Shown here: positions 1 through 29,747 of the stretch, piece by piece
Layout: the number at the start of each line of letters is the position of its first letter
Position numbering within the stretch: the first letter of the stretch is position 1
Source of the DNA: an uncultured archaeon
GTDB taxonomy: Archaea; Aenigmatarchaeota; Aenigmatarchaeia; CG10238-14
Direction: 5' to 3'
Length of the DNA: 29,747 bases
Assembly: GCA_964392445.1 (NCBI GenBank)
Contig: CAYMPD010000005.1
Location: 1 to 29,747, forward strand
Made by a program: the position numbers and the translations under genes
The notes under the pieces: generated by a model
Seen by the model: only the letters and a program-made list of their open reading frames with translations
Told to the model about the DNA's origin: nothing
Database searches by the model: none

Positions 1-1073
1 TCGATGAACTCTATTCCAAGTTCCTCTTCAACAAAGGTTTTCTTTGGTTCCATTAATCTTTCTCTGATTAAAGCTTCTGTTTCTTTGACTCCAGTTACCA
101 CAACTAATACTCTTACGGTTTCTGCGAGATCTTTATTTACTTGAGCACCCCAAATTATCTTCGCTTCCTCGTTCAATCTTCCGGAAACCGCTTCTACAAC
201 TTGCTGTGCTTCACGGATTGTTATATCTGGTCCACCTGTGACATTGATCAATGCTCCTTCGGCACCTTCTATGTCTAAAGAAAGTAATGGGTTACTTAAT
301 GCCTTTTCAACGGCTTCTATTCCCCTGTTTTCTGTATCTGATTCTCCCATACCAATCATTGCCAAACCTCCGTTGCTCATTACTGATCTAACATCTGCCA
401 AGTCCAAATTAATTAAACCTGGTTTTGTTATCAATTCTGCTATTCCTTTAACTGAGTTAACAAGAATTTCATCAGCAACCTTGAATGCAGTTGCTAAAGA
501 GACATCAGGAACTATTTCAAGTAATCTATCATTCGGTATAACTATAATCGTATCAACTGATTTTCTTAATCCTTCTAATCCTTCTGTAGCATTTCTCATT
601 CTTATTTTTCCTTCCATTGTGAATGGTAAAGTAACAATAGCAACTGTTAAAATATCCATTTTCTTTGCGGTTTCAGCTATAATTGGTAAAGATCCTGTAC
701 CTGTACCTCCACCTAAACCACAAGTAACAAAAACCATATCAGATCCTTTTACCATTGCTTTAATGTCTTCTCTACTTTCCTTAGCTGACTCTTCTCCTAC
801 TCTTGGGTCTCCACCTGCTCCTAGTCCACCAGTAGTTTCCTCACCTATTAAAAGTTTTTTATCAGCATCAGAATAAAGAAGGTCTTGAGCATCGGTATTC
901 ATTGCAATAATTTCCACACCTTCTATACCTACTTGCATCATTCTTGTGACAGTGTTGTTACCAGCACCACCAGAACCTATAACTTTAATATTTTCCCTCT
1001 TCTTATTAAGAAAAGCCTTAAGTTTTTGATCTACTTTAGATAATCTTCCTCCATTTCTTCGTGGTACAGCCAT
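1..1073 (-). CDS. ftsZ: Cell division GTPase FtsZ (3' end truncated by the window edge)
   Basis: Hand translation from ATG at 1073: MAVPRRNGGRLSKVDQKLKAFLNKRRENIKVIGSGGAGNN...NTDAQDL...GLGAGGDP...CGLGGGTGTGS (tubulin signature)...PGLINLDFADV (T7 loop)...EEELGIEFI. The frame is open to base 1. Absent from the ORF track because the stop lies outside the window. Confidence 0.98.
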   Translation of the reverse strand, partial: MAVPRRNGGRLSKVDQKLKAFLNKKRENIKVIGSGGAGNNTVTRMMQVGIEGVEIIAMNTDAQDLLYSDADKKLLIGEETTGGLGAGGDPRVGEESAKESREDIKAMVKGSDMVFVTCGLGGGTGTGSLPIIAETAKKMDILTVAIVTLPFTMEGKIRMRNATEGLEGLRKSVDTIIVIPNDRLLEIVPDVSLATAFKVADEILVNSVKGIAELITKPGLINLDLADVRSVMSNGGLAMIGMGESDTENRGIEAVEKALSNPLLSLDIEGAEGALINVTGGPDITIREAQQVVEAVSGRLNEEAKIIWGAQVNKDLAETVRVLVVVTGVKETEALIRERLMEPKKTFVEEELGIEFI

Positions 1074-1082
1074 AAACTTTTT

Positions 1083-1088
1083 ACCTCC
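1083..1088 (-). promoter_or_regulatory. Shine-Dalgarno site (GGAGGT) upstream of ftsZ
   Basis: Minus strand reads TAGGAGGTAAAAAGTTTATG, placing GGAGGT 9 nt before the ftsZ ATG. Confidence 0.75.
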
Positions 1089-1155
1089 TAACAGTTATTA
1101 CAAACTATATCATTTAAGGGTAGTTAAATTTAAATCTTTTACTAGAATTATTTTC

Positions 1156-1187
1156 TATCTAAGTTAAGTTTTTTTAACTTCTAAGAT
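1156..1187 (-). terminator. Possible AT-rich hairpin/T-tract just downstream of the PCNA stop
   Basis: Inverted repeat AAGTTAA (1161-1167)/TTAACTT (1174-1180), extendable with a bulge (TATCT/AGATA). AT-only stems arise easily by chance here. Confidence 0.25.
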
Positions 1188-1190
1188 AAA

Positions 1191-1940
1191 TTAATCCTCT
1201 GTGACTCTAGGAGCTAATATAAAACCAAGTGAAACCTTGTCAACACTTGAGAAATCCAGTCTCATAGGATAATCCTTGGACCATTTTATGACGGTTTCAT
1301 CAGTGAGTTTAGATGCTTTTATCATCTTTTTTAAATATTCTAATGGGTATCTCGAAACGACATTCCCTGTTACACTGAAATCGATTAAACTTTTATTTTT
1401 CTTTTGTAAGCTTAGCTCTGTAGATGTTATATCTCCAGTGGCTTTCATGCTGAATTTTTCCTCGTTTGCACCTAAAACAACAGAATCAGCTACTACGTCT
1501 GCATCATCTATTCCACTTTTAAAAACGTCTGTCTTTAGCTTTACTTTGGCCTTGAAATCTAAATCTTCAATTGGTGGTATCTCTTCTTCTGATATTTCAA
1601 GTAAAGGAACTGTGAATTTTCTTTTTGAAGAATTTTCTATTACTATTTCCAATTTGTTGTCTTTTAATTCCATTTTTAACTTATCTTTGGATTTTACTCT
1701 CTTCAATATAGAAACCAAGTTTGAAATGTTGACTGGTATTTTTTTCTCTTCTTTTACCTCAAATTTATCAAATACTGTTGGCGGAAGTTTAAAATCAACA
1801 ACCGCAACCATAGCTCTGTCCGCAGCAATTAAAGACATCCCATTTTTATCTACCTTAAAAATACCCTCATCTATCAGTTCACCTATAGTTGTTACAGAAT
1901 CCTTAAGCACATCCGGTTTGGACATTACAGCTTTGAACAT
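1191..1940 (-). CDS. pcn: DNA polymerase sliding clamp PCNA
   Basis: About 249 aa, MFKAV...IGELIDEGIFKVDKNGMSLIAADRAMVAVVDFKL...YPLEYLKKMIKA...KWSKDYPMRL...FILAPRV, the typical archaeal PCNA pattern. ATG at 1940 is preceded by GGGGTGA and overlaps the upstream TGA. Confidence 0.97.
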   Translation of the reverse strand: MFKAVMSKPDVLKDSVTTIGELIDEGIFKVDKNGMSLIAADRAMVAVVDFKLPPTVFDKFEVKEEKKIPVNISNLVSILKRVKSKDKLKMELKDNKLEIVIENSSKRKFTVPLLEISEEEIPPIEDLDFKAKVKLKTDVFKSGIDDADVVADSVVLGANEEKFSMKATGDITSTELSLQKKNKSLIDFSVTGNVVSRYPLEYLKKMIKASKLTDETVIKWSKDYPMRLDFSSVDKVSLGFILAPRVTED

Positions 1941-2269
1941 CAATTCACCCCCATTTTATTATACAATTTGTTCACTTTCTTACAAAGATTTACATTCAAA
2001 TCAGATAAATCTTGGACAATATCCGCTCTTAACTCAAACCCTTGGTCAGTTGGCAATACTGAACCAAATACCCTGACTAACTGGTTTAAATCGACTTTAT
2101 CCATTATATTAGGTAGGTCTACAAATACTTGAAGTTTTCCACTACCATCATCCATAACTAAAGTATCATCTTTTTTGTCAACAACTACTCCCATCACCTT
2201 TATTCTCATATCACTGTCTGGATTAACTTCGGATATTTTTCTCGTGTTGTAATGATTTGGATTTGGCAT
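1940..2269 (-). CDS. Single OB-fold protein, replication protein A small-subunit (RPA14/RPA3)-like
   Basis: 109 aa: RKISEV...RIKVMGVVVDKKDDTLVMDDGSGKLQV...LVRVFG...LRADIVQDL is an OB-fold pattern with a C-terminal helix. Coupled to PCNA. Confidence 0.75.
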   Translation of the reverse strand: MPNPNHYNTRKISEVNPDSDMRIKVMGVVVDKKDDTLVMDDGSGKLQVFVDLPNIMDKVDLNQLVRVFGSVLPTDQGFELRADIVQDLSDLNVNLCKKVNKLYNKMGVN

Positions 2270-2320
2270 AAGGTATAATTGGGGATTAAGATATAAATTG
2301 GTAAAGAATATTAGATTTCC
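2270..2320. promoter_or_regulatory. Compact divergent promoter with one central TATA element (ATATAAAT, ~2291-2298)
   Basis: 51-bp gap between divergent ATGs. ATATAAAT on + and ATTTATAT on - lie about 22 nt from each start. Confidence 0.5.
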
Positions 2321-2641
2321 ATGACTGGTGAATTACAGGAATTAGGTGAAGAACTAAACCGTATATGTTGTCGATTATCATATTTAAGACAGAAAAGAGC
2401 GATAATTAATTCTATCTATAGAGGAGATGTCAATAGAATCAGAGGATTCATCTCTCTTTACGGAAAAGAAGCGTTAATAGAGATTCCTGAAGATCCTTTT
2501 TATAGGGCATGCTGGTTACATGACTATGAAGGATTTTTAGAATATAAAAGTCTAATCCGAGAACTCGAAGATGAAGAAGATCGACTGACAAATGAATATG
2601 AGCCTTTACTTGAAAGAATCAGAACATTAAAAGCTACATAA
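2321..2641 (+). CDS. Hypothetical protein, predicted helical/coiled-coil
   Basis: 106-aa ORF with heptad-like charged helices at both ends and a TATA-like box upstream. No family recognised. Confidence 0.6.
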   Translation: MTGELQELGEELNRICCRLSYLRQKRAIINSIYRGDVNRIRGFISLYGKEALIEIPEDPFYRACWLHDYEGFLEYKSLIRELEDEEDRLTNEYEPLLERIRTLKAT

Positions 2642-2701
2642 ATAACTCATTGACTAAACAACAACCATTTAACTTTTCTTGACAAAAAACTAACAGATTA
2701 T

Positions 2702-3844
2702 ATGCTCGAAATGGCTCTAAGAAATGTATTTCGTCAAAAAGCTAGAACAGCTTTAACAGTTCTGGGAGTGATGATAGGTATAGCTGCGATAGTTGCTTTG
2801 GGGTCACTGTCCGAAGGATTGAGGGTCCAAATAACTAAAAACCTAGAACAAGCAAGTGGTATAATAACTGTAACAGAAGAATCGGATCAAGGTCTTTTTG
2901 TAGGTATGACAACTAGTGAATTGACTCAAGAAACTGTAGATGAGATAGGGCAAATAGATGGTATAAGGGAATATACACCTGTTGTTTATGAAGTAGGATA
3001 TTTAGATGAAGATTCTGTTGGATTTGGGCAACCGACCTTGTTTGAAGCTGGGGTAAGACCAGAAGATATCGAGTTATATACCACGGAAGCTGCTGTGCTT
3101 GATGAGGGTGAAATTCTCGATGAAGGAGATACTGATTATGCGATGATGGGATATACCATTTCTCAAGAATTAGATTTAGAAGTGGGAGATTTGGTTACGG
3201 TTGAGGAAAGAGATTTTATAATCAAAGGTATTTATGAGGAATTTGGATATCCTGGACTTGATAGTGGTATAATAATTCCTCTTGAAATTGCATTGGATTT
3301 ATTTGAAAGAGACACTTATTCGGCTGTAGTTGTCTATCCAGAAGATTTGGATGAAGTTGAAGCTTTAGCGAATGATATTGAAGATACAGTTGAAGGTGTC
3401 TCAGCATTCACCACAGCAGAATTTGCAAAACAGATCCAAAACATAGTTGATCAGATAGGATTTTTCACAATAGGAATAGCTGCAATATCTGCAATAGTTG
3501 GTGGTTTAGGTGTTATGAACACGATGATAATGTCTGTGATGGAGAGAAGAAGGGAGATAGGTGTACTGAAAGCCATAGGTGCAACGAATAGTTATGTGTT
3601 AAGAATGATACTAATTGAATCTGCTATAATTAGTTTAATTGGGGGGTTACTTGGTCTAGGAATAGGGTATCTTGGTTCAAATGCTCTCAAATATCTGACA
3701 GGAGGACAAGCCGAAGGTATAGTTACACTTAGATTGATTATTTATTCGATGGCATTTGCGTTATTTTTAGGAATAGTTGGTGGTTTATATCCTGCCAACA
3801 GGGCATCTAAACTAAGTCCCGTGGAGGCGTTGAGATATGAATAA
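2702..3844 (+). CDS. ABC exporter permease, MacB/LolE/FtsX-like family
   Basis: N-terminal ALRNVFRQKARTALTVLGVMIGIAAIV, large extracellular domain, NTMIMSVMERRREIGVLKAIGA motif, C-terminal YPANRASKLSPVEALRYE. Confidence 0.93.
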   Translation: MLEMALRNVFRQKARTALTVLGVMIGIAAIVALGSLSEGLRVQITKNLEQASGIITVTEESDQGLFVGMTTSELTQETVDEIGQIDGIREYTPVVYEVGYLDEDSVGFGQPTLFEAGVRPEDIELYTTEAAVLDEGEILDEGDTDYAMMGYTISQELDLEVGDLVTVEERDFIIKGIYEEFGYPGLDSGIIIPLEIALDLFERDTYSAVVVYPEDLDEVEALANDIEDTVEGVSAFTTAEFAKQIQNIVDQIGFFTIGIAAISAIVGGLGVMNTMIMSVMERRREIGVLKAIGATNSYVLRMILIESAIISLIGGLLGLGIGYLGSNALKYLTGGQAEGIVTLRLIIYSMAFALFLGIVGGLYPANRASKLSPVEALRYE

Positions 3845-4517
3845 AGCGGTTATCAAAACAAATGACCTTTGTAAATATTATAATAAAGGTAAGCACAACG
3901 AGGTTAGAGCAATAGAGAAGGTAGATATAGAAATATCAAAGGGGGATTTTATCTCAGTAATAGGTCCTTCTGGTAGCGGTAAAAGTACCTTACTCCATAT
4001 GATTGGTTTACTAGACAGACCAACCTGTGGGAAGATTTATTTTGATGGGAAGGATGTATCTAAACTTAATGATGACCAAATGGCTAAAATAAGACGGGAG
4101 AAGGTAGGATTTGTATTTCAACAGTTCAATCTTATTCCATTGTTGACCGCTCTTGAGAATGTAGAATTACCTATGACTATCAACGGACACAATAAAATAG
4201 ATACAAAGAAAAGAGCAAAAGAGATATTGAAAAAAGTAGGGCTCGGTCATAGACTAAATAATCGACCGCCTCAACTCTCAGGAGGGGAGAAACAAAGAGT
4301 TGCAATAGCAAGGGCACTAGCAAATGATCCAGAAATAATATTTGCGGATGAACCAACCGGAAACTTAGACACCAAAACAGGAAAGGAAATTATAAATCTT
4401 TTAAGGAGAATGGATAGGAAGGGTTTCACTCTAGCCATTATAACTCATGATCAAAGGATAGCCAAAGTAGCGGAAAGGATAATAAATATAAAGGACGGTA
4501 AAATAGTTAAGAGGTAA
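3837..4517 (+). CDS. ABC exporter ATP-binding subunit (LolD/MacB-like)
   Basis: Walker A GPSGSGKST, GFVFQQFNL, signature LSGGEKQRV, Walker B IFADEPTGNLD, ITHD switch. Overlaps the permease stop. Confidence 0.96.
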   Translation: MNKAVIKTNDLCKYYNKGKHNEVRAIEKVDIEISKGDFISVIGPSGSGKSTLLHMIGLLDRPTCGKIYFDGKDVSKLNDDQMAKIRREKVGFVFQQFNLIPLLTALENVELPMTINGHNKIDTKKRAKEILKKVGLGHRLNNRPPQLSGGEKQRVAIARALANDPEIIFADEPTGNLDTKTGKEIINLLRRMDRKGFTLAIITHDQRIAKVAERIINIKDGKIVKR

Positions 4518-4522
4518 TTAAA

Positions 4523-5644
4523 ATGAAGAAAAAATTGTTTTTGCTCGTATTTTTAGGGATTTTGTTAGTTCCAATAGCATTTGGTAATCAATTTAAATTA
4601 AAAGTAGATACAGCCTATACTGATCCTTATCCTGTAGAACCCGGTCAGAATTTTATATTAGCTATAGATGTTTCTAACAATGGGACTGAGGAAATTGGTC
4701 TAGGTTATATTGAATTAAATCCTAATTATCCCTTCACTGTATTGGAAAATAAGAGAGTGGATATTAAAAATTTAGGCCCTTGGGACAGGAGAACGATAGA
4801 GTATGATATGTTTGTTGATTCTGGTGCTGTTTCAACGGTTTACGAAATTCCTGTTAGTATAGTATATAATAATGGTGACACAGTTATCAATAAGAAAATT
4901 ACTGTTAGAGTTCAAGGAACACCACAATTTGAAGTCCTGGCTATCCGAAGTGATAAAATAAGTCCAGGTGATAGAGAAAATTTGAGTGTTCATGTTCAAA
5001 ACGTTGGAACTGGTATGGCAAAGAAGATGACAGCAACCTTGACTGTGAGTTCTGAATACATTAAACCTATATTTTCTGGTGGTAGTGTTTATTTAGATTC
5101 ATTTGAAATTAATGAAAAGGATTGGGTTACTTTTGATATATTGGTTGATCAGGATGCAGAGTATGGTGTTTATACGGGAACACTTGCACTTACTTACAAA
5201 GATGAAGCGGGAACTGAACACACAAGTAACCATAGTATAGGAATCTTAGTAAGCGGAGAACCGACTTTTGATGTCGTTAAAACAGAAATAGATCAGGAAG
5301 ATAAAGAATTGGAAGTTGAGGTAATTAACTCTGGAACTGCAAAGGCATTGGCAATAACAGGGGAGTTGTGGCTGAATGGAGATTTATCTGATACAGATTA
5401 CGTCACACAAGTGAAAATAGATAAAAAATCAATTCTGAAATTCAATCTACCTGGAAAAGTTACAACTGGTAAGTTAGTGTTAAAATACAAAGGATCGGAA
5501 AATGAATTATATGAACAAGAATTAAATGTGGCTTGGGAAGCCCAAAGACCCAACACTACTCTGATTTTGATAGGGGTTTTGGTAATTGCTACTGTTGTTA
5601 TCTGGAAGAAACCATGGAAAAAATTGAAGTGGTTCAAGAAGTGA
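4523..5644 (+). CDS. Secreted Ig-like beta-sandwich protein with C-terminal membrane anchor (COG1361 S-layer-domain-like)
   Basis: Signal peptide MKKKLFLLVFLGILLVPIAFG, repeated P..V.PG...L.I.V.N.G units, C-terminal TM plus basic tail. This type of gene commonly accompanies such ABC exporters in archaea. Confidence 0.75.
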   Translation: MKKKLFLLVFLGILLVPIAFGNQFKLKVDTAYTDPYPVEPGQNFILAIDVSNNGTEEIGLGYIELNPNYPFTVLENKRVDIKNLGPWDRRTIEYDMFVDSGAVSTVYEIPVSIVYNNGDTVINKKITVRVQGTPQFEVLAIRSDKISPGDRENLSVHVQNVGTGMAKKMTATLTVSSEYIKPIFSGGSVYLDSFEINEKDWVTFDILVDQDAEYGVYTGTLALTYKDEAGTEHTSNHSIGILVSGEPTFDVVKTEIDQEDKELEVEVINSGTAKALAITGELWLNGDLSDTDYVTQVKIDKKSILKFNLPGKVTTGKLVLKYKGSENELYEQELNVAWEAQRPNTTLILIGVLVIATVVIWKKPWKKLKWFKK

Positions 5645-5672
5645 TATATTTCTTTTCTCACTAATTAGATTT

Positions 5673-6059
5673 ATGTTAAAATTTGAACGTGCACATGATA
5701 TTCAAGTTAAAATTAACAGGTTATTGTCGGTTCTGGATTTTCCGCATATTGAAAGAAAAAGAGTTGTTTGTATGAGGAGTTGGGGTTCTAAGTCTAAGGC
5801 AATAGCAAGGATATGGAGTATGCCGAGGATTTGGCAGAAAGCTTTGGGGATAAAGTCACATTATGTTATTGAAGTTATTTCTGAGAAGTTTGATAAGTTA
5901 GATGAAGAAGAGCGAGAGAAGACTTTGATTCACGAATTAATGCATATACCCAAGACTTTTAGCGGTGCTTTAGTTCCACATAAGTGTTTTGGAAAGAAGA
6001 TTGATGATGAGTCCGTTGAGAAGATTTATAGGGAATATAAGAGTAAAGTGAGTGGTTGA
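5673..6059 (+). CDS. Small putative zinc metallopeptidase (phage-type HExxH family)
   Basis: 128 aa with YVIEVISEKFDKLDEEEREKTLIHELMHIP (HExxH at 5931) followed by LVPH. Confidence 0.75.
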   Translation: MLKFERAHDIQVKINRLLSVLDFPHIERKRVVCMRSWGSKSKAIARIWSMPRIWQKALGIKSHYVIEVISEKFDKLDEEEREKTLIHELMHIPKTFSGALVPHKCFGKKIDDESVEKIYREYKSKVSG

Positions 6060-6101
6060 TTGTAAAAAAAATATTTTAAGTCCTAAAATCAAGTTTATTC
6101 T

Positions 6102-7337
6102 ATGAAAAAACTGTTTTCAATCTTTCTCATCCTTTTAACACTTAATCCAACTTTTGTTATCGCTACCAAAACCGTTTACTTCAGTTCAAATTACCAGGAA
6201 GAAGATGGTGAACCTGTTAAGTTCTACTCAGTTCCTTCTGGAAGGGTAATGGGAAAAGGCGGTGAACTTTATTACATTATCGCTGATCATCTTGGTTCAA
6301 CTACGATTGTTACTGATTCTTCTGGGAATAAAGTCGGTGAGATGAGTTATTATCCTTATGGCTCTACTTTTTCTTCTGAGGGTGATGTTCCCACAGAAAA
6401 GAAATATACCGGCCAGATTCTTGATGATTCTACTGGTTATTACTTTTACAATGCACGTTACTATAATCCTGAGGTTGCCAATTTTCTTTCTCCTGATATG
6501 GCTGGTGATGGGTATAGGTATGCTAATAATAATCCCGTGATGTATAGTGATCCTAGTGGGAATATGGTTGAGATGGGAGGAGGTTATGGTGGTGGTGGGC
6601 CTTCTGTTTATCTTCCAACAATTCTTCGAAGTCAGGAACAATCTTCCCCCGAGCCTACATGTTTAGGGATGGGTGGAGAGTGGTTAGAAGCAGCATTGAT
6701 ATCCCAAGAGGGTGGGATTCCCGAAGAAGAAGTTGGAAATGAAGAATATTTAAATCAGATTTATGAAAAATATGAGGTCTCTCCGGCTAGACAAATGGCT
6801 GAACTTTATGGTTTGGCTCTTTCTTCTCCAGCTCCTGGTACAAATTTAGGTCTGGGAGCCAAAACCTTGTTGAAAAGATTTCATGGTAAACTAGGATTAA
6901 ATCAACTGGACGAAGCAGCACAGTTAATTAATGCAGGTAAAAAGGAGGAGGGGATACAGTTAATTGAGAAAGTTGCTAAAGAAGCAGGTTTTGATCCTAA
7001 AATTGCTAGGAATTACGGAGAATATAGGAAGATGTTAGAGGAGTTTGGTAGAGCACAAGGATTGAGAGAGAGAGAAATAATAGATTTAATTTCAAAAGCT
7101 GGTGGTTTTCAGCAGGGAAGTGAAATATATGCTTATACAGGATCAAATGCTCGTACAGCTTTACATGAAGTAACCCACGCTCTAATTCAAAATGCAGGTA
7201 TTGGTGAGTCAACAAAAATAGGGGGAGTAATGAGTGAATCTATTGTTTATTCTTATGAGTATACTGTAGGAACTCTCACAAGAGAACAAGCATGGAAGGG
7301 GTTCATAAGTTCTGCAAGACATATTGCTTATCAGTGA
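6102..7337 (+). CDS. Secreted short RHS-repeat-associated-core protein with C-terminal HExxH domain
   Basis: Signal peptide, then YYIIADHLGSTTIVTD..G...YYPYG...KYTGQILDDSTGYYFYNARYYNP...FLSPD...YRYANNNPVMYSDPSGN (RHS core, DPxG at 6549), a Gly-rich linker, and ALHEVTH (7164-7178). Confidence 0.88.
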   Translation: MKKLFSIFLILLTLNPTFVIATKTVYFSSNYQEEDGEPVKFYSVPSGRVMGKGGELYYIIADHLGSTTIVTDSSGNKVGEMSYYPYGSTFSSEGDVPTEKKYTGQILDDSTGYYFYNARYYNPEVANFLSPDMAGDGYRYANNNPVMYSDPSGNMVEMGGGYGGGGPSVYLPTILRSQEQSSPEPTCLGMGGEWLEAALISQEGGIPEEEVGNEEYLNQIYEKYEVSPARQMAELYGLALSSPAPGTNLGLGAKTLLKRFHGKLGLNQLDEAAQLINAGKKEEGIQLIEKVAKEAGFDPKIARNYGEYRKMLEEFGRAQGLREREIIDLISKAGGFQQGSEIYAYTGSNARTALHEVTHALIQNAGIGESTKIGGVMSESIVYSYEYTVGTLTREQAWKGFISSARHIAYQ

Positions 7338-7541
7338 GGAGATAAAAAACAAGATCCATTAACCTCCTCTTTCCCATCCCCAAAAAGAAAACGATCTCCC
7401 AACCACTCCTAGAAAATTCCTCATCCAAAACCCGTATGATAATTCATACACAATATTCACTGAGTGTTTAATCCAAACCCCGTTATCTAAAACAGAAAAC
7501 TGATAAAATAAACAAAAACATAACCTAAAAATATTCCTCTG

Positions 7542-8231
7542 TCAGAGTTTCGGTAAATATTCTTTAAGCAACCCCCTTGGCTTCCCAGATTTCACTAATT
7601 CCCCATCTTCAATCACAACCATCCTATTACAAATATCGACCACCTCAAGAGCATCATGAGAAACATAAACCATAGTCAAACTATATTCCTTTCGTAAGGA
7701 TTTCAAAAGCTTTTTAATTTCATTTTTAAGATAAATATCAAGTGAAGATAAGGGCTCGTCCAGAAGAATTATATCCGATCTCTGTGCTAGTGATCTCGCA
7801 ATTGCTAATCTTTGTTTTTCGCCACCAGATAATTCTTCAGGTTTCGACTTGAGATGGTCTTCTAATCCAACCATTTTCAAGATATTTTCAATCTCTTTTC
7901 CACTATTCTTTCCCAAAATAAATTCCAAATGTTCCTCAGCATTCATATGCGGCCAAAGTGCTAAATCTTGAAAAATGAATGATATGTTTCTCTTCTCTGG
8001 CGGGGTAAACTTTTTTCCCGAGTTTACTCTTTTACCTCTCAAGTAAACATTACCAAAATCTGGTCTTTCCAATCCTGCAATAATCCTGAGAAGAGTTGTT
8101 TTTCCTGAACCCGAGGATCCGAATACACTAAATATCTCACCTTCTTTAACCTCAAGACTGATATCTTTCAATGCTTCTTTTCCATTAAACTCCTTACTAA
8201 CATTTGCCAGTCGAATTACATTATCAGTCAT
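7542..8231 (-). CDS. ABC importer ATP-binding subunit (FbpC/PotA-like, short form)
   Basis: GSSGSGKTT, FQDLALWPHM, LSGGEKQRL, ILLDEP, VSHD. At 229 aa it lacks a C-terminal regulatory extension. Confidence 0.93.
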   Translation of the reverse strand: MTDNVIRLANVSKEFNGKEALKDISLEVKEGEIFSVFGSSGSGKTTLLRIIAGLERPDFGNVYLRGKRVNSGKKFTPPEKRNISFIFQDLALWPHMNAEEHLEFILGKNSGKEIENILKMVGLEDHLKSKPEELSGGEKQRLAIARSLAQRSDIILLDEPLSSLDIYLKNEIKKLLKSLRKEYSLTMVYVSHDALEVVDICNRMVVIEDGELVKSGKPRGLLKEYLPKL

Positions 8232-9774
8232 CTTTCCCGTACACCTTCAGATAAATTATATAGAAAACAAAAATAAAAGTCAATAAAAGCAAAGACAAAG
8301 AAGCCACATAAGGATAATTACCATAATGCATCAAAGTTTCAATCCTCATCGGTAATGTTTGAAAACCAGGAGGAGATATCATTTGAGTAACACCTATCTC
8401 TCCAAGACAAAAAATAAAAACAATTATAAAAGATGAAATAAAACCTGCTTTGGTCAAAGGAATAATTATTTTTTGGAGAGTTTTTAAAAATCCTGATCCA
8501 GATATTCTAGCTGATTCTTCTAAAGACGGCGAAACTTGTGGGAAAAACGCTGAAAAAGTAAATACAGAGAAAGGAAGAAATCTCAGAACATATCCAAACA
8601 CAATCATCAAAATAGTACCATAAACAGGAACAGGTAAATTGTTATAAAGATTTATCATAGCGATCCCTAGAACAGGTGAAGCAATAGAAAGTGGGAATGA
8701 TATTAATCCTGTGAGTAAAGGGTTTTCTCTTAGGAAATAATAAGTAAAAAATCCGAAGATGGTAATTATAAACGAACTTAAAACTCCTGACCAAAAAGAA
8801 TTGAAAATAGATTCCTTTGCAAAAACAATTGATTTAAAAATTGGTCCTGATTCAATTATCAACATAAAAATCGGAACCAATAAAGAAAATAAAACCAATA
8901 AAAAGATGAAAGAATATGAAAGAAATTTTTGGAATTTGGAAAGTTTAATAAAATCTTTTTTCTGACGGGAGAAAGTTGAGATAGTAACAAATGATTTTTT
9001 CTTGGAATAAAAGTAAAACAATCCAGAAACACCCAAGGCCAAAAGTATCAAAGGAAAAGAATAAACTGTGGCTCTTCGGAGATTGTAGAAAGCGGCTAGT
9101 TGTGCAAATATCTCATCCGAGTAAGTGTTGACTCTTAAGAATGACGGGACAGTATATTCAGAAATTGATAAAACAAAGACAAAAAAACAGGCTATCAGAA
9201 TATGTGGTTTAACTAATGGCATTACAATTTTTCTCAATGTTCTTTTATTCTTTGAAAGTCTTGCAGCGTCAATTAAATTTCTGTCCAGATTTTTAAGACC
9301 TAGAGATATCACAAACATTGAAATTGGAAAGAATGAAAGTGATAGAAAAATAACTAAAGTTACGGGGTTATAAATATCGATCGGTAAATTAGGGAAGACT
9401 AAACTAGAATAAGTTCCCCTTTTACCAAGAAATGCTAACCACGAAAAAGTGGAAAGGTAAGTGGGTATTAGAAAAGGTGTGAAAAGAAGGAACCTGAATA
9501 TTTTTTTGTGAAGTATATCTGAAAATTCCAATAAAACGGCGAGTATTAATCCAATCATTCCACAAAGTAAAGAAGTGAAAAAACCTATTAATAATGTTCT
9601 GAAGAAAATCTGGATTACTCTTTGATCAAACGAAAAAATTATGAAATCCAGAAATGATGATGGATCTGTAAGCCTGAAATTCGGTAAAAATGTTGAAAGG
9701 AATAAATTCAAAATAGGTAAAAAGATTAGAAATAATAAAAGAGAATAAACCAAATACTTGATTAGTTCCCGCAT
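8224..9774 (-). CDS. ABC importer permease with two fused TM modules (FbpB/ThiP-like)
   Basis: 516 aa, about 12 TM segments, two EAA-like loops (LIDAARLS, LEESARISG). Confidence 0.9.
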   Translation of the reverse strand: MRELIKYLVYSLLLFLIFLPILNLFLSTFLPNFRLTDPSSFLDFIIFSFDQRVIQIFFRTLLIGFFTSLLCGMIGLILAVLLEFSDILHKKIFRFLLFTPFLIPTYLSTFSWLAFLGKRGTYSSLVFPNLPIDIYNPVTLVIFLSLSFFPISMFVISLGLKNLDRNLIDAARLSKNKRTLRKIVMPLVKPHILIACFFVFVLSISEYTVPSFLRVNTYSDEIFAQLAAFYNLRRATVYSFPLILLALGVSGLFYFYSKKKSFVTISTFSRQKKDFIKLSKFQKFLSYSFIFLLVLFSLLVPIFMLIIESGPIFKSIVFAKESIFNSFWSGVLSSFIITIFGFFTYYFLRENPLLTGLISFPLSIASPVLGIAMINLYNNLPVPVYGTILMIVFGYVLRFLPFSVFTFSAFFPQVSPSLEESARISGSGFLKTLQKIIIPLTKAGFISSFIIVFIFCLGEIGVTQMISPPGFQTLPMRIETLMHYGNYPYVASLSLLLLTFIFVFYIIYLKVYGKDD

Positions 9775-9814
9775 TTTATCAAAGTTAATTTAATTCTTTA
9801 CCAATAAAAGGTTG

Positions 9815-10852
9815 TTATCTCAAAAATACATTCTGTGCGAACTCATTCGATGTTTCAACCTTTTCATACATTTCCTCATAAGTCACATCCATTGGTTTAA
9901 TCTCATCTGCTCTTGGTATATCTTCCGCTACAGAACTACTTTCCTTCAAAGGCATTTGTAAAGCCATTTCTGCTAATCTTTCCTCTAATTCTGGAGTTAA
10001 AATGTAATCAATCATTTCTTTAGCCTCCTCGGGATGAGGTGCACCATTGATCATCATAACTGTGTTCGGGAAAACCAAATTTCCAATTTCATCTTCTCCC
10101 TGATCTGGGAATATCATCTCAACCGGTTTACCTTCTCTTATAGCATCATATGCATCATCCGTATCTGTAAGTCCAAAGTAACATTCACCAGCAACCACTT
10201 GATCCCTTACCATAGAATTACTTTCAACTATCTGAACATCATTTTCTTTCAAATCCATAAAGTACTGCTCAGCTTCTTCATTGCCTAATAAAGCAAACAA
10301 TGCCGCAGCATGAGTGGATGTGGCTCCCAAAGTCGGTTTAGCTATACATATTTTACCTTTCCATTGGGGATCAGTTAAATCGTATATTGAGTCGGGTACT
10401 TCATCCATCATATCTGTATTGTAAATTATTACTCTCGCCCTTGCACCAAATCCAGTCCAATAACAATTCTCGTCTTTGTGTGCAGATGGAATATCCTCAG
10501 CATTAGGGGAACAATAAGGCTGTAATATGTCTTCTTCTTTTAACATAATAGTTCTCATGGGTTCATTGTTCCAAAATACATCCGCTCTTGGATTACTCTT
10601 TTCTGCTATTAGTCTGTTAACCAAACCCACGGTTTTACTCGCTTCTGTATCATACAAAGCTTCTACTTTTATTCCAGTTTCTTTTTCAAAATCATTAAGT
10701 ATAGGTTCAGAATAATCTTGATCATGTGCAACATAAACTACTACCTTTCGTTGTGAAATTGTAGATTTTCCGTCAGAATTAAGTCTAACCAATGAAAAAA
10801 CAAACAAAACTATCACAGCAATAATAACCCAACCTATCAAATCCTTCTTCAT
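9815..10852 (-). CDS. ABC importer substrate-binding protein (FbpA/AfuA-like fold), N-terminally anchored
   Basis: N-terminal TM anchor, VVVYVAHD..YSEPIL..FEKETGIKV, AEKSNPRADVFW, DLTDPQWKGKI, APHPEEAKEMIDYIL. Substrate not established. Confidence 0.85.
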   Translation of the reverse strand: MKKDLIGWVIIAVIVLFVFSLVRLNSDGKSTISQRKVVVYVAHDQDYSEPILNDFEKETGIKVEALYDTEASKTVGLVNRLIAEKSNPRADVFWNNEPMRTIMLKEEDILQPYCSPNAEDIPSAHKDENCYWTGFGARARVIIYNTDMMDEVPDSIYDLTDPQWKGKICIAKPTLGATSTHAAALFALLGNEEAEQYFMDLKENDVQIVESNSMVRDQVVAGECYFGLTDTDDAYDAIREGKPVEMIFPDQGEDEIGNLVFPNTVMMINGAPHPEEAKEMIDYILTPELEERLAEMALQMPLKESSSVAEDIPRADEIKPMDVTYEEMYEKVETSNEFAQNVFLR

Positions 10853-10920
10853 GTTTAATACCTAACTAATATTAGGGGACAAAATATAAATTAACATTTA
10901 ACAAATTCAGATGTGCTTAA
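10853..10920. promoter_or_regulatory. Divergent promoter between the ABC importer and the pilin locus
   Basis: 68-bp gap with central AAAATATAAATT about 30 nt from both starts, and a perfect palindrome CTAATATTAG at 10866-10875. Confidence 0.5.
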
Positions 10921-12345
10921 ATGAAAGTAGTAAGTTCAAAGGGACAATTAAATACCTTCAGCAAACAGTTGTTCATTGTAGCAGCTTCTATAGCTTTTAT
11001 TCTTCTCTTTATGTATATGCTTTCTTTTAAGCAAACCACTGTGAAAGAAAAGGAATCTTCCGACTTCAAAGAAAATTCCCTGAACCTGTTGCAAAAATTA
11101 ATAAACGATGAGAATTGTCTAGCATACCAATACAATCAAATATCCCATAAAACAGTTTTGGATAAGAATAAAATCGATATATTTAGTAAAGAATATCGAG
11201 AAGTAGAACCCGACTGTGCGAAGGCGTTAAATTTTGATTATAATGTGAAGATTGTTCAGCACGAGTACAGTTTCCATTTATATCCGGGAATTCCGATTAA
11301 GGAAAAAGTTAAGGGAGGGGTATTCAAAAAGATATTAAGATTGATTGACGGAAAAAGAATTGCTTTTATCTTGGACTCCTCTGGTAGCATGAGAGATTAT
11401 GGAGGGAAATGTGACTCCGATCCCAAATATCCTAATACAAAAATATGCTGTCTGAAGAAATTCATGTACAACTTCATAGATGAGATGAGTGATGAAAGCG
11501 TTATAACCGTGATACCTTATGGGACTACAAAAAATATATGTGATCCCCAGATTTTATTTCCCTTCACTAAGTTAGATAGTATTGAAACAAGAGAACAATT
11601 GAAGTTAAAAATTGAAACTATGTATCCCCAAAGCGGAACGCCTATGGGACCAGCTCTAGAAAATGGATTCATATATTCTCGGGATAACAATGGAGAAGTG
11701 ATAGTACTTTTGACAGATGGATGTGAAAATGTTTGCAACAGTGATACAAAATCCGTGGCTGAAAATTTTAAAGACTTGGGTATTGCCGTTCATACAATAG
11801 GATACGGAACAGCTATCTGCCCACCACCAATCAAGGAAACAGCAAAAGTTACCAATGGGACATACTCCGAGGTTGAATCTTGCGAAGAGCTCATATACCA
11901 ACCACCAGGAAACATTACCAATGTGAGCGTGTCTAGAGAGGAATGGATCTTCGGTTTAACTGATCTTTATAGCTCCTTCTCCCCTGAAAAATCTCGACAA
12001 GAAGAGTTGCAGATTTCTTTACCAGTAACGATAAGGTATAATGAGAGTTTTTCTGCGGAGGGAACTATCTTCATTTACTCTGTGAAGGGAGAATTAGAGG
12101 AATTATATAGTTTGCTTGAAGATACTTGTGAAAAAGCTCAGGAAGGCCAAGAAATAAAATTTTCTAAACAATTCCATTTTTCCTATCCAGTGAGATATTC
12201 GGGTGATGAAATTTGTATGATGGACTCCTGCAAAAAATTTGTCTGCCCCTATGATCTAGATTTTGAAAATATAGAAAATGAGGGCGATTATGTACTAGAA
12301 TTCTCCTTTGATAGTATGGATGAAAGAATAGTGGTGAGAAAGTAA
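10921..12345 (+). CDS. Pilin-like protein (class III leader SKG|QL) with inserted von Willebrand factor A domain
   Basis: KG-Q leader plus hydrophobic helix. vWA MIDAS elements FILDSSGSM, SGTPMG..L and VIVLLTDG. Flanks align with the 13638 gene. Confidence 0.85.
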   Translation: MKVVSSKGQLNTFSKQLFIVAASIAFILLFMYMLSFKQTTVKEKESSDFKENSLNLLQKLINDENCLAYQYNQISHKTVLDKNKIDIFSKEYREVEPDCAKALNFDYNVKIVQHEYSFHLYPGIPIKEKVKGGVFKKILRLIDGKRIAFILDSSGSMRDYGGKCDSDPKYPNTKICCLKKFMYNFIDEMSDESVITVIPYGTTKNICDPQILFPFTKLDSIETREQLKLKIETMYPQSGTPMGPALENGFIYSRDNNGEVIVLLTDGCENVCNSDTKSVAENFKDLGIAVHTIGYGTAICPPPIKETAKVTNGTYSEVESCEELIYQPPGNITNVSVSREEWIFGLTDLYSSFSPEKSRQEELQISLPVTIRYNESFSAEGTIFIYSVKGELEELYSLLEDTCEKAQEGQEIKFSKQFHFSYPVRYSGDEICMMDSCKKFVCPYDLDFENIENEGDYVLEFSFDSMDERIVVRK

Positions 12346-12420
12346 TATTGGATTCTAAAAAATTGAAACCCTTCAACAACTTCTATAACTTTATTACCCA
12401 AAAAATAAATATTATAACTT

Positions 12421-13629
12421 ATGAAAGGGCAATTGATTGCTTTCGTTTTCATTATTCTCGCTGTTGCTGGAGTTATAACTGGATATGTTTTTTACAATAT
12501 TTTTTACGGTAGCCAACACCAAACCCAGACTTTCAAAGTTCATACAATAGATGCTGTCAGAAATCTGATTGAAAGTTTTAAGAATTATCTTCATTTGTCT
12601 TTGACTTATTCTTCTAATCAAGCTTTAAGGGAGCATGCTCAATCTGGAGCTTTGATGCCCGCAGGTGACTGGATTTGTAATGGCCCCAATCCTGTGGAAG
12701 TAGAAGATTCTAGAGAATGTCTGGAAAAACATACTACTTATTATCTGAATGTTTATTCTGATCTATTTAACACATCATTACCTGTGAATTTTAACAAGGA
12801 CTACTTTTCTGGATGTGAATATGGGGTTGATGAAAGTGGTGTACTTGATGGAGAATATGATGAAGGTTATTTTTGGTCAAATTGCTCGGGAAGTAAAGTT
12901 TCTGTTTCTGATAAAAACATAAATGAGTACGAAGAAATAACTACGAACGATTATATAACCAAGAATAGATACTGGTATATGTTCAGAATATATGATGAAT
13001 GGGCTAGAGCTGATGTCTATTCTAAGTGTGTATGTGGGTGCTGTGTTGGTTGTGCTGGTTGTGACTGTACTTTAGATTGTGCGAGAAGAGCTTACGAAGA
13101 TCTGGTAAGTAGGTTTGATGATGATGTTATTTGTTATGAACCAGAGGATTGGGAATGTTGTGATCATGAATATGGTCCTATATCTTGTCAGCCTAGAAGT
13201 GAATGTTTAGACTGGGAAGATACAGATTGTAAATGTGCAGGTCATGATTGTACAGAACCTCCACCTCTAGAAACAGCTTCTTTTTCGAGTAATTCAAAAC
13301 TGGAGAATAATCTTTGGTATGTTATTAGAAAAAATGGAGAAGATACTTTATCAAATTCATCTATTTACTTGCAAAATCTAAACTGCAATTGTGATTACTG
13401 GGTGGAGAATAGACTAGCCGCTACCTATTTGTTTACATGTCAAGATCATAAATATTATGTACCTTCAGATGAAGGGCCGGTTCCCCTAACTTTCAATGCC
13501 CTTGCGACCGCTAAATGGAGATGTCCAGATACCTGCCATAATACAGCTACTTGTACCTGTCCTGGTGGGGCAGAAACTTGTGATGAATGTGAATGTCCGC
13601 CCTGCCCACAAAACCTATGTTATGGTTAA
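12421..13629 (+). CDS. Pilin-like protein (MKG|QL) with Cys-rich C-terminal half
   Basis: MKGQLIAFVFIILAVAGVITG. Cys clusters CVCGCCVGCAGCDCTLDC and a terminal 9-Cys segment. Confidence 0.78.
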   Translation: MKGQLIAFVFIILAVAGVITGYVFYNIFYGSQHQTQTFKVHTIDAVRNLIESFKNYLHLSLTYSSNQALREHAQSGALMPAGDWICNGPNPVEVEDSRECLEKHTTYYLNVYSDLFNTSLPVNFNKDYFSGCEYGVDESGVLDGEYDEGYFWSNCSGSKVSVSDKNINEYEEITTNDYITKNRYWYMFRIYDEWARADVYSKCVCGCCVGCAGCDCTLDCARRAYEDLVSRFDDDVICYEPEDWECCDHEYGPISCQPRSECLDWEDTDCKCAGHDCTEPPPLETASFSSNSKLENNLWYVIRKNGEDTLSNSSIYLQNLNCNCDYWVENRLAATYLFTCQDHKYYVPSDEGPVPLTFNALATAKWRCPDTCHNTATCTCPGGAETCDECECPPCPQNLCYG

Positions 13630-13637
13630 TCGTAGAG

Positions 13638-14855
13638 ATGAAAAATATGTATTCAAAAGCACAGACTAATTTTTTCACAAAATTAATTTTCATTGTAGCA
13701 GCTGCTGTAGCATTTTTTCTAGTTTTTATGTACTTTAATTCTTTCAGAAAAGAGACAATTGAAGAAAAGGAAAGTTCAGATTTCAAAATGGGAGCGATGA
13801 ATGTTTTACAAAAATTGATTACTGATGAGAGTTGTCTAGCATATGAATATAATCAAACCCAGCGTAAAATAATTATAGACAAAAATAAACTGGATGTGTT
13901 CTCATCAGAATTTGATGAAGTAGAGCCAAATTGTAGTAAAGCTTTAGGTTTTGATTATAATATACAAATAGGTCAATTTCCACATAATTTTTCTCTTTAT
14001 CCAGAGGAGATCATTATTAACACTGAACCAGAATATTCTACAGATTTTGCTCAACACCAATGTAAAGTCAACCAAAATGAGGTTTTATACATCAAAATGA
14101 ATTTTCTCCCTACTGAAGAGATATGCACGAGATACAGTGAATTGGATATAGTTACCGGTACTAGGACGCTAGGTCTTTGTCCTGATGAATGCTACCCAGA
14201 TCCACTAGTAAATTGTCCTTACCCAGATCATAAAATGTGTGGTATTCCTTATCATTGTCCCGCAGAAAAATGTGAATGCATAGAGAATCAATTAGGTGCT
14301 CATCCATGGATAGTTACTTGTGACGAGGTTGATTTAGAAACCGATTGTACTCCGGTTTCAGCTGCGCATACTTGGTGCGGTAAAGTCGTAAAAGAAATCG
14401 AAGTGCCATCAGGACCTGTGATAGATGTTGATATAATGTCTACTGTTTGGAATTTTGGGTTATCAACAGGTACTGGAGTGAATTCGTTCTCACCAGAAAA
14501 AGCAAGAATAGAAGAAGTTCAATTATCGATTCCTGTAACAATAAGATATAATGAAAGTTTTTCAACAGAAGGTATGATATTTATGTATGCTGTTAGAGGA
14601 GAACTTGAAAGTTTTTATAGTTTATTAGAGGATATCTGTGAAAAGACTGAAAATGAAATTGATGTTAGTTTTTCTAAAAATTTTCATTTCTCTTATCCTG
14701 TTAGTTATAGTGAACCCGATCTCTGTATGTTGGATTCCTGTAAAAAATTTGTTTGTTCCTACGATCTAGATTTTGAAAATATAGAAAGTGAGGGTGATTA
14801 CGTTTTGAAATTTTCGTTAGATCATTCAAATAAAGTAATTAGGGTGGAAAAATAA
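13638..14855 (+). CDS. Pilin-like protein (SKA|QT), paralogue of 10921 with a 12-Cys insert instead of vWA
   Basis: Start is more likely ATG 13638 or 13647 than 13593. N- and C-terminal blocks align with the 10921 gene (KESSDFK, CLAY.YNQ, VEP.C.KAL.FDYN, PVTIRYNESFS.EG, CKKFVC.YDLDFENIE.EGDYVL). Confidence 0.82.
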   Translation: MKNMYSKAQTNFFTKLIFIVAAAVAFFLVFMYFNSFRKETIEEKESSDFKMGAMNVLQKLITDESCLAYEYNQTQRKIIIDKNKLDVFSSEFDEVEPNCSKALGFDYNIQIGQFPHNFSLYPEEIIINTEPEYSTDFAQHQCKVNQNEVLYIKMNFLPTEEICTRYSELDIVTGTRTLGLCPDECYPDPLVNCPYPDHKMCGIPYHCPAEKCECIENQLGAHPWIVTCDEVDLETDCTPVSAAHTWCGKVVKEIEVPSGPVIDVDIMSTVWNFGLSTGTGVNSFSPEKARIEEVQLSIPVTIRYNESFSTEGMIFMYAVRGELESFYSLLEDICEKTENEIDVSFSKNFHFSYPVSYSEPDLCMLDSCKKFVCSYDLDFENIESEGDYVLKFSLDHSNKVIRVEK

Positions 14856-15643
14856 TGGGACGGAAATTTTTATTAATATTTATAATATTTTTTCTTATTT
14901 TATTATTAAGTTTAGTGTTTTTTTTATTAAAAAAAGACGGTACCGAAGTCTTAAAGCCATCCCTTAACAAAAGTTTATGTGATTTTATAATAAATGAGAA
15001 CTTGGGAAAGTCATGTCAAGCCTTGATTTCGAAGGAAGCTAATATCTGTGAAGATGTAGGTAAATACAATACGCTCTGTTTCGAATGGATTTTAGGGTCA
15101 ATAAAACTCTCGGAAGATTATTGTAATAGAATAAAGAATAACTACGGAAAAATTGTTTGTTTCAGAAATCTAGTCGTCCAAGAGAGAGATCTGGATCTAT
15201 GTATGGAAAATGATGACTGTTTCATTCAAAGATTAAAAATAGCATCTTTAACTTCAAATGAGGAAATATGTAATTTTTTCTCGGGGGACGACTTCTATAA
15301 AAATTTATGTCTTGCAGAAACTAGTAATAACAGGAATTATTGTAAAGAAATAAGTGATGATTTTATGAAAAAATCCTGTTTAAGTTATTTTCCTGAGGGT
15401 TTAACCGATTGTGAAGTGGAAAATACTAGGGAAAAATGCCTGTATGAATTGGCATTTCAGAAAAAAGATCCTAAAATTTGTGAATTGATAAAATCTCCTT
15501 CAGGGAGAATCGAATGTGTTCTAAATATTAAAAATGACTTGAATATCTGTATGGAAAAGACAAGTGATATGAAAGATATCTGTATTATTTATTATCTAAG
15601 AAATGAATTAAAAATAAAGTCTGGTAGATTTGATGAGATTTAA
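14855..15643 (+). CDS. Membrane-anchored protein of Cys-pair helical repeats
   Basis: N-terminal TM, then recurring C-x(~9-12)-C units (e.g. CLYELAFQKKDPKICELIKSPSGRIEC). Starts at a TAATG overlap. Confidence 0.7.
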   Translation: MGRKFLLIFIIFFLILLLSLVFFLLKKDGTEVLKPSLNKSLCDFIINENLGKSCQALISKEANICEDVGKYNTLCFEWILGSIKLSEDYCNRIKNNYGKIVCFRNLVVQERDLDLCMENDDCFIQRLKIASLTSNEEICNFFSGDDFYKNLCLAETSNNRNYCKEISDDFMKKSCLSYFPEGLTDCEVENTREKCLYELAFQKKDPKICELIKSPSGRIECVLNIKNDLNICMEKTSDMKDICIIYYLRNELKIKSGRFDEI

Positions 15644-16415
15644 ATACATTATTCTCTTAGTCGTGTTCATAATATCAATAGTATATCTTTCATTTAATAG
15701 TATGAAATCTGAAGTTCCCTCAAATAGTGGTCTATGTAATGATATATCATCAGATAGGCTTAAAATGGTATGCTATGCAATGCTATTGAAAAATTATAGT
15801 TACTGTAAATTATCTTTAGATTTTACTCCTTACTGTTATGATACTGTTTTCCCTCTACTGGATGTTAGTAGAGAAATGTGCAACAAACTTGAAGATGAAG
15901 ATGCTAGATTGTCATGTTACACTAATTTAGCTGTTAAAGAAAGAAATGCGACTATATGCGAATACCTAAAAGGACCAAATCTCGCTGATATTTGCTATAT
16001 TAGAATTTTCGATTATGTTGATCAAATAGATAATATTGAGCTTTGTCAAAATATACCCCATCAGAGTACAAAGTTTGCATGTATGGCCAGTATAACTGGA
16101 GAAATAGGGTATTGTGACAACATAACAATCGAGATATTTGAAAAGGGTTATTGTCTAGCAACTATAACCCATGATGTAAATGATTGTTTTACAGGACAAG
16201 AATTAGGTGGTGCATTGTCACGTGTAACTTTCTCTTCATGTATTAGAAATGTAGCGATAAATACCGGCAATATTACTATGTGTGAAATGGTAGGTATATT
16301 GGAAGATAAGTGGAAATGCAGAATGGCTCTATCTGACTCTCAAGATATCTGTGAAGACGTACCAAGTCCCTACGACGATCTATGCAAATTAGAATACATA
16401 AAAAATAATATTTAA
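15633..16415 (+). CDS. Membrane-anchored protein of Cys-pair helical repeats (same repeat type as preceding gene)
   Basis: N-terminal TM, then repeats such as CYTNLAVKERNATICEYLKGPNLADIC. Overlaps the upstream stop. Confidence 0.7.
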   Translation: MRFKYIILLVVFIISIVYLSFNSMKSEVPSNSGLCNDISSDRLKMVCYAMLLKNYSYCKLSLDFTPYCYDTVFPLLDVSREMCNKLEDEDARLSCYTNLAVKERNATICEYLKGPNLADICYIRIFDYVDQIDNIELCQNIPHQSTKFACMASITGEIGYCDNITIEIFEKGYCLATITHDVNDCFTGQELGGALSRVTFSSCIRNVAINTGNITMCEMVGILEDKWKCRMALSDSQDICEDVPSPYDDLCKLEYIKNNI

Positions 16416-16438
16416 TGTAAAAATCACAATTCTATATC

Positions 16439-18511
16439 ATGGTTGAAAATGATACTGATTTCACATCCCCTTCCGGCAGATATTTTAAAATGTTTATCGA
16501 AGATGAAATAATCAAATTTTCTTTTTACGAGAAATTATGTAAGTTCTCTTATAAGTTCCTAAAAGTCAAATGCCCAAATTTTCTAAGAAAAAAACTTCAT
16601 GAGCCTATCTTTCTTTCAGATATGAAAATCACACCAGACCATGTTTTCTCTCTTAGTATTACTTCATTTATTTTATCATTCTTTATTTTCTTCTGGTTAT
16701 CATTCATAGACTTTCCATCGACATTAGTCCTGCTTATTTTCCCGTTCTTTATAGTTTATAATGTATTCACCTATCCACAATTCCACTCTGAAGTAATAAG
16801 GATAAGAGCTGGTAACGAAATTATAAGTATAATTTTGTACATAGTAACCTATTTATCATTGAACCCAGTTTTTGAAAAAGCCATTGAATTTGCTGCTTCA
16901 AGATGTCACGGCCCACTCGGAAATGATTTGAAAAAGGTTATTTGGGATATAGAATCAGGTAAATATGACAATATTGAAAAAGCATTGGCGATATACACTA
17001 GGAAATGGACTTTATGGAATGAAGAGTTTGTTAATTCTCTGGCTTTATTAAGATTAATAGAAATTCAAGCTACATTAGACGACAGAAATGAGATACTTCG
17101 CACGGCTGTTGAAAGGACAATGAGGAATGCTACCAACAAAATGGAAGAATATGCTTTCAACCTTAAAATGCCCTCAATGATGGTTCTTTTATTTGGTATT
17201 ACAATGCCTTTAATCGGACTTATTATGTTTCCTATGATCAGTATCTTTCTTACCCATGCCGTTAACCCCCTTTACATAGGACTTGGTTACACAGTATTTT
17301 TGCCGTTCTTCTTATGGTGGTTTCTTTATAGACTGATATCGAAAAGACCGGCAACATATTCACATTCAGAAAAGATAGAAGAAGTCCAACCAAGAAAATA
17401 TATAGAAATCAAAAAACTGAACTTAAAGATACCCATAGTTCTAATTGCATTCTTCATAGGCTTCCTAATAACAATACCTGGAATAATTTATTACATAGAA
17501 TTGGCTTCAGATCACTATCTTATTTTCTCCAGATATTCAGGACAAAAGGCTATAAACGAATGGGGGAATTATTGTCTGAGTAAATACGAGCCTGCAGTTA
17601 TGGTAAGAGATACTTTCAAAGCTATGACACTTATATGGGGTATTGGCGCCTTTGTCTTTCTTTTAACCTATCTTAAAACTAAAGGACCTTATGAATTTGA
17701 CTTGTACATAAGAAAACTCGAAGAAGATTTCACTGAAGGGTTATTTGAACTCCAAACCGCATTAAAGCAGAATATACCACTTGAAATTGCCATCCTCAAA
17801 GTCTCAGAGCAATATAAAAGACTTAAAAGGGAAAAAACTCCAGTTGCCAAGTTTTTTGCTGAATTTTATCAAATGTTATTAAAAACTGGGAGACCTACCC
17901 AAACTGTATTGTTTGGGAAAAACGGGTTAATAACAAACCTACCTTCCTCTATGATCAAAAATATAATGAGGATTATTACTAGTGCTCTTTACAAAGGTTC
18001 TGTAATAGCTTCGAGAGTAACCAAAAATATAGTTACTTATTTGAGGAGACTAAGGGAAATAGAACATATAATTAAGAAAAGTATGGCCGAAATAATTTCT
18101 AATTTAACTATGGCTGGAGGATTTATATCACCAGTAATAGCAGGAATAGTGGCTTCTTCTTCTGTAGTTATGGTCCAACTTCTTCAAGCGGTTGCAAGGG
18201 TACTGAAAACTATTGAGGATATGTACAGCCTCGGGACTGATGTTGGTGGATCTATGAGTGATACCTTAGGATTAATCAATCTTCAAAGTGTGATGCCTCC
18301 AACACTTATGCAGCTAATCGGTGGAATATACCTAATCGAGATTGTGATCATAATAAGCATATTTGTGACTGGAATAGATAGGGGCTTCAATAAAGTCTAT
18401 CGTGATCATATGATATCAAATCTTATAATTAAATCAATGATATGGTTTACTTTGGTCTTCTTTATAATGGTTCTGTTATTCCAACCGATAGTAAATCTTA
18501 TCAATCCGTGA
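16439..18511 (+). CDS. Type IV pilus/Tad membrane platform protein (T2SS-F family, fused TadB/TadC, ArlJ-like), copy 1
   Basis: 690 aa with two cytoplasmic-domain plus TM-bundle halves (EKAIEFAASRCHGPLGNDLKKV, ELQTALKQNIPLEIAIL). Sits among class III pilin genes. Confidence 0.85.
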   Translation: MVENDTDFTSPSGRYFKMFIEDEIIKFSFYEKLCKFSYKFLKVKCPNFLRKKLHEPIFLSDMKITPDHVFSLSITSFILSFFIFFWLSFIDFPSTLVLLIFPFFIVYNVFTYPQFHSEVIRIRAGNEIISIILYIVTYLSLNPVFEKAIEFAASRCHGPLGNDLKKVIWDIESGKYDNIEKALAIYTRKWTLWNEEFVNSLALLRLIEIQATLDDRNEILRTAVERTMRNATNKMEEYAFNLKMPSMMVLLFGITMPLIGLIMFPMISIFLTHAVNPLYIGLGYTVFLPFFLWWFLYRLISKRPATYSHSEKIEEVQPRKYIEIKKLNLKIPIVLIAFFIGFLITIPGIIYYIELASDHYLIFSRYSGQKAINEWGNYCLSKYEPAVMVRDTFKAMTLIWGIGAFVFLLTYLKTKGPYEFDLYIRKLEEDFTEGLFELQTALKQNIPLEIAILKVSEQYKRLKREKTPVAKFFAEFYQMLLKTGRPTQTVLFGKNGLITNLPSSMIKNIMRIITSALYKGSVIASRVTKNIVTYLRRLREIEHIIKKSMAEIISNLTMAGGFISPVIAGIVASSSVVMVQLLQAVARVLKTIEDMYSLGTDVGGSMSDTLGLINLQSVMPPTLMQLIGGIYLIEIVIIISIFVTGIDRGFNKVYRDHMISNLIIKSMIWFTLVFFIMVLLFQPIVNLINP

Positions 18512-18520
18512 GTGATTTTA

Positions 18521-18916
18521 ATGGAGATGTGGAATAAAATTTTAATGATTATCGTAGCAATAGTCTGTTTGATAGTAATATTAGGGGTGGGTTCTAAACT
18601 TTTCAGAGAAGGTATCAGAGAAACTGAAGATATAGAAGGTCATAAGAGTTTTGTTGTTGGGAGGATTTTGGACTTAGTATATGATTGTTTTAATGCGAAT
18701 GATGGAAAAAGAGGGAGTGTAATATGCGAAGAATTGACTATTAATTCCACGGAAACTATATCTTCCTCTGATATTTTGGATTCTATTGATACTTCAAAAA
18801 TTGAAAGGTCTAATTTAGAAGTTGATGATCTGGGGAAATCGGCTGAAATCATAATAAGGTACGAAAACCAAATCATATATGTCCAGAGGGTAGAGAATGA
18901 AAGGATTGGCACTTAG
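18521..18916 (+). CDS. Small pilin-like protein lacking a class III leader (CF..C scaffold, related to 19439)
   Basis: GAGTGAT SD-like sequence precedes ATG 18521. Hydrophobic N-helix. CFNANDGKRGSVIC and IIIRYENQIIYV align with CWDKTGERYEKDVIC and TIIRFEDISNKIIV of 19439. Confidence 0.72.
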   Translation: MEMWNKILMIIVAIVCLIVILGVGSKLFREGIRETEDIEGHKSFVVGRILDLVYDCFNANDGKRGSVICEELTINSTETISSSDILDSIDTSKIERSNLEVDDLGKSAEIIIRYENQIIYVQRVENERIGT

Positions 18917-19442
18917 TGTTGTTTGGGGTCTAGTAATAACTATTGCTAGCGTGATTTTTTTCCTTATGTTAGTTACAGGTACTTTTAAAAGAGCTGCAAA
19001 TTGGTTTTATTGTGATATTTATCTAAAAGTAATTGGATTTTTTACCGGAAGGGAGATAGCTTCTATTCCCGAGATGTGCCGGAATATGGGAAGAGATTAT
19101 TCGGTAGAAGTCGAGATAAAAGAAACAGATAATAAGATTGTTTCAAGAAGAATATTGGCTCTTATAATAACCTGTTGGAATGAAGCTGAATTAAAAGGTT
19201 TGTATGAAACCCATCCTTGTTATGAAGTAAAACTTCCTGGGAATATAGAAAATGTTTCTGAAAACAATATTTCGTTGATATTGAATGAAGAAGATCATTG
19301 TAAATCTATAGAAAATTCAGATTATGACTGTGGTGCCCATGATCAGATCATTTGGAATGTGGATGGTGGTGTAATAAACACTCAGAGGTTAATGTTAATA
19401 GAATATAATGGACCAAAAGATGCTGTAGAGGTGATAGGATGA
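18897..19442 (+). CDS. Pilin-like protein (MKG|LA), 'empty' CW..CY scaffold
   Basis: Class III leader plus hydrophobic helix. TCWNE...PCYEV...EEDHC..IEN...CGAHDQIIWNV motifs are shared with the 27889 gene. Confidence 0.8.
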   Translation: MKGLALSVVWGLVITIASVIFFLMLVTGTFKRAANWFYCDIYLKVIGFFTGREIASIPEMCRNMGRDYSVEVEIKETDNKIVSRRILALIITCWNEAELKGLYETHPCYEVKLPGNIENVSENNISLILNEEDHCKSIENSDYDCGAHDQIIWNVDGGVINTQRLMLIEYNGPKDAVEVIG

Positions 19443-19852
19443 GCAAGGGTTTGGCTTTAGAAACGGTTGTAAAGTGGATTATATATATTGTTGTCGCCGG
19501 TGTTGTTATCAATTTGGTATTCTTTTTTTATGATGATGTAAAGAGATATATTGAGACCAGCGTATTTAAACGTGAAAAAGATGTGCAAACAGAAAAAATA
19601 GAACAAGATTCTTTTTCAGCTGTCGAGGTTAGAATTTTTGTGAGGGCTTGTTGGGATAAAACTGGAGAAAGATATGAAAAAGATGTTATATGTTATATTT
19701 TGAAAGGGGATGTTAGTGGTGTTGATGGAAGTGATTTAGTGGGTGCCGTAGATTCACCAGCTCAAGTTGATGTGACTGAATTCGATAATTCCGCAACAAG
19801 TACTATAATAAGATTTGAGGATATTAGTAACAAAATCATTGTTGAGAGTTAG
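19439..19852 (+). CDS. Pilin-like protein (SKG|LA), CW..CY scaffold
   Basis: MSKGLALETVVKWIIYIVVAGVVI. ACWDK...VICYIL. ATGA overlap with the previous gene. Confidence 0.8.
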   Translation: MSKGLALETVVKWIIYIVVAGVVINLVFFFYDDVKRYIETSVFKREKDVQTEKIEQDSFSAVEVRIFVRACWDKTGERYEKDVICYILKGDVSGVDGSDLVGAVDSPAQVDVTEFDNSATSTIIRFEDISNKIIVES

Positions 19853-19858
19853 GTCTGT

Positions 19859-21307
19859 ATGAAGGGTGTTTCAAGTTGGTTTTGGATAGCTGCGGGTGTT
19901 GTAGCAGGACTGGTAGTCTTTTCTATCGCTTACACTCAGATAGCTGAACTCAATAAAGCCAAGAATGAACAGAGGGCTTTGGAGCAATTTGATGAAGTTA
20001 AAAATATTATAAACAATCTCTGTTGGACATTTTCCGGAAACAAGAGAGAATATGAAGTTAGTCTAACCAAAAGTATAGAGGGATTTTATGTTGCTGAAAC
20101 CAAGTATACCGAATACACGAAAGAGGAAATGGTAAGTAAAATAATTGATCAGGAGGAAACTACTGGTGATTTTCTTTGTATTAAGGTTGAAGGTAAAAGA
20201 TTAAGATGTCAAGAGCTTTATTGTAACACAACTATGCCTTTTATGGGGTCAGTACCAGAGGGCTATTCACTTAGTGCACTTGTAAATGAAATGTTAGGTA
20301 GAGGAGAGATTTTCAATTATCCACTCAAGTTTGAGAAGAAGGATACTGATGTTGAAGTTAATTTAGGGGGATTTTCTGAAGGAGGGACTGTTACAACTGT
20401 TCCTGGGGGTTCAACTACTACTAATCCAAGTACCACAACAACTTCGAGTACAACTACGACTAGTACCATAACAACAACTACTATAGCTAACCCGTATGTC
20501 ATAGCTCTAATACCTGCTTATTACTCTTCAACTGCTCTAAGTAATGATTGGTCTCAAAGAGCGAATCACATAAAAAACTTTTTAGAACGGACACTACCTT
20601 TTCGAGAAAATTTAGCTATTCTAAAAGTTCTTATAGATAATAAAAATTGCAATTTAAATCATGAACAAGATACTTTTAATTTAATAAATTGTGGGAATTC
20701 TTTGGCTTCAGCTAATGGTTATGCAGGTGCAGACTTAGTAGGAGGTATTTATGGTCAGTGTTTTCTTGATGGATGTGGGGGTGTTATCGGACAGACAGAG
20801 CCTGGTTCTGGTTGGTTTATACATGGTTATGACACATGTGCTACGCCTGGTTATACTTGCCCTTCAAATCAAGATTCTGTTGTGGCCTCTCATGAAACAG
20901 GACATAATTTTAATTTATGTGAAGGTTATTGTTACAGCGGAACTTTCTCCTGTTATTATCCAGAAAGAGTCAGTTTTGGAGGATATTGTGGTTCCTCTCG
21001 AATAGAGCAGAAATTTCCAGGGCCTTATCCATCGAATTCTGGGACAATGGATGCCCCATGTGGAAATTGTGGACCAGATACTTGCTGCCTCGGAAGAATT
21101 TTGAATGGTGATACCATTAATCCTATTTCAAATGGAAGGGATGTCATGGGTCCTGGGCAGCCTAATCCAAACAGAGAATTTGCCTGTGATAGTTATCTTG
21201 CTTTTAAAGACGTAGCTGTAAATAATTATAACTTTGATTTAACCCCAGTTAGTCAACAAGAAATTGATGATTGTTATAATCATATATCAGGTGACACCTA
21301 TCCATAA
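19859..21307 (+). CDS. Pilin-like protein (MKG|VS) fused via a Thr-rich linker to a zinc metallopeptidase domain (M64/IgA-peptidase-like)
   Basis: Class III leader, globular pilin-like domain, Thr stretch, then ...FLERTLPFRE... and ASHETGHNFNLCEGY (HExxH at 20891) with a downstream DVMG Met-turn-like motif. Family assignment is tentative. Confidence 0.75.
   Translation: MKGVSSWFWIAAGVVAGLVVFSIAYTQIAELNKAKNEQRALEQFDEVKNIINNLCWTFSGNKREYEVSLTKSIEGFYVAETKYTEYTKEEMVSKIIDQEETTGDFLCIKVEGKRLRCQELYCNTTMPFMGSVPEGYSLSALVNEMLGRGEIFNYPLKFEKKDTDVEVNLGGFSEGGTVTTVPGGSTTTNPSTTTTSSTTTTSTITTTTIANPYVIALIPAYYSSTALSNDWSQRANHIKNFLERTLPFRENLAILKVLIDNKNCNLNHEQDTFNLINCGNSLASANGYAGADLVGGIYGQCFLDGCGGVIGQTEPGSGWFIHGYDTCATPGYTCPSNQDSVVASHETGHNFNLCEGYCYSGTFSCYYPERVSFGGYCGSSRIEQKFPGPYPSNSGTMDAPCGNCGPDTCCLGRILNGDTINPISNGRDVMGPGQPNPNREFACDSYLAFKDVAVNNYNFDLTPVSQQEIDDCYNHISGDTYP
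20387..20482 (+). repeat. Low-complexity Thr/Ser-rich linker (ACN codon run)
   Basis: Encodes TVTTVPGGSTTTNPSTTTTSSTTTTSTITTTT. Confidence 0.85.
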
Positions 21308-22040
21308 TAAAATTAATCTTCTAAAGTGTAAAAAGTTTTGCCTATTAGTTATATTTCTAATTTTTATTTTACCTACTTGTTTATCTGTAAATCATGATGG
21401 AACTATTTCTTTAGTAATTGAATTTCATAAAAATGATCCTACATTAACAAGTTTAAAATCTATAAATTATACCGAAACCACGTACGAAAATTTCTTTACT
21501 GGTAAAGGAAGAGGTAATTATTCAATAAAAATATCTGATAAGACTAATAATGTTTTATATAGTGAAAAATTTAATATAATTTTCTTGAAATATTTGAGAA
21601 CTCTAGAAGGGACTATAGTAGAAGAGCTGAACAGTAGCATTAAGTCATTTAGACTTAAGAGGCCAGAAGAATCTTACTATATTAAATTTTATAAAAATAA
21701 TGAACTAGAACTGGAAATTGATTTATCTGAATATCTTTGTGATAATAATGGAGAATGCGAAAAAGATATTGGGGAAAATGAATATATTTGTCCATTAGAT
21801 TGTCAAACTATATCTGAAAATGTATGCGGAAATGGGATATGTGAAACTGAAGAAACCAAAAATAATTGCCCAGAAGATTGTTTAGAAGATATAAATGTAG
21901 ACGGTGAAAAAAGAGGGGTCCCTTGGTTATTTTTAGGTATTTTTGGAGGAATTTCCATCTTCATCTTACTAATATTCCTTTTAACAAAAAAAACTAGTAA
22001 AAAAGATGACTTCAAAAAACTCAAAAAAAAGTGGGGATAA
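21267..22040 (+). CDS. Secreted Cys-repeat protein with C-terminal membrane anchor (partner 1)
   Basis: Hydrophobic signal, beta-rich domain, CDNNGEC..GENEYICPLDC and CGNGICETEETKNNCPEDC repeats, C-terminal TM plus Lys tail. Start uncertain (ATG 21267 or GTG 21291); both overlap the upstream stop. Confidence 0.72.
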   Translation: MIVIIIYQVTPIHNKINLLKCKKFCLLVIFLIFILPTCLSVNHDGTISLVIEFHKNDPTLTSLKSINYTETTYENFFTGKGRGNYSIKISDKTNNVLYSEKFNIIFLKYLRTLEGTIVEELNSSIKSFRLKRPEESYYIKFYKNNELELEIDLSEYLCDNNGECEKDIGENEYICPLDCQTISENVCGNGICETEETKNNCPEDCLEDINVDGEKRGVPWLFLGIFGGISIFILLIFLLTKKTSKKDDFKKLKKKWG

Positions 22041-22081
22041 AGATTTTATCAGAAAATCACAAAACTATTCTTAGGTAAACA

Positions 22082-23443
22082 ATGTCAGCATCAGAATTTT
22101 TAACTATAATTGGAGTTATCCTAGTCGGCTTACTCTTTTTTGCAATAGCCAGAAATTATATTTTTGGAGAGGGAGTAAAAACTAAAGAGTACGGATACAA
22201 AGCTGATGCCCAAGAAATAATAGCACTAATAGAAAAAGTTTCTGGAGAACCTAATGAATTTACTATGTATTGTCAAGATATATCTCTATGTGACATCGAA
22301 GTTAAAGGTGGGATTTTAACATATGAAAAAAATGATTTCAAATATTCTTATCCAATATCCAAAAATTTAGAAGAGGTAACAATGGAAGAAGTAACTAGAA
22401 TTTGTGTAATCAATCAGAATAAGAGTGTCACTTTGCATGGAGGGAGTGTTATTTGTATTCTTGATACTAGGTGTACTCCTGAGGAGTGTTTGGAAGATTG
22501 TTTGGACTGTTATGGTCCTGACGATGTTTGTGTGGGTGATGGTTATTGTAATCCGTATATTGGAGAAAATTGCAGAACTTCTCCTGATGATTGTCAATGT
22601 GATCCTGAAAAAATCTGTTGTCCGGAATCCTTCGATGCTGATGAGAATGGATGTTCTGAGACTGTGGATATTGTAAGAGGTAATGAATGTTGGTGTAATG
22701 AACAATGTGAGGGAAGTTTGGAATGTAATCCTACTACCGATGATTTCAGTGATTATGCTAATGCTTGTTGTGAATCTGGTAAAGGATGGGATGGTACCGA
22801 ATGTAAAGAATTGGACGTACTTGATTTTTTCATTATACCTGTTGGGATATCTGACCCAGGTAATTATAATAACATCGCAAATCAGTTTATAGATCATTTT
22901 GTAGCAACATCTCCATTTAGAGATTGTAGTGATATAAAAGATAGAATAAAATTTTGGATAATAGAACCATCTGACTGTCCATCATCTGCTCAGACATCAT
23001 ATTGTGATCACTGCTCAAGTTGTATTAATATAGGAAGATCATGTGCGAGAAGAATGGAATCTATTTATGGAGTAGCTTTTGATAAATTCGCTGTTTTAAC
23101 GGAAAGTGGAGGGTGGAATGGCGGATGCGCAGGTAATATTCCGAATGATGGCTCTTCATCTAGTCTAATCCCTTGTAGTTTATCAGGTAATTGTGTTCCT
23201 ACACACGAAACGGGACATACATTAGGATTAGGTCATGTAAATTGTGGGGTCGCTTGTCATGCTTGTTCTTATAATAATCCAAATTGTCCAGACTGTGATC
23301 ATCCAGATAGGGCTGAATTTATAATGGATTATTGTACACCAATGCGAAGATTCGGACCAGAAGGTTATAATTTCCTAAAAACACAATATATAGGTACATC
23401 TCCACATAATCAGGGTTTAGCAAGGTGGTTAGAAGGATGTTAA
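22082..23443 (+). CDS. Pilin-like protein without class III leader, with Cys-rich spacer and metzincin-type zinc metallopeptidase domain
   Basis: MSASEFLTIIGVILVGLLFFAIA, Cys-rich middle region, LDFFIIPVG...FVATSPFRD (M64-like strand/helix), THETGHTLGLGH (HExxHxxGxxH, 23204-23236), FIMDY Met-turn. Confidence 0.8.
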   Translation: MSASEFLTIIGVILVGLLFFAIARNYIFGEGVKTKEYGYKADAQEIIALIEKVSGEPNEFTMYCQDISLCDIEVKGGILTYEKNDFKYSYPISKNLEEVTMEEVTRICVINQNKSVTLHGGSVICILDTRCTPEECLEDCLDCYGPDDVCVGDGYCNPYIGENCRTSPDDCQCDPEKICCPESFDADENGCSETVDIVRGNECWCNEQCEGSLECNPTTDDFSDYANACCESGKGWDGTECKELDVLDFFIIPVGISDPGNYNNIANQFIDHFVATSPFRDCSDIKDRIKFWIIEPSDCPSSAQTSYCDHCSSCINIGRSCARRMESIYGVAFDKFAVLTESGGWNGGCAGNIPNDGSSSSLIPCSLSGNCVPTHETGHTLGLGHVNCGVACHACSYNNPNCPDCDHPDRAEFIMDYCTPMRRFGPEGYNFLKTQYIGTSPHNQGLARWLEGC

Positions 23444-24279
23444 AATTACGAAAATTATTGCTTATAGTTATTTTAGCTTTATTTATAATGAAAATAGGAT
23501 ACTCAAACCAAGAAATATTTTCTGTATTGTTTGATATATATAAAGACGACACTGTTGTACTTAAAGAAATAAAGTTAGTGGAATTAGAGGGAGTAAATTT
23601 TAATGAGGGAGAAGGAAAGTATTCCTTTATCCTATATTCCCAAGAGGAAGTATTATACGAAAATAAAAGATCTATAAAATTCCAAGTACATAGGGATATA
23701 ATCGATCCAGAAACAGGAGAAATGTACGAGGAAAACATAGAAATTAACCCTCAAGAAATATACATAAGATTGCCCTACTATAGAGATGCAGAAAGAATAG
23801 AACTTAAGCATTCAAATGATTTAATTTTCAGTTATGATATTTGTCAAATAAATGATAATTGTGATATCAGTAAAGGCGAAAATCCTTTTAATTGTCCTTC
23901 AGACTGTCAAAAACCAGTAGAATGCGGGAATGGAATTTGTGAAGAAGGTGAAACTCAAGGTAATTGCTGTCAAGACTGTGGATGCCCGGAAGATATGGAA
24001 TGTGAAGATGGAGAATGTGTTTATGATAAATGTGGTAATGATATATGTGAGCCAAGTTTTGACGAGAATTACAATACATGTCCTGAGGATTGTCCTTCAG
24101 GAAGTGAAGATGGTTATTGTGATGGTAAAGCAGATAATAAATGCGATCCAGATTGCGCGGAAGAAGAGGATATAGATTGCATAAAACCTAAAAATAGAAT
24201 ATTCATTTACGTCTTAATCGGAGTCATCTTTTTAGTTATCACTTTACTAATTGTAATTTTAAGCGGGAGAAGCTCATGA
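23437..24279 (+). CDS. Secreted Cys-repeat protein with C-terminal membrane anchor (partner 2, paralogue of 21267)
   Basis: ATG 23437 after AAGGTGG. Signal peptide, same beta-rich domain (GEGKYSF..Y....VLYE), CGNGICEEGETQGNCCQDC-type repeats, C-terminal TM. Confidence 0.75.
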   Translation: MLKLRKLLLIVILALFIMKIGYSNQEIFSVLFDIYKDDTVVLKEIKLVELEGVNFNEGEGKYSFILYSQEEVLYENKRSIKFQVHRDIIDPETGEMYEENIEINPQEIYIRLPYYRDAERIELKHSNDLIFSYDICQINDNCDISKGENPFNCPSDCQKPVECGNGICEEGETQGNCCQDCGCPEDMECEDGECVYDKCGNDICEPSFDENYNTCPEDCPSGSEDGYCDGKADNKCDPDCAEEEDIDCIKPKNRIFIYVLIGVIFLVITLLIVILSGRSS

Positions 24280-24758
24280 AAGGATTCGTAGAACAGATGA
24301 TTTATTTGATAGTAATAGTTTTAGCGCTCTTTATGCTAATTGTTTTCTTTACTTATCAAAGAGGTAGTAGAGGAGTTGAAACAAAAAAATCTGTTGAGGA
24401 AAGAGGATTAGATGAAGAAGGTACGAGTCTTGTCTTTACTCTATTCAACAACAAACTCCCTTATGTGGAAAAGGTTTATTTGCAAGTTATAATTGACGCT
24501 ATACTAGAAGGAGAATATAGAAAGGAAGAGAAGTACAAAGTTTTTTACGGAAAAGGAATAGGTGAGGTAAACCTCACAGAAATAATACCACCGTTGATGG
24601 ACAATTATGCTAAAGGAAGATGGGAATTAAAAATTACAACACCAGACGGCGACTATACCTACGGAGGAATAAACAAAGACAAAGTAATATACATCTACGA
24701 AGCTCTAATACCTGTTCCTGAAGAAAGAAGTGGTAAGATTACATTTTTCCTCGGTTAA
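24276..24758 (+). CDS. Small pilin-like protein (MKG|FV)
   Basis: MKGFVEQMIYLIVIVLALFMLIVFF. ATGA overlap with the previous gene. Confidence 0.72.
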   Translation: MKGFVEQMIYLIVIVLALFMLIVFFTYQRGSRGVETKKSVEERGLDEEGTSLVFTLFNNKLPYVEKVYLQVIIDAILEGEYRKEEKYKVFYGKGIGEVNLTEIIPPLMDNYAKGRWELKITTPDGDYTYGGINKDKVIYIYEALIPVPEERSGKITFFLG

Positions 24759-24778
24759 AAAATTTATTCTGAACTAGT

Positions 24779-24790
24779 AAAACTTATATT
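24779..24790 (+). promoter_or_regulatory. Putative BRE/TATA (AAAACTTATATT) upstream of the 24812 gene
   Basis: A-rich BRE-like run plus TTATAT about 22 nt upstream of the ATG. Confidence 0.45.
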
Positions 24791-24811
24791 GGAATAAATC
24801 AAAAGAATTAA

Positions 24812-25705
24812 ATGATGAAAGGACAAGCGAGTTTGGAAATGGTAGTTGGTTTGATAATTCTCTTAGTTGTAGCAGGGGTTGTAATAGGACTAGTTATTCA
24901 TTTTATAAATCCTCGAAGAATGCCAAACCCAGAAGAAAAATTGAGTGTGAATGAATTCTTAACCAATTGTGAACAATATTGTAATGATATTAATTCTGTG
25001 GAATATTGTAGAGATTATTACTCTGGGATTGATTGGAATAAAAATGGTATAAAACATGAAATTTTGGAGCTGGGTAAATATAATTGGATGACATGTGAAG
25101 ATAGGGTTTATTGTTTCCTTGTTGAGCCATGTGAAGAGAGATTTGGAAGAGGCTTGGATGTAATGAAGAAATGTAAGAGAGTGTTGTGTCAAACCTATTT
25201 GGAAAAATATAGTGGAGATGCTGATATGGCAACCCAGGCATTGAAAGATGATATAAACTTTCCTATGGTATGTGATTTAAGTGAGATACCTAATGCAGAT
25301 AATTGGTATGAAATTGTGTTTGCGGAGGGATGTGGTGCAGAGGCCCCCCAACAATTTTCGATTAACAGCCTTTCAAACTGTATTATAGATAATAACGATC
25401 CAAGTAACCCTACATTTACCTGTGACGTTGAATATACTGGGGATTTGTCAGATACAAAATATATAATTGTAGTACCTGATGAGCAAGGACATCCTGTAAT
25501 GGCTAATGAAACAATAGGAAGTGTTAGATTTGTCGGTGATACCCTGGAAGGAGATTTGAATTATGTGCCAGACCTCTTAGATTGGAATGAGAACTTCGTT
25601 GAAGGTGATCTAGTAAATGGTTTATGTGCATTTGCTTTTGTTTGGGGAGCAGGAGATGGTGAAAGTATTGAAACCGAAGAATGTGAGATCGTAAATACAC
25701 CTTAA
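24812..25705 (+). CDS. Pilin-like protein with canonical KG|QASLE motif, Cys-rich domain and acidic C-terminal domain
   Basis: MMKGQASLEMVVGLIILLVVAGVVIG (Q+1, E+5). CEQYC..., DWNKNG loop, acidic beta-rich tail. Confidence 0.82.
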   Translation: MMKGQASLEMVVGLIILLVVAGVVIGLVIHFINPRRMPNPEEKLSVNEFLTNCEQYCNDINSVEYCRDYYSGIDWNKNGIKHEILELGKYNWMTCEDRVYCFLVEPCEERFGRGLDVMKKCKRVLCQTYLEKYSGDADMATQALKDDINFPMVCDLSEIPNADNWYEIVFAEGCGAEAPQQFSINSLSNCIIDNNDPSNPTFTCDVEYTGDLSDTKYIIVVPDEQGHPVMANETIGSVRFVGDTLEGDLNYVPDLLDWNENFVEGDLVNGLCAFAFVWGAGDGESIETEECEIVNTP

Positions 25706-25726
25706 TTAAATTTTTCTATTAACTAT

Positions 25727-25740
25727 CAAAAACTTTAAGT
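25727..25740 (+). promoter_or_regulatory. Putative BRE/TATA (CAAAAACTTTAAGT) upstream of platform gene 2
   Basis: AAAAAC plus TTTAAG ending about 22 nt before ATG 25762. Confidence 0.5.
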
Positions 25741-25761
25741 CATAAATTCAAATATTATTTA

Positions 25762-27885
25762 ATGTCAATATTAGAGAAAATACTCGGAAATAAAGAAAAT
25801 TATAACCAACAGGAAATAGAAAGACGAGCTAGAGAATATTCACCTAAAGCTCCTGAGAAGCCCAAAAGATCCTTCTTTGAAAAAGCATGTAAATTCGCTG
25901 GGAAAACACTAAATATAAAAGCACCAGAAGGGATCCGAGAAAAACTAAATAAATCCATTTTAATGCTGGATCTTGATATTACTCCAGACAGTGTAGTTTC
26001 ATTGACTGTACTAACTTTTGTTGTTTCAATTATAACAATTATACCTCTATTTTTCCTAGTAAAAGGGTTCAATATATTCCTACCATTTTTACCTTTAATC
26101 GGGACTTATTTTATTTACACATATCCTAGTTATCTGGCAACAGTTACCAAGATTAGAGCGTCTGATGAGACTGTTAAAGTGATACTTTACATGGTCATTT
26201 ATCTTAGATTCAATCCACAGTTAGAGGGAGCTATGAGCTTTGCTGCTGAGCATTGTCATGGCCCGATAGGGAAGGATTTGAAAGAACTTGTATGGGGTAT
26301 GGAAGGTGGACAATATCTAAACCTGAAAGAAGCACTAAGTACCAAAATGGAGAAATGGTTGATTTGGGATAAAGAATTTGTTGAATCGATGAATTTACTT
26401 TTATCAATGACAAGAATAGGATCGGGGGATGTGAGAAATAAGACTTTGAACAAAGCTCTATCTTATATCCTTACCTCGACTTACGAAAAGATGAAAGAAT
26501 ATAGCCGAAATTTAAGATCCCCGATAACATTGATACATAGTATGGGTATAACTTTTCCTTTGATGGGTTTGGTAATGTTTCCAATGATATCGATTTTTCT
26601 ACATGATCAACTCAATCCTTTTTACCTTGGAATCGGTTATATTGTGATATTGCCTTCAATTTTGTATTTTTATTTGAAAAGAACTATTTCTAAAAGACCT
26701 GGTGCCTTTTCTTCACCGGATATATCTGACCACCCTGACCTGCCTCCAAAAGGAAAATTCGAACTAAATCTCCCCAATAAAAAAATCCTTATTCCTGTTC
26801 TTTTTGTTTCAATACTAGTTGTCATTTATAGTTCTATTCCAGGTATTATTCACTTCATAAATTTAGGTTCAAGTTATTTTGGTTTCAAAAAGAATCCTAT
26901 GACTTTTACAGAGAATTGGAGAAATTATCTTAGTGCCCAGTATAAACCGGATAATTTATTTAGGTTAACTTTTTATTGTTTGAGTATAGTTTGGGGGATT
27001 GGGTTTGGAATTGTGGTTTATACTTTAGGTTCAAGTGTTCAGCGCCTTAAAATAAGAGACCAAATTAAAGAGATAGAAGACGAATTTCAGGTTGCATTAT
27101 TCAACCTAGCAGATGTTTTATCCTCGGGTATACCAGTAGAAACTGCTTTAGAAGAGGTTTCAAAGAAGTACAAACAATCCAAGATGACTAGTTCTCCTAT
27201 GTATTCTTTCTTTGTTGATATGTTGAGAAACATGAAAAACATGGGGATGACTTTTGAAAGGGCTGTATTTGATAGAAAATATGGTGCTATTGTAAGGTTC
27301 CCTTCAAAGTTAGTTCAGGACATAATGAAAATAATTGTTTCAGCGTCAAGGAAATCTTCATTGATACTTTCTGTAGCGACAAGATCAATATCTGACTTTC
27401 TTTCTAAAACTAAAAACATCGAATCTATGTTAAAACAAATGCTAGAGGAGATATCATCCGCCCTTAAACTTCAAGCTCAATTCATCGCTCCTTTCATCTG
27501 CGCTATTGTTGCAACTATGGCTACATTTATAATTGAATTACTACAAATGATAGCTGAGTTTTTGGTTTCTATTGAGGAAACTTTTAATATGGGTGGAACT
27601 TTCATACATAGCGGAACAACTCAATTTTCCCAGAGTCTTAGTATGGTGAATCTTGAAAAGGTGATGCCGCCAACTATATTTCAACTGATAATAGGTATAT
27701 ACATGATAGAGATTGTGGTTATACTTTCTTACTTTTTGAATGGGATAAGAAATGGTTTTGATGAAACTACAAGAAATGTGATGATTGGTAAAACACTTGT
27801 AACTTCGTTGATACTTTACTCAGTTATACTTTTGATATCATTATTCTTAACTAAGAGTATGACTCCAGTGTTCGGAGGACTGTAA
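25762..27885 (+). CDS. Type IV pilus/Tad membrane platform protein (T2SS-F family, fused TadB/TadC, ArlJ-like), copy 2
   Basis: 707 aa. Aligns end to end with the 16439 gene (FAAEHCHGPIGKDLK, GLVMFPMISIFL...LNPFYLGIGY, ISKRP, VMPPT.FQLIIGIYMIEIV). Confidence 0.85.
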   Translation: MSILEKILGNKENYNQQEIERRAREYSPKAPEKPKRSFFEKACKFAGKTLNIKAPEGIREKLNKSILMLDLDITPDSVVSLTVLTFVVSIITIIPLFFLVKGFNIFLPFLPLIGTYFIYTYPSYLATVTKIRASDETVKVILYMVIYLRFNPQLEGAMSFAAEHCHGPIGKDLKELVWGMEGGQYLNLKEALSTKMEKWLIWDKEFVESMNLLLSMTRIGSGDVRNKTLNKALSYILTSTYEKMKEYSRNLRSPITLIHSMGITFPLMGLVMFPMISIFLHDQLNPFYLGIGYIVILPSILYFYLKRTISKRPGAFSSPDISDHPDLPPKGKFELNLPNKKILIPVLFVSILVVIYSSIPGIIHFINLGSSYFGFKKNPMTFTENWRNYLSAQYKPDNLFRLTFYCLSIVWGIGFGIVVYTLGSSVQRLKIRDQIKEIEDEFQVALFNLADVLSSGIPVETALEEVSKKYKQSKMTSSPMYSFFVDMLRNMKNMGMTFERAVFDRKYGAIVRFPSKLVQDIMKIIVSASRKSSLILSVATRSISDFLSKTKNIESMLKQMLEEISSALKLQAQFIAPFICAIVATMATFIIELLQMIAEFLVSIEETFNMGGTFIHSGTTQFSQSLSMVNLEKVMPPTIFQLIIGIYMIEIVVILSYFLNGIRNGFDETTRNVMIGKTLVTSLILYSVILLISLFLTKSMTPVFGGL

Positions 27886-27888
27886 TAA

Positions 27889-29747
27889 ATGAAAGGAATG
27901 ACATTGGAAACGATGGGATTTGTACTCATTGCTTTATTTGGAGTTTTCGTATTGATCGTCTTTATCACTGGTTCTTTAGGTGAGTTAGGTAGAAACGTGA
28001 TTTGTTATTTTTATCAAAATGTTCTTTCACAAGATTTGGATATGTGTGAGACAAGAATAACTGCTTCCGTTAAGAAAACAATTAGACCAGAAGATTCAGA
28101 GGATTTGGCTAGAGAAATAGCTGCTCATTCTATTATTTGTTGGGAAGAGTCCGTGAAATCATTAAAAACCAAAGATACTTATTGTTACAATTTGATGATA
28201 GAAGGTGGGCCGTTCAGCCCTGGTGCAGATGAAATAGATGTGACTGATATTCTTTTAGAAGAAGGAGGATGTAATAGATTGGAAAATTATTATATTGACA
28301 GTAATTGTGGGAATGAAGACCAATTAAGATGGGAAGTTGGTGGCCCTGGTTTCTTTCCTTGGGAGAATAGGGGTATTGATGCTGGGTGGTTGGATCCTTG
28401 TGGTACAGTTAATATTACCAATGGTAGATGGATGTGGTCATGGGATGGAAACAGTTGGTCTGATCCTGTTGATCTCTCTACTATTGAACCTTGGAAATCG
28501 ATTCCTATATCTGGAGTTGGTTATAGGCCTTGGGAGAATGGTGGGATAGATGCTGGGTGGTTGAGTAGTGATGGGATAATAGGAATAACAAATGGTAAAT
28601 GGGCGTGGAACTGGGATGGGAGTAATTGGAATGGTCCGTTTGATCTTTATGAAAGTGAATACTGGGGGGATGAGTATCATGCAGAACATGGGATGGAACC
28701 TTGTCCTGAGGGACATTATCCTTGGGAGGGAAAGGGTATTGATTCTGGTTGGACTGACCCCAATGGTATCACAAATATTACTAATGGTAGATGGATGTGG
28801 AGTTGGGACGGAGATACTTGGTCTGATCCTATTGACATGTCTGAGACTCCTCCATGGGATTCTATCCCTATATCTGGAGTTGGTTATCTTCCATGGGAAA
28901 ATGGTGGAATAGATGCTGGGTGGTTGAGTAGTGATGGTAAGGTTGGGGTAACAAACGGTAAATGGGCATGGAATTGGGATGGGAGTTCTTGGAGTGATGT
29001 AGTTGATTTGGAGACAGTCTGGAGTACTGTTAAAAAATCTGATAATTGTCTTTACAGCAGTGAATGTAGTATAACAGATCAAAAATTAGTTCTGATTAAG
29101 TATGATGATGTCAACAAACAAATAGTTGTGAAAGCAGGTGAAGGTCAAGTTACTACTAGTACTGTTGGACCTGGGGTAACAACCACAACAGTAAGTGGTA
29201 CTACTACAACAACTGGATTAGGTTCTGGCTGTATTTTTGGTTCACCATGTACTTCAGGTTGGCCTGGTCATGAAGGGGGGATAAGGGAATTTAATGAAGA
29301 TGTGTATGCATGTGATGTCTTTGAGGTATGTGACCCTGACTTACAATTTATTGCAGACGAGGCTATTGATTGTTGTGAAAATGGTTGTTCATCATCTTGT
29401 CATGGCTATTGCTCCCAAGCAAGAAAAGATTCAGGTATATGTAATGATATGGGGGTATGTGAACCTAATCCTAGTTCAATGAAGGTCAAAAAATGTTCTG
29501 CGTTTTATCTTGCATTGGGTTTAGGCCAAGCCGCAGATATTATGAATGGCTACTATCAGGAAGAGATTGATTGTGCAAATCCTGATATTACTGTTACTGA
29601 TTGTGGATTTCCAGGACTTCAATGTAAGGGCTGCCTTGATGTTAGTTATAATCCCCCTTCTAGTGACGATCCTGAAATTTTATGTGGTTGGTCATCTGAC
29701 CCCAACGCCGATACTGATATGAGTAAAAATAGTTGTTATATGTCAGA
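27889..29747 (+). CDS. Large pilin-like protein (MKG|MT): CW..CY scaffold with four-repeat hemopexin-like insert, Thr linker and Cys-rich C-terminal domain (truncated by window edge)
   Basis: Hand translation, open from ATG 27889 to the window end (619 full codons): MKGMTLETMGFVLIALFGVFVLIVFITG...AHSIICWEES...YCYNL...EEGGCNRLEN...CGNEDQLRWEV-[insert]-ITDQKLVLIKYD...VTTSTVGPGVTTTTVSGTTTTT...CCENGC... Not in the ORF track. Confidence 0.88.
   Translation, partial: MKGMTLETMGFVLIALFGVFVLIVFITGSLGELGRNVICYFYQNVLSQDLDMCETRITASVKKTIRPEDSEDLAREIAAHSIICWEESVKSLKTKDTYCYNLMIEGGPFSPGADEIDVTDILLEEGGCNRLENYYIDSNCGNEDQLRWEVGGPGFFPWENRGIDAGWLDPCGTVNITNGRWMWSWDGNSWSDPVDLSTIEPWKSIPISGVGYRPWENGGIDAGWLSSDGIIGITNGKWAWNWDGSNWNGPFDLYESEYWGDEYHAEHGMEPCPEGHYPWEGKGIDSGWTDPNGITNITNGRWMWSWDGDTWSDPIDMSETPPWDSIPISGVGYLPWENGGIDAGWLSSDGKVGVTNGKWAWNWDGSSWSDVVDLETVWSTVKKSDNCLYSSECSITDQKLVLIKYDDVNKQIVVKAGEGQVTTSTVGPGVTTTTVSGTTTTTGLGSGCIFGSPCTSGWPGHEGGIREFNEDVYACDVFEVCDPDLQFIADEAIDCCENGCSSSCHGYCSQARKDSGICNDMGVCEPNPSSMKVKKCSAFYLALGLGQAADIMNGYYQEEIDCANPDITVTDCGFPGLQCKGCLDVSYNPPSSDDPEILCGWSSDPNADTDMSKNSCYMS
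28357..29010 (+). repeat. Four Trp-rich hemopexin-like repeats arranged AB-AB (363-bp duplication unit)
   Basis: PWENRGIDAGW..ITNGRWMWSWDG, PWENGGIDAGW..ITNGKWAWNWDG, PWEGKGIDSGW..ITNGRWMWSWDG, PWENGGIDAGW..VTNGKWAWNWDG. Units begin at 28357 and 28720 and are similar at the DNA level. Confidence 0.85.

Follow-up and report, generated by a model that had tools for sequence, protein, structure and literature searches.

Results

The window analysed here, 29,747 nucleotides at the start of contig CAYMPD010000005.1 (assembly GCA_964392445.1), belongs to a tiny symbiont-type archaeon (DPANN, Aenigmarchaeota) with a large pilus-like gene cluster. Between positions 10921 and 29747 we have identified 17 tightly packed genes, all on the + strand and separated by -44 to +75 nt, in agreement with the at least 19 kb of co-oriented, often overlapping genes reported in a preliminary description of this DNA. 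About ten pilin-like families are encoded in the window, and the cluster continues beyond its end, over a 100-N assembly gap, with pilin-like genes up to about position 36746 of the contig. In this locus, nine genes have N-termini of class III (prepilin) type, two are pilin-like but leaderless, and two encode paralogous platform proteins that are FlaJ/TadC-like. The effectors of the locus comprise a vWA domain, a propeller of hemopexin fold, two domains that are zinc-peptidase-like and one that is GH43-like, and a putative transglutaminase-like domain. Genes are named below by their first position, related genomes by G numbers and contigs of the same genome by C numbers.

All nine leaders quoted in the preliminary description were found as written, each with a predicted transmembrane (TM) helix behind it: SKG/Q (10921), MKG/Q (12421), SKA/Q (13638), MKG/L (18897), SKG/L (19439), MKG/V (19859), MKG/F (24276), MKG/Q (24812) and MKG/M (27889), where the slash marks the class III site. 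The two pilin-like genes described as leaderless, 18512 and 22082, do have a hydrophobic helix right at the N-terminus. The motif is enriched in the locus, being present in 9 of its 17 genes against 76 of the 2114 ORFs in the genome (p = 1.2e-9, hypergeometric). Family A leaders (10921 and 13638) are unusual in that the KG/KA site is separated from the helix by 8-9 polar residues, a Lys among them, and no curated pilin family of Pfam or NCBIfam matches any subunit of the locus.

The first gene (10921..12345, 474 aa) encodes a family A pilin-like scaffold into which a vWA domain is inserted. This proposed cargo was recovered over cut-off (PF00092, E 2e-11, aa 147-322), and its MIDAS is intact, with DSSGS at aa 152 and, by inspection, the downstream Thr (SGTPMG) and Asp (LLTDG). 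In gene 13638 (13638..14855, 405 aa) a Cys-rich insert replaces the vWA domain on the same scaffold; by BLAST, the N-terminal (1-122) and C-terminal (328-474) parts of gene 10921 are 59-61% identical to those of gene 13638, while the middles differ. Gene 10921 has a full-length orthologue in G039 (36% identity) and gene 13638 has one in G013 (44% identity), and the family A cargo is swapped in G034, with a propeller where the vWA domain stands here. Between these two genes lies a class III-type Cys-rich protein (12421..13629, 402 aa, 32 Cys) with no Pfam match and with orthologues in G013 (52%), G034, G039 and G017. Two family B paralogues follow (14855..16415; 262 and 261 aa), each with an N-terminal TM helix, 18 Cys and no KG site; family B is single copy in G013.

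The two platform paralogues (16439..18511, 690 aa, and 25762..27885, 707 aa) are 37% identical to each other and have about 9 predicted TM segments each. Their earlier assignment as T2SS-F platform proteins holds with T2SSF matches that are weak (E 2e-5; 24.9 and 25.1 bits vs the 25.2 cut-off), as are those to the second halves; the scores are borderline, and architecture and context are in agreement. Platform-family homologues were found in 40 of 41 genomes of the order. Gene 25762 is the copy conserved across the order, with 68-75% identity in same-genus genomes, and orthologues of gene 16439 (62% identical) were found only in G013 and G028. No secretion ATPase is encoded within the window or on its contig, nor is there a prepilin peptidase gene on the contig; in relatives as well, the latter lies elsewhere. 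A T2SSE/FlaI-like ATPase of 762 aa is encoded on C13, adjoining a third platform paralogue, and three A24 prepilin peptidases (PF01478, over cut-off) are encoded on C21, C16 and C26. The locus is thus incomplete on its own, as its FlaI/TadA-like ATPase and A24 peptidases reside on other contigs. In five relatives (G039, G019, G021, G012 and G008) an orthologue of the ATPase heads the same super-locus, in which the two types of platform and the same families of pilin also lie; there the ATPase is divergent, with 744-767 aa (1249-1278 aa in two genomes). The synteny survey recovered an association with platform genes and the ATPase that is conserved across an order. Scanned with the FlaI model of the archaellum, the C13 ATPase scored 131.6 bits against a cut-off of 550 bits, and profile searches found no archaellin match among the locus proteins.

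Directly behind the first platform gene lies a small leaderless pilin-like gene (18512..18916, 134 aa, TM at aa 10-28), and its orthologues stand behind the platform gene in G013 (52%) and G028 (40%) too. It is followed by a bare family C pilin-like scaffold (18897..19442, 181 aa), which is homologous to genes 27889, 35647 and 33539 and has a 293-aa orthologue in G013, and by a small family D pilin-like protein (19439..19852, 137 aa), homologous to genes 33085 and 24812. The succession of family C and family D genes is conserved in relatives. Further downstream, a small class III-type protein (24276..24758, 160 aa) represents a scaffold that carries a beta-propeller in relatives (G039, 554 aa). 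The next gene (24812..25705, 297 aa, MKG/QASLE) encodes a class III-type pilin-like protein with Glu at +5; it has paralogues on C1 and C17, is kept in the locus in relatives and may represent the major subunit.

Gene 19859 (19859..21307) combines a carrier that we named module E (aa 1-167), a Thr-rich linker (aa 190-203) and a zinc-metallopeptidase-like cargo (aa 212-482). Module E begins with a class III signal, MKG/VSSWFWIAAGVVAGLVVF, and the K/R-G/A/S site is present in 89 of 144 module E homologues, with about 40 of the 144 being leaderless and starting at the helix. A pilin helix and head were looked for with AlphaFold2 (AF2; 72 sequences), which predicts a long N-terminal helix (2-55) and a head of six strands and two short helices (pLDDT above 90 for helix and head, 79-98 over aa 1-170). 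Foldseek against the PDB returned nothing below E 0.1 that would relate this head to solved pilins, and the best VIA-align match was PAS-like (Z 5.8); as pilin heads are very variable, the structural search neither supports nor excludes pilin membership. An exhaustive search found 160 representative clusters matching gene 19859, nearly all on aa 1-167 only, and module E is thereby seen to be a family widespread among Aenigmarchaeota. Where a class III site is recognisable (89 homologues), 43 are bare (200 aa or shorter) and 38 are fused (>300 aa). Across metagenomes the fusion partners of module E come from at least 12 Pfam families of enzymes or adhesion domains, among them Peptidase_M28 (8 cases), C25 (5), C1 (2) and GH5 (2), as well as pectate lyase, M64, M15_4, GH43, transglutaminase, PKD and CARDB. 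Module E of gene 19859 is loaded here and bare in its G013 orthologue (172 aa). In other comparisons of orthologous positions, a papain C1 domain stands in G017 against a metallopeptidase here, and G234 has an M28 domain. Bare copies of the same carrier modules are conserved beside loaded ones.

The two proposed zinc-peptidase domains both carry the motif, HExxH being found as HETGHNFNLCEGY in gene 19859 and as HETGHTLGLGH in gene 22082. An alignment of 12 sequences of the 19859-type cargo shows H, E and H without variation, and conservation of at least 90% for the Glu of LCEGY. A Reprolysin_5 match to this cargo is weak; the zincin cargo gave no PDB sequence match and only weak Reprolysin/M10 profile matches below cut-offs, and the peptidase domain did not fold in AF2 (pLDDT about 35). 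M64 is put forward as a lead only for its family, with a protein-language-model feature score of 0.91 and an hhalign probability of 13%. Gene 22082 (22082..23443, 453 aa) encodes a leaderless carrier (MSASEF...), a Cys-rich spacer and a metzincin-like cargo, with weak Reprolysin/M10/M66 matches around the motif, and has a full-length orthologue in G034 (42%). Its carrier bears the 19859-type peptidase in P0001, P0003, P0007 and P0008, and this peptidase module was found on three different carriers.

Two members of a further family, family F, lie within this part of the locus. The first (21264..22040, 258 aa) consists of a signal/TM helix, a beta-rich part, Cys-rich repeats and a C-terminal TM anchor; it is paralogous to genes 23425 and 30071 and has a weak M64_N match (E 0.0023). 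The second (23425..24279, 284 aa) was assigned by paralogy and TM prediction. Family F directly follows a large pilin-like gene in 8 of 9 examined cases, and in the ninth, in G234, it lies beside such a gene on the opposite strand.

The last gene of the window (27889..29747) crosses the 100-N gap and ends at contig position 30087. It encodes a family C scaffold with a four-bladed hemopexin-fold insert (aa 157-395), a Thr-rich linker and a Cys-rich C-terminal domain, the last being common to P0133, where the carrier is module E. The hemopexin-like cargo proposed for the locus was borne out in this gene by structure only. In the AF2 model (mean pLDDT 69, blades about 70-83) the predicted insert resembles the hemopexin domains of MMPs and vitronectin in Foldseek (E about 1e-8), and the top 11 VIA-align chains (Z 14.7-18.9, rmsd 2.6-3.1 over 161-194 residues) are all of hemopexin fold, ten titled hemopexin and one plant albumin, with the next fold dropping to Z 7.7. 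The Pfam Hemopexin repeat found no match in gene 27889 even at E <= 10, and the insert is classed here by its predicted hemopexin-like fold, outside the Pfam family. A 58%-identical orthologue in G003 is without the insert.

Discussion

Several families of this locus are modular pilins. Their carrier joins a class III signal, or a leaderless counterpart of it, to a helix some 50 residues long and a small beta head, and the effector is placed either behind a Thr-rich linker or within a loop of the head. The added functional module outside pilus biology that defines modular pilins sensu Raynaud et al. 2021 was found on module E and in families A and C. Across relatives, the same carriers acquire, lose and swap effector modules. 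The coexistence of bare and loaded paralogues, the module E fusions and the different cargo at orthologous positions support the earlier suggestion of reusable carriers with interchangeable cargo, and the type IV filament-like nature of the locus is also supported. The fusion of pilus-subunit carrier modules with swappable adhesion and protein- or sugar-cutting domains probably places these tools on the cell surface.

We consider it likely, with some reservation, that the locus provides subunits and platforms for a lineage-specific type IV filament (T4F) system in Aenigmarchaeota (DPANN). In such a system, subunits would first be inserted by Sec, and PibD-like A24 peptidases encoded elsewhere would then cut after K-G/A. 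The FlaI/TadA-like ATPase of C13 and the platform proteins would pull these subunits out of the membrane to form a pilus or a short stalk on the surface, keeping adhesins and hydrolases outside the cell envelope, where the displayed cargo could bind and cut proteins or glycans of a partner cell or environmental polymers. Loaded subunits may sit in the filament, and a host cell surface could be the target; yet the GH5 cellulase, pectate lyase, GH43 and M28 aminopeptidase found elsewhere on the same carrier mean that scavenging of environmental polymers fits equally well. With many subunits bearing bulky cargo, packing into the body of a filament is difficult, and the cargo would have to sit at the tip or on short stalks.

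The many subunits with large cargo, and no clear major pilin in the locus, would also suit an arrangement in which the pilin module only provides class III export and a membrane or stalk anchor, leaving monomers or short oligomers at the surface with the help of platform and ATPase and no extended pilus. [quoted passage not shown] Nonetheless, the carriers retain more than a signal and a helix, namely an entire, conserved pilin-like domain of 167 aa, bare module copies are conserved next to loaded ones, and about ten conserved pilin-like families with two to three platform paralogues exceed the needs of a simple anchor, so we regard bindosome-like anchoring as rather unlikely. T4F machineries include secretion systems as well (PMC4471445). 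A short T2SS-like pseudopilus of small subunits could export hydrolases that are freed by cleavage in Thr/Pro-rich linkers, and indeed Thr-rich linkers lie between carrier and cargo in 19859, 27889, P0011 and P0133, with cargo typical of secreted exoenzymes. This route appears quite improbable, given that the substrates of known T2SS are not fused to pseudopilins, that loop-inserted cargo (vWA in family A, the hemopexin fold in family C) is not releasable by one cut and that no dedicated processing protease is evident.

Perhaps the neighbourhood is coincidental, and these genes encode ordinary N-terminally TM-anchored surface proteins that are independent of T4F machinery, with K-G/A not being a processing site. 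This would be in line with the lack of matching curated pilin models, with the polar spacer behind the motif in family A and the missing motif in family B, and with a structural search that found no pilins. It is at odds, though, with the strong motif enrichment (p = 1.2e-9), the K/R-G/A/S site conserved in homologues, the synteny with platform genes and ATPase kept across an order and the pilin-like architecture predicted by AF2, and we give it very little credence. 

The statement in the preliminary description that no characterised system has such an architecture is too strong, as bacterial modular pilins and archaeal functionalized T4F have already been described. Among the modular pilins of bacteria, which bear vWA, lectin and further modules (Raynaud et al. 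2021, PMC8179133), are PilB (vWA module) and PilC (lectin module) of Streptococcus sanguinis, and such architectures are also common in ultrasmall CPR bacteria. They share with the present system a small pilin module with a grafted functional module, vWA among the modules and many shuffled architectures. In contrast, the present system is archaeal (K/R-G/A leaders, FlaJ-like platform), its carriers are unrelated in sequence, its cargo consists mostly of hydrolases (M28, C25, C1, M64-like, GH5, GH43, pectate lyase) and may lie in a head loop, many loaded subunit families occur per locus, some carriers are leaderless, and a membrane-anchored family F gene follows loaded genes.

Among the archaea, substrate-binding proteins that have a class III signal peptide are known to "functionalize" T4F machineries (Sivabalasarma and Albers 2026, PMC13705601). 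In the Sulfolobales bindosome (Bas), non-filament proteins likewise function at the surface by means of a class III signal together with an ATPase and a platform of T4F type. However, the cargo there consists of ABC-transporter binding proteins and here of enzymes and adhesins, and the present carrier includes a conserved pilin-like head and is encoded in a cluster with platform genes. Bas membership was rejected at 49.9 bits for the C13 ATPase against the 1000-bit BasE cut-off, and Pfam searches of the locus and the module E fusions found no substrate-binding-protein domains among the cargo. Similarly, PilY1/PilC tip adhesins and TadG of bacterial T4P and Tad pili present vWA and beta-propeller domains by a pilus with a minor pilin set. 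PilY1 is not a pilin, whereas here both domains are inserted into pilin-like scaffolds, and the propeller differs from that of PilY1 in being a four-blade hemopexin fold. The same genome also has ATPase loci on C1 and C10, with two short T2SSF genes each, which match the Epd-like "system 1" pili reported for DPANN (PMC13705601); the present system differs from these in that its platform proteins are fused (650-707 aa) and its ATPase has 762 aa. Moreover, a census found DPANN T4F genes to be mostly scattered and unassignable (PMC13705601), a current picture that the large ordered cluster contradicts.

Our analysis carries the idea of modular pilins over from bacteria into archaea, with enzymes as cargo. 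Public records list every one of these proteins as "hypothetical", and the carrier families could thus become annotation models. To our knowledge, no molecular tool has been established for the attachment of DPANN to other cells or for uptake from them; the conserved ATPase/platform super-locus and the armed pilin-like carriers provide named, testable candidates for this interaction. The cargo differs even between congeneric genomes, a pattern expected of molecules at an interaction interface. As a more tentative proposal, which we hold to be possible rather than likely, Aenigmarchaeota and probably other DPANN may use a dedicated T4F machinery as a general, rapidly re-armable exoenzyme display platform, on which about ten carrier families, some leaderless and therefore prepilin-peptidase-independent, swap protease, glycosidase and adhesin cassettes, and a membrane-anchored family F partner guards or docks each loaded subunit. 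If this is true, these symbionts would have in the system their organelle for contact and feeding, based on a pilus and functionally analogous to a cellulosome or a T2SS.

Genomic setting of the pilin-like cluster

The source genome (1.2 Mb in 54 contigs, 34% G+C, 95% complete) is that of a DPANN archaeon, as its close relatives are recorded as Candidatus Aenigmarchaeota or Aenigmatarchaeota MAGs. Contig C5 comprises 50,663 bases, the first 29,747 of which make up the window. Upstream of the cluster lie PCNA and FtsZ genes, and the stretch 2702-6059 holds a MacB-like ABC exporter pair (FtsX/MacB_PCD plus an ABC ATPase); next come a protein containing a CARDB domain and another, of 128 aa, with a "phage metallopeptidase" domain (PF18894, E 2.5e-24). 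On the minus strand, at 7542-10852, an operon resembling an iron(III)-type ABC importer (binding protein, 516-aa permease, ATPase) borders the cluster on its left; thus, the cluster begins at 10921. From there to the window end, 17 genes are all encoded on the plus strand with intergenic distances of -44 to +75 nt, and the co-oriented cluster with nine class III starts in the preliminary description stands. A 100-N assembly gap at 29748-29847 directly follows the window, and the cluster extends past it: gene 27889 (genes are named by their start on C5) continues to 30087, and another seven genes extend the cluster to about 36746, class III-type starts being present in five. A mobile element or virus was ruled out by the uniform composition and the conservation of the cluster across an order.

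Pilin-like N-termini and carrier families

All nine N-termini quoted as class III leaders read exactly as claimed: each has K-G or K-A and, after it, a TM helix. The same rule was positive in 76 of 2114 ORFs genome-wide, so its frequency in the cluster (9/17) far exceeds chance (p = 1.2e-9). The two genes described as leaderless were likewise confirmed, both beginning directly at the helix on the plus strand (18512-18600 and 22082-22120). Such starts are frequent: about 40 of 144 homologues of module E, the 167-residue N-terminal carrier of gene 19859, begin with M-x-x-x-W-L-Y at the helix and have no K-G/A leader (P0048, P0050, P0051 and P0056 among them). Mature bacterial pilins carry a Glu at about position 5, and the 22082 family keeps M-x-x-x-E-F, with Glu at approximately position 5. 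Judging from these N-termini, leaderless subunits would need no prepilin peptidase.

In all-against-all BLAST the subunits fell into families, each with a common carrier but with members of different size. The family A members 10921 and 13638 are about 60% identical at their ends, enclose a vWA domain in 10921 and a Cys-rich middle in 13638, and have an atypical polar spacer between site and helix. In family B (14855, 15630) the TM helix is present and the K-G/A site absent. Family C includes 18897 (181 aa), 27889 (at least 619 aa), 33539 (502 aa) and 35647 (190 aa); family D includes 19439, 33085 and 24812; family E includes 19859 (482 aa), 31251 (597 aa) and 36213 (177 aa). None of the small subunits matched a pilin family in Pfam or NCBIfam.

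In the AlphaFold2 model (72 sequences), residues 1-170 of 19859 have pLDDT values that mostly exceed 90; an N-terminal helix of 54 residues leads into six strands and two short helices. The predicted fold follows the pilin "lollipop" plan, and the helix and beta head expected of a pilin were found in the model. Structure searches with it returned no solved pilin (Foldseek E >0.1; VIA-align Z ≤5.8), the VIA-align matches being PAS/SH2-like; since pilin heads vary greatly, this speaks neither for nor against a likeness to known ones.

Family F (21264, 23425 and 30071) is of a different layout: a signal/TM helix, a beta-rich part, Cys repeats of the CGNGICE type and a C-terminal TM anchor. Its members lie at 21264-22040 and 23425-24279, both on the plus strand, and at C5 30071-31249 (L049:224-1402), with TM helices at both ends. 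In eight of nine cases (here and in the relatives G003, G008, G017, G034 and G039) a large pilin-like gene immediately precedes the family F gene; in the ninth, G234, the two are neighbours on opposite strands. Gene 21264 weakly matches an M64 N-terminal domain (E 0.0023), and the gene upstream of it looks M64-like. Family F proteins could act as partners, inhibitors or docking proteins.

Cargo domains

The vWA cargo is firmly identified (E 2e-11), and its MIDAS motif is present. As for the two proposed zinc metallopeptidase domains, HExxH is conserved in both, while metzincin matches stayed below threshold. Protein-language-model features and the motif HExGHxFxLxEGY of the 19859 peptidase point to M64, a lead only; hhalign against an M64 member gave a probability of 13%. 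Searches of PDB sequences with the peptidase cargo, as single sequences and as a 12-sequence profile, returned nothing useful, and the peptidase half of 19859 did not fold in AlphaFold2.

The proposed hemopexin-like cargo is borne out at the fold level by the model of 27889. Its residues 1-420 (mean pLDDT 69) are predicted to contain four repeats, each starting PWENGGIDAGW and containing NGKWAWNWDG, which form a four-blade propeller. The 11 best PDB matches are all of hemopexin fold (Z 14.7-18.9), ten titled hemopexin or hemopexin-like domains and one a plant albumin, and the next fold scores Z 7.7. The Pfam hemopexin profile does not match 27889, hence the similarity is one of fold; an ESM Atlas feature search with this gene gave no usable match.

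Gene 27889 spans the assembly gap (relevant stretches 29149-29747 and C5 29848-30087). The Cys-rich domain at its C-terminus shares 45-51% identity with the corresponding domain of protein P0133, where it is borne by module E; neither P0133 nor this domain had a Pfam match. The post-gap sequence has GHAWN...MDTT, which hints at a transglutaminase-like Cys-His-Asp core (cysteine protease type). By this motif the domain is tentatively transglutaminase-like, and the region of the presumed catalytic Cys falls within the gap.

Cargo also occurs on other pilin-like genes of this genome, namely Peptidase_M15_4 on C12 (31141-33153, 670 aa), vWA on C10 (12520-15156, 878 aa) and a GH43/GH32-like domain in gene 31251 (C5 31251-33044), which makes modular pilins a genome-wide habit.

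Exchange of cargo among genomes

An exhaustive phmmer search with 19859 yielded 160 representative clusters, nearly all matching residues 1-167 only. Of 301 genomes sampled from the phylum, 55 have module E, frequently as one bare and one loaded copy; all 55 fall in the same class. A class III site is recognisable in 89 homologues, of which 43 are at most 200 aa long and 38 exceed 300 aa (maximum 1111 aa). Pfam analysis of 65 long members detected Peptidase_M28 (8), C25 (5), C1 (2) and GH5 (2), as well as pectate lyase, M64, M15_4, GH43, GH32N, transglutaminase, PKD, CARDB and beta-helix domains. Conversely, the 19859 peptidase module was found on two other carriers, the leaderless 22082 type and a KG|FATE type.

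Cargo also differs between orthologous positions. Genes 12421-22082 recur in synteny in G013, but there module E carries no cargo (172 aa) and the family C protein is longer; G017 has a papain C1 domain where the source genome has a metallopeptidase; G234 combines module E with M28; and in G034 family A carries a propeller, in 10921 a vWA domain. A congener's orthologue of 27889, 58% identical, lacks the hemopexin-type insert. Block 10921-24758, with platform 16439, has syntenic counterparts (about 50-62% identity; 62% for the platform) only in G013 and G028, which belong to other genera or families, and three same-genus genomes lack it. It is thus an accessory second set that arose by duplication or transfer.

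Assembly machinery

The two proposed assembly platforms, 16439 and 25762, were recovered as 37% identical FlaJ/TadC-like proteins with about nine TM segments and weak T2SSF matches in both halves. Of the 41 genomes of the order, 40 have members of this platform family. C5 itself encodes neither an ATPase nor a prepilin peptidase; three A24 peptidases are encoded on other contigs, and a 762-aa FlaI/TadA-like ATPase on C13 has a third platform paralogue and a pilin-like gene of 626 aa as neighbours. In five relatives (G039, G019, G021, G012, G008) the orthologue of this ATPase heads a single super-locus containing the C13-type platform, a pilin-like gene block, the C5-type platform and the subunit families of the C5 cluster. 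The type IV filament (T4F) system is therefore complete within the source genome, split by assembly or rearrangement. In two of these relatives the ATPase is enlarged to 1249-1278 aa, against 744-767 aa elsewhere (G019:C1, ~125.8-129.6 kb, L032:5788-9606; G008:C1, ~51.6 kb); no more than about 487 residues align, at 60% identity, and the extra length may reflect an intein or large insertion.

The genome also has two Epd-like loci, on C1 and C10, both comprising an ATPase gene and a pair of short T2SSF genes. This type was reported for DPANN in a recent census, in which DPANN T4F genes were scattered and mostly unassignable (PMC13705601). The C5 system differs from it, having fused platforms of 650-707 aa instead of short gene pairs. 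An archaellum, considered as an alternative, found no support in subunit matches among the locus proteins.

Proposed function

The best-supported reading is that these genes encode subunits of a T4F machine in which adhesins and hydrolases are displayed at the cell exterior by carrier pilins. How the families are related, the predicted carrier fold, the exchange of cargo and the linkage to ATPase and platform are shown here and underlie this reading. The prepilin leaders would be cut after K-G/A, the ATPase and platform would extract the subunits, and loaded subunits would be placed in a filament or stalk. A bindosome-like anchoring that forms no long filament is rather unlikely, T2SS-like release of the cargo is improbable, and we give very little credence to plain TM-anchored proteins. 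The preliminary interpretation accordingly holds for a T4F-like locus with exchangeable cargo, while a position in the filament and a host target are still what we infer.

The principle has been described for bacterial modular pilins (PMC8179133) and for archaeal functionalized T4F with class III signal-peptide binding proteins (PMC13705601), and the C5 locus matches both. In the literature searched, we found no description of archaeal pilin-hydrolase fusions or of the Aenigmarchaeota super-locus; an Aenigmarchaeota genomics paper names only FlaG/FlaI/FlaJ homologues. The locus stands out by the wide range of cargo on a single carrier family, by loop insertions, leaderless carriers and additional platform paralogues, and by family F genes placed directly downstream of large pilin-like genes (8/9). 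The target of a T4F machine displaying such cargo would possibly be a host envelope; scavenging of environmental polymers would fit equally well the GH5, pectate lyase, GH43 and aminopeptidase cargo that the same carrier bears elsewhere.

Follow-up and report, generated by a model that had tools for sequence, protein, structure and literature searches.

PilY1/TadG-type proteins present a vWA domain with a MIDAS motif through a type IV filament system and act in adhesion or surface sensing. PilY1, a large protein, is not itself a pilin but docks on minor pilins. Among the modular pilins of S. sanguinis, PilB carries a vWA module and PilC carries a ConA/LamG-like lectin module (Raynaud et al., 2021, PMC8179133; PMC9934059). 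The survey of Raynaud et al. began from the bacterial N-terminal methylation motif IPR012902; archaea are not mentioned in its main text, and population-level allelic exchange of modules is not part of the description (PMC8179133). The pseudopilus tip was proposed as the place of GspK (PMC8179133). Genes for adhesin-like proteins often accompany archaeal type IV filament loci, and type IV filaments (T4F) are reported to be common across most archaeal phyla, with the Asgard and DPANN lineages as exceptions (PMC13705601). The terms 'modular', 'vWA' and 'von Willebrand' do not occur in that survey (PMC13705601).

We analyzed 29,747 nucleotides from a DPANN archaeon of the Aenigmatarchaeota, described as tiny (contig CAYMPD010000005.1); this whole stretch is called the window. 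A life attached to other cells is assumed for DPANN archaea, and to our knowledge the molecules with which they choose and hold their partners are mostly not known. The window contains two genes with a common scaffold and a single insertion site, which is occupied by diverse inserts across the family. We consider it probable that the genes are paralogues of a pilin-like surface protein family, in which modules are exchanged at one permissive loop and the scaffold likely serves as a minor or tip filament subunit. The exchange probably serves to change what the cell sticks to. The features of the locus are as follows.

10921 to 12345, + strand: scaffold paralogue 1 (P0001), 474 aa (ORF, translation), with class-III-type leader MKVVSSKG/Q, long α1 helix, split pilin-like domain with vWA module, and C-terminal beta subdomain
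10921 to 11286, + strand: N block of P0001, residues 1-122, last residues SFHLYP
11287 to 11943, + strand: vWA cassette of P0001, 219 aa
11944 to 12345, + strand: C block of P0001, from WIFG to the stop
12421 to 13629, + strand: conserved partner gene P0002, 402 aa, Cys-rich, with MKG/Q class-III-type leader
13638 to 14855, + strand: scaffold paralogue 2 (P0004), 405 aa from the ATG at 13638 (translation), with leader MKNMYSKA/Q and a Cys-rich module as cargo
13638 to 14003, + strand: N block of P0004, last residues NFSLYP
14004 to 14447, + strand: Cys-rich cassette of P0004, 148 aa, 12 Cys
14448 to 14855, + strand: C block of P0004, from WNFG to the stop
14855 to 16415, + strand: two paralogous Cys-rich membrane-anchored genes (ORFs), 262 and 261 aa, downstream of the pair
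16439 to 18511, + strand: T2SS-F / ArlJ-type platform protein 1, 690 aa (Pfam T2SSF)
25762 to 27885: second T2SSF-type platform (Pfam E about 2e-5, just below the cut-off)

The longest ORF of P0004 starts at 13593, and the protein collection has the 405-aa form. P0001 and P0004 match with E = 1e-98 (BLASTP), and their likeness is confined to both ends. The N blocks share 72 of 122 residues and the C blocks 88 of 135. Family HMMs likewise matched P0001 at residues 6-115 (N-block profile) and 339-474 (C-block profile). A script check of the coordinates placed the ends of SFHLYP and NFSLYP at 11286 and 14003, and the starts of WIFG and WNFG at 11944 and 14448. Between these anchors, P0001 has 219 aa with 8 Cys and P0004 has 148 aa with 12 Cys; this middle part of the alignment is at chance level for protein and DNA alike. 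The first-pass annotation had described paralogues that are alike at both ends and unlike in the middle, and BLASTP, the script and the identity counts agree with it to the base. Its assignment of a vWA domain with complete MIDAS to the 10921 gene and of a 12-Cys segment to the 13638 gene also held on Pfam search, residue check and Cys count.

Residues 147-322 of P0001 match VWA (PF00092) with E = 2e-11 and 44.8 bits (cut-off 23.8). Further matches above the cut-off are PF13768 (36.1 bits, cut-off 27) and PF13519 (29.6, cut-off 27), so that VWA, VWA_2 and VWA_3 are the Pfam names matched by the cassette, all above their cut-offs. The MIDAS residues of the D-x-S-x-S...T...D pattern are all present in P0001 (D152, S154, S156, T240, and D266). 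Across 36 vWA inserts of the scaffold family, the five positions are kept in 34 to 36 (D 36, S/T 36, S 35, T 34, and D 36), a conservation that suggests functional constraint on the vWA cargo. In the Foldseek search of the PDB, the P0001 model matched vWA structures with E of about 1e-9, including S. sanguinis PilB (7b7p). The Cys-rich insert of P0004 was modelled with high confidence by AF2 as a beta-rich unit at about residues 123-274. A Pfam search of P0004 gave zero matches, and the cassette had no Foldseek match in the PDB at E ≤ 0.001 and no Atlas feature match. Inserts homologous to this cassette were found in 36 representatives, with lengths of 142-181 aa and 12-24 Cys, and the Cys-rich module is the commonest insert type in the subclade of the window pair. 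A module of 12 to 24 Cys that lacks a recognized fold or family is therefore a target for structure determination.

The scaffold family consists of Aenigmatarchaeota proteins with class-III-type (prepilin) leaders. At a membership threshold of E ≤ 1e-3, it has 175 representatives at 50% identity and is present in 75 of the 301 genomes sampled from the phylum. No pilin or class-III model of Pfam or NCBIfam matched the scaffold, and by these sequence searches the family appears to have no model in either collection. The insertion site, near position 119 of the insert-less profile, occurs in at least seven states: no insert, a mini-Cys loop of about 50 aa, a Cys-rich module of about 150 aa, vWA, a beta-propeller of about 360 aa, a 1013-aa insert with two LamG lectin domains, and several unassigned inserts. 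Among 110 full-length members, vWA was counted in 35, the 150-aa Cys-rich type in 30, no insert in 30, propeller in 6, other inserts in 5, and mini and large inserts in 2 each. The propeller inserts match PF07494, PF08450 and PF01436; those of P0035 and P0037 belong to the SGL, NHL and Reg_prop propeller families. The 1013-aa insert of P0122 contains two Laminin_G_3 domains (PF13385, E = 6.7e-64). In six-frame matches from the 301 genomes, insert-bearing ORFs were split at profile positions of about 117-126, and five at 108-109. Insert-less homologues of about 250 aa occur naturally, and one of them, P0038, is in the same genome as the window. The homologues are therefore not restricted to the two insert types of the window, and the permissive loop that the annotation had proposed is borne out by one fixed site with anything from no insert to about 1000 residues.

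High-confidence AF2 models of both paralogues, fold matches and a two-chain test place this site inside one alpha/beta domain rather than between domains. The P0001 model (mean pLDDT 94.0, pTM 0.70) has a helix at 12-62 and strands at 106-113 and 116-120 before the vWA domain at about 125-325, followed by strands at 333-390, a helix at 391-407 and beta strands to 473. In the P0004 model (mean pLDDT 93.4), the helix is at 12-62 and strands are at 106-120; the insert at about 123-274 is followed by strands at 290-303 and 309-321, a helix at 322-338 and beta strands to 404. When the two blocks were modelled as separate chains, N-block strand 105-111 paired with C-block strand 314-319, and the long helix packed on the C-block strands. 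In paralogue 2, C-block residues 292-321 contacted N-block residues 45-61 and 101-114. The score was 0.61, compared to 0.00 for the best of three controls, with at least 94% contact agreement between runs and partner pLDDT of at least 85. Solved complexes reached the mark in 58 of 80 cases and mismatched pairs in 2 of 110, which are rough counts because the analyst's own alignment was used. Superposition of small archaeal Atlas proteins of 172-186 aa covers model residues 10-321, and so both sides of the insertion point, with TM of 0.59-0.67, and a 240-aa insert-less Atlas cluster gives a TM of 0.62 over residues 21-405. ORFs of 145-170 aa that stand alone match positions 3-166 of the profile and span the site at about 119. 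The VIA search matched PDC/Cache-type alpha/beta (sensor) domains over residues 46-321, with a Z of only about 5. These insert-less homologues, spanning ORFs, superpositions and paired strands speak against flanks that fold as independent domains. The module of P0001 lies between residues 122 and 342 of 474 and is not a C-terminal fusion through a short linker; 133 scaffold residues follow it, in line with the earlier claim that the cargo sits inside the scaffold.

Exchange of the cassettes is most evident in a related lineage. Four near-identical MAGs have one orthologous gene in three alleles (vWA, Cys-A, and Cys-B). The loci L004, L005 and L018 are syntenic, with DNA backgrounds 96-98% identical over about 15 kb. 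Their vWA, Cys-A and Cys-B inserts, respectively, are mutually unalignable, and the breakpoints are sharp at the FDY and W.FG anchors. Three alleles in such similar backgrounds show allelic replacement of modules at one locus. In a second pair, vWA versus propeller, the flanks are 70-76% identical. The scaffold-only tree needs 29 label changes, and for vWA at least 11 are required by its well-supported branches alone; the tree comes from a quick search under LG+G4 and has many weakly supported forks. The scaffolds nearest to that of P0001 (54-62% identical) all carry Cys modules. The inserts closest to the P0001 vWA are those of P0073 and P0075 (50-51% identical), and their scaffolds are just 25-28% identical to that of P0001. 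Scaffold and insert relationships are thus incongruent. The cassette exchange by recombination that the first-pass annotation had suggested is directly visible in the three alleles at one orthologous locus in backgrounds about 97% identical. The clean replacement belongs to the related lineage and not to the window genome, whose copies are old paralogues (59-65% identical), so that no recent event is visible there.

The evidence for pilin-like character comes from the leader, the long N-terminal helix, and the neighboring genes. The N-termini of P0001 (...SSKG/QLNTFSKQLFIVAASIAFILLF) and P0004 (...YSKA/QTNFFTKLIFIVAAAVAFFLVF) fit the class III signal peptide motif as a sequence pattern. In 88 of 110 members, a [KR][GAS] leader motif precedes a hydrophobic stretch (KGQ in 36, KAQ in 17), and the median leader length is 6 residues; the other 22 lack a recognizable motif, in part owing to truncated gene starts. 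The hydrophobic stretch starts about 8 residues past the putative cleavage site and has a conserved Lys, which departs from the textbook arrangement. In both AF2 models the helix at 12-62 is followed by a sheet, and in the two-chain test this helix touches the C-block strands. Searches with the scaffold recovered no solved pilin, neither by Foldseek against the PDB (no match at E ≤ 0.001) nor by VIA (top Z about 5, sensor domains). One Atlas cluster labelled class-III signal peptide matches scaffold residues 286-405 only. From the motif, the leader may be cleaved by a prepilin peptidase (A24, PibD/FlaK/EppA-type).

Platform protein 1 is the only component of type IV filament machinery next to the gene pair (T2SSF E = 2.1e-5, 24.9 bits, just under the 25.2-bit cut-off). 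The genes around the pair begin with MKG, and the locus has two T2SSF-type platforms. In genome G042, a 62%-identical platform orthologue adjoins a 440-aa Cys-type scaffold gene. The scaffold genes are thus genomically associated with type IV filament platform genes. P0002 had no match in Pfam or NCBIfam and is 44% identical over its full length to a gene of 429 aa that immediately precedes the scaffold gene in L004 and L005. The two genes at 14855 to 16415 had no Pfam family; L004, L005 and L018 have a gene of 261/265 aa that corresponds to them in synteny, by position only. Pfam searches found no ATPase gene and no prepilin peptidase gene in the window; elsewhere in the genome there are three Peptidase_A24 genes (contigs C21, C16, and C26) and at least four T2SSE ATPase genes.

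Some explanations do not need any cassette movement. The genes may be ancient paralogues whose scaffold blocks were homogenized within genomes by gene conversion, for which tandem paralogues are a classic substrate. Scaffolds would then group by genome and inserts by type, and the two window scaffolds are indeed mutually closest (62% identical) while their inserts differ. However, L004, L005 and L018 each have a single scaffold gene at the locus, and only one family member was found in about 700 kb of the L005 genome, which leaves no paralogue to convert from. The three alleles in their near-identical 15-kb backgrounds also argue against this explanation, and the window pair has no block of raised DNA identity, so no recent conversion took place in the window. 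We consider within-genome conversion quite improbable; either process, conversion or cassette movement, is recombination within conserved flanks. Even less credible is the view that the mosaic alleles are metagenome assembly or binning artefacts, with chimeric contigs of co-occurring strains or species. Cys-A was found on three contigs and Cys-B on four, from separate assemblies and runs, and no reading frame is broken. The breakpoints fall at the site that homologues of only 25-60% identity use in 75 genomes, and the two window genes lie 1.3 kb apart on one contig. Points for an artefact are that all related sequences are MAG or Logan contigs and that only one contig carries the vWA allele of the L004 population.

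A more serious alternative accepts the exchange and leaves out the pilus: the scaffold could be a membrane-anchored surface protein, with an uncleaved anchor or as a bindosome-like class-III protein, that shows its module on the envelope. Class-III signal peptides are also found in Sulfolobus on sugar-binding proteins other than pilus subunits, which fits this alternative. The scaffold has no structural match to solved pilins and no pilin match in Pfam or NCBIfam, the distance from the K-G/A motif to the hydrophobic core is unusual, and inserts of up to 1013 aa would be hard to fit in a filament body. On the other hand, the K-G/A-Q motif is strongly conserved, and the gene lies in a cluster of MKG-leader genes with two platforms. 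Orthologous scaffold and platform genes are adjacent again in G042. The 50-residue helix and sheet match small archaeal proteins, including the one class-III-labelled cluster, at residues 286-405 only. We regard an anchor of this kind as unlikely, although clearly more plausible than conversion or artefact.

In the preferred reading, a minor or tip subunit with exchangeable modules, the protein begins with a short leader ending in K-G/A and a hydrophobic stretch; a roughly 50-residue helix then packs on a small beta sheet, and a further helix and a C-terminal beta subdomain follow. The permissive site is a hairpin loop that joins long strands two and three of the sheet, and the autonomous module projects from this loop. 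The module would be the working part, anchored and presented by the scaffold. A vWA domain with intact MIDAS is predicted to bind proteins in a metal-dependent manner, and LamG and propeller modules are predicted to bind glycans or other ligands. The scaffold would most likely be assembled into a type IV-like filament by the adjacent platform protein and less likely stay membrane-anchored. It may be a true filament subunit at the pilus tip, act as an adhesin, and have a role in host or surface specificity. Homologous recombination in the conserved flanking blocks probably swaps modules between scaffold genes, with the result that the module at a given locus differs among strains of a single population; in the window genome, two versions were probably kept side by side after a duplication.

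The family is a concrete and testable candidate for partner attachment in DPANN archaea, with a conserved carrier and a module that differs between strains otherwise about 97% identical in the region. More speculatively, and with somewhat less than even confidence, the scaffold could be a 'hot-swappable' tip adhesin of Aenigmatarchaeota and perhaps other DPANN, with modules exchanged between strains, coexisting strains of one species that differ in host or surface specificity, and neighboring protease-displaying carriers that behave alike. If true, archaea would have their own counterpart to the exchange of receptor-binding-protein cassettes in phages and to bacterial pilin variation. The replacement of alleles at population level may serve as a marker in strain-level studies of host specificity in metagenomes. 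The inserts also form a natural catalogue of what one loop tolerates, from 0 to about 1000 residues, and protein display could make use of it.

The first-pass annotation had drawn a parallel to PilY1 and TadG. This parallel stands functionally but not as the closest precedent, since the bacterial modular pilins PilB/PilC and GspK are closer. Homology of PilY1/TadG with P0001 and P0004 was found no further than the vWA fold, and unlike PilY1, the Aenigmatarchaeota proteins themselves carry a putative prepilin leader and helix. The locus resembles archaeal type IV filament loci in combining an ArlJ/T2SSF-type platform with several class-III signal peptide proteins in one cluster. In GspK, the T2SS minor pseudopilin, and in ComZ-type minor pilins, a domain is inserted into the pilin beta sheet, and the scaffold topology resembles that of GspK. 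However, GspK is bacterial and has one family-specific alpha domain as insert, whereas the Aenigmatarchaeota inserts are interchangeable recognizable binding domains; GspK was also not recovered among the structure and sequence matches of the scaffold models (Foldseek PDB, VIA). As in PilB and PilC, a protein with a class-III leader and a small pilin module presents a ready-made binding domain, and the same two kinds of module occur, vWA with MIDAS and Laminin_G_3 (PF13385). The extra modules (VWA, Laminin_G_3, and propellers) are recognizable domains not specific to type IV pilus biology, as in the modular pilins sensu Raynaud. The bacterial module is attached at the C-terminal end of the pilin via a short linker, whereas the Aenigmatarchaeota module is internal, in one fixed loop, and the two scaffolds have no sequence homology. 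Grafted modules have been proposed as a source of filament versatility for bacterial modular pilins, and the same may hold here. The scaffold family would extend the modular-pilin idea from bacteria to archaea, where the topology differs in that an internal loop takes the place of a C-terminal graft.

The first-pass annotation had described the proteins encoded at 10921 and 13638 as one scaffold that holds different cargo at the same site, and its coordinates for both genes, their anchors and their inserts were all reproduced. The genes of this region discussed below are as follows.

10921-12345 (+), P0001, scaffold gene with a vWA insert, 474 aa
12421-13629 (+), P0002, Cys-rich partner gene between the two scaffold genes
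13638-14855 (+), P0004, scaffold gene with a 12-Cys insert, 405 aa
16439-18511 (+), platform 1
25762-27885, platform 2

P0001 and P0004 align with an E-value of 1e-98, and the similarity is limited to both ends. The N block ends with the LYP anchor at 11286 and 14003 (72 of 122 residues identical), and the C block starts with the W.FG anchor at 11944 and 14448 (88 of 135 residues identical). The segments between the anchors are 219 aa and 148 aa long, the latter with 12 Cys, and both protein and DNA identity in this middle part are at the background level. Pfam VWA covers residues 147-322 of P0001 above the gathering score, whereas the Pfam scan of P0004 gave no match. The end-only alignment, the block identities and the VWA domain in P0001 alone confirm a shared scaffold with a different middle at one site. 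The ATG at 13638 is favoured as the start of P0004 by the family alignment and by the form of the protein in the public collection; the longest ORF of this paralogue begins at 13593 and so runs over the last 37 bases of P0002 (window 13593-13640).

A word-based search found 35 relatives of the scaffold, and a profile search against 1.84 billion representatives gave 175 proteins of 77-1258 aa (E ≤ 1e-3). We located separate N-block and C-block HMMs in each protein, clustered the intervening sequences and counted the insert states among 110 full-length members.

Insert states between the two anchors among 110 full-length members of the scaffold family
vWA: 35/110
Cys-rich module, 142-181 aa with 12-24 Cys: 30/110
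No insert (2-25 residues): 30/110
Beta-propeller, about 360 aa: 6/110
Other singletons, without Pfam family: 5/110
Mini-insert, about 50 aa with 5 Cys: 2/110
Large inserts, more than 600 aa: 2/110

The propeller inserts carry the precomputed Pfam families PF07494, PF08450 and PF01436. A third protein with a large insert lies outside the 110, and a large insert of 1013 aa contains two Laminin_G_3 domains (E = 6.7e-64). All states fall between the same two anchors in an 11-sequence alignment, and insert-bearing ORFs are split at profile positions of about 117-126, with five cases at 108-109. One insert-less member, P0038 (252 aa), is encoded on contig C17 of the same genome as the window, and a profile built from insert-less members only matches 75 of 301 sampled genomes of the phylum and 41 of 151 genera. 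Variation at the site clearly goes beyond two inserts, a number that would have spoken against cassette exchange. No family was found for the insert-less scaffold, P0004 or P0002 with Pfam (E up to 10) or NCBIfam; the sole output of these scans was a sub-threshold DUF7374 match on the family member P0060. When the Cys module (P0004 residues 117-268) was submitted by itself to the ESM Atlas feature search, no usable match came back.

Several members depart from this plan. Ten proteins of 803-904 aa (P0136, P0137, P0140, P0151, P0153, P0159, P0160, P0165, P0168 and P0169) have a vWA-containing insert of 435-531 aa, and their C-block match is limited to the first 70-90 positions or so, followed by 170-260 further residues; they may have a second variable region in place of the C-terminal beta subdomain. 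P0035, P0043, P0070 and P0072 have 90-270 residues ahead of the K-G motif, including in P0035 a hydrophobic segment and about 95 residues, which may reflect mis-called starts or genuine N-terminal fusions. A 535-aa ORF on contig C12 of the source genome (G000:C12:27170-27595 (-)) matches positions 5-164 of the insert-less profile (E = 6e-7) and may be a further, more remote carrier built around this pilin-like domain. On contig C17, the insert-less paralogue is preceded by a 145-aa gene that also has a class-III-type leader and followed by P0039 (394 aa; L003:308-1492 (-)), which has an MKG|Q leader and a vWA-like VIDTSGS motif. We considered whether P0039 is the same vWA cargo split off as a separate gene. 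Its BLASTP comparison with the P0001 vWA is not significant (E = 0.53) and its Pfam scan is empty, so this idea is unsupported.

The exchange of modules can be seen most directly in two relatives with nearly identical scaffolds, P0036 (vWA insert) and P0030 (Cys insert). Their contigs (GCA_023659905.1 and GCA_023659935.1) are syntenic, with a DNA identity of 90-97%; the genes run in the order RadA, two small genes, a protease carrier with its partner, genes of 161 aa and 429 aa, the scaffold gene, a gene of 261/265 aa and the binding protein of an ABC transporter. In windows of 30 bases along the scaffold gene, 28-30 are identical up to about nucleotide 360; in the insert the match is no better than random, and beyond the W.FG anchor it recovers to 27-30 of 30. 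P0034 represents a third allele with a different Cys module, which occupies this gene in two further MAGs and in two Logan assemblies. Each of the three pairwise comparisons of the alleles gives the same pattern of like flanks and unlike insert. A second, more diverged pair (vWA and propeller) has flanks of 70-76% identity around a middle that cannot be aligned.

Gene conversion from a paralogue could also produce such mosaic alleles, and we rejected it as the main explanation; the genome that holds the Cys-A locus (L005) has only one family member in about 700 kb, so that no paralogue can serve as donor there. A search of that genome for silent donor copies, as known from pilS of Neisseria, found only the one expressed copy. 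Assembly chimeras were also rejected as the main explanation. Three alleles at one locus, with unalignable inserts in near-identical flanks, support the proposed exchange of cassettes by recombination.

Exchange is also visible across the family. On a tree of the scaffold columns the insert label needs 29 changes, compared with a possible minimum of 6 and a shuffled mean of 59.7; if only well-supported branches are counted, vWA still requires at least 11 changes, 'none' 7, and Cys and propeller 5 each, and the exact counts are soft since the tree is a quick search. The P0001 vWA shares 50-51% identity with the inserts of P0073 and P0075, whose scaffolds share only 25-28% with the P0001 scaffold (ranks 82 and 87 in its scaffold match list). 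The eleven nearest scaffolds of P0001 (54-62% identical) all carry Cys modules. This distribution fits the arrival of a vWA module in the scaffold of a Cys-carrying lineage. Family-specific traits of the vWA inserts, for example the KCDS..YPNTKICC stretch, and an identity of 39% between the inserts of P0001 and P0036 suggest that vWA circulates within the family rather than being captured repeatedly from unrelated vWA proteins. Taken together, a shared scaffold, a single site, diverse inserts and their recombinational exchange form a reading that we hold with high confidence.

A second carrier at the same locus also swaps cargo (L004:5468-8288 in the vWA-allele strain, L005:5927-8301 in the Cys-A strain). 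The first 250 aa are 91% identical, after which one strain has a Peptidase_C25 (615 aa) and the other a Peptidase_C1 (460 aa); the overlapping partner genes, with CG.G.CE repeats, differ too (323 and 328 aa). The locus with the Cys-B scaffold allele (L018) has the C25 version of the second carrier, so the two variable sites reassort. The Cys-rich spacer of this carrier (CYGPD..C.GDG.CNPYI.ENC) recurs by eye in the window gene 22082-23443, which ends in an HExxH metallopeptidase motif. The vWA-allele strain (L004 13605/13607) does not have a 2.27-kb segment encoding an ABC permease and ATPase (L005 13470-15737), which is present in L005 and L018 and adjoins the conserved binding-protein gene.

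The position of the site within the fold was judged from four indirect tests, next to models of both paralogues made from family alignments (AF2), which are very confident (mean pLDDT 94.0 for P0001 and 93.4 for P0004). Both models have a helix at 12-62, short strands and a helix, a hairpin (106-113/116-120), the insert, a pair of long strands followed by a helix (290-303, 309-321 and 322-338 in P0004) and a C-terminal beta subdomain. In natural insert-less proteins the N and C blocks are joined directly. A 240-aa insert-less Aenigmatarchaeota cluster of the ESM Atlas superposes on residues 21-405 (TM 0.62 by match), and archaeal proteins of 172-186 aa, DUF7288 and DUF7285 families among them, superpose on residues 10-321 (TM 0.59-0.67, 141-152 aligned); these superpositions run across the insertion site. 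Several genomes have separate ORFs of 145-170 aa that match the profile from position 3 to 166, across the site at 119. We also folded the soluble N block (40-122) and the C block (283-405) of P0004 as separate chains. The score was 0.61 against 0.00 for the best control; 58 of 80 solved complexes reach the mark, as do 2 of 110 mismatched pairs, counts that apply only roughly since we used our own alignment. Contact agreement between runs was at least 94% and partner pLDDT at least 85. The closest pairs (110 with 314/315, 108 with 316/317, 106 with 318/319) indicate antiparallel pairing of the N-block strand 105-111 with the C-block strand 314-319, and helix residues 45-61 contact 292-298 and 314-318. 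The test supports, short of proof, an intimate interface between the two blocks.

The insert-less homologues, the Atlas spans, the short ORFs and the two-chain pairing thus all support the earlier view of one continuous domain with a looped-out insert. It is quite probable that the insert leaves and re-enters a single alpha/beta domain at the hairpin loop, with the C-terminal beta subdomain (about 340-405) following in linear order. Foldseek with the P0004 model found no PDB match at E ≤ 0.001, and with the P0001 model it found vWA proteins only, which is uninformative on the scaffold. The VIA wide search (Z ≤ 5.3) gave PDC/Cache/CusS-type sensor domains and, for the helix, coiled coils, which we took for the spans covered and not as homology.

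The window (G+C about 34%) is contig C5 of a 1.2-Mb genome in 54 contigs that is 94.9% complete. Its left end encodes the archaeal housekeeping proteins FtsZ, PCNA and an OB-fold protein, and the proteins studied have their closest named relatives in Candidatus Aenigmatarchaeota MAGs. On the plus strand beyond 10.9 kb, nearly every gene up to the end has a short leader (e.g. MKG) and then a hydrophobic stretch, and T2SSF matches, just under the Pfam cut-off, come from two long polytopic proteins. Elsewhere in the genome there are genes for three A24 peptidases and for four or more T2SSE ATPases. The partner P0002, with an MKG|Q leader, precedes the scaffold gene and is 44% identical to its counterpart in L005. 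The platform protein lies two genes downstream of the scaffold gene, and scaffold and platform are adjacent again in G042, a genome of another genus. Of 20 genomes from the same GTDB family, G042 alone yielded close orthologues of P0004 (47% identical) and platform 1 (62%); in the three congeners only the insert-less scaffold and a platform 2 orthologue (about 38% identical to platform 1) were found. This restriction suggests that the left half of the locus (window 10921-18511) is an accessory module with a patchy distribution.

Of the 110 members, 88 have the leader motif [KR][GAS] ahead of a hydrophobic stretch (KGQ in 36, KAQ in 17), and the MIDAS is under clear constraint. With the A24 and T2SSE genes, the partner and the platform, these features lead us to read the scaffold protein as a module-presenting minor pilin or pilin-like adhesin, with a function as filament or tip adhesin slightly favoured. 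A tip position would follow from the analogy with GspK and PilB. A membrane-anchored display protein is a serious rival: no solved pilin matched the models in the VIA wide search or in Foldseek against the PDB, no pilin family model of Pfam or NCBIfam matches the scaffold sequences, and the spacing after the putative cleavage motif is unusual.

Raynaud et al. (2021; PMC8179133) defined modular pilins for bacteria, where a module is grafted after the pilin module, as with the vWA of PilB and the ConA-like lectin of PilC; GspK and ComZ are cited there as having a domain inserted into the sheet, and archaea are not mentioned in the text. A 2026 survey describes type IV filaments as widespread in most archaeal phyla except the Asgard and DPANN lineages and does not mention modular or vWA pilins (PMC13705601). 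Our literature search on archaeal, DPANN or Aenigmatarchaeota modular pilins, with incomplete coverage, found no description of this scaffold family. The family shares the logic and two module types of the bacterial modular pilins but does not have their defining C-terminal-graft topology. What is new is a carrier from an archaeal family without any Pfam or NCBIfam model, a single fixed position inside the protein that accepts anything from 0 to about 1000 residues, and modules that are directly seen replaced as alleles within a population.

Follow-up and report, generated by a model that had tools for sequence, protein, structure and literature searches.

The window analysed here is the whole stretch of 29,747 nucleotides with which contig CAYMPD010000005.1 of an uncultured archaeon begins. 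Near its end, on the forward strand, lies a gene that starts at 27889 and whose product is composed of several distinct parts. A short basic leader, M-K-G, and a hydrophobic stretch (27889 to 27969) open a long N-terminal helix and constitute, judged from the family motif and the model, a class-III-like (prepilin-like) signal. Both belong to the N-terminal part of a scaffold (aa 1-150; 27889 to 28338), in which BLASTP, profiles and the model recognise N-terminal helices and an alpha/beta head with six conserved Cys. A 244-aa insert follows (aa 151-394; 28339 to 29070), made of four tandem repeats and predicted to be a four-bladed beta-propeller of the hemopexin fold, and after it come the returning strands of the scaffold (aa 395-415; 29071 to 29133; beta-strands at 400-406 and 411-414), placed by homology, the model and docking. 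In the translation, a Thr/Gly-rich linker (aa 416-447; 29134 to 29229) then leads to a Cys-rich C-terminal domain that is possibly transglutaminase-like (aa 448-732; 29230 to 29747 and on to contig position 30087). The original prediction had let the gene end at 29133, but the frame has no stop there; it leaves the window and is translated up to a stop at contig position 30087, giving a product of 732 aa. The 317 residues past aa 415 carry a second cargo, appended C-terminally.

Directly upstream on the same strand, 3 bases before the start of this gene, ends a gene for a 707-aa polytopic membrane protein (25762 to 27885), which is T2SSF-like and a candidate type IV filament platform [Pfam T2SSF, E 1.9e-5, 25.1 bits, just under the cut-off of 25.2]. 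Also on the forward strand, 18897 to 19442 encodes an insert-free scaffold paralogue of 181 aa that belongs to another subfamily. The motifs and coordinates first reported for the 27889 and 18897 proteins agree with the translations. Structures are predictions throughout, and the models of the two proteins were compared by the order of their secondary-structure elements.

The insertion site in the scaffold head

The two scaffold proteins of the window share 27% identity over aa 1-157 of the 181-aa protein and aa 1-152 of the 27889 protein (BLASTP, E 1e-12), and the N-terminal scaffold part of the latter has profile matches to more than 100 scaffold proteins. Across the family alignment, Cys 39, 53, 84, 128 and 140 are invariant and Cys 99 is nearly so. 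This N-terminal part is modelled at pLDDT 75-98, and the AF2 model of the 18897 protein (pLDDT 91.3) has its helices and strands in the same order as the scaffold parts of 27889. The counterpart of the insertion site in the short protein is a loop of four residues (19362-19373). The short protein had been presented as the empty form of the same scaffold; it is indeed an insert-free homologue, but at 27% identity it is a distant paralogue and not the empty counterpart of 27889.

Evidence that the scaffold resumes after the insert comes from the family and from models rather than from the sequences of this pair of proteins, as their 11-residue C-terminal match is not significant in the pairwise comparison (BLASTP E 0.37). 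A C-terminus profile of 22 positions, built solely from 65 insert-free family members, matches aa 395-415 of 27889 with E 1.9e-5 (20.8 bits) in a search of 3,518 ORFs of the genome, and the match reaches significance because family information is added to the pairwise comparison. The next match is a third scaffold protein of the same contig (33539-35047; E 0.0033), and the best unrelated ORF of the genome follows at E 0.15. The orthologues P0004 and P0005 (434 aa) have as their C-termini the same strands that end the 18897 protein. In the model of 27889, pLDDT is 86-95 over aa 396-415. A complex prediction for aa 28-152 with aa 386-415 scored 0.81, against 0.31 for the best of three controls, with predicted contacts of strand 400-405 to 99-103 and of strand 411-414 to 145-148; at least 86% of contacts agreed between runs, with a partner pLDDT of at least 77. 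Of 80 solved complexes, 58 reach the mark used for docking, as do 2 of 110 mismatched pairs; these counts are rough because our own alignment was used. As far as sequence profiles and models can tell, the propeller occupies the final loop of the head, flanked by the W-E-V strand and the two C-terminal strands, and these two strands return after the insert and complete the predicted head sheet. An extra domain interrupts the head and scaffold strands resume behind it, as in inserted modules of the GspK/ComZ type. The original prediction had placed a whole four-bladed hemopexin-like propeller in the loop before the last strands, with the head completed on the ITDQKLVLIKY side; homology, predicted structure and comparative genomics bear out this placement, the profile similarity of the scaffold is significant, and profile, docking and model confidence agree on the closing strands.

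The loop has other contents in related proteins. True empty orthologues of 183 and 184 aa, whose scaffolds are 61% and 46% identical to that of 27889, are found in two congeneric genomes, where they too occupy the slot behind the platform gene, and in a third congener (G005) the same loop carries a different, 191-aa Cys-rich triple repeat. Within one genus and one slot, two genomes have an empty loop, three sequences have the propeller in it, and one genome has the Cys-rich repeat there. A paralogous subfamily carries another domain of ~95 aa in this loop, and in the alignment the scaffold flanks are the same around three different loop contents. In some scaffold proteins, the N-terminal helix is followed by a second site of insertion. 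Pfam assigned no family to the proteins with the ~95-aa insert, to the second-site proteins or to the Cys-repeat of G005, RING-like matches being sub-threshold noise. Comparison of the aligned proteins shows insertion to be recurrent at this last loop of the head.

In a tree calculated from scaffold columns only, rooted by a chosen outgroup, the propeller-bearing forms make up one clade (support 98/87), whose sister is an empty form (100/97) and which is nested in empty forms. As a single clade inside empty forms, the loaded proteins fit a single gain of the propeller. The reverse direction, with a propeller ancestral to the orthologue group, the empty congeners and P0007 as deletion derivatives and the loop as a site of loss, draws on the dependence of the root on the choice of outgroup and on the small number of genomes of the genus available, which is five. 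We consider it improbable, given that the loaded clade lies three levels deep among empty forms (support 93-100), that most of the listed scaffold representatives have the insert-free length of 165-200 aa, and that three unrelated inserts at one site are better matched by repeated gain. Even less can be said for the view that there is no insertion at all, and that an N-terminal domain carries an appended propeller whose last residues (aa 395-415) resemble the end of the short protein by chance. The pairwise match of 11-12 residues, taken by itself, would permit this; the significance of the profile, the orthologues that end on these strands, the high model confidence, the docking with its controls and the constancy of the flanks of three loop contents make it extremely improbable.

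The scaffold itself is an unannotated, DPANN-specific family on the evidence of the sequence searches. At E ≤ 0.001, a profile search returned 168 cluster representatives, most of them 165-200 aa long, although about 20 of the listed matches are propeller-only proteins, as this profile also contained the insert. The family occurs in Aenigmarchaeota and Woesearchaeota/Nanobdellota-type genomes. Neither Pfam nor NCBIfam gave anything usable for the two scaffold proteins, and the ESM Atlas returned only unnamed DPANN clusters by shape (TM 0.5) and likewise unnamed DPANN clusters when searched by features.

The insert as a predicted hemopexin-fold propeller

Repeat alignment and a repeat HMM divide the insert into four repeats of about 55-65 aa each, corresponding to blades at about 28357-28536, 28537-28728, 28729-28899 and 28900-29061 on the forward strand, and the AF2 model contains four groups of 3-4 strands each. 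Model confidence over the propeller is moderate, with most block means at 60-84 and loops under 50. Tandem Repeats Finder detected no tandem array in 28200-29200, which indicates that the four blades are old duplications and not recent repeats of DNA. The top Foldseek matches of the insert are hemopexin-like domains (E 3.4e-9, TM 0.74 by target). In VIA, model residues 147-389 gave Z 14.9-20.1 to 25 hemopexin-fold chains, the best being 3oyo (Z 20.1, rmsd 2.4 Å, 193 residues), with the next fold and other propellers at Z 8.2 or less. When a profile of the insert family (18 members) was compared with PDB sequences, hemopexin and MMP hemopexin domains ranked first [1qhu E 4.2e-4, 1hxn E 8e-4, 1pex E 1.2e-3], matches that are weak but consistent, most of the 16 listed being of the hemopexin fold; the search also aligned the hydrophobic-D-A-(A/G) motif with which the repeats begin to the V-D-A-A of hemopexin. 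The Pfam model PF00045 did not match aa 150-395 of 27889 at any E up to 10, and the orthologue P0005 scored 19.6 bits against it, under the cut-off of 21.3 (E 8.8e-4). The hemopexin assignment first proposed is backed by the predicted fold and by the PDB-profile matches; PF00045 itself does not recognise this insert. We describe it as a predicted four-bladed hemopexin-fold propeller, assigned by its modelled fold and by weak profile matches.

Known domains of the hemopexin fold are the C-terminal domains of MMPs, vitronectin, serum hemopexin and legume seed albumins and lectins (3oyo, 3lp9, 3s18). Like these domains, the insert is predicted to be four-bladed, with a comparable motif opening each repeat and a predicted fold that superposes on theirs (Z 15-20, rmsd 2.4-3.0 Å over 161-195 residues); unlike them, it has only 12-18% identity, longer repeats (55-65 aa), a Trp-rich signature and a location inside a pilin-like scaffold. 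The three propeller-bearing proteins have Cys 387 and Cys 392 in common. Elsewhere, the same repeat family is fused to Glyco_hydro_cc, GH130/GH43, DUF11 and HINT domains. The GC content of the insert is 0.44 against 0.34, and its GC3, at 0.316, is ordinary (against 0.24-0.35); the rise lies at codon position 2 and so reflects amino-acid composition. The raised GC was accordingly not taken to indicate a recent transfer of the insert.

Relation of the scaffold to pilins

The original prediction had called the scaffold a pilin. What stands behind this label is a K-G motif, a long N-terminal helix and a conserved T2SSF-like neighbour; what the label lacks is a match to a pilin model or to a solved pilin. 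Among 65 family members, whose leaders are 0-23 residues long, the two positions before the hydrophobic stretch hold K/R in 46 and G/A in 48 of the 58 filled rows. In the 27889 protein, the leader of three residues is followed by the hydrophobic stretch, as in class III signals, and its cleavage is putative. The model has helices at 3-27 and 31-45 with a kink at the invariant Gly 28, and then the alpha/beta head, which is the predicted layout of a pilin. A T2SSF-like gene adjoins the scaffold gene in all loci examined, among them five others. With pilin models included, Pfam gave no match to the 27889 protein at E ≤ 0.1 and NCBIfam no relevant match to the scaffold protein at E ≤ 1; Foldseek with the 181-aa model found no solved structure, pilins included, at E ≤ 0.001, and the best score of this model in a VIA-wide search was Z 5.0, to unrelated folds. 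The genome contains the components with which type IV filaments are associated, in the form of 3 Peptidase_A24 and 5 T2SSE matches, all on other contigs; the window has no gene for an ATPase or a prepilin peptidase. A vWA-bearing pilin-like gene is also present in the window (10921-12345).

We infer that the scaffold is a pilin, and a likely account of the 27889 protein is that of a surface protein of an Aenigmarchaeota-type (DPANN) archaeon, in which a pilin-like scaffold with a propeller in its loop and a C-terminal cargo is displayed on a filament. In this account, the K-G leader would be cut by one of the three A24 peptidases of the genome, the N-terminal helix would allow its incorporation into a structure resembling type IV filaments, and the adjacent platform protein would assemble this filament with an ATPase encoded elsewhere. 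Because the protein is bulky, it would probably sit at the tip or as a minor subunit, where the propeller may bind a ligand, possibly a glycan, and act in adhesion. The suggestion of a glycan draws on the fusions of this repeat family to glycoside hydrolases in other proteins, which are an association only. The same architecture could also belong to a protein that is not a filament subunit, with the N-terminal helix as a membrane anchor or as part of a bindosome-like envelope assembly and the scaffold as a pedestal for modules. The missing matches to pilin models, a head that matched no solved pilin and a leader of only three residues would suit such a protein, as would the rarity of ordered T4F loci in DPANN that has been described in a published report. 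Opposed to this are the K/R-G/A motif, conserved whatever the length of the leader, the conserved adjacency of the T2SSF-like gene, the A24 peptidases and T2SSE ATPases of the genome, and the long N-terminal helix with a small head, as in pilins; we judge a role outside filaments to be unlikely, and retain display on a filament as the preferred explanation.

Modular pilins and the significance of the locus

Insertion of modules into pilins is already known from Bacteria. In GspK, a minor pseudopilin of the T2SS, an alpha-domain, and in ComZ of Thermus thermophilus, a beta-solenoid, is inserted into the pilin beta-sheet, and pilins of this type are thought to be minor subunits located at the tip that add a binding function (PMC8179133). 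The 27889 protein resembles them in its pilin-type N-terminal helix, its small head and a whole domain within the head sheet. It differs from them in being archaeal (DPANN), in matching those pilins neither in sequence nor in fold, in carrying a predicted hemopexin-fold propeller, in the loop of its orthologues, which is empty or holds other domains, in its extra C-terminal module, and in a filament role that is putative. In PilB (vWA module) and PilC (lectin module) of Streptococcus sanguinis, the module lies C-terminal to the pilin domain and is connected via a short loop (PMC8179133, PMC9934059). These proteins, too, have a binding module on a pilin-like protein, and 27889 shares with them a C-terminal module, attached by a linker; its propeller, however, interrupts the head domain rather than trailing it. 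In the class III signal peptide binding proteins (bindosome) of Saccharolobus, substrate-binding proteins of ABC transporters are fused directly after the helix, and these proteins have been proposed to functionalise the T4F machinery (PMC13705601). Like them, 27889 appears to combine, on the surface of an archaeon, a prepilin-like N-terminus with a non-pilin functional domain; unlike them, it has a dedicated small head as scaffold, with cargo in its loop. Our literature search found no paper joining hemopexin, archaea and pilin.

More tentatively, and with less than even confidence, we suggest that the last loop is a general socket that swaps unrelated binding modules (the propeller, the Cys-rich triple repeat and the ~95-aa domain) between close species, beside a second insertion site and C-terminal fusions. 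The tip would then be a modular, fast-diversifying device for the recognition of hosts or substrates, similar in its role to the receptor-binding tips of phage tail fibres, and could set the partner specificity of episymbiont-type archaea. The way of life assumed for DPANN archaea is one of attachment to other cells, and to our knowledge almost none of their cell-contact molecules are known. The 27889 locus offers a concrete candidate for such a molecule, in a family whose members differ mainly in the content plugged into one loop. The series of empty, propeller-bearing and Cys-repeat-bearing orthologues within one genus is a natural test of domain insertion, which indicates that the loop tolerates a domain of 190-250 aa and supplies matched constructs for structural and binding work. 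If the scaffold is a pilin, the idea of modular pilins, so far bacterial, would extend to Archaea. The insert would add a prokaryotic branch of the hemopexin fold outside Pfam coverage, and for protein engineering the scaffold may be of use as a small, disulfide-rich display domain with a permissive loop.

The second cargo of 27889 recurs behind a different N-terminus. The homologue P0160 has the same Cys-rich domain (44% identity, E 2.1e-39) following another pilin-like N-terminal part. The domain in 27889, with 34 residues masked in the sequence, has no Pfam match, and P0160 matches Transglut_core (PF01841) weakly (E 0.013; 16.2 bits, cut-off 23), which makes a transglutaminase-like domain possible. 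A Thr-rich linker before the C-terminal cargo is likewise present in P0160 and in the 33539 protein of the same contig.

The 27889 protein and the strands beyond its insert

The frame opening at position 27889 reads as in the original prediction, which had placed the end of the gene at 29133. No stop codon lies there; the frame runs off the window and ends at contig position 30087, giving 732 residues, 34 of them masked just past the window end. The original description of the 181-aa protein (18897-19442) stands. FtsZ and PCNA show the window to be archaeal.

The proposed scaffold similarity of the two proteins is significant: BLASTP aligns aa 1-157 of the 181-aa protein with aa 1-152 of the long protein at 27% identity (E = 1e-12), and their C-termini are linked by a profile (E = 1.9e-5), although the short C-terminal match taken alone is not significant by BLASTP (E = 0.37). 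This profile, of 22 positions, drew only on the C-terminal ends of 65 members without an insert, the 181-aa protein among them, and was searched unfiltered against the genome's full set of 3,518 ORFs; it ranked the 181-aa protein first and aa 395-415 of the long protein (29071-29133) second, ahead of a third scaffold protein encoded on this contig (E = 0.0033) and the next ORF at E = 0.15. A word-based search found the 434-aa orthologues P0004 (53% identity) and P0005 (49%; Aenigmarchaeota assembly), which span all 415 residues and stop on the terminal strands where the 181-aa protein also ends. At E ≤ 0.001 an exhaustive profile search returned 168 cluster representatives. The 150 listed are mainly proteins of 165-200 aa that align over the first 150 positions; many of these scaffold representatives align over the final ~22 as well, with no match in the interval, and about 20 of the listed matches are propeller-only proteins.

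The AF2 model of the 415-aa module (63-row alignment; mean pLDDT 78.6, pTM 0.64; block means 75-98 for the scaffold part and aa 396-415) predicts helices 3-27 and 31-45, strand 61-65, helix 70-90, strand 97-104, helix 115-124 and strand 146-148, then four strand groups, then strands 400-406 and 411-414. The 181-aa paralogue (pLDDT 91.3) is predicted with the same order of elements, without the insert. When aa 28-152 and aa 386-415 were predicted as a complex alongside three controls, the pair scored 0.81 (best control 0.31), a level that 58 of 80 solved complexes and 2 of 110 mismatched pairs attain; our use of an alignment of our own makes these counts approximate. At least 86% of contacts are shared between the runs, the partner's pLDDT is 77 or more, and the contacts of lowest error join 400-405 to 99-103 and 411-414 to 145-148, packing against helix 77-89. 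By the profile and the orthologue ends, aa 395-415 are part of the scaffold; the complex prediction supports, short of proof, that they complete the head.

The insert as a predicted hemopexin-fold propeller

Residues 151-394 (28339-29070) comprise four repeats of 55-65 aa, repeat 1 resembling 3 and repeat 2 resembling 4. The repeat family occurs in about 20 other proteins, mostly in fours, with Glyco_hydro_cc, GH130/GH43, DUF11 and HINT domains as fusion partners elsewhere. Foldseek on the model ranks hemopexin-like domains first (MMP-2, E = 3.4e-9, TM 0.74 by target), and VIA returns 25 hemopexin-fold chains (legume albumins/lectins, MMPs, vitronectin, hemopexin) at Z 14.9-20.1 before a drop to Z 8.2, superposing 161-195 residues in the model range 147-389 at 2.4-3.0 Å rmsd. 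PDB sequences compared with a profile of 18 family members place hemopexin and the MMP hemopexin domains at the top (E = 4.2e-4 to 1.2e-3), the D-A motif of the repeat being aligned with hemopexin V-D-A-A. In Pfam, the long protein has no match to PF00045 and P0005 is sub-threshold. The hemopexin-like character originally claimed for the insert is hence borne out for the predicted fold; because the three comparisons match but PF00045 is missed, the modelled insert is best described as a hemopexin fold of a distant prokaryotic branch, outside PF00045 under Pfam's rule. Its higher GC derives from amino-acid composition and not from third codon positions. A 214-aa antisense ORF opposite the repeats (28438-29082, minus strand) is most probably no gene but a shadow frame cast by these Trp/Gly/Pro-rich repeats.

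Cargo at the loop and elsewhere on the scaffold

We surveyed 118 genomes of the order, 28 of which gave a match. The gene that immediately follows the T2SSF-like platform gene has three forms in the genus of the window. It bears the propeller in the window genome (732 aa) and in the congeneric genome G006 (434 aa, identical to P0005), and is empty in G007 (183 aa, 61% identity over the scaffold) and G008 (184 aa), with only three or four loop residues. In G005 the orthologue is split over two contig ends (L012:3-851 and L010:10-357, with 24 identical overlapping residues), and the same flanks enclose, in the alignment of this region (A7), an insert of 191 aa in which a Cys-rich unit of ~62 aa, unrelated to the propeller, occurs three times; these repeats belong to no Pfam family, with RING-like matches sub-threshold only. 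In a maximum-likelihood tree of scaffold-only columns, with a root of our choosing, the propeller forms make up one clade (98/87), whose sister is the empty G007 form (100/97) and which is nested among empty forms; a single gain of the propeller is the simplest history.

The original prediction had paired 18897 and 27889 as empty and loaded forms of one scaffold. The scaffold similarity and the short and long loops stand, but 18897 comes from a paralogous subfamily, and the orthologous empty forms are those of G007 and G008. Six metagenomic representatives of that subfamily (P0008, P0012, P0015, P0018, P0023, P0041) carry another insert of ~90-100 aa at the loop site, shorter in P0023 and P0041; this unannotated domain is a fourth loop content. 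Since P0008 and the 181-aa protein share 62% identity over scaffold columns, the insert may have disappeared from 18897 itself or been acquired by its relatives.

At a second site, 60 to ~600 extra residues separate the N-terminal helix from the head (profile positions 72-153) in P0079, P0084 (from a Woesearchaeota MAG), P0091-P0093, P0103, P0105, P0113, P0115, P0123, P0124, P0127, P0129, P0135 and P0149; a 738-aa Woesearchaeota protein exemplifies a large insert after that helix. Some other members have cargo appended C-terminally. In the long protein, a Thr-rich linker and Cys-rich domain follow the scaffold (window 29134-29747, on to contig position 30087). The sole clear homologue of this domain, the Aenigmarchaeota protein P0160 (44% identity), bears it behind a different pilin-like N-terminus and Thr linker, and therefore the same cargo occurs on two scaffolds. 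The Transglut_core match of P0160 is weak and sub-threshold, and the stretch that would hold a catalytic-type Cys is masked (100 N) in the 27889 gene.

Modular pilins occur widely among bacteria. Since two of them, GspK and ComZ, carry a module inside the pilin sheet, the principle of such insertion is already known (PMC8179133). The 27889 protein is likewise predicted to hold its module within the head sheet, but it is archaeal and the predicted fold of its cargo is that of hemopexin; what is new is the DPANN scaffold family, this cargo, and the series of presence, absence and replacement at one loop among orthologues.

A probable pilin-like scaffold and its neighbourhood

The best reading of the scaffold is pilin-like. 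A K/R-G/A motif, preceded by leaders that differ in length, is kept ahead of the hydrophobic stretch, AF2 predicts a long kinked N-terminal helix with a small head, adjacency to a T2SSF-like gene is conserved, and A24 peptidases and T2SSE ATPases are encoded elsewhere in the genome. These features argue against the main rival, a bindosome-like or anchor role, which draws its strength from the lack of a match to the scaffold among the pilin models of Pfam and NCBIfam, or to its head among solved pilin folds in Foldseek and VIA. A recent survey reports that T4F genes are scattered in DPANN, and that class III signal peptides occur on binding proteins (PMC13705601).

Membrane proteins of ~700 aa precede both scaffold genes, each with a borderline T2SSF match (25.1 bits for 25762-27885 and 24.9 for 16439-18511; Pfam cut-off 25.2) and no NCBIfam name; they are a divergent platform family. 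In the relatives' loci L003 and L004, the platform and propeller genes come directly after a PhageMetallopep gene; here ~20 kb (window ~6100-25700) lie between, with an ABC transporter, a vWA pilin-like gene, the first platform copy, the 181-aa paralogue and metallopeptidase-like genes. Two further scaffold-family genes lie downstream of 27889, beyond the window (contig positions 33539-35047 and 35647-36219); the former encodes a 502-aa protein in which a large C-terminal cargo, with a Thr-rich linker, comes directly after the scaffold's terminal strands.
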